Assembly (NCBI GenBank): GCA_021107855.1
Contig: JAIORZ010000002.1
Span: 64,148 to 128,147 of the forward strand
DNA: 64,000 nt
DNA from: an archaeon
GTDB lineage: Archaea; Nanobdellota; Nanobdellia; Pacearchaeales; GW2011-AR1
Reading direction: 5' to 3'
The position numbers and the translations under genes are program-made. Below, piece after piece: positions 1 through 64,000 of the stretch. How positions within the stretch are numbered: position 1 is the first letter of the stretch; the number at the start of each line of letters is the position of its first letter. The notes under the pieces are model-generated. The model was given only the letters and a program-made list of their open reading frames with translations, searched no databases and had not been told where the DNA came from.

Positions 1-1897
1 GATAATCTGAACACGGCTTCCATGGGTCTCCGTTACACTTCTCACAATCGGCACCACCAGCAGGAGGAGTCCACGGACTACAAGTGAAATAGACATATTT
101 TTCTTTTACATCTTTGAACACATACCACCCAATAGGGTCTAAAATTGCTGCAAGAGTTTTACCTATACCAAGCTCGAGAAAAAGTGAATATGATGTCGCC
201 CGCATAAGATAATCACCCCACCCCGATGCCGCATCAGGATTTGCCATACCCGTATCCTCCCACCTATCCTTATCTGCTCCTTGTAGCACATTCAAATACG
301 TCCCAGTTCCCCCCAAAGAATAATTATCCGGACTAATATAGTCCCCCTCAACAACTGTCGTTTTCGATTTATATGCAGCAATCAAAGCAGCAGAAAGAGT
401 CTTAATTGGAAGACTCCTCTTATAGCCTCCAGTGACACTAAATCCCCCATCACTCCACCCCTCCTCAATATTCACATACGAACCACAATCCCCAAGACTC
501 CTACAAAAATCATGCATCTGGTCAGTAAAAGTCTGCTCTGCACAATCACAATTCTGAACACATTCCCACTTAAGTTTATGATTTTTTTTGAAAAGCATAA
601 GACAATCCTGACTAGCTATATCACAAGTAGTACTCGCAGCAGCCGCCGCTTCCGTATCATTCCAGTCAAACCCAGGCGGATACTCCGGCACACACACATC
701 AAATTCAAAGTAATCAACATCAACTTCCAATTCAAAACAATCACGAACACTATCACAACTCTCCCCACTACTCCCCGTATTCAAAGCAAGACACGCCGCC
801 CAACTATTATCAATACAAAGAGAACTTTTAAAACTCACATTAGTCCCATTCACCTCATAATTATTTGTTTGCACACATATCTCCCTCCTCGAATCCGCAC
901 AAGGCTCAACCAACACAGTCCCCTGCGAACAGACATATCTCCAATGCCTCGACCCAACAATATCATAACCATCCCCAATAGTCCCATCATAAACACACCA
1001 AGACTCTCCATTCTCATAACTTTCTCCTTCAAACACACACGCCGTATCCCGACAATAAAAATCCCCAATATCAACATTAAAATTATCCTCACTAGCAGAG
1101 GCACAAATTCCACCATCAAACCGATTACAATTCCCACAACTTGCACTATTAGCGTTCCCATTTGCATCACCATCCCCACAAATCTCTCCAGTCCCCACAA
1201 TAATCCTATTCCAATAACTCGCATCATCAACCCTCCCCGCATCATAAATATTCGCAATATTCCCACACGAATCAACAAAATAAACCCCATCTTTTCCGTC
1301 CACACACTGCGTCTGCCTCGTCATATTGCAACTCGTATTAAGCTCAAAAGAAGTGCAAAGATAGTCCTCAGCAAAATCTCCACCATAAGAATAGCAATCA
1401 GCCTCACTAGTAAATTTACAAGCCCCACCCTCCAAAACACAAGCTCCTTCCTTTTGCACACCAGCCAAAAGCAAACACTCCACCAAATTAAGGTCTCCTC
1501 TCCAATCAACATCCATTCCAGCCGCCAAACTATCTACCTCGCACTGCCCTACTGTCTCAAAAATACTAGTATCCCCCAAAACACAACACCCGAGATTAGC
1601 TCCAATCAAATTACAATACGGGTCATTGATCCAATCCATCGAACAACTTCCCTGTAAAACATTCTTATCATATATCCCACTAGAATCATCATAACAACAA
1701 CCCCTCTCACAAGAGGCGGTCTGATTACATTCCACTCCCTCGGCAAAAAGCGAGCCCTCAGCACAACCATCAATATCCGAAATCACACAATTATCCCCAT
1801 TAACACTCAAAAAACAACATCCCTCCCCAACACCCAACGCCAACACAAACGAAGCCATTAACACAAACCCAATCACTATTCCTATTTTTTTATTCAT
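1..1897 (-). CDS. Large Cys-rich secreted surface protein, paralogue of 2681..6349 (N-terminal ~632 aa; C-terminus beyond window start)
   Basis: The frame is open on the - strand from ATG 1897..1895 (MNKKIGIVIGFVLMASFVLALG, signal-like) to the window edge. It is missing from the ORF track only because no stop lies in the window. Hand translation of 1..540 gives ...FCRSLGDCGSYVNIEEGW...GGADCEKCNGDPWKPCSDY, collinear with CRGLGDCGGSVNIVGEY...GGADCEKCNDDPLKPCSEY of 2681..6349. Antisense track ORFs 512..1657 and 4946..5704 are near-identical over long runs, which confirms nucleotide-level paralogy. Confidence 0.8.
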   Translation of the reverse strand, partial: MNKKIGIVIGFVLMASFVLALGVGEGCCFLSVNGDNCVISDIDGCAEGSLFAEGVECNQTASCERGCCYDDSSGIYDKNVLQGSCSMDWINDPYCNLIGANLGCCVLGDTSIFETVGQCEVDSLAAGMDVDWRGDLNLVECLLLAGVQKEGACVLEGGACKFTSEADCYSYGGDFAEDYLCTSFELNTSCNMTRQTQCVDGKDGVYFVDSCGNIANIYDAGRVDDASYWNRIIVGTGEICGDGDANGNANSASCGNCNRFDGGICASASEDNFNVDIGDFYCRDTACVFEGESYENGESWCVYDGTIGDGYDIVGSRHWRYVCSQGTVLVEPCADSRREICVQTNNYEVNGTNVSFKSSLCIDNSWAACLALNTGSSGESCDSVRDCFELEVDVDYFEFDVCVPEYPPGFDWNDTEAAAAASTTCDIASQDCLMLFKKNHKLKWECVQNCDCAEQTFTDQMHDFCRSLGDCGSYVNIEEGWSDGGFSVTGGYKRSLPIKTLSAALIAAYKSKTTVVEGDYISPDNYSLGGTGTYLNVLQGADKDRWEDTGMANPDAASGWGDYLMRATSYSLFLELGIGKTLAAILDPIGWYVFKDVKEKYVYFTCSPWTPPAGGADCEKCNGDPWKPCSDY

Positions 1898-1899
1898 GT

Positions 1900-2643
1900 C
1901 TACCATTCAAACGCACAACTCCTCACAGCAAATTTAAACTCGCTTCCACTTCTACGGTCAATCACACTATAAATCTTACTATAATCATAATCGGCTCGCT
2001 GAATTTCATACTCAGGATAAACAAACGAATAAGTATCATAATTAAAATGGCAATATTCAGTTTCCCCATTCACAATCTCCCTCACCACCCTAACCAAATC
2101 ATAAATCGGCGACATAATCTCAACCCCGAAATCTTCAAAACTCCTCGTCCCTGTCTCTCCCGAAAGCTCAACACTCTTCTTCAAATTAACCGCAACATGC
2201 CCAGGCAATAAATCAACAGAATAACTCATCGCGCCCTCATCAACATCAAAACCCTCATCCTCAAAACTCTCCCTCATCTTATCAAAACAATCCCCTAACT
2301 CATCTTCTATATCCTCCTCTATCTCTCTCTCAATCTGTAACTCCAACAACGGATGGATATTATAACAAGGATAATAAGACTCATTAATATAACACAAATA
2401 ATTCCACTCTTCCCCTTTGTACAAAATTGTCTTCGACGCCTCTATCTCGCCACCATTCAACAATATCTTATCAATCGACTCCTCCACAGCCTCACGAACA
2501 CAAACCTTAACAAATTCTTGCGGGCTCAAATCACTAGGACTCAAAAATCCACCTTCCCCTTCCGTCAGAAAGAAAAATCCCAAAACAGAAGCAACAAGTA
2601 GAATACCCACTATAATAAAAATCGTCACCTGCCCTCTTTTCAT
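1900..2643 (-). CDS. Pilin-like protein with candidate class III (prepilin-type) signal peptide; paralogue of 6353..7123
   Basis: Track ORF 1900..2865 is trimmed to the internal ATG 2643..2641 (MKRGQVTIFIIVGILLVASVLGFFFL) because the longer version overlaps the end of 2681..6349. KRG-Q followed by ~20 hydrophobic residues resembles archaeal prepilin signals. The rest aligns with 6353..7123 (ILYKGEEWNYLCYI / ILYEGEEWNYLCYQ; FKFAVRSCAF / FRFAVRSCAF). Confidence 0.7.
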   Translation of the reverse strand: MKRGQVTIFIIVGILLVASVLGFFFLTEGEGGFLSPSDLSPQEFVKVCVREAVEESIDKILLNGGEIEASKTILYKGEEWNYLCYINESYYPCYNIHPLLELQIEREIEEDIEDELGDCFDKMRESFEDEGFDVDEGAMSYSVDLLPGHVAVNLKKSVELSGETGTRSFEDFGVEIMSPIYDLVRVVREIVNGETEYCHFNYDTYSFVYPEYEIQRADYDYSKIYSVIDRRSGSEFKFAVRSCAFEW

Positions 2644-2680
2644 CTTAATACCAACATTTTCATATTTATAAATCCCATCA

Positions 2681-5600
2681 TTATGTCGCCACCAGCTCGA
2701 CCAAGCATCCACTCGGCACATTTCCATGAACATCTTTACATCGAATAAAATATTTCTTTCCCTTAACAACCCCAAATTCAAATTCCTTACCCTCCCCAAT
2801 CGAAACACCCTCATCCCAAACAAACTTACATCCGTCAAGCGAATATTTACACTCCGCTCCCTCATTCAAAATCAAATTCACAAAACTTTGGTCCTGCCAA
2901 ATACGACTAACCTGAGGAATCGAGCTATCATGAATAATTTCAAACTCAGTAACACCCCTAGCAAAATCCCCAGTCTCATCCTCGCACTCAACAAAAATCT
3001 CATTCCTTCCGGCTGGACGATTAAAAATCTGCGTATGCATTCTATTTCCTCCCGTCTCAAACAACTCAATCATATTCTCATAACCCGAAAACGAATACGA
3101 ACAAAAATGCTCTTCTCCTCCACCAGAAGTCGCAATCCTCAATTCAACCGTCGTCATATCAGTACTCGTCTGAAAATCAGTCCCCGGCTCAACACTATCA
3201 ATCACAATCACACTCTCCGGCCTCCGAACCTCATAAACAAAACTCCTCAGATTAAAATTACGCTCACTATCATTCAACCACGGCTGGTCCCCACATCTAA
3301 TATAATAAGTATAATTCTGCCTCTGCTCCCCCAACAACAAAGTACTATTACAAACATAACCTAAAACATCCGACGGAGCACCGAAAGAATCCCCACAATA
3401 CATCTCATTCTCCATCTCCGAATGTATAATATCTCTCTCACTCCACCAACAAGTCGCCAACTCATTTGTCACAATCTCCAACTCAACCTCTCCAACAACA
3501 ACCCCAACCAACTCATCATTCTTAGGCGTCGTCTTAACAACCCTTGGCGCACTAATATCCTCACCCTCATTCACACACATCTCAATCTCATAAAATCCAT
3601 CATTCAATATTCCATAAACATCCTGACACCTCACAAACAAACTCAAATCCCCAGTCCAATTATAACCCTGACTCTGCCCGTGACTCGGATCCGGCAAACT
3701 AAAAACCGTCGTATGGTTTATCAGATAAGCATTTCCCCCCAAATCCTGACCCAAACTCTCAAAATCCGTCGCCTCAAAATCAAACTTACAATGCGCCAAC
3801 TCACTCGTCACGACACCAAACATCAAAGGAGTATAAGCATCAATACAGCCTCCCCCACTAGGATTCAAACTAAACCCAGAACTACTGACATCATCATAAA
3901 TAATCCCATCCGAAATCACATCATACTGCGGACTAAGCACAGGCGCCTTCCCATCATCCTCCATAGCACCACACAACTCATTATCAGTCCCAACATTCAT
4001 CAATTCACATGCCGCCCCCAAACTCTCGCACCGGTATTCCGAGCACGGCTTCAGCGGGTCATCATTACACTTCTCACAATCAGCTCCCCCAACAGGCGCC
4101 TCCCATGCCTTACATTCAAACTCAATCTCAATATCATCACAATCACCTGCCCCAAAAAGACTACCAAGAATCATTAATATTACACCTATTATAATTATAG
4201 CCCATCCAACTGGTCCTATCGAAGCAAGACCAGCCCCCAATCCATACCATCCAACAACCGCCCCAATCAAAGCTCCCCCAACTGCCATCAACATGGTCCC
4301 ACCCGGACTCAATTCTAAATAATTCGCCAACATAGTCCCTACAAGCATTCCAATAGAAGCACCCATAGCAGCACCACCAAAAGCACTCAGCCCGGGACTA
4401 CTTCCCAAAAGACCTCCTTCAATAACAGTCATCCCCAAAACCGAACCAGACGTAAGAAAGCTTATCGCCATCGAAACCCCACTCAAACCACTCGCAAAAT
4501 CTTGCATCTTATCCCCAGTATCATCAGCACTCGCATTCAATGACGTCGATGGTCCCCAAATCCCAGCCGCTTCCAAAAACACCGAATAATTTTCAACTTC
4601 CGCAAACTGCCCCGGAACAGGTTTCGCCAAATCTTTCAACTTATCAACCCAACTAGAAGAAAGAAAGAGACTACTATCCGTTACGCCATCCTTAGTAACA
4701 TCATAATTTTCACTATACTCCCCCACAATATTAACCGACCCACCACAATCCCCAAGTCCCCTACAAAAATCATTCATCTCCTCCGCAAAAACACTAGTCA
4801 AACAATCCTCATTCGCAACATATTCACACCCTCTTCCCCATTTCTCACCCTCTCTCACAACCGTGCATGTTTGAGTCCCCATCCCACAAAGTTTCGACGC
4901 CGTAGTCATAGACCTCTCCTCACTTAAACTAAATCCCGCCGGATATTGTGGCAAACAAATATCAAACTCAAAGTAATCCGCAACATCAACCGTCTCAATC
5001 CTACAATTCAACGCACTCTCACAAGCCGTCGTTCCATCTTCCTCGCTATTCAAATTAATACACTCTCTCCAATTATTTGCCACACACGCAGAATCCCGAA
5101 AAGGAACACTCTTTCCATTAACATCAAACTCATCAGCCTGAATACAAATCTGATTTCTATAATCCGCACAAGGCTCAACCACCACAACTCCCTGCGAACA
5201 GACATATCTCCAGTGCCTCGACCCTACAACATCATTCCCTTCCCCAATTGCCCCATCATAAACACACCAAGACTCCCCATTCCTATAGCTCTCTCCCTTA
5301 AAAAGACACGAAGTATCCCTACAATAAAAATCCCCAATATCAACATTAAAATTATCCTCATCAGCCGAACTACAAATACTCCCCGCAAATCGATTACAAT
5401 TTCCACATTCTTCGGAATTCGCATTCCCACCGTCTATATCTCTACTCCCACAAAGGTCTTCCAACTCAGCGACCCTATCCCAATAATCCACATCATCAAC
5501 TTTCCACACATTATAAATATTCGCAGGGTTCCCACAAGAATCAACAAAATAAACCCCATCTTTCCCATCCACACATTGCGTCTGCCTCGTCATCTCACAA

Positions 5601-6349
5601 CTCGTATTAAGCTCAGGAGAGGTGCAAAGATAATCTTCAAAAAAATCTCCACCATAATTATGACAACTCTCCCCTGTCACAAACTTACAAGCTCCACCCT
5701 CTAAAACACAAGCCCCTTCCTTTTGCTCCGTCGCTAAAAGAAAACACCCTGCCTCATTTACATCCTTCCTCCAATCCACACCACCACTATCCCCAAGCGC
5801 CAAAACAAAACTATCAACCTGACACTGCCCCTCGGTCTCATAACTGGTTTCTGCTCCTAAAATACAACAACCCAGAGCGGCACCAGGCAGATTACAATTC
5901 GGATCCTTAACCCACTCCGTCAAACAATCAACCGACAGAACATTCCTATCATAAATCCCAGATGCTTCATCATAACAACATCCCTTCCGACAAAACGCAG
6001 TATCCTTACAAAGCAATCCCTCGGCAAAAGGAGAATCCGCAACACAATTATCAGGAGCGGACGTGCCACACCTTTGCTCATCTTTAGAAATAAAACAACA
6101 ACCAAATCCCTCAGCGAGTGAAGAAATCTCATAAGTTGTCCGCGTCTCATTCCTAAACAAATGACTTCTCTGTGTCCTATTCCACCACTCCTCAAAACTA
6201 AACTCCTCTTCCTCTTCCGCCGAGACCAATGAGAAAACCACATCACTTAAACCAATAAAATAACAAAACGCAAAAAGCGAAACCATCATCAGCATCATCT
6301 CTACACCAGCCACAACCTTTCTACTCCTCACCTTCTTTTTTGTTTCCAT
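2681..6349 (-). CDS. Giant (1222 aa) Cys-rich membrane-integrated surface protein, family not recognised
   Basis: The ORF has an N-terminal hydrophobic anchor (VVAGVEMMLMMVSLFAFCYFIGL). About 600 aa of very Cys-rich sequence follow (GCCYD, GCCILG, CGNCNRF). Four Gly-rich hydrophobic helices lie at nt ~4147..4493. Four ~90-110 aa modules then follow, each bracketed by conserved Cys (A.CK[FY] ... Y.[IV]RC.D..GN). Confidence 0.85.
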   Translation of the reverse strand: METKKKVRSRKVVAGVEMMLMMVSLFAFCYFIGLSDVVFSLVSAEEEEEFSFEEWWNRTQRSHLFRNETRTTYEISSLAEGFGCCFISKDEQRCGTSAPDNCVADSPFAEGLLCKDTAFCRKGCCYDEASGIYDRNVLSVDCLTEWVKDPNCNLPGAALGCCILGAETSYETEGQCQVDSFVLALGDSGGVDWRKDVNEAGCFLLATEQKEGACVLEGGACKFVTGESCHNYGGDFFEDYLCTSPELNTSCEMTRQTQCVDGKDGVYFVDSCGNPANIYNVWKVDDVDYWDRVAELEDLCGSRDIDGGNANSEECGNCNRFAGSICSSADEDNFNVDIGDFYCRDTSCLFKGESYRNGESWCVYDGAIGEGNDVVGSRHWRYVCSQGVVVVEPCADYRNQICIQADEFDVNGKSVPFRDSACVANNWRECINLNSEEDGTTACESALNCRIETVDVADYFEFDICLPQYPAGFSLSEERSMTTASKLCGMGTQTCTVVREGEKWGRGCEYVANEDCLTSVFAEEMNDFCRGLGDCGGSVNIVGEYSENYDVTKDGVTDSSLFLSSSWVDKLKDLAKPVPGQFAEVENYSVFLEAAGIWGPSTSLNASADDTGDKMQDFASGLSGVSMAISFLTSGSVLGMTVIEGGLLGSSPGLSAFGGAAMGASIGMLVGTMLANYLELSPGGTMLMAVGGALIGAVVGWYGLGAGLASIGPVGWAIIIIGVILMILGSLFGAGDCDDIEIEFECKAWEAPVGGADCEKCNDDPLKPCSEYRCESLGAACELMNVGTDNELCGAMEDDGKAPVLSPQYDVISDGIIYDDVSSSGFSLNPSGGGCIDAYTPLMFGVVTSELAHCKFDFEATDFESLGQDLGGNAYLINHTTVFSLPDPSHGQSQGYNWTGDLSLFVRCQDVYGILNDGFYEIEMCVNEGEDISAPRVVKTTPKNDELVGVVVGEVELEIVTNELATCWWSERDIIHSEMENEMYCGDSFGAPSDVLGYVCNSTLLLGEQRQNYTYYIRCGDQPWLNDSERNFNLRSFVYEVRRPESVIVIDSVEPGTDFQTSTDMTTVELRIATSGGGEEHFCSYSFSGYENMIELFETGGNRMHTQIFNRPAGRNEIFVECEDETGDFARGVTEFEIIHDSSIPQVSRIWQDQSFVNLILNEGAECKYSLDGCKFVWDEGVSIGEGKEFEFGVVKGKKYFIRCKDVHGNVPSGCLVELVAT

Positions 6350-6352
6350 ATT

Positions 6353-7123
6353 TTAAATCCCCGGCGCGAACGCACAACTCCTCACAGCAAACCGAAACTC
6401 GTCTCCACTCCTCCTATCAATCAACCGATAAATCTTACTGCCCGAATAATCAATTCTTCTAATATCATACCTAGGATACAAAAGCATATACCCATTATAC
6501 TCAAAATTACAAAACTGCGACTCACTGTTCACAACATCCCGAGCCACACTAACCAAATCATAAATCGGCGACACAACTTCAATCCCAAAATCCTTAGAAC
6601 TCTGAGTCCCCATATCCCCAGAAATATCAACCTGCCTCGACAAATCAACCTTAACATACCCAGGCAACAAATCAACAGAAAAACTCATCACACCAATCTC
6701 AACATCAAAACCCTCATCCCTAAAACTCTCCCTCATCCTATCAAAACAACTCTCTACCCCACCCGATATATCCTCCTTAATCTCGCTCTCAATTCTCAAT
6801 TCCAACATCGGATGAATATTATAACATCCCTGATAAAAATCCGCCTGATAACACAAATAATTCCACTCTTCCCCCTCATACAAAATGGCCTGCGATGGCA
6901 CCGCCTCACCACCATTCCTCATCATCTTATCAACCGAATCCTTAACCAAATCAGAAACACATCCCCTAACAATAGTCCGCGGGTCCAAATTATCAGCCCT
7001 ATCAACACCAGTCTCTCCCAAAAGCAAAAACGACAAAAGAATCATAGCTACAATCACGATACTAACCATGAAAAAAATCGCCACCTGTCCTTTTGTTCCA
7101 ACACCCATTTTTTTATTTACCAT
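6353..7123 (-). CDS. Pilin-like protein with candidate class III signal peptide (256 aa)
   Basis: The N-terminus MVNKKMGVGTKGQVAIFFMVSIVIVAMILLSFLLL has a KG-Q motif plus a hydrophobic helix. It is a paralogue of 1900..2643. Its ATG shares one nucleotide with the stop of 7123..7824 (TAATG), which suggests translational coupling. Confidence 0.75.
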   Translation of the reverse strand: MVNKKMGVGTKGQVAIFFMVSIVIVAMILLSFLLLGETGVDRADNLDPRTIVRGCVSDLVKDSVDKMMRNGGEAVPSQAILYEGEEWNYLCYQADFYQGCYNIHPMLELRIESEIKEDISGGVESCFDRMRESFRDEGFDVEIGVMSFSVDLLPGYVKVDLSRQVDISGDMGTQSSKDFGIEVVSPIYDLVSVARDVVNSESQFCNFEYNGYMLLYPRYDIRRIDYSGSKIYRLIDRRSGDEFRFAVRSCAFAPGI

Positions 7124-7824
7124 TAATCGATTTCCACGTATAAATAATATACTACATTACCTCCAATACTTTCATTCCCATAATCTGGCACAATCATCTG
7201 AAAATCATAAATACCACCATCATAACCACCAACATCATCTTCAATCTCCGTAGCAAAAACAATATCAGTATCATCAAACAAAACAATTTCTTCAAAACTA
7301 GAATTCTGAGTAACATTATCAACATATGCATTTGAAGCAAAACAATCCCCAACGCCAACAGAAAAACTAGCGATAACATAAGTTTCAATATTTGTCCCGG
7401 AAAAAGTGGACGAGATATTATCACCTCCAGAATGTTGTAAGGCACTATCCTCACTATTAATCTGACTAGTATTAGCACAGCCAATATTCCCCCACTCAAT
7501 AGACCCAGAGCCACGAGTAGCGTAAACTTCCCCGCCAGTAGTGGAAGATGACCAATCATAAACCGTAGAACCCGTAGAATCATCCAAAGTAAATTTCCCA
7601 TTAACCCAACCAACAAAACCCTTCCAACGAGAATTCTGTGAAATCGAAGAGATATTCATTTTAGCAACATAAGCACCAGAAATATTGACCATCCAAGGAT
7701 TAGCAGCCCCAGCCCCAGTCTCGTTATACGTTATATTCAAAGAGCTAGGTCCGGTCGGAAGTCCAGCAACAATACCCAAAAATCCAACCAAAAAAATCAA
7801 AACAAATCCTATTTTAACATCCAT
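7123..7824 (-). CDS. Secreted/anchored protein rich in N-x-S/T sequons (233 aa), hypothetical
   Basis: The N-terminal signal or anchor is MDVKIGFVLIFLVGFLGIVAG. The protein carries about 10 N-glycosylation sequons. It is packed tightly between the wHTH gene and the pilin-like gene. Confidence 0.7.
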   Translation of the reverse strand: MDVKIGFVLIFLVGFLGIVAGLPTGPSSLNITYNETGAGAANPWMVNISGAYVAKMNISSISQNSRWKGFVGWVNGKFTLDDSTGSTVYDWSSSTTGGEVYATRGSGSIEWGNIGCANTSQINSEDSALQHSGGDNISSTFSGTNIETYVIASFSVGVGDCFASNAYVDNVTQNSSFEEIVLFDDTDIVFATEIEDDVGGYDGGIYDFQMIVPDYGNESIGGNVVYYLYVEID

Positions 7825-7994
7825 AAGTTCACCCCCGCTTTTTTAATTCTATCAACTTCCCCATCCAAAGCCAATTCCATCAGATGTTTCTCCGCAGTAT
7901 TCCAAGAAACACTAAACTTCTCCGCCACCTCGCTACTTGTCACAATTCTCTCTTTCTTAATCAAAGCAATAATCTTTTTACTATGTATCTTCAT
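7809..7994 (-). CDS. Small winged-helix/HTH DNA-binding protein (61 aa)
   Basis: Track ORF 7809..8096 is trimmed to ATG 7994..7992. The product MKIHSKKIIALIKKERIVTSSEVAEKFSVSWNTAEKHLMELALDGEVDRIKK... has a wHTH-like pattern. It overlaps the next gene by 16 nt. Confidence 0.55.
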   Translation of the reverse strand: MKIHSKKIIALIKKERIVTSSEVAEKFSVSWNTAEKHLMELALDGEVDRIKKAGVNLWMLK

Positions 7995-8110
7995 AATAAT
8001 ACACCTACTAATATACACACTAATACTCGCGCCAATACACTCATCAATATACCTATGAATATTCATATATAAATGTTCGCAAAATAAAAACTTCAAACTA
8101 TATACATCAA

Positions 8111-8149
8111 TTAATCGTTCTCAACCCTCGGAGTTAAGACAAAACCATA
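8111..8149 (-). pseudogene. Orphan fragment of a PCNA 3' end (YGFVLTPRVEND*)
   Basis: 8114..8146 matches the last codons of PCNA (9036..9068) at 29/33 nt. The fragment encodes ...YGFVLTPRVEND with its own TAA stop (8111..8113). No upstream ORF is attached. Confidence 0.7.
8115..8133. repeat. 19-nt perfect direct repeat core (copy 1) tcgttctcaaccctcggag
   Basis: The sequence is identical to 9037..9055. Confidence 0.9.
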
Positions 8150-9036
8150 AGAATCAACAACAAATTTAAGGACACGAACAACGGCACATCGTAGTTGTTA
8201 TTTCAAACCACTGCGAACCAAACCAAAAACCCCCACTACTCCAGCATTCTTCATGGTCAGCTGCCCCAGGCCAAAAACCAGTATAACTATTCACGCAACT
8301 ATGAGCGGTGCCAATCCCAATAGCATTTTCTCCCTTGCTTGCACAGAAATTAACACAAGTTCCCTCCCAATCATAATAATCATGATCTCCCGGAATACAA
8401 CAGCTCTTAGTTCCACTTACCGTCCTCGTCCTACCACAATTCGTCTGAACAACCGTATCCGTAGAACAAACACCATCCCTCGGAGGAGACCAAATAGTAT
8501 AAGCAAAATCCCCATCATCAATCGCCTTCTGCAAACTCTTCTCTCCATTAAAATCAACTAAAATATCATCTCCAACATGACCCAAATAATCGCTACCAGA
8601 ATAACCACCACTCCCCCCCCCTGATGAACAAAGCGATCCATCATTAATAGAATCTTGTAAACTCTTATCAAAACCATTAACATTAACAAAAAGCTCAGCT
8701 CCCCGATGTCCAATATCCACAGCACTCGTATACGTCCCCCCATTATAATCTATTCCAAACTGCCCCGAATTAATAGCACTCTGCAATTCCAATTCCTGCC
8801 CATTGATAAAAACAAAAACATCATCTCCTCCATGTCCAGGACTCGAAATACTTTGAGAATAACCAACAACCAAACCAACACTCAATAAAACAAAAACAAA
8901 AACAAACCTCACATTAACCATATTATTATTAAGAATAATTATTATTTAAATATTTCGAACTTTTTCCATTTTCCAAATCTAAAACTCAATTATAAAACCA
9001 TCAACAATCCCTAACCCAACCTCCGAACATACTCAG
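8134..9036 (-). mobile_element. Candidate integrated single-gene cassette (no integrase) bounded by the PCNA-end direct repeats
   Basis: The segment lies between the two copies of the 19-nt core. It holds only CDS 8166..8921, a TATA-like box (ATATTTAAATAA on the - strand, ~8943..8955) and the surrogate last codons of PCNA. Confidence 0.35.
8166..8921 (-). CDS. Secreted protein with three ~45-aa repeats and a Cys-rich C-terminal domain (251 aa)
   Basis: The signal peptide is MVNVRFVFVFVLLSVGLVVG. The three repeats read GHGGDDVFVFINGQELELQSAINSG / GHRGAELFVNVNGFDKSLQDSINDG / GHVGDDILVDFNGEKSLQKAIDDG. A C-terminal domain with ~12 Cys follows. Confidence 0.75.
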   Translation of the reverse strand: MVNVRFVFVFVLLSVGLVVGYSQSISSPGHGGDDVFVFINGQELELQSAINSGQFGIDYNGGTYTSAVDIGHRGAELFVNVNGFDKSLQDSINDGSLCSSGGGSGGYSGSDYLGHVGDDILVDFNGEKSLQKAIDDGDFAYTIWSPPRDGVCSTDTVVQTNCGRTRTVSGTKSCCIPGDHDYYDWEGTCVNFCASKGENAIGIGTAHSCVNSYTGFWPGAADHEECWSSGGFWFGSQWFEITTTMCRCSCP

Positions 9037-9755
9037 TCGTTCTCAACCCTCGGAGCCAAGACAAATCCAATCCCCATCTTCTCCCCAGGAAAATCCAATT
9101 TCAAAGGATAATCATCAGAAAAATTCACAACAACTCTCTCAGAAATCTTCACACCCTTCACAAACTTCATCAAATATTCCAACGAATACTTACTCTTTCC
9201 CTGCCCAAAAATCTCCAAATCTTTTCCTCCAAACTCAGCTCGTGCAGAATTCAAATTTCCGTTCCCCTCAACCGCAAAAACATCATCTTTCAAAACAAAC
9301 GCACAAGAATCAGCCACCACACTAGCATCCTCAACAGCCTGAGCAAAATCCCTCGACCCCATCTCAACCCGCGCCCCAAAATTCAACTCCGGAATATCCT
9401 TATCTTCCGCGCTCACCTCAATCAACGCCAAACTAAAAACCCGCTTAACCTTATCAAAAATCGTAATCCTCAACTTCCCCTCAACTTCCTCCAACGTCAC
9501 ACTCGCAGCCCCAGAAGCCCTCTTCAAAATTTTCTTCAAATCCCCCAAACTCACACCCCAAACCTCATCCCCAGCATCATACTGCGCAAAACTCTCCTTC
9601 GGCAAACGAAAAATAATCAACGCCACATTCGCTGGGTCAACCGCAACAACACTCAAACCATCCTCTAACAACTTAATCCGAACCTCCACAACAATATTAG
9701 AAATAATATCCACAGCGTCCCCAAGCAACCTCGGATCATCCAGTTTTAATATCAT
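9033..9755 (-). CDS. pcn: DNA polymerase sliding clamp PCNA
   Basis: The 240-aa product is collinear with archaeal PCNA, running from MILKLDDPRLL...AVDPANVAL through LEYLMKFVKG to PLKLDF...GFVLAPRVE. Confidence 0.9.
   Translation of the reverse strand: MILKLDDPRLLGDAVDIISNIVVEVRIKLLEDGLSVVAVDPANVALIIFRLPKESFAQYDAGDEVWGVSLGDLKKILKRASGAASVTLEEVEGKLRITIFDKVKRVFSLALIEVSAEDKDIPELNFGARVEMGSRDFAQAVEDASVVADSCAFVLKDDVFAVEGNGNLNSARAEFGGKDLEIFGQGKSKYSLEYLMKFVKGVKISERVVVNFSDDYPLKLDFPGEKMGIGFVLAPRVEND
9037..9055. repeat. 19-nt perfect direct repeat core (copy 2) inside the PCNA 3' end
   Basis: The sequence is identical to 8115..8133. Confidence 0.9.
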
Positions 9756-10117
9756 AAAGAAACTACCCCCGAAGGAAGAGCGTCATTATCAAAGCTCCTA
9801 ATCTCCCCCAAATAAAAACATTTATCCTCAACTTTAATTTCGAAAACAAGCCCATCGACTCCCCTATATTTTTGAACAGGAAATCCCCTTTTATTTAAGC
9901 GATCCATTTCTAGATAAGAAATCTCATCTTCTTTTAAAGTAGGAGCCACGAGATAGTGACCTTCCCCTAACGAAGAAGACTTAACAACACAAAGGTCAAC
10001 ACCATTTCCCAGTTTACTTTTTACCTTAATATCCAACATCTCAAGACATCCAGAAACCTCTATACGCTCCTCTTGATCCATCAAAAATCTCATACTTCCG
10101 CCATTCCCAATTTCCAT
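9752..10117 (-). CDS. Hypothetical protein (121 aa) co-transcribed upstream of PCNA
   Basis: The ORF overlaps the PCNA start by 4 nt (ATGA-type). I recognised no motif. Confidence 0.55.
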   Translation of the reverse strand: MEIGNGGSMRFLMDQEERIEVSGCLEMLDIKVKSKLGNGVDLCVVKSSSLGEGHYLVAPTLKEDEISYLEMDRLNKRGFPVQKYRGVDGLVFEIKVEDKCFYLGEIRSFDNDALPSGVVSL

Positions 10118-10172
10118 AGAGGAGAAAACCCAGCTTCTTATTTAAAGATTATTGCACCAGAGTAACACATCA

Positions 10173-10180
10173 TTTATTAA
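10173..10180 (+). promoter_or_regulatory. TATA-like box for primase gene
   Basis: tttattaa ends 22 nt upstream of ATG 10202. Other + strand genes in the window show the same spacing, which suggests leaderless mRNAs. Confidence 0.4.
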
Positions 10181-10201
10181 CAAAAACACCCTATATCAAC
10201 C

Positions 10202-11785
10202 ATGGTAGAAACTCCATCAAAAGTCCAAAACATCGCCCAGTCCCACTACTCTCGCCCAGACATCCAAAAAGCCATGTTCGACTTCTGCAAACACAGAGAA
10301 ACCGTCGCCAATTTCAACAACAAATTCTTCGCAAAACGCCCAGACACATTCGACTACCCATCAGACATCCTCAACCAAGCCAAACAAGGCGCAACATCAT
10401 TCCACTGCTCCGAAGAAATCTGGACAAACCCACTCGACATCAACACGGACATGACACCCCAACAATACAACGAAATCAGAACGGGCTGGGACCTAATCAT
10501 AGACATCGACTCTCCCTACCTCGACTACGGAAAAATCGCAGCCCACCTCCTAATTAAAGAACTCGAAAATCACGGCATCCAAAACATCGGAATAAAATTT
10601 TCAGGCTCAAAAGGCTTCCACATAATAGTCCCATTCAAAGCATTTCCAGAATCCGTCGACGGTGTTAAAACAAAAGACCAATTCCCAGACTGGCCACGAG
10701 CAATCGCCCAATACCTATTCAACAAAATCAGAAACCCAATGAACGAAGAAATCCTCAAACTCTCAAGCAAAGAAAAACTAAAAGAACAAGGCGAACTAGT
10801 ATCAGAGCACACTTGCCCAAAATGTAGTCAACCAACAATAAAAAAGAAATTCTGGAAATATAGGTGCCCAGACATAAAATGCAAAACAGAAATTGAAAGC
10901 CCAATAAAAAAGAAGGTCGTAATGTCTTGCCCATCCTGTAACGCAAAAATGAAATTAGAAGGCAAAAGAGAAGTAGACTTCTGCAAAGTCTGTAAAATCA
11001 ACACCGCCAAACTAGAAGCCACAAGTTCATATGGAGGAGTCCAACAACAAAATCTCCAAGAGCAATTCAAAGAAGAAATCACAATCAAATCAACAGAAGA
11101 CTCCGTCGACATAGTCCTAGTTTCATCCCGCCACCTCTTCCGCGCCCCATACTCCCTCCACGAAAAAACCGCCTATGCCTCAATCCCAATCGACAAATCA
11201 CAAATCCAAACCTTCAGTCCCTCAGACGCAGAACCCATCAAAATCACAAAAATAAAATCCTTCATGCCAAACTCAATCAAAGACGAAGCCACAAAACTCC
11301 TGACAAAAGCCCTAAAAGAAGCCGAAAAAAACAAACCAAAAGAAACCCAAAAAAAATACGACGGCAAAGGAATCGACCTAAAAGGACTAACAATAACAGA
11401 AGAAATGTACCCACCAATCATAAAAAAACTCCTCCTAGGCATCCCAAACGACGGCAGAAAACGAGCCCTGTCCCTAATGCTGGCATTCTTCACCTCCCTA
11501 GAATTTCCCCAAGACTACATCGAAGAGAAAATAGAAATATGGAATAATAAAAATTACGCCCCACTAAAACAAGGCTACATCAAATCCCAAATCGCATGGT
11601 CACTAAAAAACAAAAGATTACCCCCAAACTACGACAAACCAATCTACAAAGAATTTGGAATAACCGCACCACCAATCCCTGGCATGAAAAACCCAATTAA
11701 TTATACCATAAAAAGAGCATTCGCAGCAAAACCCAAAACTTCAGAAAAGTTCTACATAAAAGCAAAAAACAAGGGAGAAATATAA
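10202..11785 (+). CDS. priS: DNA primase, fused PriS catalytic domain plus PriL-CTD-like helix bundle
   Basis: AEP primase motifs are present: WDLIIDIDSP (DxD), KFSGSKGFHIIVPF and SRHLFRAPYSLHEKT. An inserted Cys4 x2 zinc-ribbon region reads CPKC..CPDIKC..CPSC..CKVC. The C-terminal part (YPPIIKKLLLGIPNDGRKRALSLMLAFF...LPPNYDKPIY) resembles a PriL/PriX-type bundle but lacks the usual Fe-S cysteines. Confidence 0.85.
   Translation: MVETPSKVQNIAQSHYSRPDIQKAMFDFCKHRETVANFNNKFFAKRPDTFDYPSDILNQAKQGATSFHCSEEIWTNPLDINTDMTPQQYNEIRTGWDLIIDIDSPYLDYGKIAAHLLIKELENHGIQNIGIKFSGSKGFHIIVPFKAFPESVDGVKTKDQFPDWPRAIAQYLFNKIRNPMNEEILKLSSKEKLKEQGELVSEHTCPKCSQPTIKKKFWKYRCPDIKCKTEIESPIKKKVVMSCPSCNAKMKLEGKREVDFCKVCKINTAKLEATSSYGGVQQQNLQEQFKEEITIKSTEDSVDIVLVSSRHLFRAPYSLHEKTAYASIPIDKSQIQTFSPSDAEPIKITKIKSFMPNSIKDEATKLLTKALKEAEKNKPKETQKKYDGKGIDLKGLTITEEMYPPIIKKLLLGIPNDGRKRALSLMLAFFTSLEFPQDYIEEKIEIWNNKNYAPLKQGYIKSQIAWSLKNKRLPPNYDKPIYKEFGITAPPIPGMKNPINYTIKRAFAAKPKTSEKFYIKAKNKGEI
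11641..11785 (+). repeat. 145-nt imperfect direct repeat, copy 1 (functional 3' end of primase)
   Basis: The copy aligns without gaps to 11959..12103 and begins with an identical 15-nt run, aatctacaaagaatt. Confidence 0.85.
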
Positions 11786-11797
11786 CTCCCCAAGTCC

Positions 11798-11858
11798 GCA
11801 AAATAAAATTTTAGGCGCAGGTGTCCATTGGACGGCGCCGTAAAAAATTTTATTTTGC
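11798..11858. repeat. Long hairpin / inverted repeat
   Basis: gcaaaataaaatttt (11798..11812) pairs with aaaattttattttgc (11844..11858). The stem extends inward through ggcgc/gcgcc and gtcc/ggac. Confidence 0.8.
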
Positions 11859-11866
11859 ATTAAACA

Positions 11867-11914
11867 CTATATCAAAAAATCATTTTTCTATGGAAAATTA
11901 ATTTTTTGATATAG
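11867..11914. repeat. Perfect 14-bp inverted repeat with 20-nt loop
   Basis: ctatatcaaaaaat (11867..11880) pairs with attttttgatatag (11901..11914). Confidence 0.85.
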
Positions 11915-11937
11915 CTAATTAAGAGGGTACACATCTG

Positions 11938-11953
11938 AGGGAGATATCTCCCT
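11938..11953. repeat. Perfect 16-bp palindrome agggagatatctccct
   Basis: Read directly from the sequence. The palindrome is centred on an EcoRV-like gatatc. Confidence 0.85.
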
Positions 11954-11958
11954 GGGAT

Positions 11959-12103
11959 AATCTACAAAGAATTCGGCATTACATCACCCCCAGCTCCAGG
12001 CATCAAAAACCCAATCAACTACACTATAAAAAAAGCCTTCGCCGCAAAATCAAAGACATCACAAGATTTCTACGTAAAACAAAAAAACAAACACGAAATA
12101 TAA
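11959..12103 (+). pseudogene. Orphan copy of the primase 3' end (48 codons, IYKEFGITSPPAPGIKNPINYTIKKAFAAKSKTSQDFYVKQKNKHEI*)
   Basis: The fragment is in-frame with no internal stop but is cut off upstream by TGA at 11936..11938. About three quarters of the nucleotides match 11641..11785. Its TAA (12101..12103) abuts the stop of convergent gene 12104..13084. Confidence 0.75.
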
Positions 12104-13084
12104 CTACTTCCCTTTCTTCTTAACCTTCTTCCTGGCAGGCTTCTTCCTCATTAAAGCTTTCTTCCTTGCTAAGGCCTTCTTCTTTTTAGCAGCCGCTTCC
12201 TTAGCAGCCATCTCTTTTCTAGCAATAAAAAATATAAACAAAATCAATCCAAGTAAAACTAAAGCAAACAGCCAACTTCCAGCACCACCACCAATAACTG
12301 CACCAGTTATCATAGACAAAAATCGATTAGCCTCAACATTTTCAGGTTCAACATCCGAACTCGAAACAATGGTGTCATCATCAGAACTAACATTTACACT
12401 CTCAGCCACATAAGTCCCATTAGAAACTAAAGAATACGCTCCTCCACTAGAACTGCCACCACTCGATCCCCCTCCACTACTACCTCCACCACTGCCACTA
12501 CTACCACCAGAGCTACAAGCACCACAATCAGCAGCACAACTTGAACAATCCTCTCCACTATTACAAGCACCATCTCCACAAAAAGGAGCAGTACAATTAG
12601 AATAATCAAAAGTACAAAAACCCGTACAAGACAATGTCCCAGTAGCACCTAAAATCCCCAAAACATTTTCACAAGTTCCAACTCCGAGCATAGACCCATC
12701 ACACTGTTCACCGGGCTCCTGAATACTATTCCCACAAACAGCATACAAAGGTTCCTCATCAATTATCAAATCCAATTCACTAAAATCACCCGCCTCATAG
12801 ATAGCAGTCGGATGCGCCTCAATACCTCCAATATAAAAAGTAATCTCTCCCGTTCTCCCCTGAGGATCAATCATCACACTATAAGAATTCCCGGAATCAA
12901 CATTACCAACAACACCCAACCCATAACCATCTATCGAGGCACTAATTTCTGAGTCAGTTAAATCCCACAAAGGGTCTTCAGAATAAGTCGCATTCCCCGA
13001 AAAAGCATTAGGTATACTCGGGATAGCAAAAACAAAACCTAACAACAACAATCCCACCACAACAAACAGCACTTCCTTTCTCAT
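12104..13084 (-). CDS. Anchored surface protein with Cys-rich repeats, Gly/Ser linker, C-terminal TGAV-type anchor and Lys-rich tail
   Basis: A signal peptide is followed by CGNSIQEPGEQCDG and CGDGACNSGEDCSSCAADCGAC motifs and a (GGS)n linker. The C-terminus reads FLSMITGAVIGGGAGSWLFALVLLGLILFIFFIARK plus a poly-Lys tail. Confidence 0.75.
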   Translation of the reverse strand: MRKEVLFVVVGLLLLGFVFAIPSIPNAFSGNATYSEDPLWDLTDSEISASIDGYGLGVVGNVDSGNSYSVMIDPQGRTGEITFYIGGIEAHPTAIYEAGDFSELDLIIDEEPLYAVCGNSIQEPGEQCDGSMLGVGTCENVLGILGATGTLSCTGFCTFDYSNCTAPFCGDGACNSGEDCSSCAADCGACSSGGSSGSGGGSSGGGSSGGSSSGGAYSLVSNGTYVAESVNVSSDDDTIVSSSDVEPENVEANRFLSMITGAVIGGGAGSWLFALVLLGLILFIFFIARKEMAAKEAAAKKKKALARKKALMRKKPARKKVKKKGK

Positions 13085-13182
13085 TTCAATAAGTAGGACA
13101 TTTCATTTATAACCTTTCTTATAATATAATATACTATTTCATAAAGACATAGAAAAAACAGCAAAAGTTACCACCAAAGATT

Positions 13183-13213
13183 AAAAAAATAAAAAAATAA
13201 AAAAATAAAAATT
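13183..13213 (-). terminator. Oligo-T terminator-like tract downstream of 13221..15263
   Basis: On the - strand the tract reads TTTTTATTTTTTTATTTTTTTATTTTTTT, about 10 nt after the stop. An 18-nt run, TTTATTTTTTTATTTTTT, is shared with 51541..51566. Confidence 0.4.
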
Positions 13214-13220
13214 TGTTGAT

Positions 13221-15263
13221 TTATTTAGGACAGCCGTTACAAAAAGACAAGTCTTCTCTATAATATTCGTCCAATGGAGCGTATCCGTAATCGTCATGAT
13301 CTCCGAATCTTTCATCTTCAATCCATAGCCAATAGCCTTCATTATTGAAAAGTCTATTTACGTCAACCATATGTGCATCATCGTCAATGTCAAAGACATG
13401 TAGTTCATTGTCTCTACCCATCGTCAAACTCTCTAGCGCAGTCCGCTTAGATATTGCTCCAGCGTCCCAACAAGTTTCTCCTTCAAAAGGACCATCGTGT
13501 CCAAGGATACCATACCTTCCAATTAAGGACCAGCTATTGCCAGGAACCTCAATTTCTGGTGGCATACCAGGAACCCCATTTTGTCCAATCTGAGTACCGA
13601 AACCCTTAATCTGAGCGGCTTCATCCATATCCAACCAGTAACCTCTACCAGGAACTATTTGCTCCAACTTAGTATCTGTACCAGAGCAAAAAGCCGTAGA
13701 CCAGGAACCATCATCAGTTTTCCTACACTTCCAGGAACTCACATCCCCATTAGCGTCATACTCATAAGACCAGATAGAAGCAAGCTCATCCTTAATCTGA
13801 ACAATTCCGACACCCTCGTCATTAATACTAGAATCTTCAGGGACATAAGGTATAGAAACTAAATTCCAACCTTCATCTAAGTCAATTATCCAACTATAAA
13901 CCATTATGTTGAATGAAAAGTACTTAGTCTCCCATCCATTTGAAACTCTAATAACCACGAAATGGTTTCCTTGTTCATCATTAGTCGGATTCTCGCTTAA
14001 TCCCCATGGAGGCGGACTATCATTATCCCATCTAACTCGGCATTCTCCGTCATCAAAAGATCGAGACCTTAAATTATCAGGACCAATATAGACCCCGCAA
14101 CTTTTAAAGCTCATACCTGTCAATCCAGTTTCAAAAGATCTCCAGTGGTCACCAGCATCCTCGCCGAAATCAACCATCAAAGGATAGTACGCAGCAACTT
14201 CTTGAGGACCACCATCCAATGGAATTGGCTCAATCACTTCAATCATGTGCATACAGTCTTCACTCACTCCGCCGTCTTTATCTTCAACAGACAAAACAAC
14301 TTCGTAATAACCAGGACTAGTATATGTGTGCGTAACACTTGGATTACCACTATCAGAACTAGAGTCACCGAAATCCCAATTGAAAATCAATGGAACTAAT
14401 TCGTCGACTTTATCAGAAGCATCGCTAGCATATCCAGTGAATGTTGCATCCGCTTCACCACCAATCAATGGAACCTCAGAAGGCCCATCAATTCCTTCGC
14501 AAACTGGTGCAACGTTAATTTCCTCAATCTCCGCACTATCAGAACCTTCATTACCAACATTATCAGTAACGATTAGCTCAACATCTAAATTTGCAGGTCC
14601 GTCAAGACATTCGTATTCCAGCGTCTCTCCCTCGCCAACGAAAACTCCGTCGACATACCAATCCCAACTATCAATTTCACTTGGAAACTGACCAGGGTCG
14701 TAAGAATCACCACCATCAAGAGTGATAGAATCACCCTCAAAACAGGTATAAAGTCCTAGAACACAATTAGCTTGACAACAAGGATCATCACACTCATCAT
14801 CACAATCTGGTGTCCACCAATATCCATCACAATAACAAGTCTCTCCATTTGCGTCAACAATTGGATCCCTATTATCAATGTAAACTGGACCTTCCATATC
14901 ATCATCACAGCACTCTCCTTCCACTATGACACAAACCTCAGCCTCGCTGAAGCCCGATATGTCCCATTGATATTCAGTGTCTACATGAACCTCGTTTAAC
15001 CAAGCTTCCAATTCACAATCTCCGTCATCCCAGAAACCGTAATAGACATCCCAATCATTTCCACAATCGTCTCCGGTAGCAGTCCAATCAATCAACATGT
15101 CTCCCTGAGCAGTGCTATAATAATCACCCTCCGAAGGGTTCACTATATTTACATTACAATCTCCGCAAATCTCCGCAACTTCAATCTCCTCAGCAACGAC
15201 AATCCCACTAGTAGTCAGCATAATTCCTAACATGAATATTACACTTAACATTATTTTTCTCAT
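13221..15263 (-). CDS. Secreted PKD-domain surface protein (680 aa)
   Basis: The signal peptide is MRKIMLSVIFMLGIMLTTSGIVVA. A classic PKD motif reads FNWDFGDSSSDSGNPSVTHTYTSPGYYEVVLSVEDKDGG, and a second PKD-like unit lies upstream. The mature N-terminus is acidic and Cys-rich. Confidence 0.8.
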   Translation of the reverse strand: MRKIMLSVIFMLGIMLTTSGIVVAEEIEVAEICGDCNVNIVNPSEGDYYSTAQGDMLIDWTATGDDCGNDWDVYYGFWDDGDCELEAWLNEVHVDTEYQWDISGFSEAEVCVIVEGECCDDDMEGPVYIDNRDPIVDANGETCYCDGYWWTPDCDDECDDPCCQANCVLGLYTCFEGDSITLDGGDSYDPGQFPSEIDSWDWYVDGVFVGEGETLEYECLDGPANLDVELIVTDNVGNEGSDSAEIEEINVAPVCEGIDGPSEVPLIGGEADATFTGYASDASDKVDELVPLIFNWDFGDSSSDSGNPSVTHTYTSPGYYEVVLSVEDKDGGVSEDCMHMIEVIEPIPLDGGPQEVAAYYPLMVDFGEDAGDHWRSFETGLTGMSFKSCGVYIGPDNLRSRSFDDGECRVRWDNDSPPPWGLSENPTNDEQGNHFVVIRVSNGWETKYFSFNIMVYSWIIDLDEGWNLVSIPYVPEDSSINDEGVGIVQIKDELASIWSYEYDANGDVSSWKCRKTDDGSWSTAFCSGTDTKLEQIVPGRGYWLDMDEAAQIKGFGTQIGQNGVPGMPPEIEVPGNSWSLIGRYGILGHDGPFEGETCWDAGAISKRTALESLTMGRDNELHVFDIDDDAHMVDVNRLFNNEGYWLWIEDERFGDHDDYGYAPLDEYYREDLSFCNGCPK

Positions 15264-15330
15264 TATTTATTCAAACCCCCTTTCAAATATTTTAGTATAA
15301 GAATGTTTGAGTGAACCTTTTCCAAAGGTA

Positions 15331-15385
15331 CTCTCAAATTTTTCAGTATGACAAAATTTGCGTAAGGATTCCCCAATCCACCTCT
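15331..15385 (-). promoter_or_regulatory. Conserved ~57-nt 5' leader motif, copy A (with GGATT-N4-AATCC hairpin at 15366..15379)
   Basis: The - strand sequence GAGGTGGATTGGGGAATCCTTACGCAAATTTTGTCATACTGAAAAATTTGAGAG matches 52520..52575 at ~50/57 nt. It lies in a long leader upstream of 13221..15263. GGGGGT sits 11 nt before the ATG. Confidence 0.55.
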
Positions 15386-15506
15386 TAATTTTTTTGAGAA
15401 ATATTCATTATAATAAAAACAATCACCTTCCATAAAAATCATTAGACAGCGACGATTATAAACTTTTCCCGTCGGTTTTCACTACTGAATTACAATACTA
15501 AAAATA

Positions 15507-16196
15507 TCAAACTTTTTTCTTTCTAATCTTAATCGCAACAAATCCTAAAATCACCAAAATAAAAAATGCACCACTCGCCATTCCTGCCGTCGTTCCAGCA
15601 GCGCCGACAACAGCACCCGTCACCATAGAGAAAAATCCCTCCTCGACAATTTCTTCTTCCTCACTACCAGTTGACTCAATAAAATTATCACTTTCATCAG
15701 AACTAGAATTTAAAACATCATCATCGTCGGAAGATGCAGCACTACTAGACCCACCAGAACTTCCGCCACCACTGGAACCTCCACCACTAGAGCCACCATT
15801 GCCAGGGTCAGCAGGAGGATTATTATCGCTCAAAGGAAAAACAACTTCCTTAATAGCCCTCTCTCCCTTATTCCCAGCCCTATCAACAGCACTCACCTCA
15901 AAAACATAAAGCCCATCACCCAAAGCATCCCCAGAATAACTCAACCCCGACGAAGTCCCAATCAAAACCCCATCCAAATAAATATTATAATACTCAATAC
16001 CAAAAGTGCAATCTGGTGTAGATTCGGGAGAATCAGGAGCCGCGCCCCAATTCAAAACGACGTTCCCAGAAGCAGAAAGGCTACCAGGCGCTTCAGGAGC
16101 TTGTTTATCAATACAAATATTCCAATCAAGAGCAAAAACACTACCCATTAAAGAAACAATAACTATCAAAACTAGAAAAGAACCAAAAAATTTCAT
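15507..16196 (-). CDS. FN3-like anchored surface protein with TGAV-type C-terminal anchor (229 aa)
   Basis: The track ORF is trimmed to ATG 16196..16194 (MKFFGSFLVLIVIVSLMGSVFA), 1 nt after the stop of the giant gene. An FN3-like pattern is present (PEAPGSLSASGNVVLNWGAAPDS...YNIYLDGVLIG...VSAVDRAGNKG). The C-terminus reads FFSMVTGAVVGAAG...FFILVILGFVAIKIRKKKV. Confidence 0.75.
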   Translation of the reverse strand: MKFFGSFLVLIVIVSLMGSVFALDWNICIDKQAPEAPGSLSASGNVVLNWGAAPDSPESTPDCTFGIEYYNIYLDGVLIGTSSGLSYSGDALGDGLYVFEVSAVDRAGNKGERAIKEVVFPLSDNNPPADPGNGGSSGGGSSGGGSSGGSSSAASSDDDDVLNSSSDESDNFIESTGSEEEEIVEEGFFSMVTGAVVGAAGTTAGMASGAFFILVILGFVAIKIRKKKV

Positions 16197-16197
16197 C

Positions 16198-19100
16198 TTA
16201 AATAGGGTTAGATGTTCCTTGAGTAGGAGTCGAGAATATATAAAAGTCAACACTGTCTACATCGGTATCATGCCCGTCAGGAGAACGACCAGCCGACTCT
16301 CCCTCAGAAGGAGCAGGTGCATTATCCCCAACATTCCCATCGTCCCTATCTCCATAAGTAACCTCATCTACTAATCCATCTGAATAATCATCCAGTTTAA
16401 TTGTATCTCCCTCATCATCCAATTCATCACTACCAAAACCATCAAACACCCTAAATCCATAAGCATCAATATCCCCACCTAAAACTAAAGTCCAAGAAGC
16501 ACCATCATTCAAAGTCCAATCAGTTAAGTCAACAGAATAAGCATGAGGATTATACAATTCAATCCACTCACAATCGTCACATTCAGGATAAGAAACAAAC
16601 TCATTTATCTTGATATTTTGCTCCTCAATCATGCAAGTTGAAGAACACCCATCTCCATCCTCGACATTACCATCATCACATTCTTCACCCTCTTCCAAAT
16701 TACCATTACCACAAACAGGCATTTCCATTTCATCATCATCCGAAGCATCATCACACCCATAATCTTCAGGATAATCAATATCCCCATCTAAATCATTATC
16801 AATACCATCATCACACTGTGGCCTTGGCTCTTCAACAACCTGCCCGTGCAAACTAATCATTCTACAATGCGCGTCAGTCCTAGAGTTACCCATAGAGAAG
16901 CCCAAGTCAGTATCACTTTCCGCAACATAAAGATTATCACAAGCAACCGCATTAAACATATATCGACCCTCTCCACTAATATCATACTCAGTCAAATTAA
17001 CAGTAATAGCATATAACCCGTTATTTTGCTCATTCAAATTAACCCATCCAGTATCCTCACAGCCACCAAGAGACCAGCATATACCTAACACTCCAGGAAC
17101 CTCTGAAATTTTAAACATAACAGTTTCATCAGCAATCGGCGACTGACTATCCTCAACATTCAACGAAACAGGGAACATCTCACCATAAACTTCTCCTTCC
17201 ATAGGTGCAACAACACTCATAGTAGGTCTAGTATTATCAACAATCATCGGGATGACTACGCTTCCAATATTGAACAACTCATCTCTCACATTAACCTTCA
17301 CGAAGTAATCTCCAGACGCTAAACCATCAGGAACAGCCCCATTAATTCTACACAAATTATATTCCGGCTCAGTCCCAATAATGTCCGCCACCCCGACATA
17401 CTCTCCCACTTCCCCTCCATCATCTTCATATACTTCCGCCCAGCAACTATCAAATCCAGAAGCATACTCAATTACTTCTACTTCTACAAATACATTATCC
17501 CCGTCTCCACTACTCGTCAAAGGACCAGGTAAATTACTATCATCAACAGCAACTATAGGACCATCATTATCAATATTCATTGTAATCGGACTAAACCAAG
17601 GATTCAAAGCCAACTGCAAGTGATAACCGAACAATTCATTTCCCCGATTTCCAGCTTTATCAACATAATCTATCCCCAAAAACACCGTATCAGTCATACC
17701 ACTACCCAAGGGCAAAGCAGCAGTTCCCTTACAAACACCATCCTCATATGGAACCTGCCCCAAATAAACTACATTAGGATTAGCACCAACCTGCTGGAAG
17801 TAAGTCCACAAGTCCCTATAGCACTCCTTAATTTCAGACTGATTCATCCCCTCAAAGTTATAATCAATAGCATATAAGTCACAATAATCCACACCCGAAG
17901 CAGGGCAGTCATCTTCATATCCATAATAACATAACGAGCAGAAATCTCCACCGAAGTCTACAGCAGGCGCGTAAACCTGGAAAGGAATCTCATCTCTATA
18001 ATAATTACCAGCATGAGGGTTCAAAACCACTCCCATAGGAGGCACGTTATCCACGATAATCTCAATACCATTTGTCCACTCACCAACATTACCAAGCAAA
18101 TCTATACCCATAACCTCGAATCTCCACTTACCACATTCTCCCATCCCACATCCTTCCCTAATCTCGCCACCAGTCATCTCAATACAATAAGCATTCTCAA
18201 TAGGATCCCAAATCAACTCAGGGTCGTCCAATCCAACAAACTGATACCAGACCTCACCAATCCCAACACCAGGGTCGCCAGTTTGTTTAAAATCAACAAG
18301 TTCAGCACAAAGCTTAATGCTATCTTCACTCTGAATAGCGATAACAACCTCATCTCCAACACTTCCACCCTCGATAACTTCCCCACCATTAACCATAGCA
18401 AACTTCCTAGTCACATTAGGGCCCTGACTATCAACAGTATCAAGTTCCGACTTAACTACTTCCTCATTCCCAAAATTATCAACACAATACCATTCAAGAG
18501 TGTGATTCGAGTCTTCACCAAAAGTTATTGGTCCATCGTAGGGCATCCAACTACCAAATCCTTCTCCATCTAAATCATATCTCCAAAAGATTTCATCAAC
18601 ACCACTTGGATGAGGACCAAAGTCTTCACAAAATAACGAGATTTCAGTTCCCTGAGTAATCCAATAATCACAGATTTCAACCTCTGGGTTACAATCAGGA
18701 TCAACCAATATACTTGGGTCCCCCATTTCTTTCCAACTCTCCGGAGGAGTTAAATCAACCGCATCAAGTTCAAATGTATGTTCTTCTTCATTCCCAAGAG
18801 CATCAACACACCAGTATTCAACCATGTGATATGAGGATTCATGGAAAGTTATTGGCGACCCGTCATACACAATATCTTCACTCCAAGGAGTCCAGTCCAC
18901 ACCAAATTCACTATACTTCCATCTCCAATACATAGTTACTTCACCAACAGGATGTGGATCAACATCATTACAATCAAATGTAATCTCTGTACTCCCATTA
19001 ACTAACCATCCCTCGTCATAAGGAATATCCAATTCCTCTTCTAGCGGGATTTTTGGCTCCCCAACAGTCTTAATAGTTTCAGGCGCCTCTGTATCAACAA

Positions 19101-22100
19101 AGACACATTGCCTCTTAACTTCTTCAGTTTTATTAACCATATCAACACTATAATACTCAATCACGTGACATGAATCTTCAGTCACCGTAAAAGGTACATC
19201 ATAAGTTTGCCACGGAGTTGGCACGTTCATTTCTAAATAATCTGGAACACCATCCCATCCTTCACAGCCATCATAACAATACTGCCAGTTATTTGGATTG
19301 TTCAACACTCTCACTCTATAGAATGTATCAGCAAGTCCCGAATCATGATTTGAACCAAAGTCGTCAGTCGCAGTCAAAATTATAGATGTTTGTTGCGTTA
19401 TCCATTTAGGGTATGCACCCACAACAGGTTCATACAACGGCTCACCGTATGTTTTTATAGTAACAGGTTTTGTATGGTCAACATAAAAGTCAGCCGTATT
19501 AGCCACCTCTTCGTTCCCGAGGCTATCCACACAATAATATTGTAATTCATGATGTGATTCTTCTGGGAATACAAATGGATTGGTATAATTAGTCCACGCA
19601 GTCCAAGCGCCAAATCCTAAACCTTCATCAACTCTATATCTAAACAACATATATTCTTCACCAACAGGATGAGGTCCAAAATCTTCACATTCAAGAACTA
19701 ATTCAGTTACTCCATCAATATAAAGTTCATCAAATTTGCCAAGATGTGTTGGTCCTTCAAAATGATGTTCTGATTCAGGAGGAAGCGTATCCACAATATC
19801 AAGCTCGTAATGTGTCTCTCCTTCATTCCCAAGAGCATCAACACAATAATAATACAATTCATGATATGTGTCTTGATTATACGTAAAAGGATCCATACAT
19901 AATTGCCAGTCCTGTATCAACACACCATCATTAAAGTATGTACACCAAATTTCGACATCATTAACAGGATGCGGCTCGACATCAACACAATTCAAATCAA
20001 TAAGAGTATTTTGCGTAACAAAAACAGCTTCATCCGAAACATCATATTCTTCCTGTGGATGAGTAAAAAGATATTCAAAATCATAATACTCAGAACTAGC
20101 ACCAGTCCAAACCTTAGGTTCTCCCACGATTTTACTAACCAAAGGTGCCTCGGTATCAACAATATCCAGCTCTACATGACTAACCTCGGTATTACCAAAA
20201 GCATCCACGCACCACCAAGTCAACTTATGAAAAGAATCTCCTTCATAATAAAATTCGACAGAATTTCCCCCGTTCGGACTTATAGGTCCAAGCTGCCACT
20301 CATCAGCCCAATTCAACTTCCAATCAATAGTATAATAAATTTCCTCTCCGCCGATAGGATGCGGTTCAACATCAGCACAAGTCAAAGTAACAAGTGTATC
20401 TTGTGTAACATAAGCACAGTCCGGGTAACCAGGGTATTCGCCCGTTTCACAAAGAACAAATGCCCCTGCTTCAAGTTCTTTTTCACTTACAGGCGCCTTC
20501 TCATCAATAATATCCAATTCCCAATAATGCTCACTCTCCCATCCACAACCATCAACCGCCCAAAATTCAACCAAGTGATATGAGTCCCCAGTTAGCGTAA
20601 AAATTAATTCTTCATCAGGAGCACTCTGCCCCGAATCATTAAGACTCCAACTACTTCCATCTTCACTCCACCAAACCCTATAATAGATAATCACTTGTCC
20701 CGCAAATTCATGGTCATCAACAAATGTCGAATCATCAGCCCACAAACGAATCTGAGTTCCCGACTTTACATATTGACATCCATGAGTAATAGTCTCTCCC
20801 ATCATTTCAGAAATACCACACTGGAGTACAACATCTCCAAACGGCAAAAGCTCCTTGTAAACAAGAGGCGCTTTCGTATCCTTAATAAAAGAATAGTTCA
20901 AATTCTGACTCCAAATCTTCCCCCAATTCTCAACAATATCCTTTCCTCTTATCTGATTAATCCAATGTGTCCCTTCCACCAAATCTGGATGAGATGGCTC
21001 TGTCCACTGATGCCCAAAAACATCGTGATCAACAGGATCTGTATAATTAAGTGGAACATATCTTTCCAAATCAGCACAATGCCACCCATCACTATAATAC
21101 TGATCTTCTATTGGAGGAGCATCCATCCAATAACCAGTCCAAGGAGCCGGGATATCTTCTGGAGGAATCCACATATTAAGAAAAAACTCCCCACCCTGAA
21201 GCCATGATTCCGAATCACAAACAGTTAGTTTTAACAAAGGGTCATCTCCACAAATTAAAAGTTCATTAGGATTTTCCACCCCATTTAAAGTCACGTCAAA
21301 AACTCTTTCTGGGGGAACAGTATCCGACTCAAAATATTTACACGAACAATCACCCAAATTTCCTAAACTATCATACGATTGTATACAAAGAAAATTCTGC
21401 CCATCCTGAATTGTAACCGGCGTATTATAATGGTGCTGTTCTAAATCCTCAATCAATTCATCAAAAGACATATCAACCGCATCCATAGGATGAGGGTTTC
21501 CAAAACAACCAGCAGTTCCCTGCCCAACAAAGTATTCCGCCGACGCAACAGCCGAGCATTCATCAGTTGCAGTTCCAGAAACATCAAAGTTACCATTATT
21601 ATATATAGGGTTAACATCAACATCCGAAGTCACAGGTCCCAAAATATCATCAATATCATAAGTACAAGAGTCATTATTTTCATAACAAACATCAAAACAA
21701 CTATCTCCATCATCACAAGGGTTCCCAGGATTTGTACAAACTCCCTCTCCCTCACAAGTTTCTTCCCCATTGCAAAAATCCCCGTCATTGCAATTTGCTG
21801 TTGAAGATGCCGCTACACAATGAGCCGTTCCATCATTAACACATTCTTCAGTAGCATGAACCCAAAAGTCCCCATTACAAGAATTAACATTCCCATCATT
21901 ACAATCATCAATTACATAAGGATCTCCTAATTCACAATTTAACGAAATACAAACACCATCCCTATAAACAACATAACCATCTGCACAATAATCATCATCT
22001 GGACAATCCTCATCATACTCACACTCAACAGCACCAACAAAACCAACCACAAAACTGAAGATTAAAACCAAACTTAAGAAGCTAAATACACTTTTCATAC

Positions 22101-22113
22101 AAACTAATAACAC
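16198..22113 (-). CDS. Giant (1971 aa) multi-Ig/HYR-like repeat adhesin-like protein with Cys-rich repeats and C-terminal lamin-tail (LTD) domain
   Basis: The protein has a signal peptide and a Cys-rich N-terminus. About 11 modules of ~100 aa each end in [YF]H.[LV].[YW][YW]CVD..GNEE...ELD.VD...P. Further motifs are DNDLDGDIDYPEDYGCDD and CGNGNLEEGEECDDGNVEDGDGCSSTC. The LTD signature is INEFVSYPECDDCEWIELYNPHAYSVDLTDWTLND. The start may instead be the MKSVFSF Met, 5 codons downstream. Confidence 0.85.
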   Translation of the reverse strand: MLLVCMKSVFSFLSLVLIFSFVVGFVGAVECEYDEDCPDDDYCADGYVVYRDGVCISLNCELGDPYVIDDCNDGNVNSCNGDFWVHATEECVNDGTAHCVAASSTANCNDGDFCNGEETCEGEGVCTNPGNPCDDGDSCFDVCYENNDSCTYDIDDILGPVTSDVDVNPIYNNGNFDVSGTATDECSAVASAEYFVGQGTAGCFGNPHPMDAVDMSFDELIEDLEQHHYNTPVTIQDGQNFLCIQSYDSLGNLGDCSCKYFESDTVPPERVFDVTLNGVENPNELLICGDDPLLKLTVCDSESWLQGGEFFLNMWIPPEDIPAPWTGYWMDAPPIEDQYYSDGWHCADLERYVPLNYTDPVDHDVFGHQWTEPSHPDLVEGTHWINQIRGKDIVENWGKIWSQNLNYSFIKDTKAPLVYKELLPFGDVVLQCGISEMMGETITHGCQYVKSGTQIRLWADDSTFVDDHEFAGQVIIYYRVWWSEDGSSWSLNDSGQSAPDEELIFTLTGDSYHLVEFWAVDGCGWESEHYWELDIIDEKAPVSEKELEAGAFVLCETGEYPGYPDCAYVTQDTLVTLTCADVEPHPIGGEEIYYTIDWKLNWADEWQLGPISPNGGNSVEFYYEGDSFHKLTWWCVDAFGNTEVSHVELDIVDTEAPLVSKIVGEPKVWTGASSEYYDFEYLFTHPQEEYDVSDEAVFVTQNTLIDLNCVDVEPHPVNDVEIWCTYFNDGVLIQDWQLCMDPFTYNQDTYHELYYYCVDALGNEGETHYELDIVDTLPPESEHHFEGPTHLGKFDELYIDGVTELVLECEDFGPHPVGEEYMLFRYRVDEGLGFGAWTAWTNYTNPFVFPEESHHELQYYCVDSLGNEEVANTADFYVDHTKPVTIKTYGEPLYEPVVGAYPKWITQQTSIILTATDDFGSNHDSGLADTFYRVRVLNNPNNWQYCYDGCEGWDGVPDYLEMNVPTPWQTYDVPFTVTEDSCHVIEYYSVDMVNKTEEVKRQCVFVDTEAPETIKTVGEPKIPLEEELDIPYDEGWLVNGSTEITFDCNDVDPHPVGEVTMYWRWKYSEFGVDWTPWSEDIVYDGSPITFHESSYHMVEYWCVDALGNEEEHTFELDAVDLTPPESWKEMGDPSILVDPDCNPEVEICDYWITQGTEISLFCEDFGPHPSGVDEIFWRYDLDGEGFGSWMPYDGPITFGEDSNHTLEWYCVDNFGNEEVVKSELDTVDSQGPNVTRKFAMVNGGEVIEGGSVGDEVVIAIQSEDSIKLCAELVDFKQTGDPGVGIGEVWYQFVGLDDPELIWDPIENAYCIEMTGGEIREGCGMGECGKWRFEVMGIDLLGNVGEWTNGIEIIVDNVPPMGVVLNPHAGNYYRDEIPFQVYAPAVDFGGDFCSLCYYGYEDDCPASGVDYCDLYAIDYNFEGMNQSEIKECYRDLWTYFQQVGANPNVVYLGQVPYEDGVCKGTAALPLGSGMTDTVFLGIDYVDKAGNRGNELFGYHLQLALNPWFSPITMNIDNDGPIVAVDDSNLPGPLTSSGDGDNVFVEVEVIEYASGFDSCWAEVYEDDGGEVGEYVGVADIIGTEPEYNLCRINGAVPDGLASGDYFVKVNVRDELFNIGSVVIPMIVDNTRPTMSVVAPMEGEVYGEMFPVSLNVEDSQSPIADETVMFKISEVPGVLGICWSLGGCEDTGWVNLNEQNNGLYAITVNLTEYDISGEGRYMFNAVACDNLYVAESDTDLGFSMGNSRTDAHCRMISLHGQVVEEPRPQCDDGIDNDLDGDIDYPEDYGCDDASDDDEMEMPVCGNGNLEEGEECDDGNVEDGDGCSSTCMIEEQNIKINEFVSYPECDDCEWIELYNPHAYSVDLTDWTLNDGASWTLVLGGDIDAYGFRVFDGFGSDELDDEGDTIKLDDYSDGLVDEVTYGDRDDGNVGDNAPAPSEGESAGRSPDGHDTDVDSVDFYIFSTPTQGTSNPI

Positions 22114-22308
22114 CCAAACTATTTAAGCTTTTTCTCGATTTTTCACCACTTCAACATAGATAAATTTCAGAAACATTTCAAAAAACAAAAATCACCGACG
22201 ACAAAACCAAAACCAAAAAATTACAACCCAAATTAAAATTTCAAAACTGAAAAAAGACTCAACTCAAAAATCATTTTTTATTTGTACCACAACAAAATTT
22301 AAAGCACC

Positions 22309-23565
22309 TTATTTCTTCTTACTCCAAGCAAACAAAAACAATCCAATAACTACAAGTATAAATAAGACAACAGCTATCCAACTACCCATAACACCACCAA
22401 TAACCGCACCAGTAATAAAACTCAAAACCCCAGCAAAGAAGCCTTTATCCTCTTCACCCTCATCTTCAACCCCACTATCTTCCGAAACATTCAATTCCTC
22501 CAAAGAAACATTCAATTCCTCAACAACATCCGGAACACAAACGCTACTACCCTCCTTCAAAAAATGAAATCCATCAGCACACATAGTTACCCTTCCCCCA
22601 CTACTACCACTTTTCTTAGATCCACCACTATTTTCTTCCTCCTCTTCTTCAGCGGCTTTCGAAATAACCAAATCATAAACATTATCAGAATCAACAACAA
22701 AACTCAAATCTCCACTAGTCCCACTATACTCTCCACTAACCGCATCAACAACATAAACCAAACTCCCATTGCACTCACTTTCCAAAAACTCAAAACGATA
22801 ACTTCCATTAACATCACTCAAACCACTCTTAACAATTCCACAAGTCAAACTAACATCCGCACCAGAAACAAACGCACCACCAATCGTAGTGTTATATATA
22901 GTTCCAATGAAAACAATAACAGCATCTTCAGAACTTTCTTCTTCAATAGCCAAATTCATAACCGCCCCAAACAAATCATTAATATCATTATGCTCTCCAC
23001 TCTCCCCAGAATAATTTCCCTTCTCAGCACTAACCGAATAAACATGCGAACTATTACATTCACTCTTCAAAAAACTCACACCATAACTCCCATCACCATT
23101 ACTAATAGCACTTACTGGTATACCATTACAAATTACCTCAACATCAGCCCCCTCAACAACCTCTCCGCCCAAAGTCGTATTATAAATTATACCCGAAATA
23201 GAGATACTCTCCTCGACATCTTCTTTCTCAACAGCCAAATTCATAACCGCCCCAAATAAATCATTAATATCACTATGTTCCCCACTCTCCCCAGAATAAT
23301 CATCTTTCTCGGCGCTGACAGAATAAACATGCGAACTATTACACTCATCACTCGGGAAACTCACACCATAAGATCCGTCAGACTCACTAACATCACTCAT
23401 CGGTATACCATTACAAATCACTTCAACATCAGCTCCCTCAACAACCTCTCCCCCAATACTCGTATTATAAATTATACCCGAAATAAAACTATCAGCAGAA
23501 ACAAAACCTAAAGCAAAAACAAATATTCCCAACAAAAATATAAAACCAAAATTTTTTCTTACCAT
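22309..23565 (-). CDS. Surface protein with three tandem CarboxypepD_reg-like domains and TGAV-type C-terminal anchor (418 aa)
   Basis: The protein has a signal peptide and three ~95-aa repeats (ISGIIYNT.[IL]GGEVVEGADVEVICNGIP...DGSYGVSF...ECNSSHVYSVSAEK). The C-terminus reads FFAGVLSFITGAVIGGVMGSWIAVVLFILVVIGLFLFAWSKKK. Confidence 0.8.
   Translation of the reverse strand: MVRKNFGFIFLLGIFVFALGFVSADSFISGIIYNTSIGGEVVEGADVEVICNGIPMSDVSESDGSYGVSFPSDECNSSHVYSVSAEKDDYSGESGEHSDINDLFGAVMNLAVEKEDVEESISISGIIYNTTLGGEVVEGADVEVICNGIPVSAISNGDGSYGVSFLKSECNSSHVYSVSAEKGNYSGESGEHNDINDLFGAVMNLAIEEESSEDAVIVFIGTIYNTTIGGAFVSGADVSLTCGIVKSGLSDVNGSYRFEFLESECNGSLVYVVDAVSGEYSGTSGDLSFVVDSDNVYDLVISKAAEEEEEENSGGSKKSGSSGGRVTMCADGFHFLKEGSSVCVPDVVEELNVSLEELNVSEDSGVEDEGEEDKGFFAGVLSFITGAVIGGVMGSWIAVVLFILVVIGLFLFAWSKKK
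22630..23484 (-). repeat. Three tandem ~285-nt coding repeats (units 1 and 2 highly similar)
   Basis: The conserved Tyr of IIYNT recurs at residues 33, 128 and 224. Units 1 and 2 are about 85% identical at the protein level by eye. Confidence 0.75.
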
Positions 23566-23567
23566 GT

Positions 23568-23996
23568 TTATTTCCTAACAACAAAAAATATTCCCAGAGC
23601 CGACAACATAGTCAATATGCCCATAAAGAATCCGAACTCAGGAACAATCGCAACATTTACAACACCCAAATCCCAGTTATTCATTATAGCGTCCTCATGA
23701 ATTATACCAGAAGCGGAACCATACATCCCATCTTTTTCAGCAACAACAATCAAAGAATCCCCAGCATCACAAACATCCTGACTATAGATAACATTATACT
23801 GCCCATTAGCCTCACTCACAACATTCTGAATATCTCCATTACAGCTAACTTCAACATCAGCTCCATCAATCACAGCCGTAAAATCAACATTATAAATTTT
23901 CCCAGCAATCAAAGTACTACCATCGTCGGCAACTACAATTCCTGCAAACGAAAATAACAAAACTGTTACCATTATGAAATTAATTATATTCTTCAT
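23568..23996 (-). CDS. PEF-CTERM-type sorting-signal protein with CarboxypepD_reg-like domain (142 aa)
   Basis: The ORF is trimmed to ATG 23996..23994 (MKNIINFIMVTVLLFSFAGIVVA). The domain reads GKIYNVDFTAVIDGADVEVSCNGD...NGQYNV. The C-terminus is VPEFGFFMGILTMLSALGIFFVVRK. Confidence 0.75.
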   Translation of the reverse strand: MKNIINFIMVTVLLFSFAGIVVADDGSTLIAGKIYNVDFTAVIDGADVEVSCNGDIQNVVSEANGQYNVIYSQDVCDAGDSLIVVAEKDGMYGSASGIIHEDAIMNNWDLGVVNVAIVPEFGFFMGILTMLSALGIFFVVRK

Positions 23997-24045
23997 GTAA
24001 ACTTTAGAAAAAATCACTTTAAAAACCTTTCGATTATTAAATTTT

Positions 24046-24510
24046 CTAGACAACAACCTCATCAACCCAAAAATGCACATCAATCTCCGTCGGATAATTC
24101 GGATCCGGCCACCACAACTTCGTCTTAAACTCCGGCGTAATATTCATATGATCCTTTTTTATCAAAACTTTTATCTTCGCCCTCTCAAACGACTCAGCAA
24201 ACAAAAACCCTTCCTCGACAGTCCGACTCTCATTATGCTCTATAACAAAATCCCCAAACCCAACACTCTTCACAAAAGAACCATTAACATCAAACACACT
24301 AACGTTATAATAATACCTCATATCCTGATACTCCAAATTATTCGTCGTAAAAGCAAAATTATAAATCTCATTCAACGAAACAGAACTAGGCAATTGCGTA
24401 TGTTCTTCAAAATACAACTCAGTCAAAGGCTCAATCCCCAAAGGAATCTGCGACAATACAGCCAAGAAAACAACCAAGATAACGGCGGCTCCGATTGCTA
24501 CATACTTCAT
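24046..24510 (-). CDS. Membrane-anchored DUF1616-like protein (154 aa)
   Basis: The ORF is trimmed to ATG 24510..24508 (MKYVAIGAAVILVVFLAVL). LTELYFEEHTQLPSSV...FVIEHNESRTV resembles the extracellular domain of archaeal DUF1616 proteins, which are often found near glycosylation genes. Confidence 0.45.
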   Translation of the reverse strand: MKYVAIGAAVILVVFLAVLSQIPLGIEPLTELYFEEHTQLPSSVSLNEIYNFAFTTNNLEYQDMRYYYNVSVFDVNGSFVKSVGFGDFVIEHNESRTVEEGFLFAESFERAKIKVLIKKDHMNITPEFKTKLWWPDPNYPTEIDVHFWVDEVVV

Positions 24511-24554
24511 AATATTGCTTTGGATAGTTTGGTTATAAGGTTTTTGGGCAAACC

Positions 24555-25364
24555 TCAAGCAACGACATCACTAAGCTTCCTCCTTACCCTATCAAAACTA
24601 GACTTAAAATCTCCTCTCAAAACATCCTTCAAAACAAACACATAAACTTTTTCTAAAAATCCAGTATAACTCTGATGATGTCCCAAAACATTTCCATTCA
24701 TAACGGCATTCTTGATAGCCTGAGAATCTTTCCCTAAATCCCCAACCAAATCAACATCCAAAATACTATGCGCTCTTCCGGGTTTTCCGTTATGATCATC
24801 CGAATTACTTAGACCCACATATCCCCTTTCCTTTACAAACTCCGTAGCCATATCATTATATTTCTTCTCACTACAAGAATTAAAAGACTCAACAAAATCA
24901 GCATCTCTAGCCAACCTCTCCAAAGTCTCAGCATCAGCCCCACCAAAATCAACAAAATAAGGATGTGCAACACCAGCCAAAGCTCCCTCGTCGTGCGCGT
25001 ATTTTATCCTATCTCCGAGACCTCTACTTTTATCATATTCAATTTTCCTCTCTCCACCAATCTGCAAAATGTGCCCACCACAATCATCGTGATGCTCCAT
25101 CCCCCTCAATAAATGTAAATTATATCCACCTTTCTTAAAAACAGCAATTTCCTTATTTTTATCCAGCAACTCAATCCCCTCTAAATATTTCTCAGGACTA
25201 CCACTAACCCTATCAAAAAACAAATCAGCCCTAGCGTCAGTCACAGCCAAAACATCTAAATCATTATCAAAAGCATAATCAAACATTTTCTGCGGAGTTA
25301 TATCTCTAAGATAAGCATCCCCTGAATATTTACTATGCGAATGTAAATCCATTTTAATTGCCAT
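24555..25364 (-). CDS. PHP-family metal-dependent phosphoesterase
   Basis: The N-terminal MDLHSHSKYSGDA (HxH) motif is present, with later His/Asp motifs (GVAHPY, SNSDDHNG). Confidence 0.7.
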   Translation of the reverse strand: MAIKMDLHSHSKYSGDAYLRDITPQKMFDYAFDNDLDVLAVTDARADLFFDRVSGSPEKYLEGIELLDKNKEIAVFKKGGYNLHLLRGMEHHDDCGGHILQIGGERKIEYDKSRGLGDRIKYAHDEGALAGVAHPYFVDFGGADAETLERLARDADFVESFNSCSEKKYNDMATEFVKERGYVGLSNSDDHNGKPGRAHSILDVDLVGDLGKDSQAIKNAVMNGNVLGHHQSYTGFLEKVYVFVLKDVLRGDFKSSFDRVRRKLSDVVA

Positions 25365-25408
25365 ATTATTTAGTGTTTTGTAGCTTTATAAGGTTTTGCC
25401 ACTTTTAA

Positions 25409-25437
25409 ATAGTATCAAAACGCAAACTTTATAAATA
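25409..25437 (+). promoter_or_regulatory. Conserved BRE/TATA promoter module, copy 1 (upstream of galE)
   Basis: atagtatcaaaacgcaaactttataaata matches 26436..26464 at 26/29 nt. The TATA box ends ~20 nt before ATG 25457. Confidence 0.55.
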
Positions 25438-25456
25438 AAATTCCCCGCTAAAATTA

Positions 25457-26407
25457 ATGAAAAACATTTTAGTAACAGGAGGAGCAGGCTATATTGGGAG
25501 CGTCTGTGTAAAAAAATTAATTGAAAAAAATAAAAATGTTATAGTTATTGATAATTTATCAAAAGGATTAAAAGAATTAGTTGATAAAAAAGCTAAATTT
25601 TATGAAGGTGATTTATGTGACAAAAATTTTATTGATAGAATTTTTAACGAAAATAAAATTAATGAAGTTATCCATTTTGCAGGATACAAAGCAAGCAGAG
25701 AATCAATGAAAGATGTAATTAAATATTCTCAAAATATCACCGGGACAATTAATCTTCTAGATACTATGATTAAATACAAAGTTAAATTAATTGTCTATTC
25801 CTCATCTGCCGGTGTTTATGGCAACCCAGAAAAGAAAATTATTGACGAAAATTGTAATACAGATCCGATCAATTATTATGGATATACCAAACTCGCATGC
25901 GAAAACCTAATAAAATGGTACTCCAAAATTTACGGCTTAAAATATTGTTTCTTAAGATATTTTAATGTAGCAGGAGATGGCGGACTCGATTATATTGATC
26001 CAGATGCCCAAAACATTTTCCCTATAATTATGGAAGTTATTTTTGGGATAAGAAAAAAATTAGTTATTTTTGGAGAAGATTATAATACTAAAGATGGAAC
26101 ATGTGTTAGAGACTATGTTCATGTATTAGACTTAGTAGATGCCCACATTTCTGCTTTGGATATTAAAAAAAATTGTGCATTAAATTTAGGTAGCGGAGAA
26201 GAATTTTCTCTCAAAGATTTAGTTAATACAACCGAGAAGATTACAGGCAAAAATTTTAATTTTGAATTTGGAGAAAGACAAGATGGTGAACCTGATTTTT
26301 TAATGGCCTCTAATTTGAAAGCTAAAGAAGTTTTGAATTGGACACCCAAATATTCTCTTAGAGACATGATTGAATCTACTTATGAAGTTTATAAGAAAAA
26401 AACTTAA
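25457..26407 (+). CDS. galE: UDP-glucose 4-epimerase (SDR family)
   Basis: The Rossmann motif ILVTGGAGYIGS and the catalytic YGYTK (YxxxK) are present. The product is 316 aa. Confidence 0.85.
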   Translation: MKNILVTGGAGYIGSVCVKKLIEKNKNVIVIDNLSKGLKELVDKKAKFYEGDLCDKNFIDRIFNENKINEVIHFAGYKASRESMKDVIKYSQNITGTINLLDTMIKYKVKLIVYSSSAGVYGNPEKKIIDENCNTDPINYYGYTKLACENLIKWYSKIYGLKYCFLRYFNVAGDGGLDYIDPDAQNIFPIIMEVIFGIRKKLVIFGEDYNTKDGTCVRDYVHVLDLVDAHISALDIKKNCALNLGSGEEFSLKDLVNTTEKITGKNFNFEFGERQDGEPDFLMASNLKAKEVLNWTPKYSLRDMIESTYEVYKKKT

Positions 26408-26435
26408 AGATTCTAATAGTTTTTATTACTTTAGG

Positions 26436-26464
26436 ATAGTACCAAAACACAAACTTTATAAACA
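26436..26464 (+). promoter_or_regulatory. Conserved BRE/TATA promoter module, copy 2 (upstream of GT2 gene)
   Basis: The sequence is atagtaccaaaacacaaactttataaaca. A third, partial copy (cgcaaaactttatatt) lies at 31567..31583 upstream of 31610. Confidence 0.55.
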
Positions 26465-26490
26465 GGATTTTCTCTCAAAATATATACAAA

Positions 26491-27207
26491 ATGGCAAAAA
26501 ACAAAACAAAACAAAAAAGCGTGTCTGTTGTTATCCCTGCACTAAATGAAGAGGAGGCAATCAGAACCGTAATAAAAGAAGTTCCCGTTAATAAAATTAA
26601 GAAAATGGGATATAAAGTTGAAATACTAATTGTTGATAATGGGTCTACTGACGAAACTGGACACATTGCAAAAAAGAACGGAGCGACAGTCTTTGTTCAG
26701 CCCGTAAGAGGTTATGGCAACGCATATAAAGCAGGATTCGCAAATGCTCATTCAGATATTATTATCACTGGAGACGCTGATTGTACCTACCCCTTTGAAG
26801 ATATTCCAAGATTTTTAAAAATAATGGAAGAAGAAAATTTAGATTTTATTAATACCGACAGATTAAGTACTGTCACTAAAGAAGCTATGCACACATCACA
26901 TATTTTTGGGAATTGGTTTTTGGCAACTATTATGAGAAATTTGTGGAAAGGAATTCCATTTAAAGATTCTCAATCTGGAATGTGGATATTCAAAAAAGAA
27001 ATCTGGAATAAATTACATGTTAAATCTTGTGGAATGCCATTCAGTCAAGAGTTAAAAATAGAAGTCTATAAAAAAGGGTTTAAGTGTAAAGAAGTGATCA
27101 TAGATTATAGGGCAAGAGTTGGTGAAGTTAAGCTTGATGGCTGGAAAGATGCTGTAAGAAATACAACTCATCTTTTTATTAAAAGAATGAGCCTAATGGG
27201 GTTCTGA
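26491..27207 (+). CDS. GT2 glycosyltransferase, dolichyl-phosphate sugar synthase-like
   Basis: Typical GT-A family 2 motifs are present: VSVVIPALNEEEAI, VDNGSTDET and GDADCTYP. Confidence 0.75.
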   Translation: MAKNKTKQKSVSVVIPALNEEEAIRTVIKEVPVNKIKKMGYKVEILIVDNGSTDETGHIAKKNGATVFVQPVRGYGNAYKAGFANAHSDIIITGDADCTYPFEDIPRFLKIMEEENLDFINTDRLSTVTKEAMHTSHIFGNWFLATIMRNLWKGIPFKDSQSGMWIFKKEIWNKLHVKSCGMPFSQELKIEVYKKGFKCKEVIIDYRARVGEVKLDGWKDAVRNTTHLFIKRMSLMGF

Positions 27208-27211
27208 GGGG

Positions 27212-28345
27212 ATGGCCAAAAAATTAGCATTAGTTTACGATGCAATTTATCCTTACATAAAAGGCGGAGGAGAAAAGAGATTCTACGAAGTTGCAAAGAA
27301 ATTAGCTAAAGATTATGAAATTCATTTCTATGGTATGAAATTATGGAAAGGAGAAGATGTTATACAAAAAAACGGGATTTATTACCACGGAATTTGTAAA
27401 AATATACCACTTTATACCGATGAAAAAAAAAGATCCATTAGTCAAGCAATTCGTTTTGGGTTTTCTAGTTTTAAATTAATTAAGGAAGATTTCGATGTTA
27501 TTGACTGCTGTGGATTTCCATACTTCTCTCTATTTCCTGCAAAAATCGCTTGTCTAATAAAAGGAAAACCACTAATCACAACTTGGCACGAAGTCTGGGG
27601 AAAAGAATACTGGAAAGAATATATCGGATGGAAAGGTGTCTTCGGATATTGGGTTGAAAAGATGGCTTCTAAGTTGCCAAATAAAATTATTGCAGTTTCA
27701 AGCCATACTTCACAAAGACTTCAAAAAATATTAAAAGTTCCAAAAGAAAAAATAATGATTATTCCAAATGGAATTGAACTAAAAGATTTTAATAAAATCA
27801 AGCCATCAAAAGAAAAATCAGATATAATCTATACGGGAAGGCTTCTTAAAAATAAAAATATAGATTTGTTAATTAGATCAATAAATAGAATAATTAAAGA
27901 TAAGAAATATAAAAGTATCAAATGTATGATTGTGGGAGATGGGCCAGAGAAGGAAAACCTCATTAATCTTACAAAGCAACTAAAATTAGAAAAAAATATT
28001 AAATTTAAAGGGTTCATAGAAAAACACAAAAGAGTTCTATCTTTAATTAAATCAAGTAAAGTTTTTATCTTACCTTCAACAAGAGAAGGATTCGGAATCG
28101 TAGTCATCGAGGCAAACGCACTCGGCACCCCAGTCATCACAATTAACCACCCAGAAAACGCCTCATCCTCTCTAATAAAAAAAGGAGTTAACGGATATAT
28201 CTCAGAATTCAATGAAAATGACTTATCAAAGAAAATAAAAATCGCAATTGATAATTCATATAAGATGGGAAACAAATGTATTGATATGGCTAAGACATAT
28301 GACTGGAATAATGTAATTAAGAAGTTTGAGGGGGTGTATAGATGA
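27212..28345 (+). CDS. GT4 (Glycos_transf_1) glycosyltransferase
   Basis: The C-terminal signature reads LPSTREGFGIVVIEANALGTPVI, in a 377-aa GT-B layout. Confidence 0.75.
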   Translation: MAKKLALVYDAIYPYIKGGGEKRFYEVAKKLAKDYEIHFYGMKLWKGEDVIQKNGIYYHGICKNIPLYTDEKKRSISQAIRFGFSSFKLIKEDFDVIDCCGFPYFSLFPAKIACLIKGKPLITTWHEVWGKEYWKEYIGWKGVFGYWVEKMASKLPNKIIAVSSHTSQRLQKILKVPKEKIMIIPNGIELKDFNKIKPSKEKSDIIYTGRLLKNKNIDLLIRSINRIIKDKKYKSIKCMIVGDGPEKENLINLTKQLKLEKNIKFKGFIEKHKRVLSLIKSSKVFILPSTREGFGIVVIEANALGTPVITINHPENASSSLIKKGVNGYISEFNENDLSKKIKIAIDNSYKMGNKCIDMAKTYDWNNVIKKFEGVYR

Positions 28346-29253
28346 AAACTTCATTTGTAATAATTGCATATAACGAAGAAAATACCATAGCCAATTGTAT
28401 CGATTCTATTCTAAAACAGAAGGGATTAGGTAGTTATGAAATAGTGATTGTAAACGATGCATCAAAGGATAATACAGCAAAAGTTGTAAAAGAGATTAGG
28501 AGTAAAAATATTAATCTAATAAGTTTGAAAGAAAATAAAGGGAGAGGGAACGCAAGAGACACTGGAGTAAGAAATACCAAAGGAGAATATATTGCCTTTA
28601 TTGATGCGGACATAGTTTTACCAAAAAATTGGCTAAAGACTTGCATGACTTATATTAGAAAATACGATGCGGTTGGTGGAATTGCAGTTCCTGATGGAGA
28701 CGTAGCATACCTCTACAATAAATTTAGACTAAAGCCAAAAACAGTATCACACACAACAGAGATCACAGGAAGTAATTCACTATACAAGAAAGATATTTTC
28801 AAAAAAATTAAATTTAATAAGAATTTGAGGGGCGGGGAAGACACAGATCTGAGTTGGAACATAGAGAAAAATGGATTTAAAATTAAAGCTATTCCAAATT
28901 TAATCGTAGATCATAGAGAAGATATAACCTATCGAAGATCGCTGGAGAGGATCAGTTCTTTTGGAAGAGGCGCAACAAAACTCTTAGCAAACAACAGGAA
29001 AATTCGTTTAGCAGATTTGGCATTCTTTGGATTTTTATTCTTATTAATCGGAAACTTAATTTTACTTTTGATTGGAGAAACAAAATATCTCATACTAATT
29101 ATTCTATATCCTCTTCTGACAAGTTTCTTACATATATCCTCTAAATTTAAAATAACTAATATCTCTGGGTTTATATTTGCAGGTCTTTTTAATTACATTT
29201 TTATCTTAGCCTATTACTCAGGAAGGATTGTAGGATTTTTTAAAAATGAATAA
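28342..29253 (+). CDS. GT2 glycosyltransferase with C-terminal membrane helices
   Basis: Motifs SFVIIAYNEENTIANCIDSIL, VNDASKDNT and FIDADIV are present. Two or three TM helices lie at the C-terminus. The start overlaps the previous gene by 4 nt. Confidence 0.75.
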   Translation: MKTSFVIIAYNEENTIANCIDSILKQKGLGSYEIVIVNDASKDNTAKVVKEIRSKNINLISLKENKGRGNARDTGVRNTKGEYIAFIDADIVLPKNWLKTCMTYIRKYDAVGGIAVPDGDVAYLYNKFRLKPKTVSHTTEITGSNSLYKKDIFKKIKFNKNLRGGEDTDLSWNIEKNGFKIKAIPNLIVDHREDITYRRSLERISSFGRGATKLLANNRKIRLADLAFFGFLFLLIGNLILLLIGETKYLILIILYPLLTSFLHISSKFKITNISGFIFAGLFNYIFILAYYSGRIVGFFKNE

Positions 29254-31549
29254 AATGAAAATTTTAGGTAATCAGATGGACATTACAATAAATAAGATTT
29301 TCTATAGCATGCTAACATTTATGATTCTAATGGATATCTTGATTATTTCTAATTTAAATGTGTTTTATTTTGGAACAATTTTATCATTTTTATTTATAAT
29401 AATTATCCCAGGACTTTTAATCATGTTAGCACTAAAAATCCGAGGGGTTGGGTTTTGGGAATACATTTTATATATTGTTGGACTTAGTATTTCATTTATC
29501 ATGCTTGCAGGATTAACCATTAACTGGATTTTACCATGGCTAAACATTACAGATAAACCTTTAGCGACTTGGCCAATATTAATTTGTTTTAATTTATTCT
29601 TAATCGTTTTATGGATTATTGCGAAGAAGAGAACCCGAGATATTAAATCATTTAAATTTCGACCTAGGAGATTAGATATATTAAATACAGTTATGTTTAC
29701 GGTTCCAATACTCTTCCCTGCCCTTGCAGTTCTTGGAGCACTTCTATTGAATAATGATGGATCGAATATTTTGTCGATGACGATGTTAGCGGGAATAGCG
29801 ATTTATGTCTTTGCGGTTATTTTCTTTAGAGAAAAGTTAAATCCGAATATTTATCCCTGGGCCATCTTAATGATAAGTATATCTTTGTTACTTATGTTCA
29901 GCTTAAGAAGTTGGAATATCAGCGGATTTGATATACACGAAGAATATCATGTATTCCAGCTAACAAAAAATACTCTTCATTGGAGCCCTTCAAATTTGCC
30001 AGGACACGCCTATAATACGTGCCTAAGTATTACAATATTGCCAACAATATTATCATGGTTTTTAATGATTAATGACCAATTCCTTTTCAAAATATTTTTC
30101 CAGATTATTCTTAGCTTTGTCCCCGTGGGAGTTTACTTAATAGCAAATAGATACATAGAAAAGAAATGGGCATTTTTAGCAAGTTTTTTCTTTATGTCCC
30201 AATGGACATTCATTAATGAGATGCCTGCATTAATTAGAGAAAATATAGCAATCTTATTTTTTACTCTTGTCATACTAATATTTTTTAATAAAGATAATAT
30301 AAATCCCTCTATAAAAAAAGCATTTTTTCTCATCTTTGGAATTAGTGTGATTTTTTCTCATTATAGCACCTCCTATCTAATGAACGTAACTTTTATTTTA
30401 GCTCTTTTATTTTTGATTACAGTAAGTTTTTATAAAAGATTCTTGAAGAAAGAAAGAACAAAGAAAGAACAAAATCATAAGATTATAAAATTTGGCACTA
30501 TATTAATTCTAATATTATTCTTATCGACATTCGTATGGAATATTCAATTAACAGAATCTTCAGGAGGATTGGTTAAGTTAGTCAAAGAGGTAGTTTATGA
30601 CACAAAAAATATTCTAAGTTATGAAGCCATGGCAGGGGAGTCCCAAAAAATATTATTAAAAATTATAGACAAAAATCAAGAGACAACAAAAAATTTCAAA
30701 AACTTCATTAGCGATACGGAAAATGACTATTTTTATAAAAAAATAAGTAGAGAGGATTATCAAAGATATACCTCCAATTTGATAACTCGAGAATACAAGG
30801 AACCTATCAATAAGAGCTTTTGGAAGATTTCTGCAAAGACATTATCTTTAATAACAATAGCTTCATTCCTATTCTTAATTCTTGGGTTAATTTCAATGTT
30901 ATTTTCCAAGAAGATAGATATAGAGTATAAGATGCTTTCAATGGTTTTAATGTTCATGTTGTTTCTGGTTTTGTTATTACCGACGGCATCATCATACTAC
31001 AATCCAATAAGGCTATATCAACAAATATTAATAATGGTATCAATTGCAGAAATAATTGGGATAATTACTTTCTTTAAGATTATTAAAGTAAAACCGAAGG
31101 CACTTGTAATAGTAGGATTTTTTATTTTTTATTTTTTATTTTATTCAGGATTTATGCAAGAGTTGACTGGGGGGAATTCCTTAACCGCAGATTCTTATGC
31201 ACTTAATAGCAATAGCGATTATTATTATTTTTATTATTCTCATAATTCGGAAGTGGATTCAGCAATATGGTTATCTCAAAATAGGGATAGTTCCATGATT
31301 TTTGCAGACGAGGTCGCGAGTCTAAGATTGTATTCTTTTGGCGGCATGCGGGGATTTAAGTTCGATGTCATTCCCCAAACTATAGAAAAGAAGTCATATG
31401 TATATCTTGATGTTCGTAATAAATTTAAGGAAGAAGCCTACAAAAGATATCTAAGTAAATATGGCTTTAGGTACAACTTCCCAACGGATTTTCTCAATGA
31501 AAACAAAAACCTTATTTACTCCAATGACGAAAGTGATATTTTTAAATAA
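29246..31549 (+). CDS. Large polytopic membrane protein (767 aa), DUF2206-like; possible glycan polymerase or GT-C-type transferase
   Basis: The protein has more than 15 predicted hydrophobic helices plus a soluble C-terminal domain. It sits in a glycosyltransferase cluster. The family assignment is from memory of archaeal DUF2206 architecture only. Confidence 0.5.
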   Translation: MNKMKILGNQMDITINKIFYSMLTFMILMDILIISNLNVFYFGTILSFLFIIIIPGLLIMLALKIRGVGFWEYILYIVGLSISFIMLAGLTINWILPWLNITDKPLATWPILICFNLFLIVLWIIAKKRTRDIKSFKFRPRRLDILNTVMFTVPILFPALAVLGALLLNNDGSNILSMTMLAGIAIYVFAVIFFREKLNPNIYPWAILMISISLLLMFSLRSWNISGFDIHEEYHVFQLTKNTLHWSPSNLPGHAYNTCLSITILPTILSWFLMINDQFLFKIFFQIILSFVPVGVYLIANRYIEKKWAFLASFFFMSQWTFINEMPALIRENIAILFFTLVILIFFNKDNINPSIKKAFFLIFGISVIFSHYSTSYLMNVTFILALLFLITVSFYKRFLKKERTKKEQNHKIIKFGTILILILFLSTFVWNIQLTESSGGLVKLVKEVVYDTKNILSYEAMAGESQKILLKIIDKNQETTKNFKNFISDTENDYFYKKISREDYQRYTSNLITREYKEPINKSFWKISAKTLSLITIASFLFLILGLISMLFSKKIDIEYKMLSMVLMFMLFLVLLLPTASSYYNPIRLYQQILIMVSIAEIIGIITFFKIIKVKPKALVIVGFFIFYFLFYSGFMQELTGGNSLTADSYALNSNSDYYYFYYSHNSEVDSAIWLSQNRDSSMIFADEVASLRLYSFGGMRGFKFDVIPQTIEKKSYVYLDVRNKFKEEAYKRYLSKYGFRYNFPTDFLNENKNLIYSNDESDIFK

Positions 31550-31609
31550 TATTAACAAATTAAATTCGCAAAACTTTATATTATTGAATAAACATTAATT
31601 CTCATAAAA

Positions 31610-33217
31610 ATGGAAAAAATTAATTCAACAAAACAAATACTTAATTTTAGAATATTTATTTTTTTAATTTTAGTATTTACTATCTTCAATATTTCTATAA
31701 TTCTTGCATCAGAAACATCAGTCCAAACATGCAATCAGTCCTGGTTAGATTTTGATGGAATTAATGACGGGGTTGTTATTCCTTTTATAAATACCTCTTC
31801 TGAATTAACTTATACTTTTTGGTTTAAAAGAAATAATATAACAATAACTCAAGATCCCTTTGCTGAAATGAATGGTTTAATTAGAACTACCTCTACACAA
31901 ATTTTATATTGGCCAAATACTGATAATGGGAACAAAGCTTTAGATTATACTCCTGATAAAAATTGGACTTTTATAGCAGTTACGCATCAAGGAAATAAAT
32001 GCTCAATTTATAAAGATAATTCTAGTGTGGCTAGTTTTGCAGATTGTAGTACTATAAATACTAAAAATGCTGTAAATAATCTTGGTTCATATGGAATTTT
32101 TAATCATGTAAATGGTTCTATTGATGATGTCAGAATATTTAATCGTTCTTTGGGCTCTGAGGCAGTTATGGACATTTATTATAAACAAAGAGATCCTATT
32201 CCCTTACAATCTGGGGTTGTTGTTGTTAGTTATCATAATGTAGATAATATTGACACTACTTATTATGTTAATTTGACTAATTTTGATGCTCAAATGAGTT
32301 GGCTTAATAATTCAGGCTACACTTCTATAACTTATAGAGATTTTGTAAAATATACTCAAGGAAAATATATTTTGCCTGAAAAGCCTATTATTATTAGTTT
32401 TGATGATGGAAGCCTAAATGTTTACACAAATGCTTTTACAATTATGAAGAACTATGGATTTATTGGTTGTGCAAATATTATTTCTAGTCTTGTCGGAAAT
32501 GCTGGGAAAATGTCTTATACCCAGATTCAAGATTTATCAGATTCAGGTTGGGAGATAGTTTCTCATTCACAAACTCATTGTAATTTTATAACTTCCTGCA
32601 ATACCCCTCAAGATTGGATAAATGAATTTAATAATAGTAAAAGTTCTCTTGAAGGAAATTTAACAGGTGTTAATATTACAAGTTTTATTTATCCCTTTAC
32701 AACTTATAATGATACTTCAAATAGTTATGCAGATGATTATTATACTTTTGTTGGAGGTTATGATTGGTATAATCCTATTACAAAAATATTAGATTATGGG
32801 TATAAACATACTAATCCTATTGGAGGTTTAGATAGATTTGGATTAACTAATACTACCACCTTAAATATGTTTCAACATGCAGTTCTCCAAAATAATGATT
32901 TAAAAATGCAATTAAACTTTGATGAAAACTCTAGCACAATTGCCTATGATTCTTCAGGCAATGAAAATCATGGCATAATTTCAGGGACCACTTGGAATAG
33001 TGAAGAAACTTGTACAATAGAATACCCCATTGATCAAAGACTTTCAATATTAGAGTCATGGAAACAAACTATTGATATATGGAGAACAACAATAACTAAC
33101 ACTATAAATGGGCTAATAACAAAAACAGACAACCAACAAGAAGAAATTAATATTCTTAAATCAAGAGTTTCTGATTTAGAAAATCAAACCCTCTTGATTA
33201 TTAATGGGACTCTTTAA
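31610..33217 (+). CDS. Secreted LamG-like plus polysaccharide deacetylase (NodB) protein
   Basis: The LamG/concanavalin-like part reads LDFDGINDGVVIPF...GSIDDVRIFNRSL. NodB motifs IIISFDDGS and VSHSQTH are present. A second LamG-like fragment reads LNFDENSSTIAYDSSGNENHGII. Confidence 0.65.
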   Translation: MEKINSTKQILNFRIFIFLILVFTIFNISIILASETSVQTCNQSWLDFDGINDGVVIPFINTSSELTYTFWFKRNNITITQDPFAEMNGLIRTTSTQILYWPNTDNGNKALDYTPDKNWTFIAVTHQGNKCSIYKDNSSVASFADCSTINTKNAVNNLGSYGIFNHVNGSIDDVRIFNRSLGSEAVMDIYYKQRDPIPLQSGVVVVSYHNVDNIDTTYYVNLTNFDAQMSWLNNSGYTSITYRDFVKYTQGKYILPEKPIIISFDDGSLNVYTNAFTIMKNYGFIGCANIISSLVGNAGKMSYTQIQDLSDSGWEIVSHSQTHCNFITSCNTPQDWINEFNNSKSSLEGNLTGVNITSFIYPFTTYNDTSNSYADDYYTFVGGYDWYNPITKILDYGYKHTNPIGGLDRFGLTNTTTLNMFQHAVLQNNDLKMQLNFDENSSTIAYDSSGNENHGIISGTTWNSEETCTIEYPIDQRLSILESWKQTIDIWRTTITNTINGLITKTDNQQEEINILKSRVSDLENQTLLIINGTL

Positions 33218-33220
33218 AAA

Positions 33221-35296
33221 CTAGTTAAATTTTCCCAGCCAACCATTTCTTCTGCTCCAAACATACAAAATAATTAATAAAACCACTGTAATTCCGATAA
33301 CTAATAAAACTATTATTCCGGAAACATATTTCTCCAATTCTCCAAGTATTGCTTTTCCTGTTCCAGCATTTTTCCCTATTTTTATCTCATCTTTTTGATT
33401 CTTGACTTCTTCTTCTATCTTTGGGCGCACATCAATATTTCCGCTATTGTTATCTTGGTTAGTTAGGTTGGTGTAAATATTATTTGTGGCGTTTGCGTTT
33501 GCATGGGGATTACTTCCATCCCCTCCCCCACTACTTTCTGAAGATGAATCTTGTGGAGGAATATCTGTATCAGGAAGAAGGGTAGAACCTTCAGCAGTAT
33601 TAATTAAATATTTAATTTCATATTCATCTAAAACTCCAATATTAATTATGTTATTATTATCTGAGAGATAAACTTCATTAGTTTCTAAATCTTTGAGATT
33701 AGAATAAGAATTTCCAGATAAAACTAAACTTACATTGGTTTTATTTCCAGTATTGATTATTGTAATATATTGGACATCATCTTGTTTTTTGCTTGCAACA
33801 ACTTTAATGCTGTTTGATGAAGAATTACTTCTAACAACCATGCTCCCTGCAGAATGGTATGTGGCGAAATTTTTAGGAATTGTATAAGCTGGATAGTAAG
33901 TTTGCACTGGATTGTCTAAGCCCGCCTCGCTCACACTTGAATAAATTGCAGGATATTCGGGATAATTACTTGGACAATTAAAGTATGAAACTGGATCATC
34001 CCAATGATAAGGCATCTCTGTAATTTTCTCTGGATAATGATTTAAAATATCTTGTAAAAAGTAAGCTATGTTTGCCTTGTATTCATCACTTTGTCCTAAA
34101 GATTGATTTTTAAGTATATTAGCAGCTGTTGTCCCGTGTGGTTGCCACTCATCTAAATAAACATGAGAACATTCTGCATCATATACGGCACATTGAGTAA
34201 AAAGATAATTTAATTCAGAAGAAACCATGGGATAATTAATATAGTTTTCATAATATGGATGATAACTAAAACTTTTATGTTGAGAACTTAAATTACTTAA
34301 CATCATTCGTGTAAATGCACTTATACTTGAAGTTGTTACTGCATCTTGCGCCCCCCTCCAACCAACTATTTCTATATTTGAATTATAATATTTGAAAGTA
34401 TTGAAAGTATTATTAAATAAAATAACAAAATCTGTTTTAGCTGAATAACTTGGCAGTTTACCTTCAAAGAAAAAAATGTCGGGCTCATTCCAAATTTCAA
34501 TTTTTGTTACATTCCTATATCGGTCTACTCTCTTATAAAAATCTAAAACAATATTATTCCATTTAGTATAATTACTTGCAGGACAATATCGTAAGTTTAG
34601 ACAATTTCCACTCGAATTATCAGCTAACCAAGGCGGCATATAACCCATAATAATTATAGAAGTTATATTATTCTCATAGTCCCAAATTAATTGATTTTGG
34701 ATATCCGTTAGGTCTCCTTGCATATTTATTCCAGAATCTTCTGAAGTATTAAAATAATAATTTTCTAAATAAGTATCATAATAAGTAATTTTAGCTCCAC
34801 TATCTAAAAAAGTCTCTTGTTGCCAAGTATAATTTCTTGGAGTTTCATAAACTCCGTCACAATTTGTGTCTATCGAACCACTTACTAATATTGGAGATTG
34901 AAGTCCTACACCATAAAAATCACCCCTTATCACCCCAATCTCCGAAGAGAAATCCACACTAATTAAAACCCCTGGATCTTCCGACCCAAGAATAACATAC
35001 CCATTCATAAAATTTCCTGGACTTAAAATAAAGAAAAAAGTAAATATAGAAACACAAACAAACAAAAGGATTGCACCAATTATTTTTATAGGATAACCCT
35101 TATGGCGATGGGTTACTTTTGAAGAAAAACGTATTAGCCTATTGTCGTCTTCAAGCCCATGATTAATTAAGATATTTCTTAAATGAGAAAGACTGTGTCG
35201 CTTTCTTAAACCATCACTAACCCAATTCGCAAGTTCCTTATCGCTAATATCGGGCTTTGATTTCTTTTTTACAAAAATATTTCTGGGCCTCCTCAT
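33221..35296 (-). CDS. Membrane-anchored clan GH-A-like glycoside hydrolase (691 aa)
   Basis: The protein has an N-terminal cytoplasmic segment, a TM helix, and a catalytic-type IEIWNEPD motif (the NEP acid/base of GH5/GH39-type enzymes). A C-terminal TM helix is also present. Confidence 0.5.
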   Translation of the reverse strand: MRRPRNIFVKKKSKPDISDKELANWVSDGLRKRHSLSHLRNILINHGLEDDNRLIRFSSKVTHRHKGYPIKIIGAILLFVCVSIFTFFFILSPGNFMNGYVILGSEDPGVLISVDFSSEIGVIRGDFYGVGLQSPILVSGSIDTNCDGVYETPRNYTWQQETFLDSGAKITYYDTYLENYYFNTSEDSGINMQGDLTDIQNQLIWDYENNITSIIIMGYMPPWLADNSSGNCLNLRYCPASNYTKWNNIVLDFYKRVDRYRNVTKIEIWNEPDIFFFEGKLPSYSAKTDFVILFNNTFNTFKYYNSNIEIVGWRGAQDAVTTSSISAFTRMMLSNLSSQHKSFSYHPYYENYINYPMVSSELNYLFTQCAVYDAECSHVYLDEWQPHGTTAANILKNQSLGQSDEYKANIAYFLQDILNHYPEKITEMPYHWDDPVSYFNCPSNYPEYPAIYSSVSEAGLDNPVQTYYPAYTIPKNFATYHSAGSMVVRSNSSSNSIKVVASKKQDDVQYITIINTGNKTNVSLVLSGNSYSNLKDLETNEVYLSDNNNIINIGVLDEYEIKYLINTAEGSTLLPDTDIPPQDSSSESSGGGDGSNPHANANATNNIYTNLTNQDNNSGNIDVRPKIEEEVKNQKDEIKIGKNAGTGKAILGELEKYVSGIIVLLVIGITVVLLIILYVWSRRNGWLGKFN

Positions 35297-35428
35297 TTAT
35301 TTTTATCGTCTTTTTTCTTGCCCCTTTTTATCTAATATTATGTAGCTCTTCGTTTATAAAAATTCATAGGCTTAAACATCTATATAAAATTATGTCGATT
35401 TGTTCTAAATATAAAGATATCTGTAGAA

Positions 35429-36676
35429 TCACTTTCTTTTCAACCCTAACACAACTATAAAATAAACCAAACTAGTAAGAACTGTCCCTATAAGCCATCC
35501 AACACCGACGCCGAATAAACCTTTGTCAATCAAGAAATAAATTAATCCAATCATTAGAACAGCCTGAATCAAACCCATAAAAATTAATTTACCTATTTTT
35601 TTCTTAATTTGCAATATTCTTCCAAAAACCTCATTCACCCCAACAAAAATCCCACTAACTGTCAAAACTCTTAATAGCCCAAACCCCTCAACAGCATATT
35701 CCGCCCTAAACAACCCCAGCACCAAATCCCCAAAAAAGAAAACCAAAACAATAGCAGGAATCAAAATAATTCCAATAATCTTCACCGCCTTCCAAACTAA
35801 CTTCCTCAAATCCCTCTCACTATAACTCCCCTCAGCAAACAAACTCTGACTAACAGCCTGCGGAATCACAAACAACAACCCCGCAATCATCATCGGCATC
35901 CAATAAAACGCAACCATTTCAGCCCCCAACCTATTCAAAATCATAATCGGCAAAATCATCAAAGGCAACCCCCCAATAAACCCAGCAACATAATTCCCAA
36001 AACTATACTTCCCCATCTGCTTAACAATAGAATTATAAAACACCAACTTCGGCTTATAATCAAACTTAACCACCAAAATCCAAAACAAAATTCCCAAAGC
36101 AACAACAAGCGACAACATCCAAGAAACAAAAATCCCAAAAGCCCCCAATCCAACAAACAAAAACAAACCCCCAATCTTCAAAAAACTAAAAACACTATTC
36201 TTAACCAAAATATACTTAGTACTCCTAAACGCAATAAAAACACTATCCATCAAACTCCCAATCCCAGCAAAAGCCATAAAGAAAATAAACGCAAAAGCAA
36301 AAATAGCATTCTCCCTAATAAAAACCAACTCAGGCGAAAAATAAGAAATAAACATAACATAAGCACTAGCCACCCCAATACTAAACAAAAACACCAAACT
36401 AAAACAACTATTTATCTTATTACTCTTATCCCGACTCTTAGGCAAATACCGAATCAACCCAACATTAAGTCCCAAAACCGAAAGCCCAGTAATCAACCCC
36501 ATAACCGAAATAATCGTCGTAGCAAGCCCAATATCAACAGTCGAATAAAGCCGCGCCGCAAGCATCCAAAAAACAAACCCAAACAACGACATAACCGCAG
36601 TCGAAGCAATCATAAAAATCGAATTCCGATACAAACTATCTTTCATAATCTTCCTTAAATTTTTAATTAATTTCAT
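35429..36676 (-). CDS. Polysaccharide/oligosaccharide flippase (MOP/Wzx-like)
   Basis: The 415-aa product has ~12 hydrophobic helices in a typical Wzx-like layout and sits next to the glycan cluster. Confidence 0.6.
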   Translation of the reverse strand: MKLIKNLRKIMKDSLYRNSIFMIASTAVMSLFGFVFWMLAARLYSTVDIGLATTIISVMGLITGLSVLGLNVGLIRYLPKSRDKSNKINSCFSLVFLFSIGVASAYVMFISYFSPELVFIRENAIFAFAFIFFMAFAGIGSLMDSVFIAFRSTKYILVKNSVFSFLKIGGLFLFVGLGAFGIFVSWMLSLVVALGILFWILVVKFDYKPKLVFYNSIVKQMGKYSFGNYVAGFIGGLPLMILPIMILNRLGAEMVAFYWMPMMIAGLLFVIPQAVSQSLFAEGSYSERDLRKLVWKAVKIIGIILIPAIVLVFFFGDLVLGLFRAEYAVEGFGLLRVLTVSGIFVGVNEVFGRILQIKKKIGKLIFMGLIQAVLMIGLIYFLIDKGLFGVGVGWLIGTVLTSLVYFIVVLGLKRK

Positions 36677-36678
36677 TA

Positions 36679-37248
36679 TTATCTAAAATCCCCAGATTTT
36701 AATTTAACCCACTTAGAGCAAGACTGTTTTAAGTAATTTGACGTAGAAAATTTCGAATTCCGAACTCTATCAAAATAGGTATACAAGATTATCTTTATAC
36801 CTTTATCCTTCATCCGCTTTATCACAGGAACAAAATCGGAATCAGAAGCAATTAAAATTATCTTACTTACATCCGGAAAAGTTTCTCTCAAATCATACAT
36901 ATCCATAATAACCAAAGCATCAACTCCCTTCTGATAAAAATGAAAATCACCATTCGAATCAATATTTTTCAAACATCTTCCTTCTCTCAACGTTATCCAA
37001 TTTTTCTTCTTAAGCATTTTAACCATCCTTTGATAATTACTCATTAAACGGGATTCTAATTTTGTAGGATTCTTACTTTGATATGGCGGCGCCAAATAAA
37101 TAAAAATATGTTCCAAGTCAAGATTTTCCTTATCACAAATATTTCTAAACGTTTGCAAATATTTATTTTTCTTTCCAAATTCTTTTTGAAAATGATTTTT
37201 AACCAATCCAAAAAATCCATCATCCACAAAAATCACAACTTTATCCAT
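36679..37248 (-). CDS. NYN/LabA-like domain protein
   Basis: The ORF is trimmed to ATG 37248..37246 (MDKVVIFVDDGFFG). ILIASDSDFVPVIKRMKDKGIKIILY matches the NYN (DUF88/LabA) acidic motifs. Confidence 0.6.
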   Translation of the reverse strand: MDKVVIFVDDGFFGLVKNHFQKEFGKKNKYLQTFRNICDKENLDLEHIFIYLAPPYQSKNPTKLESRLMSNYQRMVKMLKKKNWITLREGRCLKNIDSNGDFHFYQKGVDALVIMDMYDLRETFPDVSKIILIASDSDFVPVIKRMKDKGIKIILYTYFDRVRNSKFSTSNYLKQSCSKWVKLKSGDFR

Positions 37249-37394
37249 AAAATTCCTCCAATAAAAAAAGACATCCAGCAACCAAAAGATTACTGGGGCT
37301 CATACTCACAATCCGAAAATTGCTAATAACCCCAAGGTCACCCAGTTTATAAAGTTTACTTCTCCCAAAACTATTCATCTTCTTCTCGCTCCCC

Positions 37395-38396
37395 TCATTT
37401 CCCAACCCTCGCCCAATCATAAAACAAAAACCAAAACACCGAAAAATAAACCAAAAAGAAAACCATCCCAACATAAGAATGATACAACCCAATAGCAATC
37501 TCTTCAGAAATATAAGCCCCAATAACAAATAACAAAAACACCCTAAAAACATTAACAAAAAAAGCCCCAACAATAGCCGGAACAAAAACCAAAACAACCT
37601 TCAACCTATCCAGCTTCCCCCAATCCAAAATCACAGCGAACAAATAAAGAGAACTAAAAATAAAAATCGAATAAACCCCAGAACAAGCCTCCCCAATCTC
37701 AGCAGCAAAACCCCCAAAACTAAAAGTATACTGATTAATAACGACAACATCCCCAACAAGCCCCAACAAAAAAGAAGTAACCCTAACAACAATCAAACTA
37801 AGAAACGGCCAAAGCCTCCAAACATAATACATCAAAGAATAAACAATAACACCGAAAATAAAGAAATACAAAAGCTCCCTCTTAAACTTCCTAAAAAAAT
37901 CACGCAAAAAATTCAAACCAAAAATCCCAATAATCAAAAAAACAAAAATAGCCAAAAACAACAAATGAAAAAGAAAAATCCCAAGAACACTAGGTGAAAA
38001 CTTCCCAATATTCAAATTCAGGCCCACCAGGGTCATGCCGTTTGAGGCCAAAATATAAAATCCAATAACACATAAAAGAGACAACTCCAACATCAAGAGA
38101 CTCACTTTCTCACGCTTAAAAAAACTCAACTTCAACAACCTATCCCGATAAAACAAAACAAACCCAAAAATCGAAAACAACAAAACCTTCCCCATCCCCC
38201 CATAAATAAAAAACTTAAACCCATAAAGCAAAGACGAAGCAACAATCCTCTGCCCAATCGCAAAAGATATCAAAATAAACAAACCCAAAAAAACCCCAGT
38301 CTTAACAAGAAACTGCCGAAACCCTTTCTCCAATACCATAACAAAACATAAAAAAATCAATATATAACCCTTCCTAAATCCAAAAACTCTTCTCAA
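37395..38396 (-). CDS. Archaeosortase/exosortase-family transpeptidase
   Basis: The protein is a polytopic membrane protein. EIGEACSGVYSIFIF (Cys), NVFRVFLLFVIG (Arg) and GLYHSYVG (His) occur in the order expected for the catalytic triad. Three PEF-CTERM-type substrates lie in the window. The start may be the MVLEKGF Met (38339). Confidence 0.65.
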   Translation of the reverse strand: MRRVFGFRKGYILIFLCFVMVLEKGFRQFLVKTGVFLGLFILISFAIGQRIVASSLLYGFKFFIYGGMGKVLLFSIFGFVLFYRDRLLKLSFFKREKVSLLMLELSLLCVIGFYILASNGMTLVGLNLNIGKFSPSVLGIFLFHLLFLAIFVFLIIGIFGLNFLRDFFRKFKRELLYFFIFGVIVYSLMYYVWRLWPFLSLIVVRVTSFLLGLVGDVVVINQYTFSFGGFAAEIGEACSGVYSIFIFSSLYLFAVILDWGKLDRLKVVLVFVPAIVGAFFVNVFRVFLLFVIGAYISEEIAIGLYHSYVGMVFFLVYFSVFWFLFYDWARVGK

Positions 38397-38772
38397 TAAT
38401 AAAATAATCCATAATCAAATGAATCACAATAGCAACAAGAAAACTAACATTAATAAAAATCCACATCCTAAAATTCTTCCAACTAACCCACTTAACTTTA
38501 TACAAGCAAAACAAAACAAAAACAACAAAAACACAAAGCACAACCCAAGTCCAAATACTATGCGTATAAACATGCAAAGGACCGTAAAACGGATCCGTCA
38601 TCATCTCCCCAAAACTCGCCGTCTTAAGCCGAACAGCAGGAATCCCAAACTTAATACTATCCGGTATCAAAGTTCCAACAACAAACCCATACCCATACTT
38701 CCAATTAAACAGCAACCAAACTACAACAAATCCTACAACTGCAACAGTCAAATGAGATAATACGCCAGGCAT
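38374..38772 (-). CDS. DUF457/YdjM-like membrane-bound metal-dependent hydrolase (132 aa)
   Basis: The protein shows MPGVLSHLTVAV...GTLIPDSIKFG motifs and four hydrophobic helices. Confidence 0.4.
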   Translation of the reverse strand: MPGVLSHLTVAVVGFVVVWLLFNWKYGYGFVVGTLIPDSIKFGIPAVRLKTASFGEMMTDPFYGPLHVYTHSIWTWVVLCVFVVFVLFCLYKVKWVSWKNFRMWIFINVSFLVAIVIHLIMDYFIIEKSFWI

Positions 38773-38801
38773 AAATCAACATCCCACAACTTCTATATAA
38801 A

Positions 38802-39428
38802 CTATTCCCCAAAAAACCCTAAAATAAAATCCATAAACCCACCCTTCTCCCGAATCTCCCCACCATCAGAATACACAAGTTCCCCCAAAACCAACGGCTC
38901 CTCATCCACACAAGTCCTCACCTCGTCGATATTAACCTCACAATTAGAAGAACACGTCCTCATCTCAATCCCATCAACACAACTACTCCAAAGCCCACAA
39001 TCCAAAAACAACTCCTTACAATCCCCACCCCTACGAATCTCCTCCTCTTCCTCCTCCCTCACCATAACAACATTAAAAACTTTATTCCGCAAAATCTTAT
39101 CCCTCAAATCAATAGTCCACATATCCGAATAATCCACAACCCATCCAAAACTCAAGTCCTCAAACCCATCCTTAGAAAACCGCATCTCCAAATTCCCCCC
39201 ATCCACACAATCCTCACCAGAAAAACTAACACCATAAGCACCATCAGCATAAGTCGTATCCAAAGCAACAACCCCACAACTAAACCAAACATCAACATCT
39301 CCAATAACATCCCAACCAATATGGTCCTCATAAACAATCCCAGCAAACGAAATCTCCTCAGGAACCTCACAAGCATGCACCAAAGAAACAACCAAAAACA
39401 AAACCGCCACCAAACCAAATTTTCTCAT
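38802..39428 (-). CDS. Secreted protein with CarboxypepD_reg-like domain and Cys-rich C-terminal region (208 aa)
   Basis: A signal peptide is present. FAGIVYEDHIGWDVIGDVDVWFSCG...ADGAYGVSFSGEDC is homologous in pattern to 22309, 23568 and 39923. No C-terminal anchor is visible. Confidence 0.7.
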   Translation of the reverse strand: MRKFGLVAVLFLVVSLVHACEVPEEISFAGIVYEDHIGWDVIGDVDVWFSCGVVALDTTYADGAYGVSFSGEDCVDGGNLEMRFSKDGFEDLSFGWVVDYSDMWTIDLRDKILRNKVFNVVMVREEEEEEIRRGGDCKELFLDCGLWSSCVDGIEMRTCSSNCEVNIDEVRTCVDEEPLVLGELVYSDGGEIREKGGFMDFILGFFGE

Positions 39429-39491
39429 CCCACCAAAAACCCAGTATTTTTTATAAGCTTTATCGTGATAAGAAATATATTATAGAAACAC

Positions 39492-39926
39492 TCAATCCCT
39501 TCTAACAACAAAAAATATCCCAACCGCACTCAAAGCAGTCAACATCCCAATAACAAATCCAAACTCAGGAACAACATGATAATTATCAAACTTATTATTA
39601 AAGTCAGCTTTATACACCCCACAATCTCCTTCCGCAACCTCATAAGCATCAAAACAAAAATACCCAGAATCATCAACAACATAACTTCCAAAAGCAACAA
39701 TATCATTAGGATCACAAGAAGCCTCTCCCGGCTGACCCTTTATTTCCCAATCATATTCCCCAGGAACAAAACCATCTCCCCTAATATAAACATGCTCCCC
39801 AATATCATACTCATTCGCATCTTGCGGAACACAACCCACCTTCGTAGTCCAAATAGCACCAGTCCCAGCACTAGCAAGACCAACAAAAAACATTCCCATC
39901 AACAACATAACAAATAATTTTCTCAT
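39492..39926 (-). CDS. PEF-CTERM-type sorting-signal protein (144 aa)
   Basis: The protein has a signal peptide and the C-terminus VVPEFGFVIGMLTALSAVGIFFVVRRD. It overlaps the upstream gene by 4 nt. Confidence 0.75.
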   Translation of the reverse strand: MRKLFVMLLMGMFFVGLASAGTGAIWTTKVGCVPQDANEYDIGEHVYIRGDGFVPGEYDWEIKGQPGEASCDPNDIVAFGSYVVDDSGYFCFDAYEVAEGDCGVYKADFNNKFDNYHVVPEFGFVIGMLTALSAVGIFFVVRRD

Positions 39927-40474
39927 TCTTTCCTTACCACAAAAAATATCCCAACCGCACTCAAAGCAGTCAACATCCCAATAACAAGCCCAAACTCAGG
40001 AACCATAGGAACACAAATACAAACAACATTCCAACAATCCAAAATCTTATCCTTAACTTCCTTAGGACCTCCAGTGCCAACCAACCCATCTTTCTCAGCA
40101 TTAACAGTCACAAAATCCCCAATAGTACAATCCGAGTCATCAAACTTAACAACATAAAAACCACCAATCAAACTCTGAGTATACATAGTAGTCAACGCCC
40201 CATCATGGTCACAGATAATCTCAACATTAGCTCCAACAATCCCAACACCAGACGCCTCATCAAAAACTATCCCCTTAACAATCGTCTTCACAGGATAACA
40301 ATCATTACACATAGTACCAAACGTCCCAGCCTCAGCCTCGACATACTCACAAGTCACATCATCATCCCCAACCGCACAAACAATATCCTCATCCTCATAA
40401 ACATAAGACTCAGCACCAACAAAGCCAAGGGCTAAAACAAACATTCCAACAAGCATCAAAGTCATAACTTTCAT
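39923..40474 (-). CDS. PEF-CTERM-type sorting-signal protein with CarboxypepD_reg-like domain (183 aa)
   Basis: The ORF is trimmed to ATG 40474..40472 (MKVMTLMLVGMFVLALGFVGA). The C-terminus is MVPEFGLVIGMLTALSAVGIFFVVRKE. Confidence 0.75.
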   Translation of the reverse strand: MKVMTLMLVGMFVLALGFVGAESYVYEDEDIVCAVGDDDVTCEYVEAEAGTFGTMCNDCYPVKTIVKGIVFDEASGVGIVGANVEIICDHDGALTTMYTQSLIGGFYVVKFDDSDCTIGDFVTVNAEKDGLVGTGGPKEVKDKILDCWNVVCICVPMVPEFGLVIGMLTALSAVGIFFVVRKE

Positions 40475-40538
40475 AGAAAACCCACGAAGCTCATCTTTAA
40501 ATAAATTGTGGCAAAAAAACACTACCTATTAGAGACAA

Positions 40539-41231
40539 TTAAATAAGACTAGGAACAACAAAAATAAAAACAGAAACAGGCAAACTAAAAGCTATACTCA
40601 AAAGAATATTTCTCGTAGACGAATACAACAAGCCAGAAAATATTCCAATAAAGAAAAACAGAACAGCCAATCCAGCCCCAAGATAAAGAGACAGTGCCCC
40701 ATAAACCATAGCAGGAACAAGAACAGAATAAAAATTACCACAACATTTCCTAACCGAATTCTGCATCAACCCCCTAAAAAAAATCTCCTCAGAAAAAACA
40801 ACCAAAGGCAACAGCATAATCAAAGCCAACTCCTTATCAACAGCAAACACAAAATTACCCAAAACACCAACAAGAATCCCAGAAAGAACAACAATAGGTA
40901 AAGCCCAAAGAAACTTCCAAACCCCCCCAAGATTAATATTAAACTTATACAAATAATACATCCCCAAAAACAACAAAACCCCATAACCCAAAAACATCTT
41001 CCAAATATAAGAAATATCCATAAACAACCCCGCAACTCTCACCAACGGAACAACCAAAAAAACAACAATCATCCGATCAACATCAATCAACCTCTCCCTC
41101 CGAAGAACCACAAGCAACACAATATTCATCAATACCAAATACATAAACGCCCCAGCATTCTCACTAACCCCCATAATAATTTCATTCAGCAAAACAAACA
41201 ACGCAAAACCCAAAGCGATAAGCCTTTTCAT
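40539..41231 (-). CDS. CPBP/Abi-like intramembrane protein (possibly degenerate protease)
   Basis: The ORF is trimmed to ATG 41231..41229. The EExxxR motif is present (SEEIFFRG), but the canonical FxxxH and HxxxN histidines are not seen. Confidence 0.45.
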   Translation of the reverse strand: MKRLIALGFALFVLLNEIIMGVSENAGAFMYLVLMNIVLLVVLRRERLIDVDRMIVVFLVVPLVRVAGLFMDISYIWKMFLGYGVLLFLGMYYLYKFNINLGGVWKFLWALPIVVLSGILVGVLGNFVFAVDKELALIMLLPLVVFSEEIFFRGLMQNSVRKCCGNFYSVLVPAMVYGALSLYLGAGLAVLFFFIGIFSGLLYSSTRNILLSIAFSLPVSVFIFVVPSLI

Positions 41232-41277
41232 AAATAAACCTCTTTTCCTGAATATATAAAATTTAGGGTAACAACAA

Positions 41278-41478
41278 TTACCATTTCGCCGCAATATTCT
41301 GAACAAAAACAATAACAAAAAGAATCATAAGGACAGCAATAATAGGAGTCAACAATTTCCTCACCTTAAGACTCCCAAGCTCAACAGTCATCAAATAAAT
41401 TATCAACAACACAGACAACGCAATAGGAGAAATAATCCCACCAAATCCATCAATTATCATAACCCAAAACACCAACAA
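41278..41478 (-). CDS. Small two-helix membrane protein (66 aa), hypothetical
   Basis: This is a hydrophobic ORF on the coding-dominant strand in an otherwise empty gap. Confidence 0.35.
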   Translation of the reverse strand: MLVFWVMIIDGFGGIISPIALSVLLIIYLMTVELGSLKVRKLLTPIIAVLMILFVIVFVQNIAAKW

Positions 41479-41514
41479 CTTTATTTAAAACTTCCTAACA
41501 AACAATTCTAAATA

Positions 41515-41522
41515 TTTATAAA
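41515..41522 (+). promoter_or_regulatory. TATA box for 41544..43388
   Basis: tttataaa ends 22 nt before the ATG. Confidence 0.45.
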
Positions 41523-41543
41523 CAACACATCCCTACATCAACC

Positions 41544-43388
41544 ATGAAAAAGAGCGTGACATTCCTAGCCCTACTACTAATCCTATTCACATCAACCCTA
41601 ATCCTATCCGACAACGCAACAAACTCAAGCTCCACGACAACAACCACAAATCCCGAAACAAACAAAGAAAAAATCCAACTAGCCTTCGAGTGCCTAGAAG
41701 AAAAAGCCTCCGACTGCTCCGGTCTAACAACCCAAGAAATCGCGCTAACAATTCTCGCAACACCAGATAACATCTTCGACGATTGCGTAGACGAATTAAA
41801 ATCCAAAGAATCCTCAAACAACTGGGGAAACGTCCGTGACACCGCCTTAGCAATCCTAGCCTTAAAACACGCAGGCGAAGATACCGAGCCCTCCGAAGAA
41901 TGGCTGATAAAACAAAACCGAACCCCAACAAGCCTAGAATGGTTCATCCAACAAGACTCAATAGCAGCAGCCGAATGCCACCTCGCATACAACACACAAG
42001 ATTACACAATCAATATAGGGGAAAACAAGAAAATCGACATGAACGCCGGACCGTGCCTAACCCGAGCCCAACTAAACTTCTGGCTAGAAATATCCCCAGA
42101 CTGCTACAACACCAGATTCCAAATAGAATGCGACCAAGATTTCATCGCAAACCTCCTCTACAAAAACAAACAATCCCCAACAATCTACGTTCTAGACCAA
42201 ACGATGTCATCCCCAGCATACGGCTCAATAGACCTATACGTAAGATCAAAATGCTTCGGAGAAAGTTCATGCGAATATGAAGCAACAGCCTGGGCAGCAG
42301 CCGCACTACAAGAAACCGGACACAACATCGAAGAATACATCCCATACATAATCGCAGCGTCGGAAACAAACCAAAAATACCTACCTGAATCATTCATCTA
42401 CATCGTAACAAACTACGAAGACTACGCAGGCAAACTAATCGCAGAACAAAAACTCGGAAACTACTGGGAAGCACCATCAAGCGCATACAACAAATACTAC
42501 GACACAGCTCTAGCCTTAATAGCACTAGGCTCCTCATCCTCAGAACAAATCACAAAAGCCCGTGACTGGCTATACTTCTCACAAGGCGCAAACGGCTGCT
42601 GGCATAATTCAATAAAAGAAACAGCAATAGTCTTATGGGCGCTAGAAGGAAGGGCAGGAAAATCAGGCGGCGGCGGAAGTAGCGTAACACATTGCTCCGA
42701 AGCAAATTACTTCTGTATCCCATCAAGCGAATGTCCAAGCGAAGAAGATGTCGGAGATAGCTATTTCTGCCCATCCCTATCAGACACATGTTGCATAAAC
42801 GAAAACCTACTAATGTGCTCCGAATATGCAGGAGAAGTCTGTTCATCAAACCAAGTCTGCACAGGCAACGAAAGAAAAGCATCCGACACGGACAACTGTT
42901 GCACCGGCTCATGCCAAGAAAAACCCCAAGAAACCGAATGCGAATCAAATTTCTACACATGTATGAGCAGCTGCTCCGAATACCAAGAACCAATCTCAAC
43001 ATATTCATGTAACCAAGGTCAATCCTGTTGCCGAACAAAAACCACAGACGACGGTGGCTCAGCATGGTGGATATGGCTATTAATAATCCTAATCCTAGCA
43101 GCCCTAGGAGCAATAGGCTACGTATACAGAGACAAACTCAAACTATACTACTTCCAGTTAAAAACAAAATTCAAAAAAGACGGCGGCAAAGGCAAAGGCA
43201 AAGGACCCTCAAGAGGTCGTCCAGGATTCCCCCCAAGACCAGGCATGCCACCACGTCCAGGATTTCCCCCAGTAAGAAGAGCACACTCCGCCCCATCCAA
43301 ATCCGCCCCACCAAAAAAACGCTCCTACGACAGAAGAGACAAAGCAATGTCAGACACCTTCAAAAAACTCCAAAGCATGTCTAGTTAA
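41544..43388 (+). CDS. Anchored surface protein with prenyltransferase/terpene-cyclase-like alpha-alpha repeats, Cys-rich stalk, TM helix and Pro/Arg-rich cytoplasmic tail (614 aa)
   Basis: A signal peptide is present. Repeat motifs WGNVRDTALAILALKHAG, YYDTALALIALG and GCWHNSIKETAIVLWALEG occur. The TM helix reads WWIWLLIILILAALGAIGYVY. The tail reads GKGKGKGPSRGRPGFPPRPGMPPRPGFPP. Confidence 0.7.
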   Translation: MKKSVTFLALLLILFTSTLILSDNATNSSSTTTTTNPETNKEKIQLAFECLEEKASDCSGLTTQEIALTILATPDNIFDDCVDELKSKESSNNWGNVRDTALAILALKHAGEDTEPSEEWLIKQNRTPTSLEWFIQQDSIAAAECHLAYNTQDYTINIGENKKIDMNAGPCLTRAQLNFWLEISPDCYNTRFQIECDQDFIANLLYKNKQSPTIYVLDQTMSSPAYGSIDLYVRSKCFGESSCEYEATAWAAAALQETGHNIEEYIPYIIAASETNQKYLPESFIYIVTNYEDYAGKLIAEQKLGNYWEAPSSAYNKYYDTALALIALGSSSSEQITKARDWLYFSQGANGCWHNSIKETAIVLWALEGRAGKSGGGGSSVTHCSEANYFCIPSSECPSEEDVGDSYFCPSLSDTCCINENLLMCSEYAGEVCSSNQVCTGNERKASDTDNCCTGSCQEKPQETECESNFYTCMSSCSEYQEPISTYSCNQGQSCCRTKTTDDGGSAWWIWLLIILILAALGAIGYVYRDKLKLYYFQLKTKFKKDGGKGKGKGPSRGRPGFPPRPGMPPRPGFPPVRRAHSAPSKSAPPKKRSYDRRDKAMSDTFKKLQSMSS

Positions 43389-43418
43389 ATTTATTAACAT
43401 TCCAATCTCTCACACTTC

Positions 43419-44711
43419 ATGAAAAGAGGACACATTTTATTTATCACCTGCCTAATGTTAACATCCCTAACATCCGCCATCCCAACACTAAACTTCCAAC
43501 ACGAGCAAACCCAAGTCGGAGAAACCATCATAGCAACAATCACAACCCCAGGCGAATTTACAAAACAAATCGAACCCGAAGACCTCGAATTCTACCAAGG
43601 CCGCAAAAAAACCTCATTCGAATCAGACATCATATACTACCACGGAACACACTACCTCTACATCTACACAACCCGAGTCGGGAACTTCACAATACAAATC
43701 GAAGACATCCTCTACAAAGAACTAGACATGCTCAAATCCACAACAATCATAAAAGAACTAAACATCACAGAAAAAACAAACCAAACCCTCACAATCAAAC
43801 CCGGCTTCATCTTCACCACCCAAACACCAACAATTAAATTCCTAAACACCGGAATCTCCCAACTCAACCTAACCTACAACGACAACGAAACCTCCCTCCT
43901 CCCATCCCAAACCAAAGAAATAACACTAGACCCAGAAGAAGTATTTTCCTATCTCACCATCTCAACATACAAAGAGTTCTCCATCCCAATAATATATTTC
44001 AAAGCAGACGAGAACACAACATTCATATCACCCTCAGTCAAAGCCGACCTAAGGTCAAACCCAAAACTCCTCTTCCTCGAACTCTTCACAGAAAACGAAA
44101 CCCAAAGCATAATTGAAGTCTTCAACTTCGGAGACCAAAACATAACAGACATCAAAGCAACACACAACATGTCATTCTTAACAATGGAAGAAATTCAAGA
44201 CCTCCCACCAAGAGGAATCCAGAATCTAACCCTAACCTTCCAACCAGAAATCCCAGGACACTTCCAGGACGAAATCAACATAACCTACACACAAAACCAG
44301 ACCCAACAAGAACTCCAAATCTCACTAAGCATCTTCGTCCTACCCAAAGGAGAACCAATAGAAAATTTCGAAGTCAAAGAAGAAACATGTCAAGAAATGT
44401 CAGGAAAAGTCTGTGAAGATGGATACCTCTGTAACGGAACAGCGACCTTCACGAAAAACTCCGAATACTGCTGCCTAGCAACATGCGTCGAACTAGAAAA
44501 CACAGAACCATCAGACTCAAGCGGCTTCGGGTGGTTAATCGGAATAGTAATTCTAGCAATCCTCGGCATAGGAGGATACGCTCTCTACAAAAAACAAAAA
44601 ACTTTCAAGCCCCAAACATCAAAAGACAAACTCAACGAAGTCTCAAAAAAATTCGAAAAACGTCTATCAGGAGAATCAAACAGAATCGCCGGCGGACTAA
44701 CAAAATCCTAA
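43419..44711 (+). CDS. Anchored surface glycoprotein-like protein (430 aa), hypothetical
   Basis: The protein has a signal peptide and many N-x-S/T sequons. The juxtamembrane Cys motif CQEMSGKVCEDGYLCNGTATFTKNSEYCCLATC is shared with 41544..43388. The TM helix reads GWLIGIVILAILGIGGYALY. Confidence 0.7.
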   Translation: MKRGHILFITCLMLTSLTSAIPTLNFQHEQTQVGETIIATITTPGEFTKQIEPEDLEFYQGRKKTSFESDIIYYHGTHYLYIYTTRVGNFTIQIEDILYKELDMLKSTTIIKELNITEKTNQTLTIKPGFIFTTQTPTIKFLNTGISQLNLTYNDNETSLLPSQTKEITLDPEEVFSYLTISTYKEFSIPIIYFKADENTTFISPSVKADLRSNPKLLFLELFTENETQSIIEVFNFGDQNITDIKATHNMSFLTMEEIQDLPPRGIQNLTLTFQPEIPGHFQDEINITYTQNQTQQELQISLSIFVLPKGEPIENFEVKEETCQEMSGKVCEDGYLCNGTATFTKNSEYCCLATCVELENTEPSDSSGFGWLIGIVILAILGIGGYALYKKQKTFKPQTSKDKLNEVSKKFEKRLSGESNRIAGGLTKS

Positions 44712-45323
44712 TCACTTCTTAGATTTCTTCTTGATCTTCTTAACAATCTTTTTCTTGCCCGATGAAGCCGGAACTTTAGTTCCCTTTTTAGAGGGTACAC
44801 TTTTATGTGTAGAAACCTTTTTGGCTACTTTCGCTACTTTCCCCTTCTTCAACTCAGCAATCTCCTTATCCTTAGCATCTAAAATCTTCTTAGCCAAAAC
44901 CAACTGCGCCTCCATCTGCTTATGCCTCTCCCCCAAAACCTTCGCAATCTCATCATACCGATGCAATCTCCCAGAAATATTATTCAACAAATCCGTCGCC
45001 TCAGTCATCCCCAAATTAACACTACTAGGCTCAATCACCTCAACCGAACTCGGCATAAAATCAAACATCGTCTCACTCATTCTAGCAAAACTAGGAATCT
45101 CAATATCACACTCCGCAAAAGCCGTAAACATCTCCTCTCCCTTAACTACCTCTTTCCCCTCCTCCTGAACAATGATCCGAGGCTCACTAACCTTTATCTC
45201 ATGAATCTCCACATCCTTCACATCCCTCAAAACCCCAACATGCTTCTCCAAACTCTCCGTCAAATGCACCGCAGGCCGACCCGCCATCTCAACAATCATG
45301 ATTATTCTCACCATCTCCAACAA
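44712..45323 (-). CDS. Hypothetical cytoplasmic protein with coiled-coil and Lys-rich tail (203 aa)
   Basis: The ORF lies on the dominant strand and I recognised no motif. Its stop abuts the stop of the convergent gene 43419..44711. Confidence 0.55.
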   Translation of the reverse strand: MLEMVRIIMIVEMAGRPAVHLTESLEKHVGVLRDVKDVEIHEIKVSEPRIIVQEEGKEVVKGEEMFTAFAECDIEIPSFARMSETMFDFMPSSVEVIEPSSVNLGMTEATDLLNNISGRLHRYDEIAKVLGERHKQMEAQLVLAKKILDAKDKEIAELKKGKVAKVAKKVSTHKSVPSKKGTKVPASSGKKKIVKKIKKKSKK

Positions 45324-45337
45324 AAAACATTCCCATT

Positions 45338-45964
45338 TTAAAACTTATCTAAAACCAAAATTCCAACCAAGAAAATCATAAACAAACAAAACCCATAAAG
45401 CAACCAATCAACAATCCACCCATCCTTCGAAACATAACCCCATCCTTCATCCTCGATAACGACATCCCCATTCAAAGAAATAACAGCAGGCTCCAATCTC
45501 TCCAAAACAACAACCTCACTCTCCAACCTCTCAACCTTCTCCACCTCCTCACTTTCCTCTTCCTCTTCCTCATCCTCTTCCTCCAAAACCAAAACCTTCA
45601 ACCTCCCAACATCAAACTCCTCCCGATAACTCCCCTGCCTCAATTTCAAAATCACATCATACCTCCCCTTCTCCAAAATCTTCAACTTAACATCTTCCTC
45701 GTCCCCATCCTCGATAAACTCCTTCAAATAATAATACCCAGACTTCCAATCACCAGAATCAAAAATTCTCAAAATCGAACTCCGCTCCTTATCAACCTCG
45801 ACCTTCACATCATAAACCCCGTCCCCATCACTCACCTCCAACGAACATTCAAATTCCTCACCGACATAAATATCATCAGGACAATCAAAATCAACCTCAA
45901 CCGCAGAAACAAAACCCATCAACAAAACCAAAACCAACCACTTCATAAAACTAAATAATTTCAA
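45338..45964 (-). CDS. Anchored acidic surface protein (208 aa), hypothetical
   Basis: The protein has a signal peptide, a poly-Glu linker and a C-terminal TM helix (LLYGFCLFMIFLVGILVL). Confidence 0.65.
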   Translation of the reverse strand: MKLFSFMKWLVLVLLMGFVSAVEVDFDCPDDIYVGEEFECSLEVSDGDGVYDVKVEVDKERSSILRIFDSGDWKSGYYYLKEFIEDGDEEDVKLKILEKGRYDVILKLRQGSYREEFDVGRLKVLVLEEEDEEEEEESEEVEKVERLESEVVVLERLEPAVISLNGDVVIEDEGWGYVSKDGWIVDWLLYGFCLFMIFLVGILVLDKF

Positions 45965-45979
45965 ACCTTATATTTTTAC

Positions 45980-46309
45980 CTAATATATCAAAGACCCGAC
46001 AAGAACAGTTGCGTTAGCAATAAACGAAAGCGAATAGGCAATAATAATAGGCTTATATTTATGAACAAGACCGTAAACAAACCAAGGAATATTAAAAAGA
46101 GCATAAAGACCCCAAGACAAACTAGACACCCCCATAGCATTCTTAAAAATAAAAATCTGCAAAATCTGAGGCAAGGCAATCAAAGGACCAATAACAGCGA
46201 CGACAATCAAAAACCTATCCAAAAACCTAACCCATTCATTCTCATGCGGATACGCTTCCAATTTAGAATGCACCCTCTTCCGTCTATGCAAATGATGAAA
46301 CCCACCCAT
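45980..46309 (-). CDS. SemiSWEET / PQ-loop sugar transporter (3-TM)
   Basis: IGPLIALPQILQIF (PQ motif), WFVYGLVH and PIIIAYS align with bacterial SemiSWEET signatures. The product is 109 aa and has a basic N-terminal extension. Confidence 0.65.
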   Translation of the reverse strand: MGGFHHLHRRKRVHSKLEAYPHENEWVRFLDRFLIVVAVIGPLIALPQILQIFIFKNAMGVSSLSWGLYALFNIPWFVYGLVHKYKPIIIAYSLSFIANATVLVGSLIY

Positions 46310-46392
46310 GAAAACTTTTACAAAACTTTCTTTAAATAATTAACTTCTCCCAAAAATATCATCCGATCAATTATTATCCAACAACCTAAAAC

Positions 46393-46400
46393 TTTTAAAA
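46393..46400 (+). promoter_or_regulatory. TATA box for glycyl-tRNA synthetase gene
   Basis: ttttaaaa ends 22 nt before ATG 46422. Confidence 0.4.
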
Positions 46401-46421
46401 ACAACTTTTCTTGAACAAACA

Positions 46422-47942
46422 ATGACAGAAAACCTAACAATCAAAGATATCGCAGCATTCTGCAAACAAAAAGGATTCATATTCCCAAACTCAGAAATTT
46501 ACGGCGGACTAGCAGGATTTTTCGACTACGGACCAGTCGGCTCCGAAATGAAAACAAACCTAAAAAACGACTGGTGGAAATTCCACGTCCAGCAACGTGA
46601 CGACATAGTAGGAATCGACGGAACTATCATTACACACCCAACAGTATGGGTAGCCTCCGGACACGCAGCCAGCTTCCAAGACCCAATGCTAGAATGTTCC
46701 GAATGCAAAGAAAAAACAAGAGCAGACACCTTCATCGAAGAAAAACTGAAAATCGCAGCCGACGGGATGAGCACAGAAAAAATAATGGAACTAGTAAAAG
46801 AAAACAACCTATCCTGTGAAAAATGTGGTTCAGAATTCAAAGATATCGAACAATTCAATCTAATGTTCCAAACCCAAGTAGGACCAAAATCAGGCAAAGA
46901 AAGCATGGCATACCTTCGACCAGAAACAGCCCAAGTAATATTCGCAGACTTCAAACAAGTAGCAGAAACCTCAAGACTAAAACTCCCGTTCGGAATCGCC
47001 CAAATGGGAAGAGCCTTCAGAAACGAAATCTCACCAAGAAACTTCATCTTCAGATGCAGAGAATTCGAACAAATGGAAATCGAATACTTCATCCACCCAA
47101 AAGACACAAACAACTGCCCATACATCAACGAAGTCCTCGACTACGAAGCGACCATATACTCCGAAGAAATGCAAGTGAAAGGAGAAAACACAGAAGGAGA
47201 AAAAATGACAATGAAACAAGCTTTAGAAAAAGAAATTATTAAAACCCAATGGCACGCTTATTGGTTATCAACAGAACTAAAATGGTTCGAAAGGCTAGGC
47301 GCAAAAAAAGAAAACTTCAGATTAAGACAACACGTCACATCAGAAAAAAGCCACTACGCACTAGACACATGGGACCTAGAATACAAATTCCCATTCGGGT
47401 GGAAAGAACTCCAAGGAATGGCGAACAGAACAGATTTCGATTTACAACAACACATCAAACACTCCGGAAAAGACCTAAGCCTATTCGACGAAGAATCTAA
47501 AGAAAAAATCGTCCCACATGTAGTAGCAGAACCTTCCCAGGGTGTAGACAGGGCATTCCTAGTTTTCCTTTGCGACGCATATAACAACGACGAAGAAAGA
47601 GGAAATATCGTATTAAAATTACACCCAAAACTCGCCCCAATAAAAGTATCAATATTTCCACTAGTCAAAAAATTAGAAGAAGACGCAAAAAAGATTTACG
47701 ACGAATTGAAAATGGAATTTAATTGTTCTTACGATAAATCAGGTTCAATAGGAAGAAGATACGCAAGAGCCGACGAAATCGGAACACCCTACTGCGTAAC
47801 AATAGATTTCGACACCCTAAGCACAGGCATCGTAACAATCCGAGACCGAGACACAACGAAACAAATCAAAGTCCACAAAGACAAATTGACAGATACAGTC
47901 CAAGATTTAATCAAAGGAAAAACAGAATTCTCAAGAATTTAA
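46422..47942 (+). CDS. glyS: Glycine--tRNA ligase (archaeal/eukaryotic alpha2 type)
   Basis: The 506-aa product carries FPNSEIYGGLAGFFDYGPVG, GRAFRNEISPR, class II motifs and a C-terminal anticodon-binding domain. Confidence 0.9.
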   Translation: MTENLTIKDIAAFCKQKGFIFPNSEIYGGLAGFFDYGPVGSEMKTNLKNDWWKFHVQQRDDIVGIDGTIITHPTVWVASGHAASFQDPMLECSECKEKTRADTFIEEKLKIAADGMSTEKIMELVKENNLSCEKCGSEFKDIEQFNLMFQTQVGPKSGKESMAYLRPETAQVIFADFKQVAETSRLKLPFGIAQMGRAFRNEISPRNFIFRCREFEQMEIEYFIHPKDTNNCPYINEVLDYEATIYSEEMQVKGENTEGEKMTMKQALEKEIIKTQWHAYWLSTELKWFERLGAKKENFRLRQHVTSEKSHYALDTWDLEYKFPFGWKELQGMANRTDFDLQQHIKHSGKDLSLFDEESKEKIVPHVVAEPSQGVDRAFLVFLCDAYNNDEERGNIVLKLHPKLAPIKVSIFPLVKKLEEDAKKIYDELKMEFNCSYDKSGSIGRRYARADEIGTPYCVTIDFDTLSTGIVTIRDRDTTKQIKVHKDKLTDTVQDLIKGKTEFSRI

Positions 47943-47944
47943 AT

Positions 47945-48178
47945 TCATGAAGCATCCACAGAATGCCAATATCCATTAGATCTCTCCTGAACTTCGTCAT
48001 ACCTTTCATCGGTATAACCATAAATCTTTTCTTTATTTGTATCAGACCACCCAAAACGAATTACAGGACGATTATCCTCGCTCCTCCTACCATATTCTAT
48101 CGACAATTCATCCGGAGCTTTCCCCAAAGAAACCAATACATCGAAAAGCCGAGCCAACAAATCATCCGCCATAATCAA
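47945..48178 (-). CDS. Hypothetical protein (77 aa)
   Basis: The ORF overlaps the upstream gene by 4 nt. I recognised no motif. Confidence 0.45.
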   Translation of the reverse strand: MIMADDLLARLFDVLVSLGKAPDELSIEYGRRSEDNRPVIRFGWSDTNKEKIYGYTDERYDEVQERSNGYWHSVDAS

Positions 48179-48780
48179 CTCCTCATCCTCTTCCCAATCT
48201 CCAAAAAATCAACGTACTCAACCCGCACCTTATTCTTCTCTTTCACCTTAGAAGCAACCAAAATCTCCGAAAAAATCCCATTCTCCAACAACCACGAACA
48301 CTTCAACTTCTCCTCACGACTAAGCTTCCCATTCATCTTAACCTCAACCCCAATCACCTTATACAAATCTCTCCTCTTCTCAAAACACACAAAATCCGGA
48401 AACCCAGTCCCAATCGTCATCACACCCTTACCCGGACCAAACGGTCTAAACACCCGCTTGCACGGAACAACTCGCCCCTCATCTAAATCAACATTATTAG
48501 ACCACTTATCAACAACCCAGCCCTTCTCCTCCAAATCCTTCCGAGTTCTTAATTCAAACGCCCCGCCACTTGCCTTACTCTTAGACCCTCGCTCAATATT
48601 AACCTTTTTCTTCTGCTCCCCAATCTTCCCCTCACTATCCCACTCAGTCTCATACTTCTCACTAGAAGCCCTCTTAATCTTCCCCAATATTTTCTCCCTC
48701 TCAACACTCTTCAATTCCACATTAACCAAAAGCATCCAACAATTATAAACCCTCTCCCAATTCGCGCGGACGAACCACAC
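48175..48780 (-). CDS. PD-(D/E)xK nuclease, Hjc/restriction-endonuclease-like
   Basis: GGAFELRTRKDLEEKGWVV is followed by GFPDFVCF and then IGVEVKMNGKLSREEK, giving E...PD...E.K spacing as in archaeal Holliday junction resolvase-type nucleases. The N-terminal extension is uncertain. Confidence 0.5.
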   Translation of the reverse strand: MWFVRANWERVYNCWMLLVNVELKSVEREKILGKIKRASSEKYETEWDSEGKIGEQKKKVNIERGSKSKASGGAFELRTRKDLEEKGWVVDKWSNNVDLDEGRVVPCKRVFRPFGPGKGVMTIGTGFPDFVCFEKRRDLYKVIGVEVKMNGKLSREEKLKCSWLLENGIFSEILVASKVKEKNKVRVEYVDFLEIGKRMRS

Positions 48781-48821
48781 AACAAATACTATCCCCTACC
48801 GCCTAACCCCTCGTGAAGTGG

Positions 48822-48986
48822 CTATAGGTCACGAGCGTAAACAGTCCGCCTAAAATTCTTCTTCGCCCTCTCACTCGCCTTCTTCAAAATCCCCTCAACC
48901 CGCCTCTCCAACTCAACAGCCAAATCCTCACCCAAATTCAATCCATCAAGCATCTTCCGAATATTACTTCTTACAATAATTCCCAT
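48822..48986 (-). CDS. Small histone-fold-like protein (DUF1931-like, 54 aa)
   Basis: The ORF is not in the track because it is shorter than 60 aa. Hand translation gives MGIIVRSNIRKMLDGLNLGEDLAVELERRVEGILKKASERAKKNFRRTVYARDL*. The pattern ...V..L...A..RA..N.R.TV...DL is typical of DUF1931/histone-fold proteins. Confidence 0.5.
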   Translation of the reverse strand: MGIIVRSNIRKMLDGLNLGEDLAVELERRVEGILKKASERAKKNFRRTVYARDL

Positions 48987-49028
48987 ACTACATATAACAA
49001 ACTACACTTTAAATATATTACACAAAAT

Positions 49029-49613
49029 CTACTCAAGCCCAACCTCATCCCTTATCCTATCAACCGCACCAATAGAAATCTCAAAAAACTCACCCAACTC
49101 CAACCCAGTCTTCTCAATCTCCCTAATCAACTCCCGATTACAATTCGCCGCAAAAGCCGCACTCTTAAATTTCTTCTTCAAACCCTTAACTTTCATATCA
49201 CTAATCTTCCCACCCCTCATCAAAGCATAAGCATAAATCAACCCAGTCAAACTCTCCGCCGCGACCAAAGCATGTTCAATCTTCTTCGTTCTCTTTCCCT
49301 CTTTTAGAGTAGGAATTATATCAAGTCCACACCCATGCGACTGCACAATTCCGATAAACTCATCGTCAAATCCCTTCTCCCTCAAAATTCCCTTAGCCTC
49401 GACACAATGCCTTCCCAAATCATCCTTCGTCAAAGACCAATCAATATCATGCAACAACCCAACCATCCCCCAATATTCAACATCCTCACCGAATTTCTCA
49501 GCCAAAGCCCGCATAATCGCCTCACTCTCAAGATAATGATTCATGTCAGATTTCTCCTGCGGCATACTCTTCAAAAACTCTAAAGCTTCATCTCTGTTTA
49601 TTGGAAGCTCCAT
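49029..49613 (-). CDS. HD-superfamily phosphohydrolase
   Basis: The ORF is trimmed to ATG 49613..49611 (MELPINRDEALEFL), 1 nt after the lysS stop. The motif reads H...MRALAEKFGEDVEYWGMVGLLHDIDW. Confidence 0.65.
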   Translation of the reverse strand: MELPINRDEALEFLKSMPQEKSDMNHYLESEAIMRALAEKFGEDVEYWGMVGLLHDIDWSLTKDDLGRHCVEAKGILREKGFDDEFIGIVQSHGCGLDIIPTLKEGKRTKKIEHALVAAESLTGLIYAYALMRGGKISDMKVKGLKKKFKSAAFAANCNRELIREIEKTGLELGEFFEISIGAVDRIRDEVGLE

Positions 49614-49614
49614 T

Positions 49615-51159
49615 TTAATTTTTCTTAAATTCAATTTTTTCTTTAAGAGATATGTCTTCTTTGATTTCTACCTCATGACTAATTGCGGGCCGCATAAACG
49701 GAAAAAAAATCACATCCCGAATCGAATCCTTCCCAGTCAAAATCATAGCCAACCTATCTATCCCCATCCCAAATCCAGCAGTCGGCGGCATCCCATACAT
49801 AAGTGCATCAACAAAATCCTCATCCATCGGCATCGCCTCATCATCTCCCTCTCCTTTAAGTTTCTCCTGCTCCTCAAACCTCGTCTTCTGGTCAATCGGG
49901 TCGTTCAATTCATCATACGCCTTCACAATCTCAGCACCATCAATAATCAACTGCACCGAATTAACCTTAGAAGAATCATCTTTATTCCTCTTCGCCAAAG
50001 CAACCATTTCAACCGGATAATGAGTCAGAAATGTGGGCTGAATGATATTAGGTCGGACAATCTTCTTGTAAACCTCGTCGAGCAACCCTCCATAATGCTT
50101 ACATCCCGAAACATCAACACCAATTTTCTTCTCCTCCAACGCCGACTTAAAACTATCAAAATCTTTAGCTACATCAATATCAATCCCAATTTTATCAAGC
50201 AACAAATCCCTAAAACTAACCCTGGCAAAAGGCGTCTTAAACGAAATCTTATTCCCACGATACTCAATAGAAGGCCCAAGCTTCAATTCTTTTCTAAGCC
50301 CATTAAAAAATTTCTCAATAAACTTAACATGATACTCAAAATCTTTATACGCAACATAATATTCCATCATAGTAAACTCAGGGTTATGTGCATAATCAAT
50401 TCCCTCATTTCTAAAGTTCTTACAAATACTAAACACCCTTTCATACCCACCAACAATCAACCTCTTCAAATAAAGTTCAGGAGAAATCGACAAATAAGCA
50501 TCCATGTCCAAAGCATTAATATGCGTCACAAAAGGTTTAGCCGAAGCGCCCCCATAAACAGGCTGAATCAAAGGCGTCTCAACTTCCATAAACCCCTCGC
50601 TCTTCAAAAATTTCCTCAAATAAGAAACCAACTTCGACTTCACGACAAAAACATCCCTTACCTCTTCGTTCATAATCAAATCCAAATACCTCTTCCGATA
50701 CCGCTCCTCCTTATCCTGAATACCATGCCATTTCTCAGGCAAAGGCTTAATCGACTTCGACAACAAAATAACCTCACTAGCCAAAACAGATAATTCCCCC
50801 CTCTTCGTCCTCATGGGGCTACCCTTCACCCCAACAAAATCCCCAGCATCCAAATTCTTAAAACTCTTCATAACCTCATCCGAATTCTGAACCAAAATCT
50901 GAATCTTCCCCCCATCATCCTGAATCGTTCCAAAAGCAATTTTCCCCATCGCCCTTTTCAACATCAATCTGCCGGCAGTCACAATCTTGTCTTTAGAAGT
51001 TTTCTCATTCTTCAACTTAGAATACTTCTCCTGCAAATCCTTACACCAATTTTTCTTAACAAAATTCTGCGGATACGGCTCAACTCCCTCGCCTCTCAAC
51101 CTATCTATCTTCTTAATTCTCTCCTCAACAATCTGCTTCTCACGACCTTTAAGCTCCAT
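49615..51159 (-). CDS. lysS: Lysine--tRNA ligase, class II
   Basis: The 514-aa product has an OB-fold N-domain, FMEVETPLIQP, FRNEGIDYAHNPEFTMMEYY and a GMGIDRL motif 3. Confidence 0.9.
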   Translation of the reverse strand: MELKGREKQIVEERIKKIDRLRGEGVEPYPQNFVKKNWCKDLQEKYSKLKNEKTSKDKIVTAGRLMLKRAMGKIAFGTIQDDGGKIQILVQNSDEVMKSFKNLDAGDFVGVKGSPMRTKRGELSVLASEVILLSKSIKPLPEKWHGIQDKEERYRKRYLDLIMNEEVRDVFVVKSKLVSYLRKFLKSEGFMEVETPLIQPVYGGASAKPFVTHINALDMDAYLSISPELYLKRLIVGGYERVFSICKNFRNEGIDYAHNPEFTMMEYYVAYKDFEYHVKFIEKFFNGLRKELKLGPSIEYRGNKISFKTPFARVSFRDLLLDKIGIDIDVAKDFDSFKSALEEKKIGVDVSGCKHYGGLLDEVYKKIVRPNIIQPTFLTHYPVEMVALAKRNKDDSSKVNSVQLIIDGAEIVKAYDELNDPIDQKTRFEEQEKLKGEGDDEAMPMDEDFVDALMYGMPPTAGFGMGIDRLAMILTGKDSIRDVIFFPFMRPAISHEVEIKEDISLKEKIEFKKN

Positions 51160-51191
51160 AAAAAACTAAACTAAACCCAATTTATATATCT

Positions 51192-51470
51192 TTAGAATCT
51201 CAAAACCTTAAACTCATCAAAATCCCCACTCCACTTCCTCTCCTCAACAACAACATTCCTAATCTGCGCATGCTCCGGACCCTTTCTCAAAAACCCAGCC
51301 AGCCTCTTCAACCCCTCATCCTCACCCTCCGCAACAACCTCAACCTCACCACTCTCCAAATTCCGCACAAATCCCCGCAACTTCAAATCCTCAGCATGCC
51401 CCTTAACAAACTGCCTAAAAAAAATCCCCTGAACCGTTCCCTGCACAATAAATTTCGCCGCCTTTTTCAT
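51192..51470 (-). CDS. acyP: Acylphosphatase
   Basis: The 92-aa product carries VQGTVQGIFFRQFV...LRGFVRNLESGEVEVVAEG. Confidence 0.85.
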   Translation of the reverse strand: MKKAAKFIVQGTVQGIFFRQFVKGHAEDLKLRGFVRNLESGEVEVVAEGEDEGLKRLAGFLRKGPEHAQIRNVVVEERKWSGDFDEFKVLRF

Positions 51471-51540
51471 AAGATATAGACCAACATCCAGTTTTTATAA
51501 TTATGCCTAAAAAATAAAAAATAAGAAGGATTTCCACCTT

Positions 51541-51566
51541 CCTAAAAAATAAAAAAATAAATCAAC
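51541..51566 (-). terminator. Oligo-T terminator-like tract downstream of 51571..52506
   Basis: The - strand reads GATTTATTTTTTTATTTTTTAGG, followed by the hairpin GAAGG-N7-CCTTC (51525..51541). Confidence 0.4.
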
Positions 51567-51570
51567 TTAT

Positions 51571-52506
51571 TTAGCCTCTCTTCCAGAAAGCAACCCTTCC
51601 CCAAAAAGATTTCCTCTTCTCTTCAATCAGGTTCTTAATCTCAGCTTTCTGCTCATCAGTCAATTCCGCAATAGTGTCCACTCCAGCTCCATCAAGAACA
51701 TCATTCTTAAGCTCAGCTTTCTGCTCATCAGTCAATTCCGCAATAGTATTAACCCCAGCTTTCGCAAGAACCTCAGACCTTGCCGCACGAATTTCCTGAA
51801 CTCCTTTAACTACAGGACCAGGGACATTCTGCCGAACTCTCTTAAGAGTTGTTGCAAATTCTACATCCCATTCTCCGGACAAATCACCAGAATCAAGAAC
51901 AAGAAGACCTTTCCATGTAGTCAAACCCACATAAGAAGCCTTCTTAGTCAAAGTAAATTTCCCAACAACCTCACCTGCAAGCATTTCACCACTAGCCGAA
52001 GTTGCTCCCTCAACAGCATCCTCCGCATCACTATAGGGAGGATATTTATCATTCAAAGAAATAACCTGAAAGTCCACGCTATCCTCAGAAGTTAAGTCAT
52101 CATTATACCTGACAAGCTTATAATTACCAGCACCAGCAACATGAAGTCTTCCAAGAGTTCTCCCAGTCCTAGTATTTTCAACACTAGCCATATCAGCATC
52201 AAGAGCCGCGAATTTTTGAACAGCCCAAAAGCCAGTTATATGATAACCGCTCTCGCCATTCTCAATCCATCCATGACCCCTCCAAGTATTGGCAAAACCA
52301 ACCCTCTTTAAATTAGGAGACATGCTTTCTCCAGTCTCAATCAAAACACTATTGATATCATCGGTACCAATCGATCCAACAACCACCTCAGAAGCATCAA
52401 CTACTTCATTAGTAGCCAAACTCGCACTCTCAGGCAAAACAGCCGAAGTCGCGAAGACACCAGAAACAAGAAGCAACATCAAAAAAATTCCATTTCCAAT
52501 ATTCAT
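51571..52506 (-). CDS. Secreted protein with C-terminal tandem TIAELTDEQKAE repeats (311 aa)
   Basis: The signal peptide is MNIGNGIFLMLLLVSGVFA. A 35-nt perfect direct repeat (51641..51675 = 51713..51747) encodes GV[ND]TIAELTDEQKAE[LI]KN twice. Confidence 0.75.
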   Translation of the reverse strand: MNIGNGIFLMLLLVSGVFATSAVLPESASLATNEVVDASEVVVGSIGTDDINSVLIETGESMSPNLKRVGFANTWRGHGWIENGESGYHITGFWAVQKFAALDADMASVENTRTGRTLGRLHVAGAGNYKLVRYNDDLTSEDSVDFQVISLNDKYPPYSDAEDAVEGATSASGEMLAGEVVGKFTLTKKASYVGLTTWKGLLVLDSGDLSGEWDVEFATTLKRVRQNVPGPVVKGVQEIRAARSEVLAKAGVNTIAELTDEQKAELKNDVLDGAGVDTIAELTDEQKAEIKNLIEEKRKSFWGRVAFWKRG

Positions 52507-52519
52507 TTTAATATACCTC

Positions 52520-52575
52520 CTTTCAAATTTTTTAGCATAACAAAATTTGCGTAAGGATTTCTCAATCCGCCTCTC
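52520..52575 (-). promoter_or_regulatory. Conserved ~57-nt 5' leader motif, copy B (hairpin GGATT-N4-AATCC at 52555..52568)
   Basis: The - strand sequence is GAGAGGCGGATTGAGAAATCCTTACGCAAATTTTGTTATGCTAAAAAATTTGAAAG. GGAGGT follows, 9 nt before ATG 52506. Confidence 0.55.
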
Positions 52576-52723
52576 AAAAAGTTAAATTTGATAAAATCTA
52601 CATAACAAATCCCCGATTCTCCCTTCACTTGTTCAAGCGTCTTATTCATACTTTCCACAAGAATAAAAACTATATAACCCCCACCTGGAACCAAAACGGA
52701 ACAAAAATGGAACCAAAACGAAA

Positions 52724-53404
52724 CTAAACCAACTCAAGAAACTTATTTCTTCCCTCGCCAGTTCTTTTCAAAAGCCCCTTCCGTTCCAACTCCTGAATAT
52801 GCCGCGAAAACGACGCCTTAGGAATATCACAAATTTTCTTCAACTGCGAACTCTTCACTCGTCCCGTTTGCTTCAATTTATCAAGAATCAAATTTTCCCG
52901 CTTTCCAAGAACATTCCTAATTAATTTCTCCTTTCCTCCAACTCTCTTCCCTAACTTGCCCCAACCATAAAACAAAAACCCAAAAAGAACAAAAACAAAA
53001 ACACCCACAGATACCCACAAAACCAAGTTACTAGACTGCTCCCCAATAATATAAGTCAATTCTATCTCCCCAAAACCATAAACACGAATTTTATTACCCT
53101 TAACAAAAATCTCACCTTCCTCAATAGACTTTATCGTCGCTCCCTTCGGAAGAACCAAAGTAATCTCAGCACCATCAAGAAAATAAGAAAAACTCCAAAC
53201 TTCCCCCGCCTTACTCGTTAGCACCTGCGTCTTCCCAATCACATCCCCATCCTCAACCACCACTCCCCCCGGAAAAGAAACATTCTCATCAGTCCCTCCC
53301 AAAAACAAAGCCGAACCACCACCATCCAAATAAATATCAACAAAAGTATATGCCGAAACATTCCCCAGCAAAACCAACCCCAGCAATAAAAAACACAACC
53401 TCAT
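52724..53404 (-). CDS. Membrane-anchored wHTH regulator with extracytoplasmic domain (226 aa)
   Basis: The protein has a signal or anchor, a ~110-aa outside domain, a TM helix (LVLWVSVGVFVFVLFGFLFYGW) and a C-terminal wHTH (ILDKLKQTGRVKSSQLKKICDIPKASFSRHIQELERKGLLKR). Confidence 0.65.
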   Translation of the reverse strand: MRLCFLLLGLVLLGNVSAYTFVDIYLDGGGSALFLGGTDENVSFPGGVVVEDGDVIGKTQVLTSKAGEVWSFSYFLDGAEITLVLPKGATIKSIEEGEIFVKGNKIRVYGFGEIELTYIIGEQSSNLVLWVSVGVFVFVLFGFLFYGWGKLGKRVGGKEKLIRNVLGKRENLILDKLKQTGRVKSSQLKKICDIPKASFSRHIQELERKGLLKRTGEGRNKFLELV

Positions 53405-53428
53405 AAATTACCAACCTAAATATTACTT

Positions 53429-54004
53429 TTATAACTTCCTATCTAACTCATTATGAATCAAAACAGCAACCTGACTCGCGAACAAAACCCGCGGTCCCAC
53501 ACTCAGCCCATCAACCCTCTTCAAAAATTTCTTCATCCCAGAAGGAAACCCCTCATGGTCCCCAATAACAAAAACAACATTATCCAAACTTCTCCCCCGC
53601 ACATCCTCACCCTTTCCATCAAGCAACAAAACATCCCTACCCTCCTTATCTAATTCCTTAAGCAAAACCTCAAAACCCTTCCTCTCAATCCAACACCCCG
53701 GCACAATCTCCCGCAACCCCTCCTCATCCTTCGCCTTATACAACATCCTCTTAATCAACCCCGCAACATTCTTCTTCGAAATCGGCATATCCTCATTACT
53801 CTCCAAAACCAAATGCCGTGGATTATTCGGCCCCCCATCGAAAATCAAATGCAACCTCACATCATCCCGCATCGCATTCGAAACAAAAAAAACAGACACG
53901 ATAAAATTACAAACAATATCCAGCCGCCCCGCCTTCTTCAAATCATCCTTAATCAAATTCCCAGCAGTCACAGCATTTTTCGAATAATAAACAAATTCTC
54001 TCAT
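53429..54004 (-). CDS. trmY: tRNA (pseudouridine54-N1)-methyltransferase TrmY (SPOUT, DUF358)
   Basis: The 191-aa product carries GRLDIVCNFIVSVFFVSNAMRDDVRLHLIFDG and a C-terminal knot region (VFVIGDHEGF...GPRVLFASQVAVLIHNELD). Confidence 0.75.
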   Translation of the reverse strand: MREFVYYSKNAVTAGNLIKDDLKKAGRLDIVCNFIVSVFFVSNAMRDDVRLHLIFDGGPNNPRHLVLESNEDMPISKKNVAGLIKRMLYKAKDEEGLREIVPGCWIERKGFEVLLKELDKEGRDVLLLDGKGEDVRGRSLDNVVFVIGDHEGFPSGMKKFLKRVDGLSVGPRVLFASQVAVLIHNELDRKL

Positions 54005-54035
54005 CTCTAAACGAATCTATCACACTTTATAAATA

Positions 54036-54323
54036 TCAGGGAGTCCAACGGTATTCAAAAGCAGTATATTCCTTATCTTCATATCTTTTAGTAATTAAAA
54101 GCTTTTTAGCCCCATCACGGGTTGCAAAATACAAAACAGGAACTACCTCAGTTGACTCATTAGTAGACTTCCAAGTCTCGTTCCTCGTCACTCTATCAAT
54201 CTTAACATCATCTAAAAGATAACCCATATCCACCAAAGATCCAACCAAATAATGCAAACTAGCTTCAAGCACTTTTTTCTCAAGACACGCCTCCCCGTCC
54301 CGAACATCAATTTCAGTTTTCAT
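54036..54323 (-). CDS. Hypothetical protein (95 aa) in RSH-like island
   Basis: The ORF is co-directional with and downstream of 54390..54755. I recognised no motif. Confidence 0.5.
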   Translation of the reverse strand: MKTEIDVRDGEACLEKKVLEASLHYLVGSLVDMGYLLDDVKIDRVTRNETWKSTNESTEVVPVLYFATRDGAKKLLITKRYEDKEYTAFEYRWTP

Positions 54324-54389
54324 AATTAAAAAAACAATAAAGATTATTTATATTTTATTGTCATCCAAACTCTATATTCTCTCCAAAAA

Positions 54390-54755
54390 TCAAATATAAC
54401 TTTTCTCTAATCTATGATTATTTTTCCACACCACATCCCAAATCCTCTCCCAAGACATCCCAATCAAACCCTCAATATATCCTCCAGAACCCTTCCCATT
54501 CTCTTTTTCATATTTTTCAATCAATCCCCTTCTCCTTACTTCTCTTACCGTTGAATTAGGAAAAGAAAACTTTCCTAAATCCCCAAAATTAAATTTCACA
54601 TCCCTTATATCCCAAACAATTTCCTGAAGAATTTTCCCAGTACTAATTTTCCCTCCAGTATACCAAATCCCATCATAATTAATTCCCCCTAAAGTAAAAA
54701 TATCTAATTTATGAGCAATACATATCCCGTTGACATATTCTATTCTCTCGTTCAT
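54390..54755 (-). CDS. Hypothetical protein (121 aa) in RSH-like island
   Basis: The ORF is trimmed to ATG 54755..54753 (MNERIEYVNG), because the longer track ORF overlaps the upstream gene. Confidence 0.5.
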   Translation of the reverse strand: MNERIEYVNGICIAHKLDIFTLGGINYDGIWYTGGKISTGKILQEIVWDIRDVKFNFGDLGKFSFPNSTVREVRRRGLIEKYEKENGKGSGGYIEGLIGMSWERIWDVVWKNNHRLEKSYI

Positions 54756-54801
54756 AAATATCAAACTAAAAAAGTCTTTATAATAATTATTGTGATAAAT
54801 T

Positions 54802-55761
54802 CTAATCCGAAAAATCAGGACAAGCCTTTTTCCCGTGCCCCTCATAAAAACGAGAACACTTTTTACCAACCAAATTAAAACACTCATCCTTAATACTTCT
54901 AAATTGAACTTCAACTGGATAAGTCCTAAAAGCCTTGTCTTTCAATGTATAATGAACCCCGCCAGGTCGACATTCTTCATTCCTATCTCGATGATCCCTA
55001 ATATCAACAACATCAAAATGACGAAAATCAATTGACAGACCTTTATCTACCAGATACTCCATATTTTCTTCCGATTTTTTCTGAGACATCTCAACAATTT
55101 TAACCCCGAACAAATCATAAGGAAGCATATCAGTAACTTTCTTCCCGTATTTTTCCCTATAATGCCTAAAATCACACAAATATGAATAATTATTTTCAGC
55201 CGCATCCATAACAAAATCCCAAAAATTGATTTCCCCCCCATCAGTCAATTTAGCAAAATTAGTTTTAAGTTTAGAGATTATGGATTCAGTCTCTTTATGT
55301 CTATAGCTAACCATATGATTACTTCCTTTGCTAAAAGAATGTTTAGACCATTTCGCATATTCATAAGGCATTCTCTCTTCACTAAACAATGCCGCAGCGG
55401 TAATCTCATCTAGCGCAAATTGACCCCCATAAGAAGCTCTCAATTTTCGCCTAATCACCTCGGGACTCTTTTTGGAAAAATATCCACTTAGTCCTTCATG
55501 TCCATTAGAGAGCCTAATCCCCCCACGAGTCATAGCCACAATAAGATTCTCAATCTTTGGAAGAATATCAGTATTGTAAAATTTTCGAATCTTACCCTCA
55601 TTTTTCTTTAATATTTTCAGATTATCGCTACTAATAATTCTCTTGTCTATAGGACCATGCAATATAAGATTTGTCAAAGACGGATTCGTATTACTTCCAG
55701 ACTTTGAAAGAGCGCTATTTAATCTCCTAACAATATTTTTCGGATTTCTCATCCCAATCAC
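54802..55761 (-). CDS. RelA/SpoT-homologue (RSH/SAS)-like nucleotidyltransferase (319 aa)
   Basis: The motif order matches the (p)ppGpp-synthetase fold: HKETESIISKLK (cf. R.KS.ESI..K), PYDLFGVKIV (cf. DIAGIRI), DIRDH...RPGGVHYTL (cf. DYI..PK.NGYRSLH) and PVEVQFRS (cf. VEIQIRT). The ~150-aa N-terminal region is unassigned. Confidence 0.55.
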   Translation of the reverse strand: MIGMRNPKNIVRRLNSALSKSGSNTNPSLTNLILHGPIDKRIISSDNLKILKKNEGKIRKFYNTDILPKIENLIVAMTRGGIRLSNGHEGLSGYFSKKSPEVIRRKLRASYGGQFALDEITAAALFSEERMPYEYAKWSKHSFSKGSNHMVSYRHKETESIISKLKTNFAKLTDGGEINFWDFVMDAAENNYSYLCDFRHYREKYGKKVTDMLPYDLFGVKIVEMSQKKSEENMEYLVDKGLSIDFRHFDVVDIRDHRDRNEECRPGGVHYTLKDKAFRTYPVEVQFRSIKDECFNLVGKKCSRFYEGHGKKACPDFSD

Positions 55762-55821
55762 AATAAATATCCATTTATAAAATTACCTATTATAACTACT
55801 ACATAATGACATTAAAATTGA

Positions 55822-57105
55822 CTAAAACCGAACCTTTCCCCAATGCCCCATCGCATCCATCAATTCCCGATGCGTCCTCCCATAATGCTCCAAACTCTCA
55901 CCAGCAACAACAGCGTCGACTGCCTGCCTCATAGCTCTCGCTCCCTTAGCCGTCCCTTCAGGATGCCCATGCACACCACCCCCAGCCTGAATAATAATAT
56001 CCTCCCCAAAATTCCTCATCAAATACGGAACATGCCCAGGATAAATTCCCCCCGAACAAACCGCAAAAGTAGGCTTCAACCCCTGCCAGTTCTGCTCCAA
56101 CCTATGCGATGTTTTCCCAACCTTCATCGCCTCAATCTCCTGCGCAATCTCCCGAACCTCACGCTTCCCTCCCCGCATCTTCCCAATCCCAGTCCCAATA
56201 TGCAAACTATCACTCCCAGCCATCCGAGCAAAATCAGCGACACACATCATCGACAAGCCATGTTTCGGATTCTCGGTGAACGCCCCATGCATCGCCCTAT
56301 GCGAATGAATCCCAAGCTTACAATTCTGCCTCAAACTCTCAAGACTCGAAAACCCAGCAGTAATCACATCATGCATCACAAACTTCCCACCCAACTCTTT
56401 CACCAAATCAGCCCTCTCCAACATCAACATCGCCTCCGCCGTCACATTAACCAAATAACCCTTCCTCTCCCCACTTTCCTCCGCAGCCTTATCGCACATC
56501 TCCAAAGTTTTCGCCGCCCTTTTCTCAAACGGATTAAATTTCTGCGACGCCAAATTCTCATCGTCCTTCACCAAATCACAACCACCAACCCAAGCATCAT
56601 AAGCAACCTTCGCATGATCTTTCGTCCTCAACCCCAACTTCGGCTTAACAATCGTCCCAACAAGTGGCCTATCTTTCACCCTCAAAATCTTCCGATAACC
56701 CTCAATCCCATAACGAGGTCCAGGAAAACTCTTCAACAATTTCGCCGGAATCTTAACGTCCTCCAGCCTCAAACCCTTAACACATTTCATCCCAAAAACA
56801 TTACCAGCGACGGAACTCAAAATATTCGAAACACTACCTTCCTCAAACAACTCCTGCGGATAAGCAATCTTCACCCAATCACCAGAAATCGCAAAAGCCT
56901 TCGCTCCAAGTTTATTCACATATTTCTTATTCGAAGAAACAGGCGTCCAAGTCCCAGTCGAACTTTCAAGCGCAACATTGTTAATCGCCTCCATCAAACC
57001 CATCCCGTCCGGCGCCACACGAAACAAACAAATCAAATCATTCCTCGTCGGCCGATAGCTCTGATTAACAAAAGGATAATTCACCATCTTAACCATCAAA
57101 AGCAC
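55822..57105 (-). CDS. rbcL: RuBisCO large subunit, form III-like
   Basis: Motifs GTIVKPKLGL, GGCDLVKDDENL (carbamylated-Lys region), SLHIGTG and IIQAGGGVHGHPEG are present. The product is ~420 aa and the start codon is uncertain among M1, M4 and M7. Confidence 0.9.
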   Translation of the reverse strand: MLLMVKMVNYPFVNQSYRPTRNDLICLFRVAPDGMGLMEAINNVALESSTGTWTPVSSNKKYVNKLGAKAFAISGDWVKIAYPQELFEEGSVSNILSSVAGNVFGMKCVKGLRLEDVKIPAKLLKSFPGPRYGIEGYRKILRVKDRPLVGTIVKPKLGLRTKDHAKVAYDAWVGGCDLVKDDENLASQKFNPFEKRAAKTLEMCDKAAEESGERKGYLVNVTAEAMLMLERADLVKELGGKFVMHDVITAGFSSLESLRQNCKLGIHSHRAMHGAFTENPKHGLSMMCVADFARMAGSDSLHIGTGIGKMRGGKREVREIAQEIEAMKVGKTSHRLEQNWQGLKPTFAVCSGGIYPGHVPYLMRNFGEDIIIQAGGGVHGHPEGTAKGARAMRQAVDAVVAGESLEHYGRTHRELMDAMGHWGKVRF

Positions 57106-57153
57106 AAACCATATTTAAAACTTCCTCCATTTTATATGTTCTCAGTAACAGCA

Positions 57154-57165
57154 ATATTTATAAAG
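57154..57165 (+). promoter_or_regulatory. TATA box for 57186..57976 operon
   Basis: atatttataaag ends 21 nt before ATG 57186. Confidence 0.4.
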
Positions 57166-57185
57166 AAGAATACATTACAAAAAAT

Positions 57186-57392
57186 ATGCAAAATAAAAAG
57201 AGAGTGACAGTCCTCGTAACAATAGCTTTAATTCTAGCCATAACTGCAATCGCTCTAAATTCTATAGACTCCGAAATTTCAACCACAAGAACTCAAACCC
57301 AAGACCACGCAGGTGGCGGACAAATCGGAATAGACATTCAGCCCCCCCAAGTAGAAGATAAATTATTAGAAGAAGAAATCCCACAACAATGA
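57186..57392 (+). CDS. Small membrane-anchored protein (68 aa), hypothetical
   Basis: The N-terminal TM helix reads VTVLVTIALILAITAIAL. The ORF overlaps the next gene by 4 nt. Confidence 0.45.
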   Translation: MQNKKRVTVLVTIALILAITAIALNSIDSEISTTRTQTQDHAGGGQIGIDIQPPQVEDKLLEEEIPQQ

Positions 57393-57976
57393 AATACGAC
57401 ACACTAGAAATCACAAGCTACGCTTCAATAGCGGTAATCGCAATATCATTATTCTTTATCGGAACAGAATTAACAGGAATGGCAACAACAAATGATACAG
57501 GTGATGTCAACGTAACGATTACAGATTCGGCTGGAATAAATTTCACAACAGATTTATTAGATTTCGGGTCAGGAGCAGTAACACCAGGACAGACAGCAGT
57601 ACTAGAGAGTAATGGAACAGGGACAAACCTATCCTGGAGCGGAGCTAAAGTAACAGGCGAACTAGTTCTAGAAAATATAGGAAACAATAATGTAAGTATA
57701 ATGCTACAGACAGATAAATCCGCACAAGAGTTTATCGGAGGATCATCAGGCGCAACATTTGAGGCAATGGTAAGTAATGATAGTGAGCCGCTCTCATGTG
57801 TAGGAACAAATACATTCACAACTTTCGCCCCTATCAACACCACTCCCCAATTAGCATGTGGCTCATTCAACTTTTCGGATGCAGCGGACGAACTAATAAT
57901 CGACTTCAGAATAAACATCCCAGATGATGCAACTGGGGCAAAGACAATCGAGATTAAAGCGATAGGCACATATTAA
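57389..57976 (+). CDS. Secreted beta-rich protein (195 aa), hypothetical
   Basis: The N-terminal anchor reads YASIAVIAISLFFIGTEL. The mature part is Thr/Asn-rich with sequons. Confidence 0.6.
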   Translation: MKYDTLEITSYASIAVIAISLFFIGTELTGMATTNDTGDVNVTITDSAGINFTTDLLDFGSGAVTPGQTAVLESNGTGTNLSWSGAKVTGELVLENIGNNNVSIMLQTDKSAQEFIGGSSGATFEAMVSNDSEPLSCVGTNTFTTFAPINTTPQLACGSFNFSDAADELIIDFRINIPDDATGAKTIEIKAIGTY

Positions 57977-58035
57977 CTCTTCAAAAAATTAAAATACTCC
58001 TAAATTTTGTTATATATACAATCTCTATCAAAACC

Positions 58036-58043
58036 CTTATATA
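58036..58043 (+). promoter_or_regulatory. TATA box for GGDEF gene
   Basis: cttatata ends 23 nt before ATG 58066. Confidence 0.4.
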
Positions 58044-58065
58044 ACAATAAAACGTTAAAACAAAA

Positions 58066-58767
58066 ATGGAAAAGAAATTATCCAATTTAATAGAAAAACT
58101 ATCAACTGGCAAACTAACTTTCAAAACCGTCATCAAAGAAGTCAGTTCATGGGATGATCCACATAAAGAAGTCGAAGCATATTTTGCTCTCATAGATTCC
58201 ACCTGTAAAGATAGAGACATCGAAACTTTATCAAAGATGAACAAAGAAGCATACAACAAAGTATTAATTCTCGAGGACATGGACACACTAACTAGACTAC
58301 CAAAAAGAAAAACTTTTGAAAAAATCTTCAAAAGAGAATATTCTAGATTTGAAAGAAGTGGCGACCCATTTAGTATCGTAATAATAGATTTAGACTATTT
58401 CAAAAAAGTCAACGACACCTACGGGCATCTGGCAGGAGACGCCGTCCTAGAAAAATTTGCAAAAAACATAAGAACTTGGATACGAAAAATTGATTTCGCC
58501 TGTCGTTATGGAGGCGAAGAATTTGCCCTAATTTATTCAAGTATTTCCGGAGAAAACGCCGTAGGGGCAATCGATAATTTGATAAAAAGAGTTTCTAAAT
58601 CTAAAATTAATATTGGGAAAGGAAAAAAAATAAAAATTACTTTCAGCGCTGGGGTCTATGAAATAAAAGAAAAAGATTCATTAAACGACGCTTTTGAAAG
58701 AGCCGATAAAGCATTATACAAAGCAAAAGAAAACGGAAGAAAACAATCCGCCTTATACAAGGACTAA
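58066..58767 (+). CDS. GGDEF-domain diguanylate cyclase (stand-alone, 233 aa)
   Basis: Motifs DTLTRLPKRKTF, IIDLDYFKKVNDTYGHLAGDAVL, RYGGEEF (intact active site) and RADKALYKAKENGRKQ are present. RKID lies 5 residues upstream of GGEEF, which is an RxxD I-site. Confidence 0.85.
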   Translation: MEKKLSNLIEKLSTGKLTFKTVIKEVSSWDDPHKEVEAYFALIDSTCKDRDIETLSKMNKEAYNKVLILEDMDTLTRLPKRKTFEKIFKREYSRFERSGDPFSIVIIDLDYFKKVNDTYGHLAGDAVLEKFAKNIRTWIRKIDFACRYGGEEFALIYSSISGENAVGAIDNLIKRVSKSKINIGKGKKIKITFSAGVYEIKEKDSLNDAFERADKALYKAKENGRKQSALYKD

Positions 58768-58806
58768 TTTTTATCATCTCAATCTAGACAGAAATTTTTA
58801 TAAAGG

Positions 58807-58826
58807 ATAGTTAACGATAGTTAACA
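58807..58826 (+). promoter_or_regulatory. Tandem 10-nt direct repeat (gatagttaac x2) between TATA box and iscS start; candidate operator
   Basis: The repeat gatagttaacgatagttaac is perfect. The TATA box ttttataaa lies at 58796..58804 and the ATG at 58839. Confidence 0.4.
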
Positions 58827-58838
58827 TATTCATTAAAA

Positions 58839-60002
58839 ATGGAAGAAATTTATTTAGATAATGCTGCCACCACAAAAGTTGATGATGCTGTAGCAAAGAA
58901 AGTTAAAGAAGTTTTTTTAGAGAGCTATGGGAATGCGTCGTCACTACATACAAAAGGAAGAGAGTCCAGAGAAAAAATGGAATCAGCCAAAAAAAAAATT
59001 GCCACATATCTTAATTGCAACCCTAAAGAAATTATTTTTACAAGTGGAGGAACCGAATCAAATAACCTAGCAATCCGAGGACTAGCCAAAGCAAACCCAG
59101 AAAAAAAACACATCATAACCTCTGTAATCGAACATCCATGTATTCTAGAAACCTGTCAAGACTTAAAGCGAGAAGGCTATGAAGTTGATTACATCAAAGT
59201 CAATAATGATGGGCTCATAGAAGTTGAGGATATTTCTAAAAAAATTAAAGACAACACATTATTAGTCTCAATAATGCACGTTAATAATGAAATCGGGACC
59301 ATACAACCAATCGAAAAAATTAGCCAAATTTGTAAAAAACAAAATGTATACTTCCACACAGATAACGTGCAAGGATTTTTGAAAAAAGATTTGCCATTAA
59401 CTTCAATTGACATGATGTCAGTTTCCGGACATAAATTTTGCGCCCCAAAAGGCGTTGGATTTTTGTATGTAAAAAAAGGAATAAAAATTTTACCAATTAA
59501 CACCGGAGGAGGACAAGAAAACGGATTAAGAAGCGGAACAGAAAACGTTCCCGGAATTGTAGGGCTGGCTGCAGCTTTAGACATCGACTTTAAAATTAAC
59601 GAAATAGAAACTAGCCGAGATAAAATCATCGAAGGTTTAAAAAAAATCAAAGGAGTAAAAATCAATGGGTCTATAAAAAATCGTATCTACAACAACATCA
59701 ACATATCATTTTATGGAATTGAGGGCGAAAGCTTAATGCTGATGTTAGACGAACAAGGAATTTATGTTTCAACCGGCTCCGCTTGCGCATCAACAAAATT
59801 AAACGAGAGCCATGTCTTGAAAGCTTTAAGCATAGATGAAATGTATATCCACGGAAGTCTAAGATTATCACTCGGAACTGACGCAATCGGAAAAGAAAAT
59901 TTCATCATTGAAAAAATAACTAATGCCGTTAAAAAACTGAGAGAGATGAGCCCATTTAAATTAAATTTGGAGGAAGAAAATGACAAAGAAAAAAATAACT
60001 AA
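58839..60002 (+). CDS. iscS: Cysteine desulfurase (NifS/IscS class)
   Basis: Motifs NASSLHTKGRE, FTSGGTESNN, the SVSGHKF PLP-lysine motif and GSACAS (the catalytic Cys loop) are present. Confidence 0.9.
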   Translation: MEEIYLDNAATTKVDDAVAKKVKEVFLESYGNASSLHTKGRESREKMESAKKKIATYLNCNPKEIIFTSGGTESNNLAIRGLAKANPEKKHIITSVIEHPCILETCQDLKREGYEVDYIKVNNDGLIEVEDISKKIKDNTLLVSIMHVNNEIGTIQPIEKISQICKKQNVYFHTDNVQGFLKKDLPLTSIDMMSVSGHKFCAPKGVGFLYVKKGIKILPINTGGGQENGLRSGTENVPGIVGLAAALDIDFKINEIETSRDKIIEGLKKIKGVKINGSIKNRIYNNINISFYGIEGESLMLMLDEQGIYVSTGSACASTKLNESHVLKALSIDEMYIHGSLRLSLGTDAIGKENFIIEKITNAVKKLREMSPFKLNLEEENDKEKNN

Positions 60003-60180
60003 AGATATGACTTTTGCAGAAATTATGAAGTTAGACAAAAATGTCGCTGAAAAATTAGCCGATAAGGGATTATTTTGCGGCGGATGCCCAATGGCACAGT
60101 TTGAAAAATTAGAAGATGGAGCGAAAGCACATGGAGTTGATGCAGATAAATTAGTGAAGGAGTTAAACAAGAATGAATAA
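59980..60180 (+). CDS. DUF1858 / hybrid-cluster-protein-associated redox disulfide domain protein
   Basis: The 66-aa product reads MTFAEIMKLDKNVAEKLADKGLFCGGCPMAQFEKLEDGAKAHGVD. Confidence 0.65.
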   Translation: MTKKKITKDMTFAEIMKLDKNVAEKLADKGLFCGGCPMAQFEKLEDGAKAHGVDADKLVKELNKNE

Positions 60181-60598
60181 TGTTGATTATAATGCAAATA
60201 TCTTAGACCATTTCAAAAATCCACGAAACATGGGAGAACTAAAAAATGCCGACGCCGAAGCAACAGTCGGAAATCCAAGCTGTGGAGACGTTATGAAAAT
60301 AATGATTAAAGTTTCTAATAATAAAATTGAGAATATTAAGTTTCAAACGATGGGTTGTGCTGCTGCAATTGCCACGAGCTCCATGGCAACAGAACTAGCG
60401 AAAAGAAAAACATTAGATGAGGCTGAAAAGATTACAAATAAAGACGTATCATTAGCTCTAGGCAAACTGCCACCAATAAAAGAACATTGTTCAAATTTAG
60501 CCGCAGATGCTTTAAAAAAAGCAATTGCAAATTACAAAAAAAACTATAATGAATCTCCCAAGCTCCCTAACAAAGGAGATTCATTGAATATGATTTAA
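60173..60598 (+). CDS. iscU: Fe-S cluster scaffold, NifU N-terminal/IscU-like
   Basis: The three cluster-ligand Cys occur in NPSCGDVM, FQTMGCAAAIATSS and HCSNLAADALKKAI. Confidence 0.85.
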   Translation: MNNVDYNANILDHFKNPRNMGELKNADAEATVGNPSCGDVMKIMIKVSNNKIENIKFQTMGCAAAIATSSMATELAKRKTLDEAEKITNKDVSLALGKLPPIKEHCSNLAADALKKAIANYKKNYNESPKLPNKGDSLNMI

Positions 60599-60626
60599 TA
60601 AAAAATAAAAAATTTAAATTGAAGAT

Positions 60627-60821
60627 TTACTTCTTCTTTTTCTTCTTGACTACTTTTTTCTTAACTGGCTTCTTCTTAGCAACTTTCTTCTTCACTGCTT
60701 TCTTCTTCTTCTTCTTTCCACCTCGAGCCATTTTAGCCTCGCAAACGTTACCCTTTCCGTCTACATAATATAGAAATCCAGATTTTCGCTCAACAACGCC
60801 TTTTGCAATAATTTTTCCCAT
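60627..60821 (-). CDS. Small basic protein with poly-Lys tail (64 aa)
   Basis: The product reads MGKIIAKGVVERKSGFLYYVDGKGNVCEAKMARGG, followed by 30 residues that are mostly Lys. Confidence 0.55.
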   Translation of the reverse strand: MGKIIAKGVVERKSGFLYYVDGKGNVCEAKMARGGKKKKKKAVKKKVAKKKPVKKKVVKKKKKK

Positions 60822-60880
60822 TTTTTTTAACCTCCTTTTTGCCTTTTAATAGTTCTACTTTTCTAGAGTGGATTTTATAT

Positions 60881-61210
60881 TTAAATGTTTCTATTCCCAA
60901 CAACAGATTTTACCGACGAGAGGGGAACTTCCAAAAGGTATCTCCCACGACCAGATATATTAAGTTTCCATGTTTTAACGTCGGTAACTTTCGTTGAGTG
61001 AAATTTGTCGTCGAGCCAGACCGCACGAAATGGTTTACAGAAAAAAGAATGTATTGAAAGAGTCTTATTTTTATTGAAAATAAAAAGCAAAGGCGAAGAA
61101 TTTTTTTGAAACATTAACCCCATAAATTTTTTAAAAAGAGTATCACAGACTTTCACCTTAATCATTCTCTTTTCCCCGTCGACATAATAACTAATTTTCT
61201 TTAAAGCCAT
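60881..61210 (-). CDS. DUF192 (COG1430) family protein
   Basis: The pattern CDTLFKKFMGLMFQKN...LLFIF...FFCKPFRAVWLD...RYLLEVP fits DUF192. Confidence 0.55.
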   Translation of the reverse strand: MALKKISYYVDGEKRMIKVKVCDTLFKKFMGLMFQKNSSPLLFIFNKNKTLSIHSFFCKPFRAVWLDDKFHSTKVTDVKTWKLNISGRGRYLLEVPLSSVKSVVGNRNI

Positions 61211-61581
61211 TCAATTTTATAATCTTCCTTTTTTAATTTACAATATCTTTTGTAAACCTCCTTAACAGATTTGTCATGGACTTTATTATGATGAATAAAA
61301 CCACCCCCAAAAGCTTTCGGTATGTGCATAAGCTCATGAATCAAAACCTTAGTTTGCTCTTCCCTTGAAAGTTTGTCAAATTTTTCAGATATAACCTCCA
61401 CCAAATAAAACCCCTTTTTCCTCCCCATCCCAATCTGCATAGCCTTCCCAAGAGCATGACATCTAGCGACGGTGTATCGAGCCTTAGACCCAGTACTCCT
61501 AAGAAAAGCGACGTGCTCCAAAGGGACATGAACCCAGCCCAATTTCTTAATTATCTCTTCTGCCCTTTCCTTAATGTCCAA
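61201..61581 (-). CDS. Small HExxH zinc-metallopeptidase-like protein (126 aa)
   Basis: The HELMHIP motif is present, and the size and layout match small archaeal predicted metallopeptidases. Confidence 0.5.
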   Translation of the reverse strand: MDIKERAEEIIKKLGWVHVPLEHVAFLRSTGSKARYTVARCHALGKAMQIGMGRKKGFYLVEVISEKFDKLSREEQTKVLIHELMHIPKAFGGGFIHHNKVHDKSVKEVYKRYCKLKKEDYKIEWL

Positions 61582-61598
61582 AGCCTGATGATATTTTA

Positions 61599-62015
61599 TT
61601 ACAATGATTCTACCTCAATTGTTTTTCCCATAACGATAATTACAACAAGGGCGATAAGACTTCCGACATCCACCACCATACAATATGGACAAAAGGCCTT
61701 TATGACGAAAGCCTGAAGGTAGATAAAATATAGAGAAGCCAAAGCAGATGCCGTTACCCCAAGAGCTAACGAAAGTTTCTTCTGCCGTCTTGGTTTTCGC
61801 ATATGAGATATCGTTAGGAAAATTAAAATCGCGAAAGCTACAAGCCCGAAATAACTATTACTTACACCAAGAGTTTCTTTATATTGAGAATTTTGAACAA
61901 TCGAACAGCTAGAACCTTCATCCCCACAAATTTTTTCAGTAGGAATAAAAGTTAAGATAGCCGAAGCAGCGAGACAGACAGCGAATATAACTAAAAGGAT
62001 TTTATATTTCATCAT
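61599..62015 (-). CDS. Vitamin K epoxide reductase (VKOR)-family disulfide oxidoreductase
   Basis: The protein has four hydrophobic helices, a loop Cys pair (CGDEGSSC) and a membrane CxxC (AFCPYCMV). Confidence 0.65.
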   Translation of the reverse strand: MMKYKILLVIFAVCLAASAILTFIPTEKICGDEGSSCSIVQNSQYKETLGVSNSYFGLVAFAILIFLTISHMRKPRRQKKLSLALGVTASALASLYFIYLQAFVIKAFCPYCMVVDVGSLIALVVIIVMGKTIEVESL

Positions 62016-62100
62016 CTTGTTGGGCTAACAACATATTAAAAGGTTATGGCAAAACTAGTTTCATTAAAAATTTCAAAAAATAAAAATAAAATTTTCTGCT

Positions 62101-62523
62101 TTATCTATTAAACTTAGCAAAAATCAACCCAGCAACAAGCCCATTAAAGAAACTCATCTCAGCCCAAGTCCCGACCATGGAAAGAGGAAGATTAAAACTA
62201 CTAGCATTAATAAAAAACGCAGGAATTGCAGCAACAACAAAATAAGCCCAGCCAAACTTCAACCCAGCCCAAAACGTCGCGTCCTCCTTTAGCAAATTTT
62301 TAGTTTTATCCCAAATCCAACTCAAACCAATTCCAATTGCCAAAGGATAAACCCAAAACATCATCATCAACGGGTCATCAAATGATCTAAAAATAGCAGT
62401 ATTCGCATAAATCTCAGCAAAACTCGGAAAAATCCAGCCATAAACAACATTCAACAACAGATTCACAACAATCATTACAACACCTGCCAAAACACCAATC
62501 CACAAAATCTTTTTCATATACAC
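62101..62523 (-). CDS. Four-helix membrane protein (140 aa), hypothetical
   Basis: This is a hydrophobic ORF with no recognised motif. Confidence 0.55.
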   Translation of the reverse strand: MYMKKILWIGVLAGVVMIVVNLLLNVVYGWIFPSFAEIYANTAIFRSFDDPLMMMFWVYPLAIGIGLSWIWDKTKNLLKEDATFWAGLKFGWAYFVVAAIPAFFINASSFNLPLSMVGTWAEMSFFNGLVAGLIFAKFNR

Positions 62524-62554
62524 CTCCTTACAATAAACCAGACATAGAAACTAT

Positions 62555-63049
62555 TTAATTCTTTTTAAAATTTGACAAATCACTAAAAGAATCCCAAGCA
62601 ATACCAAAAATAACAATAACCATAAATCCTATTACAGCTAAACCTAATAAATCATAAGCATTGACTACCCCGTCACTAAATTGCTTAAAATAAATAAATG
62701 CCTGAATAGTTGCTGCTAAAGCTAAAACAACCGTAGCCTTTGTAATTGCTCCATTCCTTTTTTCTTCCGCATCTAAACTTTTCATTCTTGATAAAAAATC
62801 TATCCCCTCTGGCGTTATCGTAATTTCATCCCATGAAATCAGCTTTTCTCTTCCCGTAGAAGCTATTCTTGTTTCTGGGAAGTGAACAATAATCTTATTA
62901 GTTGCCCTGAGATATTTAACAACCTTAAAAAATTCCCCATCGAGAGAAGGAAGTTTTAATCTCTTTCTTAATTTCTCTACATTATAATGCGAAGGATAAG
63001 CTTCTTCTAAAAATCCCAAAAAGGTTATCATCAATTTTGTCTTCATCAA
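62555..63049 (-). CDS. Hypothetical protein with C-terminal TM helices (164 aa)
   Basis: The ORF overlaps the thermosome stop by 4 nt. It has two C-terminal hydrophobic helices. Confidence 0.55.
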   Translation of the reverse strand: MMKTKLMITFLGFLEEAYPSHYNVEKLRKRLKLPSLDGEFFKVVKYLRATNKIIVHFPETRIASTGREKLISWDEITITPEGIDFLSRMKSLDAEEKRNGAITKATVVLALAATIQAFIYFKQFSDGVVNAYDLLGLAVIGFMVIVIFGIAWDSFSDLSNFKKN

Positions 63050-64000
63050 TCATACCCACTCATTCCCCCAACCTTCCCACCCCGCCCTTCCGACTTCCTC
63101 GCCGCAATAACATCATCAATCCTCAAAATCATAATCGCAACTTCCGTAGCACTCGCAATCGCCTGCGTCTTCACCCTCAATGGCTCAATCACCCCGTTCA
63201 CCAAATTATCCTCAATCCCACCATTAAACAAGTTCAACCCCATATCCTTATTCCCAGAATCATGCACAGCTCGAAGCTCCGTCAAAACATCAATCGGGTC
63301 CATGCCAGCGTTCTCAGCCAAAGTCGTCGGAACAAACTCCAAAGCAGACGCAAACTCCTCGACAGCCAACCTCTCACGCCCAGTCAAACCCTTAGCAAAC
63401 TCACGCAATCTCCGAGACAACTCAATCTCAACCGCCCCACCCCCAGCCACAATCTTCGAATCCTTCAAAGCAGCCGCAACATCTCCCAAAGCATCCTCAA
63501 CAGCCCGCTCAACCTCATCAACAACATGCTCAGTCCCACCTCTAATCAAAATCGTAATCGCCTTCGGATTCGAACAACCCATAACATAAGTCATCCCATC
63601 CTCACCGTCCTTCCGCTCCTCAACCAAATCAGCATTTCCCAAATCCTCCCTAGAAATCTCACTCAACTTAGAAACAATCCGCCCACCAGTCGCCTTCGCC
63701 AAATTCTGCATATCACTCCGAGGCACCCGACGAACCGCATAAATTCCCTCACGAGCCAAATGATGCTGCACCAACTCATCCACTCCCTTCTGAACAAAAA
63801 CAACATTCGCACCACTCCCCTTAATCAACTCAACCTTCTCTCTCAAAACAGAATCCTCCTGTCCCAAAAAACTCGTCAACTGCTCAGGCGTCGAAACCGA
63901 AATTCGCGCATCCATCTCCGGCGACCGAACCTCCAAGGCCTCCTCAATCAAAGCAACCCGAGCCCCCTCAACCTTCGCAGGCATATCCAGATTAATCCTT
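63046..64000 (-). CDS. ths: Thermosome / group II chaperonin subunit (C-terminal part; 5' end beyond window)
   Basis: Motifs VAGGGAVEIELSRRLREFA and IEPLRVKTQAIASATEVAIMILRIDDVIA are present, with a GGMSGYD tail. The frame stays open to position 64000 (upstream codons ...RINLD before the track Met). Confidence 0.9.
   Translation of the reverse strand, partial: RINLDMPAKVEGARVALIEEALEVRSPEMDARISVSTPEQLTSFLGQEDSVLREKVELIKGSGANVVFVQKGVDELVQHHLAREGIYAVRRVPRSDMQNLAKATGGRIVSKLSEISREDLGNADLVEERKDGEDGMTYVMGCSNPKAITILIRGGTEHVVDEVERAVEDALGDVAAALKDSKIVAGGGAVEIELSRRLREFAKGLTGRERLAVEEFASALEFVPTTLAENAGMDPIDVLTELRAVHDSGNKDMGLNLFNGGIEDNLVNGVIEPLRVKTQAIASATEVAIMILRIDDVIAARKSEGRGGKVGGMSGYD

Follow-up and report, generated by a model that had tools for sequence, protein, structure and literature searches.

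In a Pacearchaeota-like DPANN archaeon, the two strands of the chromosomal DNA differ so strongly in composition that one is rich in G and T and the other in A and C, whichever of them is coding. This asymmetry probably originates in replication-linked, strand-specific mutation, with recently acquired islands interrupting it. In the window (the whole stretch of 64,000 nt that was analysed, which carries PCNA, primase, lysine-tRNA ligase (LysRS), glycine-tRNA ligase (GlyRS), form III RuBisCO and thermosome), the + strand has 23212 A, 16870 C, 16299 T and 7619 G: a GC skew of -0.378 and an AT skew of +0.175, with z = 59 for the imbalance of C versus G and z = 35 for that of A versus T.

Composition and layout of the window

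An extreme + strand asymmetry (C>>G, A>T) had been proposed in an initial annotation from hand counts of five 60-nt lines. Four of these lines are exact (the fifth, 26521-26580, had been given G15 and A21, and is actually G14 C10 A22 T14), and the whole-window counts, with 2-kb GC skews that descend to -0.64, go beyond what was then stated. Without its two islands the + strand is A 36%, C 29.5%, G 10.7% and T 23.8%, with a GC skew of -0.47. The excess of C outside the islands, 188 per kb, is approximately 8 times the bacterial average (23-25 excess bases per kb) and 25 times the archaeal one (7-8; PMC12999951); the magnitude is indeed beyond the known archaeal range, as had been surmised. On the core - strand, G+T make up 65.7% while purines are close to parity: the main axis of the asymmetry is keto/amino, not purine/pyrimidine.

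The skewed core consists of three segments. Segment A (1..25250; 2-kb GC skew -0.30 to -0.62) has nearly all of its genes on the - strand, among them those of giant secreted proteins and of PCNA (9033-9755, - strand, identified by Pfam); GC skew at third codon positions (GC3 skew) is -0.4 to -0.89 gene by gene, with the exception of a PKD protein (13221-15263) at -0.11. Segment B (35400..57250; 2-kb GC skew -0.31 to -0.64, with one window over GlyRS at -0.16; GC3 skew -0.58 to -0.95) encodes flippase-like, NYN, exosortase-family and Rce1-like proteins, LysRS, a SPOUT methyltransferase and RuBisCO, and is syntenic with the related lineages L083, L171, L172 and L174, all of them likewise skewed. 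Segment C (62000..64000; GC3 skew -0.65 to -0.90) contains a partial thermosome gene (63046-63984), and its skew persists for 8 kb past the window. There is no sign change in skewed DNA over 75.6 kb (the window with 3.6 kb to its left and 8 kb to its right), in keeping with the earlier remark that the skewed segments show no such change and that no origin or terminus would lie inside the window.

Orientation independence at neutral sites

Might the asymmetry simply be the imprint of genes on the DNA that encodes them, whether by the composition of coding strands, by the choice of codons or by transcription-coupled deamination? For archaeal skews this is the account now preferred, and PMC12999951 reaches it as a general conclusion. 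It would find some support here: 39 of 54 provisional genes (72%), and about 39 of the 43 in the skewed segments (~90%), lie on the - strand, bearing out the initial estimate of three quarters of the CDS on the G/T-rich strand; first-codon-position skew tracks orientation; and unskewed relatives, L179 for example, show a mild orientation-dependent GC3 effect of just this kind.

Neutral sites argue against it. With all skews referenced to the + strand, and with test genes of both strands verified by Pfam/NCBIfam, the sign at third codon positions, at four-fold sites and in intergenic DNA is constant whichever strand codes: the orientation independence that had been claimed stands, and the check proposed for it (does windowed or third-position skew flip with gene orientation?) yields no flip at neutral sites. 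Core four-fold sites have GC skews of -0.72 to -0.82 and AT skews of +0.56 to +0.85 in both gene orientations, and A+C account for 81-92% of them on one strand (- strand genes: A.516, C.293, G.047, T.144; + strand genes: A.582, C.338, G.034, T.046). The skew is even stronger in + strand genes (GC -0.82, AT +0.85). Core intergenic DNA (GC -0.52, AT +0.16) has the same polarity as genes.

A key orientation control is the primase small subunit gene (PriS, 10202..11785; PF01896, with TIGR00335 below the family cutoff), an A/C-rich + strand gene whose skew has the sign of the adjacent - strand genes (third positions: GC -0.74, AT +0.76). (This gene is absent from existing gene calls.) GlyRS (46422..47942, + strand, A/C-rich; NF003211, 623 bits versus a cutoff of 312) has third-position skews of GC -0.63 and AT +0.74; on the opposite strand, LysRS (class II, 49615..51159, - strand; NF001756, 621 bits versus 468) has GC -0.78 and AT +0.56, and form III RuBisCO (55822..57105, - strand; TIGR03326, 539 bits versus 497) has GC -0.87 and AT +0.73. 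Two secreted proteins of 614 and 430 aa (41544..44711, + strand, A/C-rich), whose orthologues are found throughout the clade described below and in its unskewed relative L005, have GC3 skews of -0.73 and -0.81 and AT3 skews of +0.75 and +0.83. Primase, GlyRS, this secreted pair and an eIF2B-like gene of lineage L176 all keep the + strand-referenced sign, and in stronger form. Transcription is thus very improbable as the origin of the asymmetry, and is rejected as its main cause because the neutral-site sign is unchanged in + strand genes. Selection as the cause was also rejected.

Consequences for reading frames and proteins

A mutational pressure of this kind would shift protein composition one way on the + strand and the other way on the - strand, and would strip G-containing stop codons from the + strand. 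Stop triplets number 37.5 per kb on the + strand and 64.3 on the - strand (TGA: 5.8 versus 34.6), a depletion that follows from the strand asymmetry. Long antisense ORFs on the + strand had been attributed to such scarcity of stops, and correctly: three spurious + strand ORFs, of 381 aa (512..1657), 416 aa (49543..50793) and 454 aa (55843..57207), face real genes, respectively a 1079-aa - strand gene that crosses the window start (and is also called in lineage L167), LysRS and RuBisCO.

The claim that strand shapes protein composition survives in part: - strand proteins contain more V, G and D, those of the + strand more Q, T, K and P, but E, C, W and F, also named as responsive, hardly differ. 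Comparison of orthologues encoded on opposite strands, which the initial annotation had suggested, reveals reciprocal shifts, I giving way to V on one strand and V to I on the other. Relative to unskewed L005, the + strand primase has gained Q (+15), I (+10) and T (+8) and lost G (-12), R (-12) and V (-6); the + strand 614-aa secreted protein has changed by I +10, Q +10, K +8, V -17 and G -14; - strand LysRS has changed by V +20, G +5, I -14 and T -13.

Unskewed islands

That unskewed islands interrupt the asymmetry had been noted, and no 1-kb window with G>=C lies outside them. Island 1 (~25250..35400), a low-GC glycan-biosynthesis segment (epimerase, GT2, GT4, GT2, DUF2206, deacetylase and one 691-aa - strand gene, by Pfam), is unskewed, with GC content 0.28-0.32 and GC skew from ~0 to +0.19; its four-fold sites have GC skew -0.14 to -0.23 and AT skew +0.05 to +0.12. 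Island 2 (~57250..62000; by Pfam an unknown gene, GGDEF, cysteine desulfurase, DUF1858, NifU, small ORFs, metallopeptidase-like and VKOR), with GC content 0.33-0.36 and GC skew -0.12 to +0.04, is intermediate at four-fold sites (GC -0.40, AT +0.50). It is missing beside RuBisCO in syntenic L083, and none of its genes is among those called adjoining RuBisCO in L174.

Recent acquisition is the best reading of the islands, a point absent from the initial interpretation. Both would be DNA gained too recently for compositional remodelling, island 2 having probably arrived before island 1 and been partly ameliorated. No integrase or tRNA was found at the flanks of either island. For island 1 no donor came to light; its DUF2206 protein is just 42-44% identical to its best foreign homologue.

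Sharp compositional differences between islands and flanks, in metagenome-derived data, might raise the suspicion of chimeric assembly, strand-specific chemical damage or sequencing bias. Artefact is hardly credible as the explanation: other assemblers and samples give identical sequence and recover the junctions of both islands (ENA ERZ26872897 NODE_28/75/213, ERZ26872904, Logan SRR15668619/21); relatives from unrelated JGI, ENA and NCBI projects carry the same trait; ORFs are unbroken and invariant catalytic residues preserved; and damage could neither yield a consistent duplex-wide asymmetry nor leave islands of the same molecule untouched. On the strength of the reproduced junctions, the shared trait and the intact ORFs, chimerism and damage are rejected.

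Relatives, polarity switches and mode of replication

LysRS served as the phylogenetic anchor for locating relatives. At least 7 lineages, obtained by independent projects and with LysRS 75-100% identical, share the skew; in them LysRS, the oppositely oriented GlyRS and RuBisCO have GC3 skews of the same sign, 0.43-0.93. LysRS is on the G-rich strand in all clade members, and the opposite-strand LysRS/GlyRS pair with same-sign skew recurs in L171, L172 and L174. The skewed lineages group as one clade in the LysRS tree, and the sister lineages L004, L005, L006 and L179 are unskewed. Judged by these sequences, the trait marks a small monophyletic clade, most of whose nearest relatives are without skew; the onset is near 73-75% LysRS identity, and skewed L180 sits among unskewed lineages at ~73%. 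This confinement had escaped the initial annotation, whose replication-type reading is otherwise supported.

Polarity switches are found in relatives. In L083/L003, GC and AT skew both flip in a 158-bp spacer between convergent genes (terminus-like); in L180, a flip of the opposite sense falls within a 630-bp spacer between divergent genes (origin-like). The mirror domain that belongs to the L083/L003 flip is seen in L176, where it extends for more than 12 kb over SecY and the ribosomal-protein operon (skew -0.5 to -0.57); in L176, 16 of 19 genes are co-oriented with the G/T-rich strand. No Orc1/Cdc6 gene or convincing ORB repeat was found beside the L180 switch, and the motif enrichment there is post hoc; the L083/L003 and L180 switches could alternatively be inversion breakpoints. 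What would tie the asymmetry to replication is its uniformity in long domains, its independence of transcription direction, its flips in relatives where genes diverge or converge, and the ~90% co-orientation of genes.

Must this replication be unusual? A unidirectional, rolling-circle or mitochondrion-like strand-displacement mode would keep one parental strand single-stranded for very long, and the single sign across 75.6 kb would follow. In magnitude, and in joining GC to AT skew on the keto/amino axis, with C to T and A to G implied on one strand, the asymmetry is comparable to that of animal mitochondria, and resembles vertebrate mitochondrial DNA more than any bacterial chromosome; measurable effects on protein composition are also shared (compare PMC2779903). 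There is also a precedent: the CPR Microgenomates order UBA1400, with its "nucleotide composition disparity" (C 29.8% versus G 15.0%) of one sign chromosome-wide, was so interpreted (Kadnikov et al. 2020, PMC7143001). Those bacteria are likewise ultra-small, uncultivated and of the episymbiont type, with a clade-restricted, extreme G/C disparity that gene distribution does not explain. But they have no AT skew, and their genes are split 449 versus 389 by strand (PMC7143001); the archaeal clade has strong AT skew, strong gene co-orientation, larger local skew and switches in relatives. Those clean switches in two relatives, with diverging or converging genes, are as expected of ordinary bidirectional replichores; mitochondria differ in this respect and in being 16-kb organelle genomes, not cellular chromosomes of several hundred kb (the source contig is 389.7 kb). 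Along the window, AT3 and GC3 skew show no trend with position, though saturation weakens that test. Since PCNA and primase are encoded, the replication machinery looks ordinarily archaeal. An unusual mode of replication is, on this evidence, improbable.

A proposed mutational mechanism

Behind replication-linked mutation there would be a strong, strand-specific excess of transitions that depends little on sequence context. On the G/T-rich strand these would be C to T and A to G (seen from the + strand of the window, G to A and T to C), and they would drive one strand to the keto bases and the other to A and C. Depletion of C and A on the - strand holds in each neighbour context (odds ratios 0.16-0.45). 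Among 94 unpolarised population SNPs, which include sites under selection, 80% are transitions, and A/G polymorphisms (44) outnumber C/T (31), though G is ~13% of the + strand; rate ratios derived from these SNPs presuppose equilibrium.

Deamination is advanced tentatively as the specific mechanism, at a little short of an even chance; the keto/amino axis is the product expected of deaminating C and A. These bases would deaminate, uncorrected, on the strand that is longer single-stranded at the fork. The lineage may have lost or weakened the sensing of uracil and hypoxanthine by its replicative polymerases, or glycosylase/endonuclease repair, and slow replication might add to the asymmetry. 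In bacterial replication skew the leading strand is rich in G and T, most strongly in some Firmicutes, Borrelia and endosymbionts. By analogy, and from gene co-orientation, the - strand of the window would be leading-strand sequence, and a single fork would cross the entire window from high to low coordinates, as the initial annotation had also proposed.

Composition alone fits asymmetric polymerase fidelity equally well. Were different enzymes or modes (e.g., PolB versus PolD) to copy the two strands, and the enzyme on the + strand template to make excess G:T mispairs, G to A and T to C would result on the + strand: precisely the two favoured transitions, with domain-wide uniformity, and an equally good fit to the transition share of the SNPs. 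The onset of skew within a narrow range of LysRS identity is compatible with a discrete change of the replication machinery; L180, however, appears intermediate and so suggests that the trait is graded, not switch-like. No asymmetry of such size is known for archaeal polymerases, and this alternative is rather unlikely.

Relation to known skews

The bacterial counterpart, whose GC skew arises by strand-biased cytosine deamination (Kono 2018, as cited in PMC12999951), shares with the archaeal asymmetry an excess of G over C and of T over A on one strand, orientation independence at third positions and in non-coding DNA, co-orientation of genes with the G-rich strand, and joint switching of polarity and gene orientation (here in relatives); it differs in magnitude, as noted above, and in that the host here is an archaeon, with replication proteins of eukaryote type. 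Bacterial-like peaked cumulative skew, which in archaea implies a single bidirectional origin, has been described in 18 of 224 RefSeq archaeal genomes, all Euryarchaeota, and in one DPANN (Paravel et al. 2026, PMC12999951; Chen et al. 2020, PMC7111523). The archaeal skews described are weak and ascribed mainly to gene orientation and first-codon-position effects (PMC12999951, PMC7111523), in contrast to the nearly saturated neutral-site skew seen here regardless of orientation. No earlier report of such an archaeal asymmetry was found in the literature, the closest analogues being those CPR Microgenomates and mitochondria. A strand asymmetry of mitochondrial strength in a small DPANN clade contradicts the view of archaea as lacking strand-specific mutation bias.

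Strand asymmetry without regard to gene orientation

The window contains 23,212 A, 16,870 C, 16,299 T and 7,619 G (GC 38.3%), for a whole-window GC skew of -0.378 and an AT skew of +0.175 (z = 59 for the imbalance of C and G, 35 for that of A and T). Outside two stretches, ~25-35 kb and ~57-62 kb, the GC skew of 2-kb windows runs from -0.3 to -0.64; inside them it is near zero and GC content falls to 0.28-0.36. All the 1-kb windows with at least as much G as C lie within these two stretches. In the remainder, referred to here as the core, C exceeds G by 188 and A exceeds T by 122 per 1,000 nt, with an AT skew of +0.20; its - strand is 65.7% G+T and its purines are near parity. The main axis of the asymmetry is keto versus amino. 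(A technical note: of five 60-nt lines counted by hand in the initial annotation, four are confirmed and one differs by a single base.)

The sign of the skew at neutral positions is the same in genes of both orientations (all values that follow are given for the + strand). At third positions, GC skew lies between -0.4 and -0.95 in most - strand genes of the core and between -0.63 and -0.81 in its four credible + strand genes; AT skew at these positions is +0.3 to +0.85 in both sets of genes. Four-fold degenerate sites are A.516, C.293, G.047 and T.144 in core - strand genes (n = 4,727) and A.582, C.338, G.034 and T.046 in core + strand genes (n = 825): that is, 81-92% A+C, with GC skews of -0.72 and -0.82, respectively, and AT skews of +0.56 to +0.85. 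Intergenic DNA of the core has a GC skew of -0.52 and an AT skew of +0.16. The largest components of the skew are third-position and non-coding, and neither depends on gene orientation; independence of orientation as such had been claimed from the sequence at first reading. First codon positions track gene orientation in genomes generally, and they do so in the genes of the window; skew at neutral positions does not. A purely transcriptional or codon-driven origin is refuted by this indifference of neutral positions to gene orientation. Bias driven by transcription, of which the lopsided gene distribution described next might seem a sign, has a very slight probability and is effectively excluded; the asymmetry is independent of transcription.

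Roughly 39 of the 43 core genes (~90%) lie on the G/T-rich strand, in line with the excess noted initially, as do 16 of 19 genes in L176, a 91-kb contig of a close relative. Neighboring contigs extend the view by 3.6 kb on the left and 8 kb on the right, and across the resulting 75.6 kb the sign of the skewed DNA is constant; the initial annotation, too, had seen no sign change.

Source of the DNA and integrity of its assembly

The window is chromosomal DNA of a DPANN archaeon, as judged from the gene families found and from the labels (Pacearchaeota, Woesearchaeota or Nanoarchaeota) of the named homologues of its lysyl-tRNA synthetase (LysRS). Pfam and NCBIfam identify PCNA, the primase PriS (10202-11785, +), class II LysRS (49615-51159, -; NCBIfam 621 bits, cutoff 468), a 506-aa GlyRS (46422-47942, +; 623 bits, cutoff 312), form III RuBisCO (539 bits, cutoff 497), a thermosome, a SPOUT methyltransferase, an exosortase-family protein, several very large secreted proteins, a glycan-biosynthesis island and a GGDEF/cysteine-desulfurase/NifU island. 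(The Pfam domains of the 506-aa synthetase suggested a ProRS-like protein; its NCBIfam identification as GlyRS rules this out.)

The same sequence is found in independent assemblies (ENA ERZ26872897 NODE_28, NODE_75 and NODE_213; ERZ26872904; Logan SRR15668619 and SRR15668621), and one of its proteins is also on record on a 389,723-bp contig. The initial annotation had raised the possibility of a chimeric or otherwise artefactual contig, to which the abrupt compositional change at the islands might lend color. Different assemblers recover the core junctions of both islands, so these are not chimeric joins; an artefact has next to no probability and is effectively excluded.

Several features of the gene content deserve a brief aside. 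GlyRS faces LysRS at one and the same site throughout the clade described below, except in L083, where the site has no such gene. The GlyRS of the window is only 44-51% identical to its counterparts in L172 (9002-10402) and L174 (15807-17327), although the LysRS flanking those copies is 79-82% identical to that of the window; the L171 copy is 95% identical. Such divergence, as it appears in the sequences, could be due to in-situ xenologue replacement or to very fast divergence. A ~870-bp repeat (892-1748 and 5161-6029; 76.5% nucleotide identity) lies in the 1079-aa gene that extends over the window start and in the gene of a 1222-aa secreted protein (2681-6349), and these giant surface proteins probably share a paralogous domain. 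An exosortase-family (EpsH) protein (37395-38396) and an Rce1-like CAAX protease (40539-41318) are encoded close to giant secreted proteins that carry LTD and PKD domains (16198-22113 and 13221-15263), which suggests a sortase-like system for processing surface proteins. The skew of surface-protein genes is weaker than that of housekeeping genes.

Magnitude and precedents

How does this compare with what is known? Excess G amounts to 7-8 per kb in archaea and 23-25 per kb in bacteria (Paravel et al. 2026, PMC12999951). The 188 excess C per kb of the core bears out the initial impression of a magnitude beyond that of known archaea. One DPANN genome has been described as having merely a normal, peaked skew (Chen et al. 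2020, PMC7111523), and a search of the literature on GC skew with DPANN, Woesearchaeota, Pacearchaeota and Nanoarchaeota turned up no report of the trait. The feature is real and extreme and, as far as could be found, apparently without earlier description.

The nearest precedent for the G/C disparity is the CPR order UBA1400, with 29.8% C and 15.0% G, no AT skew, an even split of genes between strands and a single sign chromosome-wide (PMC7143001). The window differs in its AT skew (+0.20 in the core, +0.56 to +0.85 at four-fold sites) and in having ~90% of core genes on one strand. It resembles bacterial replication skew in that the neutral-site sign is independent of orientation and genes are biased to the G-rich strand, and it is unlike the archaeal skew that is driven by gene orientation in that its third-position and non-coding components are the strongest instead of being weak. 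A combination of GC and AT skew that concentrates keto bases on one strand, as in the core, is mitochondrial in type. On this likeness, an unusual displacement or unidirectional mode of replication comes to mind as the cause; it is improbable, and the opposite-polarity domains carried by relatives (L083/L003 and L180, below) depart from the single polarity of the mitochondrial type. The mitochondrial type would also have skew graded with distance from the origin, that is, with time spent single-stranded; per-gene GC3 and AT3 skews have no visible trend along the 64 kb, bearing in mind that GC3 is near saturation and that the window is a small fraction of the genome. In sum, this is a new archaeal variant of replication-associated strand asymmetry, of mitochondrial strength.

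One clade has the trait

The distribution of the trait was followed in 160 loci surrounding LysRS, taken from GTDB species representatives and JGI metagenomes and supplemented by targeted look-ups (loci and contigs of relatives and haplotypes are designated by L-numbers). Extreme skew is found in L171, whose LysRS is 93% identical to that of the window, in L099 and L172/L173 (82%), L174/L175 (79%), L084 and L003/L083 (76%) and L092 (75%). GC3 skew in these lineages is 0.66-0.86 in LysRS and, where the genes are seen, 0.43-0.63 in the oppositely oriented GlyRS and 0.87-0.93 in RuBisCO, all of the same sign. In a LysRS neighbor-joining tree the skewed lineages form one clade, sister to L004, L005 and L006; these three and L179 (LysRS 72-73%) are unskewed or have just the ordinary, orientation-dependent GC3 effect, and L180 (73%) is intermediate. 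The trait is confined to one clade.

Weaker GC3 skew of 0.3-0.64, apparently independent of orientation and matched by AT3 skew, is also seen in distant lineages labeled Pacearchaeota or Woesearchaeota (L062, L065 and L041, with LysRS 49-53% identical and GC3 skew put at 0.4-0.6, and L019 and L023). Mutational strand bias may be more common in this order than among archaea surveyed to date.

Mutational signature and possible cause

At four-fold sites of the near-neutral islands A/G is ~4.8 and C/T ~0.3-0.4; at those of the core A/G is 11-17 and C/T 2-7. Both G→A and T→C are therefore favored on the + strand, which is to say C→T and A→G on the - strand. Deamination yields these two transitions, and so, equally, does G:T mispairing. 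Core GC, at 0.40-0.45 against 0.31-0.35 in the unskewed sisters, fits an excess of A→G on one strand. Among 94 SNPs between co-occurring haplotypes 75 (80%) are transitions, and A/G pairs (44) outnumber C/T pairs (31) though G is scarce; the SNPs are unpolarized, the L164 and L165 variants of the three haplotypes being nearly identical, which leaves 3 singletons. (The haplotypes L164, L165 and L168 differ from the window at 0.2-0.7% of aligned sites, with 94 ungapped variable sites. A 1.8-kb stretch at ~15,390-17,160, in the 3' end of a 1971-aa surface-protein gene, is 97.1% identical, with indels.) C and A are depleted on the - strand next to every 5' and 3' neighbor (odds ratios 0.16-0.45), with no sharp enzyme-like motif; depletion in all contexts gives no sign of a motif-specific (APOBEC-like) deaminase.

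The pattern would be explained by replication-linked, strand-specific transition pressure acting on long replichores of single polarity. The G/T-rich strand would be leading-strand sequence, and one fork would cross the window from high to low coordinates, as the initial annotation had it. What might exert such pressure? The favored cause, at a little short of an even chance, is that C and A become deaminated on the strand that the fork exposes and are left uncorrected. Asymmetric polymerase fidelity accommodates the same two transitions, in their guise as G:T-mispair outcomes, and is unlikely. A broader conjecture, to be entertained tentatively, is that this DPANN clade has lost safeguards against deaminated bases, or else replicates in a highly asymmetric manner (with long-lived single-stranded intermediates, or with two polymerases of very different fidelity).

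Polarity switches in relatives

Replication-linked pressure on replichores predicts points at which polarity reverses, and two such switches in relatives might be a terminus and an origin. In L083 (18674-18832) and L003 (~17.3 kb) GC skew (+0.43 to -0.36) and AT skew (-0.25 to +0.3) flip together within a 158-bp spacer between a + strand DEDD-exonuclease-like gene (L083 18120-18674) and a - strand SpoIIM-like gene, and the proteins encoded on its two sides are of mirror-image composition. L176 has the same gene block, and there the mirror domain extends over more than 12 kb, SecY and the ribosomal-protein operon included, with a GC skew of -0.5 to -0.57; the sole + strand gene there has the same sign at neutral sites. 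Genes converge on the L083/L003 switch, which may be a terminus or an inversion breakpoint. Gene order at it matches neither the window nor L176.

The reverse switch, from C-rich to G-rich, is found in L180 (ERZ27250245 k141_707298) in a 630-bp non-coding spacer between divergent genes (8342-8971), of which the left half is A/C-rich and the right half G/T-rich. This is a candidate replication origin without an adjoining Orc1/Cdc6 gene. ORB-like motifs resembling GTGGTGAAAAAAG flank it as inverted copies (5 matches vs. 0.85 expected, for a motif chosen post hoc), overlapping in part a called small gene; as an origin signal they are a lead only. In L180 as in the window, PCNA keeps to the G/T-rich strand and primase to the A/C-rich one, while their placement relative to LysRS differs. 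Constant strands despite moved positions are the pattern expected of rearrangements symmetric about replication landmarks. Polarity switches in relatives are coupled to gene orientation.

Islands and mobile DNA

The two islands (25,250-35,400 and 57,250-62,000) have a GC content of 0.28-0.36 against 0.40-0.45 in the core; at four-fold sites island 1 is near neutral in skew and island 2 intermediate. The glycan island of L176 is also low in GC and less skewed. Beside RuBisCO in L083 nothing matches the genes of island 2, and the genes called beside RuBisCO in L174 do not include them. No close donor of island 1 emerged from a search with its DUF2206 protein, whose best foreign match is 42-44% identical, with CPR and Nanobdellota labels. 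No tRNA was found in the window by tRNA scan, nor any match by Rfam scan, and Pfam detects no integrase domain. The best reading is that the islands are recent acquisitions from unsampled, unskewed, low-GC donors, island 2 being the older; the recent transfer of island 1 is argued from composition only. A PKD protein (13221-15263) and VKOR (61599-62015), with weaker GC3 skew in core segments, may be younger too.

At 58066-60598 in island 2 a bacterial-type GGDEF diguanylate cyclase lies beside cysteine desulfurase, DUF1858 and NifU, an unusual cargo for a DPANN archaeon. In relatives rve, phage integrase and DDE (transposase/integrase) genes occupy low-skew patches at the edges of skew domains (L083 856-1440; L179 11838-12656; L180 12781-13605 and 15136-16092), and mobile DNA is recognizable there by its lack of skew.

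Consequences for genes and proteins

The + strand has 37.5 stop triplets per kb and the - strand 64.3, and the three long + strand ORFs attributed initially to this scarcity lie antisense to the 1079-aa gene, LysRS and RuBisCO. Gene calls on record for the same DNA (L167 1757-2824; L001 13218-13955) suffer: primase (10202-11785) is absent, with four small antisense ORFs in its place, and GlyRS (46422-47942) is cut to 245 aa. In this clade the failure of standard gene finders on the A/C-rich strand appears to be systematic.

V (9.3 vs. 3.0%), G and D are more abundant in - strand proteins, and Q, T, K and P in + strand ones; of the residues listed in the initial annotation these hold, while E, C, W and F barely differ. 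The orthologue comparison that it had proposed, with unskewed L005 as reference, yields opposite shifts on the two strands. On the A/C-rich strand primase gains Q (+15), I (+10) and T (+8) and loses G (-12), R (-12) and V (-6), and a 614-aa secreted protein gains I (+10), Q (+10) and K (+8) and loses V (-17) and G (-14). On the G/T-rich strand LysRS gains V (+20) and G (+5) and loses I (-14) and T (-13), and the SPOUT methyltransferase gains V (+8), R (+7) and G (+5) and loses K (-9) and I (-7). These comparisons are decisive in establishing the protein effects. In the LysRS alignment Val is 6.3-7.4% in the skewed clade vs. 2.8-5.8% in the rest, and Thr 2.4-2.9% vs. 3.3-7.1%.

Implications

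The generalization that archaeal chromosomes have no strand-specific mutational bias (PMC12999951) meets a direct counter-example here, of a magnitude earlier known from organelles only. Opposite protein composition on the two strands will bias both the phylogenies of this clade and homology searches with its proteins. Conversely, the skew is of use: sharp polarity switches would be a cheap locator of origins and termini in uncultivated DPANN archaea, and the degree of amelioration serves as an internal clock that dates horizontally acquired DNA. Because its onset falls in a narrow, datable part of the tree, beside unskewed sisters and one intermediate, the cause of replication skew becomes testable by comparative genomics. 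The question opened is which repair or replication genes changed at the onset node; the onset being phylogenetically recent, a comparison of skewed genomes with their unskewed sisters could single out the gene loss or gain behind it. If safeguards were lost, or replication is highly asymmetric, no other known cellular chromosome would match this one in strand asymmetry.

Follow-up and report, generated by a model that had tools for sequence, protein, structure and literature searches.

A string of six minus-strand genes at the start of the 64-kb window (the whole stretch of archaeal DNA analyzed) probably encodes an undescribed, lineage-specific and slowly evolving membrane-anchored complex of the cell surface. 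Its core is a two-gene unit that encodes a small protein bearing a class III (prepilin-type) signal and a giant cysteine-rich protein. With about even probability, the string constitutes one conserved expression unit of Woesearchaeota/Pacearchaeota-type DPANN archaea that builds a heteromeric, membrane-anchored complex on the outer face of the membrane. This reading draws on what was observed: a gene order that is conserved, the way in which the paralogues are related, the motif in the signal, and the extracytoplasmic features and domain layout of the encoded proteins.

Re-examination of the window returned the ORF coordinates, strand and lengths of the initial annotation, and the single co-directional, densely packed string that it described checks out, with junctions of -16, -1, +3, +37 and +2 nt. 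The first gene encodes a wHTH protein (7809..7994; 61 aa when read from the ATG at 7994, as long as its orthologues) and overlaps by 16 nt a gene for a 233-aa secreted, sequon-rich protein (7123..7824) with an N-terminal hydrophobic signal and nine N-x-S/T sequons. Next come small1 (6353..7123, 256 aa) and its partner giant1 (2681..6349, 1222 aa, 65 Cys), followed by small2 (1900..2643, 247 aa), a paralogue of small1, and its partner giant2 (1..1897). The latter is cut by the window edge after the N-terminal 632 aa, the full-length protein (P0091) being 1079 aa long. The module continues beyond this edge: in the sister contig (L001) giant2 is followed by a third pair, composed of small3 (MEKKGQVTIF...) and a 560-aa Cys-rich homologue of the N-domain of the giants (giant3). 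Since a TATA-like TTTATAAATA precedes small2, 22-31 nt upstream of its start, the string may hold more than one promoter. Also present in the window are an island of glycosylation genes and a gene resembling those of archaeosortases.

Co-occurrence and synteny of the pair in relatives had been set beforehand as a test of the proposal, and both pairing and order are kept in all related loci examined. The unit, made up of an HTH or RHH gene followed by small, giant, small and giant genes, recurs throughout a set of about 20 related loci: in the 16 GTDB species loci without exception, to the extent that their contigs cover it, and in L019-L021. This set is a sample of loci with the module. Its carriers are labelled Woesearchaeota, Pacearchaeota or Nanoarchaeia, in agreement with the small-genome archaeon presumed from the window, which is a member of the DPANN. 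In the related loci examined small1 always lies directly upstream of a giant1-type gene. Two distant Pacearchaeota keep the unit with a small protein that is only 28-34% identical, and in these genomes its neighbours are genes for an AI-2E transporter and SecDF, not PCNA.

Loci with three pairs also occur elsewhere (L021 and JGI 3300072015), and the small2 position is occupied in both. The small3 and giant3 proteins are each ~30-33% identical to their paralogues; two duplications therefore copied the small and giant genes together, and each orthologous group was kept. The tandem duplication originally described therefore stands as regards duplication of the pair as a unit, but the pair is in fact triplicated, and the arrangement is an old, lineage-wide module of two or three pairs and not a local tandem duplication. 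In relatives, toxin-antitoxin genes and other insertions are found between small3 and giant3, indicating that strict co-translation of the pair is not required. Distances of the four module proteins correlate beyond PCNA, used as the single control gene (partial r 0.55-0.75), and this sign of co-evolution does not single out the cognate pairs: small1 with small3 has the top partial r. The p-distances of the module proteins are 0.33-0.42, against 0.23 for PCNA. Conservation along giant1 is uniform, with no hypervariable domain, and the small partner is more conserved than giant1. Such slow, uniform evolution of the module is a poor fit for a host-specific adhesin, and the host-contact structure proposed initially is a putative one.

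In at least 13 related loci the string opens with an HTH or RHH gene encoding 50-92 aa and overlapping the first small gene. The wHTH protein of the window scores above the curated Pfam cut-offs for DUF977 (PF06163; 23.8 bits vs 22.1) and HTH_DeoR (PF08220; 21.4 vs 21) and has an orthologue of 51% identity in locus L023. Its orthologues are annotated as DUF977 or FaeA, and an RHH_1 protein takes their place elsewhere. The small HTH/RHH protein probably regulates the string. The 233-aa sequon-rich protein, counted initially as a string member, is in place, yet BLAST against loci L003-L018 recovered a homologue in one related genome only (L009, the same contig as L019), and profile searches gave no family match. 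It is an accessory protein and not a conserved member of the module in most relatives.

That the giants are paralogous was upheld by the alignment of giant1 and giant2 (46% identity over 705 columns, E = 0; 48% with full-length giant2). The giants carry signal peptides, 64-65 Cys and 10-13 sequons. Common to all three paralogues is a Cys-rich N-domain of ~500 aa (in giant1 aa ~75-600, 4550..6127), with 38 Cys invariant across the giant1, giant2 and giant3 types; it contains the most conserved stretch of giant1 (aa 361-400) and, in many genomes, constitutes the whole of giant3. The N-domain gave no meaningful Pfam match and no PDB sequence match, and no fold was recognisable by profile searches. 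CoV_NSP4_N, the sole recurrent Pfam match, is weak (11 of 14 N-domains, best E 8e-5) and was set aside as compositional. All of the 408 homologues of giant1 are unannotated, with the exception of one labelled 'glycine zipper family protein' by NCBI.

Downstream of the N-domain, giant1 contains a glycine-zipper hydrophobic region (aa ~610-738, 4136..4522; consensus AAIGAGIGM..G.MLA..LGLSPGGS.LM..GG), which probably makes two to four membrane passes. By hydropathy, the hydrophobic segments of this protein span aa 11-44 and 625-738, the central ones being 625-643 and 686-738. In place of this transmembrane bundle giant2 has a disordered stretch (aa 530-597), and its N-terminal signal is its only hydrophobic segment; as predicted from these features, giant2 is a secreted paralogue of giant1. 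In the AF2 model of giant2 (pLDDT 79.7) residues 600-1079 are all-beta, and Foldseek matched this region in the PDB to PTP-delta Ig-Fn, GhpA and titin (E 1e-12 to 1e-8), that is, to generic strings of Ig/Fn3 domains. From homology to this modelled region, the C-terminal half of giant1 (2684..4135) is predicted to comprise a small Cys-knotted domain followed by an Ig/Fn3-like beta-sandwich string. Profile searches of PDB sequences with the giants gave no match at E <= 1. Outside generic Ig-like domains, no fitting Pfam, NCBIfam, PDB, PHROG or PADLOC family was found for either the small partners or the giants, and the earlier statement that the giants belong to no described family holds against these collections.

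The small partners form a large, unannotated family (2983 representatives); small1 and small2 are 57% identical (E = 9e-99), and small1 has 236 homologous matches at 57-88% identity. Their N-termini consist of a short basic n-region, [KR]-[GA]-Q and ~22 hydrophobic residues. The FlaFind-type class III pattern is matched by small1 (KGQVAI; K-G-Q and hydrophobic helix at aa 11-35, 7019..7093), small2 (RGQVTI, aa 3-8; R-G-Q and helix at aa 3-27, 2563..2637) and small3 (KGQVTI), and in the window no ORF of 80 aa or more other than small1 and small2 fits it. In an alignment of 41 sequences Gln13 of small1 is invariant and Gly12 is at least 90% conserved, and [KR][GA]Q is found in 125 of 145 diverse representatives of the family. 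In the AF2 model of small1 (pLDDT 82) a low-confidence linker joins a transmembrane helix to a two-lobed, novel alpha/beta domain, which is modelled with confidence. For this 215-aa ectodomain Foldseek returned no PDB match at E <= 1e-3 (best TM-score <= 0.15), and comparison of the model with BFVD gave nothing informative. No pilin, archaellin or class III signal model of Pfam or NCBIfam matched the small partners, even at E <= 1, and profile searches of PDB sequences gave three chance-level matches only (E 0.1-0.3), to unrelated proteins. The description of these proteins as 'pilin-like' was thus right for the class III-type N-terminus, that is, for the first ~35 residues only, but did not extend to the globular fold as modelled.

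Nor are the small partners linked to type IV filament genes. Scanning 37 further ORFs of the window gave no Pfam match to a pilus ATPase, platform protein or peptidase, as the initial annotation had stated; filament ATPase, platform and A24 peptidase genes are likewise missing within 10 kb on either side of the module in relatives, and when ~450 kb of related loci were scanned crudely by motif, neither an A24 peptidase nor a filament ATPase turned up. Processing of the small proteins would therefore rely on genes outside the DNA searched. Pilin genes can sit apart from their machinery, so that even with no linkage the small proteins may depend on it. Epd-like 'system 1' filament loci are found in DPANN archaea, and loci of subsystem 4A in some Nanoarchaeota; an adhesin is often part of minimal 4A systems (bioRxiv 10.64898/2026.04.22.720090). 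In EppA processing, the +1 Gln is the determinant and is essential (PMC4390842).

Against this background, the small proteins could be true minor pilins, which a type IV machine encoded elsewhere would build into a filament, at its tip or its base, each of them presenting a giant as a host-attachment adhesin. This is unlikely, even though the class III motif with its +1 Gln is kept family-wide (PMC4390842), the two or three distinct small paralogues recall heteromeric minor-pilin tips, Ig-like stalks are typical of adhesins and suitable filament systems are encoded by DPANN (bioRxiv 10.64898/2026.04.22.720090). In none of the ~20 loci does the module adjoin an ATPase, platform or peptidase gene, no pilin appears among the Foldseek matches of the 215-aa small ectodomain, the transmembrane bundle of giant1 itself suits a membrane-embedded protein better than a filament tip, and the slow, uniform evolution is unlike that of host-specific adhesins.

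The giants could instead be the main S-layer-like wall proteins of the lineage, with the small proteins holding them to the membrane as stalks, the part that SlaB plays for SlaA in Sulfolobales. We consider this improbable. The gene of a large Ig-domain protein with predicted glycosylation adjoins that of a small membrane-anchored partner, the giants bear N-glycosylation sequons, the module recurs in every related locus of the sample, which is one of loci that carry it, and the glycosylation island and archaeosortase-like gene share the window. But S-layer proteins are typically poor in Cys, and Cys makes up 5-8% of the giants, 38 Cys of their N-domain being invariant. Moreover, the module comprises four to six different subunits, compared with one or two in known S-layers (PMC5744192), no PDB sequence was matched by profile search, and so neither SlaA nor SlaB, it is uncommon for the genes of a constitutive wall protein to begin with a small regulator of their own, and giant3 is reduced to the N-domain in many genomes.

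Also of low probability is that the small protein, held by an ordinary uncleaved signal anchor, is no structural partner but a dedicated membrane-bound factor that helps the Cys-rich giant to fold or assemble (e.g. in disulfide formation or quality control): the small partners have 4-6 Cys (six positions invariant among small1/small2-type sequences), a 1:1 position upstream of each giant, better conservation than giant1 and a fold unlike that of pilins, but alignment, AF2 model and Foldseek show neither a CxxC motif nor a thioredoxin-like fold, a plain signal anchor does not explain why [GA]-Q is nearly invariant and keeps the same short spacing from the start, and a general foldase would need no separate paralogue per giant.

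In the favored reading, that of a heteromeric membrane-anchored complex, the small proteins would be exported, and a prepilin-type (A24, EppA/PibD-like) peptidase whose gene lies elsewhere would cleave them behind [KR]-[GA], leaving Gln as the new N-terminus and the ~22-residue hydrophobic helix as a membrane anchor or oligomerisation element. The disulfide-bonded alpha/beta ectodomain would then bind, presumably 1:1, the cognate giant encoded directly downstream. In the giants, the N-domain would provide a rigid, disulfide-rich core that is invariant in all paralogues and is sometimes the whole protein, the glycine-zipper bundle of giant1 would fix the assembly in the membrane and the Ig/Fn3-like stalk would project outwards. 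Two or three non-interchangeable small and giant pairs (A, A' and B) may form one hetero-oligomeric complex, with a putative role in envelope architecture or cell-cell contact.

Several known systems resemble this arrangement in part. Minor-pilin/adhesin tips, in type IV pili (PilY1 with minor pilins) and in type II secretion (the GspK-I-J trimer), combine, as here, several pilin-like proteins with a large non-pilin surface protein. Unlike in those tips, no beta-propeller or PilY1-like domain was detected in the module proteins, the module lies outside a pilus operon, and its small and giant genes form strict 1:1 pairs that are duplicated. The Epd pilins of Methanococcus maripaludis, which are processed by EppA, share with the small partners the short basic n-region, Gly/Ala at -1, Gln at +1 and ~20 hydrophobic residues (PMC4390842). 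In contrast to Epd and other class III pilins, the small partner has no pilin Pfam match, an ectodomain with no structural match and no adjacent filament genes, and is always paired with a Cys-rich protein of >1000 aa (or ~500-600 aa).

Class III signals are found on non-pilin surface proteins too, and the substrate-binding proteins of the Sulfolobales bindosome are, like the small partners, globular non-pilin proteins with a prepilin-type signal and a gene away from the filament machinery (bioRxiv 10.64898/2026.04.22.720090). They differ in that neither fold nor Pfam match marks the small partner as a solute-binding protein, no ABC transporter lies close by, and its associate is a Cys-rich giant. 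In SlaA/SlaB S-layers, the gene of a large, multi-domain, beta-rich outer protein also lies beside that of a small membrane-anchored one (PMC11329633, PMC5744192), but the module proteins show no sequence similarity to them, are very Cys-rich and occur in two or three paralogous pairs. The anchor is also distinct, being N-terminal and pilin-type in the small partner, with giant1 itself membrane-embedded, and a C-terminal transmembrane helix in the SlaA/SlaB system.

Finally, many lineage-specific families of DPANN are membrane-bound or extracellular, and 'Module 98' of Castelle et al. (2021) groups 51 families specific to Woesearchaeota and Pacearchaeota, mostly of unknown function, in the same lineages as those carrying the small/giant module (PMC8204110). 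That work lists families and describes neither their pairing nor the class III signal nor the module of genes; the small and giant families are probably among those of 'Module 98'.

The minus-strand gene string at positions 1-8096 of the window opens, as read from ORF translations, with a small DNA-binding-type (wHTH) gene of 61 aa (7809-7994), followed by genes for a secreted protein of 233 aa with 9 sequons (7123-7824), the small partner small1 (256 aa; 6353-7123), the large Cys-rich protein giant1 (1222 aa; 2681-6349), a second small partner, small2 (247 aa; 1900-2643), and the first 632 codons of giant2 (1-1897), which continues past the window edge. The junctions of -16, -1, +3, +37 and +2 nt reported in the initial annotation are borne out by the ORF coordinates, and its anatomy of the string is correct, even understated, the module being larger and older than the window shows. 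Collinear alignment of giant1 and giant2 gives 46-48% identity (E = 0), and small1 and small2 are 57% identical (E = 9e-99). The giants contain 64-65 Cys, equivalent to 5-6% of their residues. The string may hold an internal promoter, since a TATA-like TTTATAAATA (2663-2672) precedes the small2 start by 22-31 nt. A secreted 251-aa protein with 12 Cys (8166-8921), encoded between PCNA and the wHTH gene, matches no family and has no homologue by BLAST in related loci L003-L018; several other relatives carry a gene for 233-273 aa just upstream of the HTH gene.

A sister contig (L001), identical to the window over the overlap, continues past the window edge and yields the full-length giant2 (1079 aa). 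Behind it lies a third pair, consisting of small3 (MEKKGQVTIF...) and giant3, a 560-aa homologue of the N-terminal half of the giants. The identity of small3 to small1 and small2 (31-33%) matches that of giant3 to giant1 and giant2 (30-33%), indicating two duplications of the whole two-gene unit, an ancient one and a later one. The C-terminal half of giant3 is lacking from the L001 genome. Directly after the truncated gene (L001 17555-18409), a 284-aa protein with a Sec signal and the C-terminus ...GGFVLKF resembles a bacterial outer-membrane beta-barrel, pointing to a chimeric contig at this place or to a foreign gene.

The order PCNA - wHTH - small1 - giant1 - small3 - giant3 recurs, wherever the contig reaches, in 16 species-representative genomes labelled Woesearchaeota, Pacearchaeota or 'archaeon'. 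Other genomes also have the three-pair version, with a full-length giant3 of 1386-1400 aa; elsewhere giant3 is the N-domain alone, sometimes followed by a separate ORF for the C-terminal half. In two distant Pacearchaeota, whose small protein is merely 28-34% identical to those of the window, the order is RHH/HTH - small - giant (1262-1273 aa) - small - N-domain protein (504-510 aa), and the orthology of the pairs (A, B) is kept. Here the module adjoins an AI-2E transporter and SecDF, not PCNA, which argues that the module itself, and not merely a syntenic block, is the conserved unit. Pairing and synteny, proposed in the initial annotation as a check among related DPANN genomes, are kept across both the 16 genomes and these distant Pacearchaeota. 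The 233-aa sequon-rich protein, with a homologue in 1 related genome among those searched for it by BLAST, falls by its distribution outside the conserved core. Nucleotidyltransferase/HepT(HEPN) toxin-antitoxin pairs occur in or beside the module in three related loci (L019 14567-15167, L021 20018-20903 and L023 18446-19101), that of L019 between small3 and giant3; the module of these relatives tolerates such insertions with its order unchanged. The module is real, non-artefactual and lineage-wide, and is made of two unannotated protein families.

The small-partner family comprises 236 clusters at E <= 1e-3 in a word-indexed search and 2983 representatives of 50% clusters in an exhaustive profile search (450 with E <= 1e-30), nearly all 245-275 aa long; all members with a name are 'hypothetical proteins' from Pacearchaeota or Nanoarchaeia. 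In an alignment of 41 sequences the N-terminus reads M-x(1-12)-[KR]-G-Q-[VL]-[TA]-I-F followed by about 20 hydrophobic residues, with the Gln invariant and the Gly at least 90% conserved. In a diverse set of 145 full-length representatives, [KR][GA]Q occurs in 125 and Gln with a hydrophobic run behind it in 144. Both small1 and small2 fit the FlaFind-type class III pattern, and are alone in this among the window ORFs of 80 aa or more. Judged from its sequence pattern, this N-terminus is built like an archaeal class III (prepilin-type) signal. In Methanococcus maripaludis the pilin-specific peptidase EppA reportedly requires a +1 Gln for processing (PMC4390842), and surface proteins other than pilins, for instance the solute-binding proteins of the bindosome, can also carry class III signals (bioRxiv 10.64898/2026.04.22.720090).

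The description of the small proteins as pilin-like holds for the signal but not for the remainder, which has no pilin fold and matches no pilin model. A confident AlphaFold2 model built from the alignment (pLDDT 82) shows a transmembrane helix (10-36) joined by a flexible linker to a two-lobed alpha/beta domain, and six Cys positions are invariant among small1/small2-type sequences. No PDB match to this model was recovered by Foldseek at E <= 1e-3; the top matches, SnoaL/NTF2-like, PCNA, XLF and TolB, were rejected with TM-scores of at most 0.15. A fold search of BFVD returned one uncharacterised phage protein (TM 0.25, uninformative), Pfam and NCBIfam gave no match even at E <= 1, pilin and class III models included, and PDB sequence profiles gave only noise at E >= 0.1.

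The giant family consists of 408 clusters at E <= 1e-3, annotated in a single case, by the NCBI label 'glycine zipper family protein'. The Pfam, NCBIfam, PHROGs and PADLOC scans, in which the wHTH alone of all module proteins was matched, were empty for the giants, in keeping with the initial annotation, which recognised no described family for them, and a profile search against PDB sequences gave no match. With 14 N-domains run singly, weak Pfam matches to CoV_NSP4_N, Vault and SH3_5 appeared and were rejected as compositional; the first was seen in 11 of the 14 (alignment A4; best E = 8e-5) and is probably an artefact of Cys-richness.

The Cys-rich N-domain of the giants spans about 500 aa and contains 38 Cys invariant across all three paralogue types; its stretch ...NGESWC.YDG...GSRHW.Y.C..G.V..EPCADYRN.IC... 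is the most conserved of the whole protein. Since these Cys are invariant across paralogues and species, their abundance was rejected as a by-product of an extreme G+T-rich coding strand. A cytochrome-like electron conduit was set aside as a reading, CxxCH motifs not being seen in the translated sequences. The centre differs between paralogues, being a glycine-zipper hydrophobic region with 2-4 predicted passes in giant1 (aa ~610-738) and a disordered stretch in giant2 (aa 530-597). The C-terminal half consists of a small Cys-knotted domain and a string of Ig/Fn3-like sandwiches, for which Foldseek returned PTP-delta Ig-Fn, the GhpA grappling hook and titin (E 1e-12 to 1e-8), a generic similarity; such Ig/Fn3 strings were all that the fold search returned, and they swamp any N-domain signal. 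giant1 is evenly conserved along its length and lacks a hypervariable domain.

giant2 and giant3 have a signal at the N-terminus, and giant1-type proteins a conserved N-terminal hydrophobic segment. This segment (window 6218-6319) reads KK-x-[IV]-A-[GS]-F-E-[LM]-x-L-M-x-x-S-x-F-A-F-x-Y; it is similar to a pilin-like signal but has a charged residue within the helix and lies outside the class III pattern. After a variable spacer, a further motif directly preceding the Cys-rich domain, P-[MI]-[IV]-P-x-V-S-A, resembles a Sec cleavage site. As both halves of the giants are Cys-rich and present in the fully secreted giant2, both probably face outward, and the central bundle of giant1 would then probably have an even number of passes.

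The window, from a DPANN archaeon, encodes PCNA, the primase small subunit, a form III RuBisCO, a thermosome and aminoacyl-tRNA synthetases. It is dense in envelope genes, among them an archaeosortase-like (Exosortase_EpsH) gene (37395-38396), a 680-aa PKD protein (13221-15263), a 1971-aa lamin-tail-domain (LTD) protein (16198-22113) and a glycosyltransferase island; lacking a C-terminal sorting signal, the giants are probably not archaeosortase substrates. The low-GC island at 25457-35296 (28-32% GC, almost no GC skew) encodes an epimerase, three glycosyltransferases, a DUF2206 membrane protein, a polysaccharide deacetylase/LamG protein and a 691-aa unknown, and its composition, unlike the rest of the window, suggests that this glycan-synthesis cluster was recently acquired. 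A GGDEF diguanylate-cyclase domain protein (58066-58767; E = 3e-43), unusual for archaea, adjoins a class V aminotransferase in a stretch of lower GC and weak skew, and may have been acquired from bacteria. Outside 25400-35300 and 58000-60100, the window (1-64000) has an extreme strand asymmetry, with a plus-strand GC skew of about -0.5. Third-codon-position skew in coding sense is +0.7 to +0.9 in minus-strand genes and -0.6 to -0.8 in plus-strand genes, so that the asymmetry follows the DNA strand and not gene orientation, with a mitochondrion-like magnitude. Related loci oriented alike have skews of +0.2 to +0.5, indicating a lineage trait.

A viral or mobile origin of the module was rejected given the absence of IMG/VR relatives and PHROG matches (PADLOC also gave none) and its core-gene neighbours, PCNA and primase. 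In line with the initial annotation, which saw no pilus ATPase, platform protein or prepilin peptidase in the window, a Pfam scan of 37 further window ORFs gave no pilus or archaellum ATPase, platform protein or A24 peptidase; none was found within +-10 kb of the module in relatives, nor in 450 kb scanned crudely for motifs.

The evidence supports one conserved expression unit encoding a heteromeric extracytoplasmic complex. A small partner is always immediately upstream of each giant, and the A, A' and B pairs of paralogues are kept as distinct orthologous groups over long distances, suggesting non-redundant subunits of a single assembly and not interchangeable adhesins. Pairwise distances of all four core proteins, whose rates are 1.4-1.8 times that of PCNA, correlate beyond PCNA (partial r 0.55-0.75), a weak signal given one control gene and distances that are not independent. 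An EppA/PibD-type peptidase encoded elsewhere would cut the small proteins before the invariant Gln, their hydrophobic N-terminal helix would keep them anchored or oligomerise them, and each would bind its cognate giant. The Cys-rich N-domains and small ectodomains, the sole part present in every paralogue, would form a membrane-proximal core, presumably fixed in the membrane by the giant1 glycine-zipper bundle, with the Ig-like strings projecting outward. The HTH/RHH gene overlapping the first small gene probably regulates the unit. Its role could be that of an envelope scaffold, a cell-cell contact or a conduit; a 'host-contact apparatus' is hypothetical and not favoured by the conservation pattern. 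That the unit is an undescribed, lineage-defining Woese-/Pacearchaeota envelope machine, a hetero-oligomer of two to three pilin-anchored small proteins and Cys-rich giants whose glycine-zipper bundle acts as a channel or membrane-insertion device for partner-cell contact and exchange, assembled without a dedicated pilus ATPase, seems unlikely. The module probably belongs with surface proteins using prepilin-type signals, or with multi-subunit envelope complexes; a truly new type of envelope or contact machine is a doubtful prospect, though an appreciable one.

Few uncultivated archaea are as widespread as the Woesearchaeota and Pacearchaeota, whose small genomes imply dependence on other cells; to our knowledge, nothing is known of their envelope or of how they touch a partner. 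Large, strongly conserved gene sets that are specific to these lineages and have clear extracytoplasmic features are few; the module is one of them, and joins two 'dark matter' families, of about 3000 small-partner representatives and more than 400 giant clusters. Both gain a testable architecture and a concrete biochemical prediction, cleavage before the invariant Gln, which would extend the use of archaeal prepilin-type signals beyond pilins and solute-binding proteins. If it is an envelope scaffold or contact device, the complex is a natural target for cryo-ET, metaproteomics and heterologous reconstitution. The two families probably belong to the 51 mostly unknown families specific to Woesearchaeota and Pacearchaeota of Castelle et al. 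2021, who found many DPANN lineage-specific families to be membrane-bound or extracellular (PMC8204110).

An S-layer-like wall with small stalk proteins, analogous to SlaA/SlaB, fits in part, in that the gene arrangement is similar and the module recurs in every sampled relative; proteins so very rich in Cys, a set of four to six distinct subunits and a dedicated regulator speak against it. Epd-like 'system 1' filament loci have been reported in DPANN archaea (bioRxiv 10.64898/2026.04.22.720090), and a pilus-tip or minor-pilin/adhesin complex is attractive, as the small partners carry the signal motif and come in two or three paralogues, but is weakened by the lack of linkage to filament genes, the non-pilin fold of the small partner, the membrane bundle of giant1 itself and a slow, uniform evolution. 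Were the small partner a dedicated factor for folding or assembly, held by a plain signal anchor, the invariant [GA]-Q would be left unexplained; the protein also has neither CxxC nor a thioredoxin-like fold. Literature searches found no description of these families, the paired architecture, their class III signal or the gene module. The nearest described counterparts of the module are class III signal proteins (Epd pilins and bindosome binding proteins), two-component S-layers and minor-pilin/adhesin complexes; the module has single features in common with each of these systems but departs from the defining features of each.

Follow-up and report, generated by a model that had tools for sequence, protein, structure and literature searches.

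Integrative elements, i.e. tyrosine-recombinase islands and the integrated viruses and plasmids of archaea, target the 3' ends of genes for tRNAs or proteins, and their attP contains a surrogate of that end. As a result, direct repeats of the target 3' end bracket the insert, which gives the working end, and the native end is found at the far side. The same arrangement is seen at the locus described here, which lies in a 64-kb stretch of DNA (the window) from a tiny archaeon of marine sediment. Unlike integrative elements, however, the locus and its counterparts in related genomes show no recombinase in the ORFs scanned, inserts of only 0.1-1.6 kb, unfixed breakpoints, no common cargo and a far repeat that decays. 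Integron cassettes are also comparable: genes join one by one in a promoter-proximal position, always behind the same conserved site, and push older material downstream. Here, an IntI-type integrase is absent, the cassette end has neither an attI nor an attC-like element, and the cassettes form no array.

The same geometry has been described for the C-terminal displacement of rhs genes in Enterobacteriaceae, for which host homologous recombination via a circular intermediate with a piece of the conserved region was proposed (Jackson et al. 2009, PMC2935791). Behind the intact gene in rhs loci lies a detached fragment that repeats its conserved 3' part, as is the case here for PCNA (9033-9068/8111-8146) and for the adjacent primase gene (11641-11785/11959-12103). 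The downstream fragment is the ancestral end, shunted by the incoming end and the intervening gene(s), which also applies to both orphan fragments in the window, and the length retained varies by event, here 11 codons for PCNA and 22-59 codons for primase genes. There are also differences: the targets here are archaeal housekeeping replication genes instead of polymorphic toxins, the PCNA protein end is unchanged outside the orphan and gains no new 'tip', the inserts bring a surface protein or non-coding DNA as cargo and not an immunity gene, single orphans are found instead of long orphan strings, and the repeats span only 33-171 nt. Orphan cdiA-CT/rhs-CT modules reflect this kind of process as well.

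For the displacement of T6SS effectors in Vibrio cholerae, homology-facilitated illegitimate recombination (HFIR) has been invoked (Kirchberger et al. 2017, PMC5361080, who list de Vries & Wackernagel 2002 and Prudhomme et al. 2002 as the primary papers). In HFIR, one of the two junctions falls within a conserved anchor gene, the second lacks homology, and new DNA is placed beside the anchor, with the old downstream material kept and shifted and no integrase involved; the loci described here would fit this pattern. In contrast to usual HFIR, the illegitimate join here would lie inside the anchor gene itself, and therefore the gene end is duplicated. Experimental demonstrations of HFIR are known only from bacteria with natural transformation, where it usually deletes recipient DNA. 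Both the displacement geometry and these mechanisms were proposed earlier, for rhs and T6SS loci.

The displaced PCNA end

The features of the locus are as follows:

7997..8110, minus strand: native PCNA 3' flank, which also serves as promoter region for the wHTH operon; in the relatives L006-L009 the collinear DNA comes straight behind PCNA
8111..8146, minus strand: repeat copy 2, the orphan, i.e. the native last 11 PCNA codons and native TAA (...YGFVLTPRVEND + TAA), a non-coding remnant
8147..8165, minus strand: last 19 nt of the insert, from the cassette stop to the non-homologous junction 8146/8147 (alignment with L006-L009 and L014)
8166..8921, minus strand: cassette gene, predicted secreted/surface protein of 251 aa
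8922..9032, minus strand: spacer of 111 nt that came with the insert, absent in empty-site relatives
8943..8952: TATA-like box TATTTAAATA, 22-31 nt before the cassette ATG
9033..9068, minus strand: repeat copy 1, the last 36 nt of the working PCNA end (...IGFVLAPRVEND + TGA)
9033..9755, minus strand: PCNA (DNA sliding clamp), 240 aa (ORF list; Pfam PCNA_N and PCNA_C; NCBIfam sliding clamp)
9752..10117, minus strand: ORF121, a third lineage-specific insertion in the block, exactly at the PCNA start codon with a 4-nt overlap
10202..11785, plus strand: fused PriS-PriL primase gene, adjacent to PCNA
11641..11785, plus strand: working primase 3' end, last 48 codons, evidently a foreign allele
11786..11958, plus strand: non-coding insert of 173 nt with three hairpins (inverted repeats)
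11959..12103, plus strand: primase orphan, i.e. the native last 48 codons and stop, abutting a 326-aa gene (12104..13084)

A protein search returned 3355 PCNA homologues, the nearest named one from Candidatus Pacearchaeota. The repeat of the PCNA tail is real: an earlier sequence-only reading had reported that the PCNA end recurs at 8114..8146 with 29/33 identity and an exact 19-nt core, and re-reading and alignment gave the same result. The copies at 8114..8146 and 9036..9068, i.e. the last 11 codons, are identical at 29 of 33 nt, a repeat finder reports 33 nt at 91 % with the register moved by 1 nt (8115-8147/9037-9069), and the exact 19-mer TCGTTCTCAACCCTCGGAG is present at 8115..8133 and 9037..9055. 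The similarity is bounded by the stop codon on one side and by 8147/9069 on the other, and the frame of the orphan at 8111..8146 differs from that of the cassette ORF. When up to three mismatches were allowed, the 19-mer had two matches in the 64 kb, both of them the repeat copies. The similarity also passed comparison with shuffled sequence (0.01 matches to the 19-mer expected; 0/100 shuffles reached two). A second tail copy downstream was found for only one of 53 distinct PCNA genes of relatives, namely the window's own (score 22; next best 5; control maximum 4). The arrangement is not an assembly artefact: it came out of independent assemblies, in three sequencing runs and five public contigs, and the contigs of the three runs with the locus contained no alternative joints.

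The core was also considered as a special att core and rejected as such. PCNA tails of other species are identical to that of the window at 25-34 of 36 positions, and the tail of L071 has a 20-nt run in common with it by descent alone. Because runs of such length arise between species by descent, the identical 19-nt core does not discriminate.

Which of the two PCNA ends is native was decided by relatives with an empty site, such as the sequence-only reading had anticipated. These comprise four contigs from two related Pacearchaeota lineages, L006/L007 and L008/L009, with PCNA 91-95 % identical, in which nothing separates PCNA from the wHTH-233-256-1225 operon. In these contigs, the end of PCNA with its TAA and the sequence behind it can be aligned with the orphan of the window and the adjoining flank, and this collinearity identifies the orphan as the native end and implies a precise insertion of 922 nt. 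The working PCNA end with its TGA stop, which reads ...GAGAACGACTGAGTATGTTCGG and is then followed by the cassette, arrived together with this insert, and the orphan is the displaced native end. The proposal that the orphan is the terminus of a once-functional allele was therefore correct and can be made more precise by the alignment with L006-L009, as can the view that the insert supplies a surrogate gene end plus one gene. Within the native flank, iterons of about 11 nt (GGTATATTGAT type) are found, and the iteron array is longer in L006-L009. The closest relative with the same insert is L014, in which half of the orphan is deleted; the orphan is a decaying scar and not a maintained site. 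The 5' third of the window's orphan carries changes in common with the L014 remnant. If a native end had simply been kept, no such changes would be needed, and they count against the displacement model.

The 922-nt insert contains one ORF, the gene of the secreted protein, and both its TATA-like box and the triple repeat at the DNA level (three copies spaced by 129 and 126 nt) were located, in agreement with the initial description of exactly one such gene between the copies. The TATA-like box and the ATG context are kept in L014, the remaining spacer not being conserved there. The cassette protein consists of an N-terminal hydrophobic helix, three repeats of about 43 aa with the invariant columns GH...F/V..G....LQ.AI..G.F in their alignment, and a Cys-rich C-terminal part. 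It matches no Pfam or NCBIfam family, and only four homologues were found among 5.8 billion proteins. One of these is the orthologous copy of L014; the other three (P0122, P0123 and P0124) occur in unrelated contexts, none of them behind PCNA and none with a PCNA end. The AlphaFold model of the protein, from a five-sequence alignment, was unusable (pLDDT 35).

The primase end and ORF121

In the adjacent primase gene, 145 nt of the coding tail are repeated 318 nt downstream (147 nt at 78 % according to the repeat finder). The working end reads ...KPKTSEKFYIKAKNKGEI and is then followed by the 173-nt element. The orphan and its 3' flank match the working tail and flank of L014, where the working end likewise abuts the 326-aa gene. 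Compared with L014, the orphan differs at 14 of 145 nt, with 12 synonymous and two non-synonymous changes among 14 differing codons; the working tail differs at 32 of 145 nt, with ten non-synonymous codons, and its best match among about 110 loci is only 80.7 %. By these comparisons, the working primase end is evidently foreign in origin. Identity of the primase gene to L014 falls from 92-100 % to 77-82 % at about position 11620, and the differences unique to the window rise from 3.2 % (11051-11584) to 8.9 % (11585-11640) and 15.9 % (11641-11785). The rise ahead of the repeat is of marginal significance (Fisher p = 0.048) and fits a homologous crossover upstream of an illegitimate join. Similarity ends abruptly at 11958/11959 in the primase, as it does at 8146/8147 in the PCNA locus. 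Since L014 has a single primase tail, the primase event was separate from and later than the PCNA event.

The 173-nt element is structured and conserved, its place in other Pacearchaeota being immediately behind PCNA. Homologues at 67-82 % were found in L027, L045, L018, L035, L031, L033 and L103, and compensatory changes affect 11 of the 25 pairs of hairpin 1. An Rfam scan of the window assigned the element to no family, and a tRNA scan of the window gave no link of the inserts to tRNA genes.

ORF121 has no family match in Pfam or NCBIfam and is absent from L006, L008 and L014, where the flanks are 90-99 % identical. We also considered a single replacement of the whole PCNA-ORF121-primase block. 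The nucleotide identity over the block is that of its flanks, and L014 has the PCNA insert without the primase insert or ORF121, which excludes a single replacement and indicates three separate events.

Tail orphans and inserts in related genomes

Among the relatives, tail orphans follow about ten of 74 distinct primase genes, i.e. roughly one in seven. Their starts vary between 22, 28, 35, 48 and 57 codons before the stop, and L017 holds a lone orphan spanning about 59 codons, giving at least six breakpoints. The orphans of L021, L022 and L048 all begin at the motif GMKNPINYTI. For PCNA a single event is known; the independent primase insertions do not use one crossover site. Similar orphans were seen at other genes, i.e. 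an ABC-transporter-like gene (L056) and a 181-aa gene (L045), the hit rate being about 13 % for primase tails versus about 0.4 % for other genes in the same loci. Such a bias towards primase tails is not predicted by a purely generic process and could point to a targeted mechanism.

The inserts between working tail and orphan measure 0.1 to about 1.6 kb and differ in content. Some consist of 92-173 nt of hairpin-rich DNA and nothing else, and others hold a 251-aa membrane protein (L070), an NYN-domain protein (L028) or a 160-aa ORF on the opposite strand (L102). The insert of L063 is the hairpin that lies natively behind the primase stop in L056, L061 and L064, so that at least this one is ordinary chromosomal flank. 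The inserted spacers of different genomes were also compared as members of one mobile family, which was ruled out by the lack of mutual similarity.

No recombinase was found in the PCNA insert, in its neighbours or in 20 further mid-sized ORFs (29 window ORFs scanned in total). The same was true of about ten inserts; the cargo of the parallel primase inserts was an NYN protein, a membrane protein or had no assignment. Viral contigs scanned for primase-tail fragments beside integrases yielded none.

No donor was found for either event of the window, which counts against a related chromosome as the source: no lineage with the cassette natively behind PCNA was found, and among the collected loci none combines this working primase tail with the 173-nt element behind it. 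When the 56 aa of the foreign tail were used as a protein query, two short ORFs and no donor were returned. P0125 on L017 was considered as the donor of this tail and turned out to be another orphan tail.

Origin of the displaced ends

Taking these data together, we consider it probable that the arrangement is a recombination scar, i.e. a homology-guided, integrase-independent '3'-end displacement', rather than a mobile element's att site. DNA of a more distant Pacearchaeote would have entered a cell of the ancestor that the window strain has in common with L014, bringing the donor's PCNA 3' end plus the gene behind it, and would have paired with the resident PCNA gene via its strongly conserved last codons. 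One join would lie inside the PCNA homology, at or near the 19-nt stretch, and the other, non-homologous join 36 nt before the resident PCNA end. The product would be a PCNA gene ending in donor sequence (TGA), followed by the donor spacer and the promoter-bearing gene of the 251-aa surface protein, with the resident last 11 codons, TAA and flank left as a dead stub 922 nt further downstream. For this, the homologous recombination of the host would suffice and a dedicated integrase would be unnecessary, whether the incoming DNA was a linear fragment with a homology anchor on one side and an illegitimate join on the other (HFIR) or a circularised fragment integrated by a single crossover, as in the rhs model of Jackson et al. 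(2009). In a later, separate event, the primase next to it would have received 48 new terminal codons by the same process, together with the 173-nt structured element. We infer both the recombination mechanism and a related chromosome as donor.

An integrating element with attL and attR was the explanation put forward by the sequence-only reading, and in the form of a remnant or miniature, non-autonomous site-specific element it has points in its favour. The attP of such an element would mimic the PCNA 3' end, and its tyrosine or serine recombinase would have been lost or would act in trans from elsewhere in the genome, a virus or a plasmid. The geometry is that of elements targeting gene 3' ends, with homology reaching only to the stop codon and a 19-nt core, primase tails are over-represented as targets (10/74 versus about 0.4 % of other genes), three orphans start at one motif, and the switch from native to foreign sequence in the primase is close to the start of the repeat. 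A site-specific element would also give a single-site insertion, and the support for an upstream crossover is marginal (p = 0.048). The att-like geometry is, however, equally expected from homology-guided recombination without an integrase, and a recombinase was absent both from the 29 window ORFs scanned and from about ten inserts, none of those between a working tail and its orphan exceeding about 1.6 kb. Moreover, the parallel primase events have at least six breakpoints, 22 to 59 codons before the stop and differing by event, they carry unrelated cargo, which for L063 is nothing but chromosomal flank, the L014 orphan is decaying, the cassette homologues elsewhere are without PCNA ends, and the scan of viral contigs for primase tails was empty. 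We therefore regard the att reading as unlikely.

Far less probable still is an origin of the repeat in place, i.e. a tandem duplication of the gene end followed by divergence and later insertion of the cassette between the copies, with no foreign end involved. Direct repeats less than 1 kb apart would suit such a scenario, as small tandem duplications are common. Yet the primase orphan groups with the L014/L008 lineage (14/145, mostly synonymous) and the working copy is the outgroup allele (32/145, ten non-synonymous), and since a neutral orphan next to a constrained working copy would give the reverse pattern, the primase contradicts an in-place duplication. Furthermore, the nearest relatives have neither the cassette nor the 173-nt element, this DNA between the copies is not a copy of the native flank, and both the stop codon and the flank of the working PCNA end differ from those of the orphan. 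Chance, codon-usage convergence or a chimeric metagenome assembly of two strains could be suspected because the repeat is short (33 nt) and the PCNA tail is nearly invariant in protein, so that any fragment looks alike. Against this, only 0.01 chance matches are expected, the flank of the orphan is collinear with the DNA that natively follows PCNA in relatives, and the arrangement is common to five contigs and three runs, with a diverged version in L014, which leaves such an explanation with a negligible probability.

If the arrangement is indeed a scar of homology-guided displacement, it bears on gene gain in DPANN archaea, which is poorly known in these uncultured organisms with tiny genomes. 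Such scars would be direct, datable footprints of DNA of diverged relatives joined at conserved gene ends without an integrase, with one surface-protein or accessory gene gained per event, and they tell the native from the foreign copy. Their signature is simple, an orphan copy behind a working gene end, and counts of it in metagenomes could serve as a measure of gene flow and to address the question of hot spots. Such repeats should, moreover, not be called att sites or prophage borders in annotation.

It is tempting to speculate, although we think it rather doubtful, that replication genes of Pacearchaeota, in particular the fused primase, offer their conserved 3' ends as landing pads for small integrase-less 'tail-plus-cargo' units, which would be excised and re-inserted, and so move between lineages, by host recombination between tail repeats or by an unrecognised targeted enzyme. 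This would amount to a cassette-acquisition system of DPANN archaea without a dedicated recombinase, and the variable C-terminal tip of the primase would be swapped as a side effect or as a selected effect. The last approximately 20 residues of the primase are variable and were changed by the event, and nothing marks them as a toxin. The motif ...(Q)KTSEDFY... in this tip is presumably PIP-box-like, resembling the PCNA-interacting motif.

Repeated 3' ends of PCNA and primase

The window derives from the chromosome of a Pacearchaeota-like DPANN archaeon living in marine sediment; in a homologue search, the proteins closest to its PCNA are named Candidatus Pacearchaeota or Nanoarchaeota, and the sequencing runs containing the locus are marine-sediment metagenomes. 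Besides the features listed here, its genes encode a thermosome, glycosyltransferases, an exosortase and many large secreted proteins.

Features of the PCNA-primase block (orphan, dissociated copy of a gene's 3' end)
8111..8146: orphan PCNA tail, YGFVLTPRVEND plus TAA, repeating the last 11 codons plus TGA
8166..8921, minus strand: cassette ORF, 251 aa, the sole ORF between the PCNA tail copies
9033..9755, minus strand: PCNA (ORF and family matches)
9752..10117: ORF121, exactly at the PCNA start codon in the window
10202..11785, plus strand: fused PriS-PriL primase, diverging from the PCNA operon
11786..11958: hairpin element, ~170-230 nt, three hairpins, conserved in relatives
11959..12103: orphan primase tail, repeating the last 145 coding nt at 78% identity

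The repeated PCNA 3' end described in the sequence-only reading was confirmed: the copies are identical at 29/33 positions and include an exact 19-mer (8115..8133 = 9037..9055), their similarity being bounded by the stop codon and by 8147/9069. A search of the 64 kb tolerating three or fewer mismatches gives no further match to the 19-mer (0.01 predicted by shuffles), and the same PCNA-cassette-orphan layout occurs in five public contigs and three sequencing runs. The 19-mer as such is not remarkable, since one relative (L071) shares a 20-nt run with the window's PCNA tail by descent. The cassette gene has a TATA-like box 22-31 nt before its ATG, and its product comprises a hydrophobic N-terminal helix, three ~43-aa repeats and a Cys-rich tail.

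When the contigs of the closest of the many PCNA-protein relatives were compared with the window, the empty sites predicted earlier were indeed found, i.e. four contigs from two lineages without the cassette (L006/L007, PCNA 95% identical; L008/L009, 91%), in which PCNA is directly followed by the wHTH-233-256-1225-aa operon that also follows the window orphan. Their PCNA end, TAA and next ~60 nt (TTGACGTATATAGCTTGAAA...) align with the orphan and its flank, and not with the working end, i.e. the copy still attached to the gene (TGA, other flank). Therefore, the orphan is the original PCNA end. A 922-nt segment brought a new PCNA end, a promoter-bearing spacer and one gene. The closest relative, L014 (PCNA 96% identical in amino acids, cassette 91% in nucleotides), has the insert too, so the insertion is older than their split. 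Only the first ~16 nt of the L014 orphan are recognizable, the remainder being deleted, which marks the PCNA orphan as a decaying remnant that no selection maintains.

The primase repeat, outside the 8111-9072 stretch of the sequence-only reading, is a second, larger and clearer case of the same phenomenon. The last 48 codons (within 11641..12103) recur 318 nt downstream, with a 173-nt hairpin-rich segment between the copies. In L014, the sequence matching the orphan and its flank (CTACTTCCCTTTCTTCTTA) is the working primase tail with its own flank; from this L014 tail the orphan differs at 14/145 nt (12 synonymous and 2 non-synonymous codons) and the window's working tail at 32/145 nt (13 synonymous, 10 non-synonymous); the best match of this working tail in ~110 related loci is only 80.7%. 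The primase orphan, too, is native, and a foreign allele now forms the working end.

L014 has one primase tail and lacks both the 173-nt segment and ORF121; the 4-kb PCNA-primase block therefore took three separate insertions, which rules out a single replacement of the whole block. ORF121, missing from L006, L008 and L014, lacks any family match, and the related loci collected contain no homologue. It has captured the promoter and ATG context of PCNA, with a 4-nt overlap with the re-created PCNA ATG, and an unrelated-looking 118-aa ORF occupies its position in L010-L013.

Orphan tails behind primase genes of relatives

The recurrence of such scars at a primase hot spot is the most interesting aspect of these data. 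The primase-tail alignment was scanned against genomes (one for each species) and a collection of metagenomes, and extra tail copies were then sought in all related loci collected. An orphan of its own tail follows about 10 of 74 distinct primase genes (window, L021, L022, L028, L034, L048, L063, L070, L102 and possibly L077), and of 53 distinct PCNA genes, that of the window is the only one with an orphan. The primase orphans start 22, 28, 35, 48 or 57 codons before the stop, or ~59 in L017, where a lone orphan tail stands without a primase body. This tail (L017 1143..1325, same contig as L080) is a called gene in public data (60-aa ORF P0125), with a truncated WecG-type glycosyltransferase upstream where the primase body would be expected.

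Inserts between working primase tail and orphan
Window, L021, L022, L048, L063: 92-173 nt of hairpin-rich DNA
L070: gene for a 251-aa membrane protein
L028: NYN-domain gene
L102: 160-aa ORF, opposite strand

Compared among themselves, the inserted spacers show no mutual similarity. The L063 spacer is the hairpin that L056, L061 and L064 natively have behind the stop codon of primase, and this insert is therefore a relative's plain chromosomal flank.

A search of 728 distinct ORF tails from these loci gave true orphans for two other genes, and primase tails are affected ~30 times more often than neighbouring genes. Both orphans lie behind non-replication genes, i.e. a 593-aa ABC-transporter-like gene (L056 11673 +85..+174; tail MFDKGKIV...GMKE*, orphan MFDKGKIV...SIKK* 85 nt downstream) and a 181-aa gene (L045, orphan ~1.56 kb downstream). 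The primase tail joins two very conserved motifs (IYKEFGI, KNPINYTI) to a variable last ~20 residues and adjoins variable surface-protein regions, a combination that may favour crossovers there. A targeted mechanism, or selection for swapping the primase C-terminal tip, may likewise underlie the bias.

Origin of the displaced ends

The att-like geometry that had been read as the footprint of a mobile element is real; the mobile-element interpretation itself failed on most counts, as we found no recombinase, no fixed site at the primase and no cassette copies elsewhere with the same ends. Insertion driven by an integrase or mini-element could explain the strong primase bias as targeting, but is improbable, given that no recombinase is encoded in any insert or in the 29 window ORFs scanned, and that the variable breakpoints, unrelated cargo, chromosomal flank carried in L063 and decaying orphans disfavour an att-core integrase. 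These same features fit homology-guided insertion from diverged relatives. None of the viral contigs scanned carries a primase-tail fragment.

In such a homology-guided insertion, DNA of a diverged relative would be joined within the conserved gene end at one side and non-homologously, upstream of the resident stop codon, at the other, leaving the resident end as a stub. This could proceed through a linear fragment that pairs by homology at one end and is joined illegitimately at the other (homology-facilitated illegitimate recombination, HFIR), as invoked for T6SS effector displacement (PMC5361080), or through a circularized fragment inserted by a single crossover, as proposed for rhs C-terminal displacement (PMC2935791). 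Window-unique primase substitutions increase from 3.2% to 8.9% over the 56 nt preceding the repeat and to 15.9% inside it, a marginal trend (p = 0.048) suggesting that the crossover lay upstream of the repeat and that the linear route was taken. Upstream of the 19-mer the working PCNA end resembles the native one, and from the last codon onwards it is foreign. The orphan has native sequence from the 19-mer onwards, its 5' third having changes common to the L014 remnant. This pattern would fit a crossover within the 19-mer and would also fit neutral decay, and the PCNA data are compatible with both routes. No donor for either event in the window was found among related loci, cassette-homologue contexts or protein searches.

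We read these arrangements as probable recombination scars. Among known processes, the closest is the C-terminal (3'-end) displacement seen at rhs, CDI and T6SS loci, where the gene likewise stays intact, its ancestral end is displaced, a new end arrives together with a gene, the fragments vary in length and no integrase takes part. In contrast to those systems, archaeal housekeeping replication genes are affected here, toxin tip and immunity cargo are absent, and the repeats are very short. A narrow literature search on HFIR and archaea found no report of such scars in archaea.

Hairpin element and neighbouring features

In most relatives, the hairpin element lies just downstream of PCNA. Its identity reaches 82% in a genome with a PCNA body only 73% identical (protein), hairpin 1 shows compensatory changes in 11/25 pairs, and Rfam gave no match for 11786..11958; the element is a candidate new structured RNA or DNA hairpin element. 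Homologues lie at L027 4862-4989, L045 269-462, L018 6747-6866, L035 7616-7715, L031 312-412, L033 10544-10618 and L103 738-794, and a second partial copy on a different contig of the same sample (run X2).

Tandem iterons of ~11 nt (GGTATATTGAT / GAGTATATTAGT type; window 7997..8075, L006 about 2600-2712) immediately precede the small wHTH gene (7809..7997); they number ~4 copies in the window and ~10 in L006-L009 and may represent operator sites of the wHTH protein. The surface-protein operon adjoining the PCNA insertion is itself duplicated (1..2209 versus 4035..6668, direct, 72-79% nucleotide identity), so that the 256-aa and 1222-aa secreted-protein genes exist as tandem paralogues. Near the exosortase-family gene (37395..38396), two small adjacent genes of 144 and 199 aa have a common 89-nt 3' end (39491..39579, 39922..40010; 88% identity), which may specify a sorting signal at the C-terminus; the two genes are paralogues rather than orphans.

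In public copies of the contig (L001-L004), the 527-aa primase is missing from the stored gene calls, which instead hold several short antisense ORFs (50-94 aa), probably because of the extreme strand composition (plus strand G 12%, A 36%). The primase coding sequence is interrupted by ~1.3 kb in L027 (7717-9023), L036 (7720-9026) and L046 (7795-9029), between query residues 143 and 134, the size and position suggesting an intein or other inserted element. Several close PCNA homologues of 249-253 aa (P0004, P0036, P0037, P0043, P0046 and others; L008 8001-8750) have an internal 9-13-residue insertion, e.g. SSKDDPTGPKE in P0004, with unaltered N- and C-termini.
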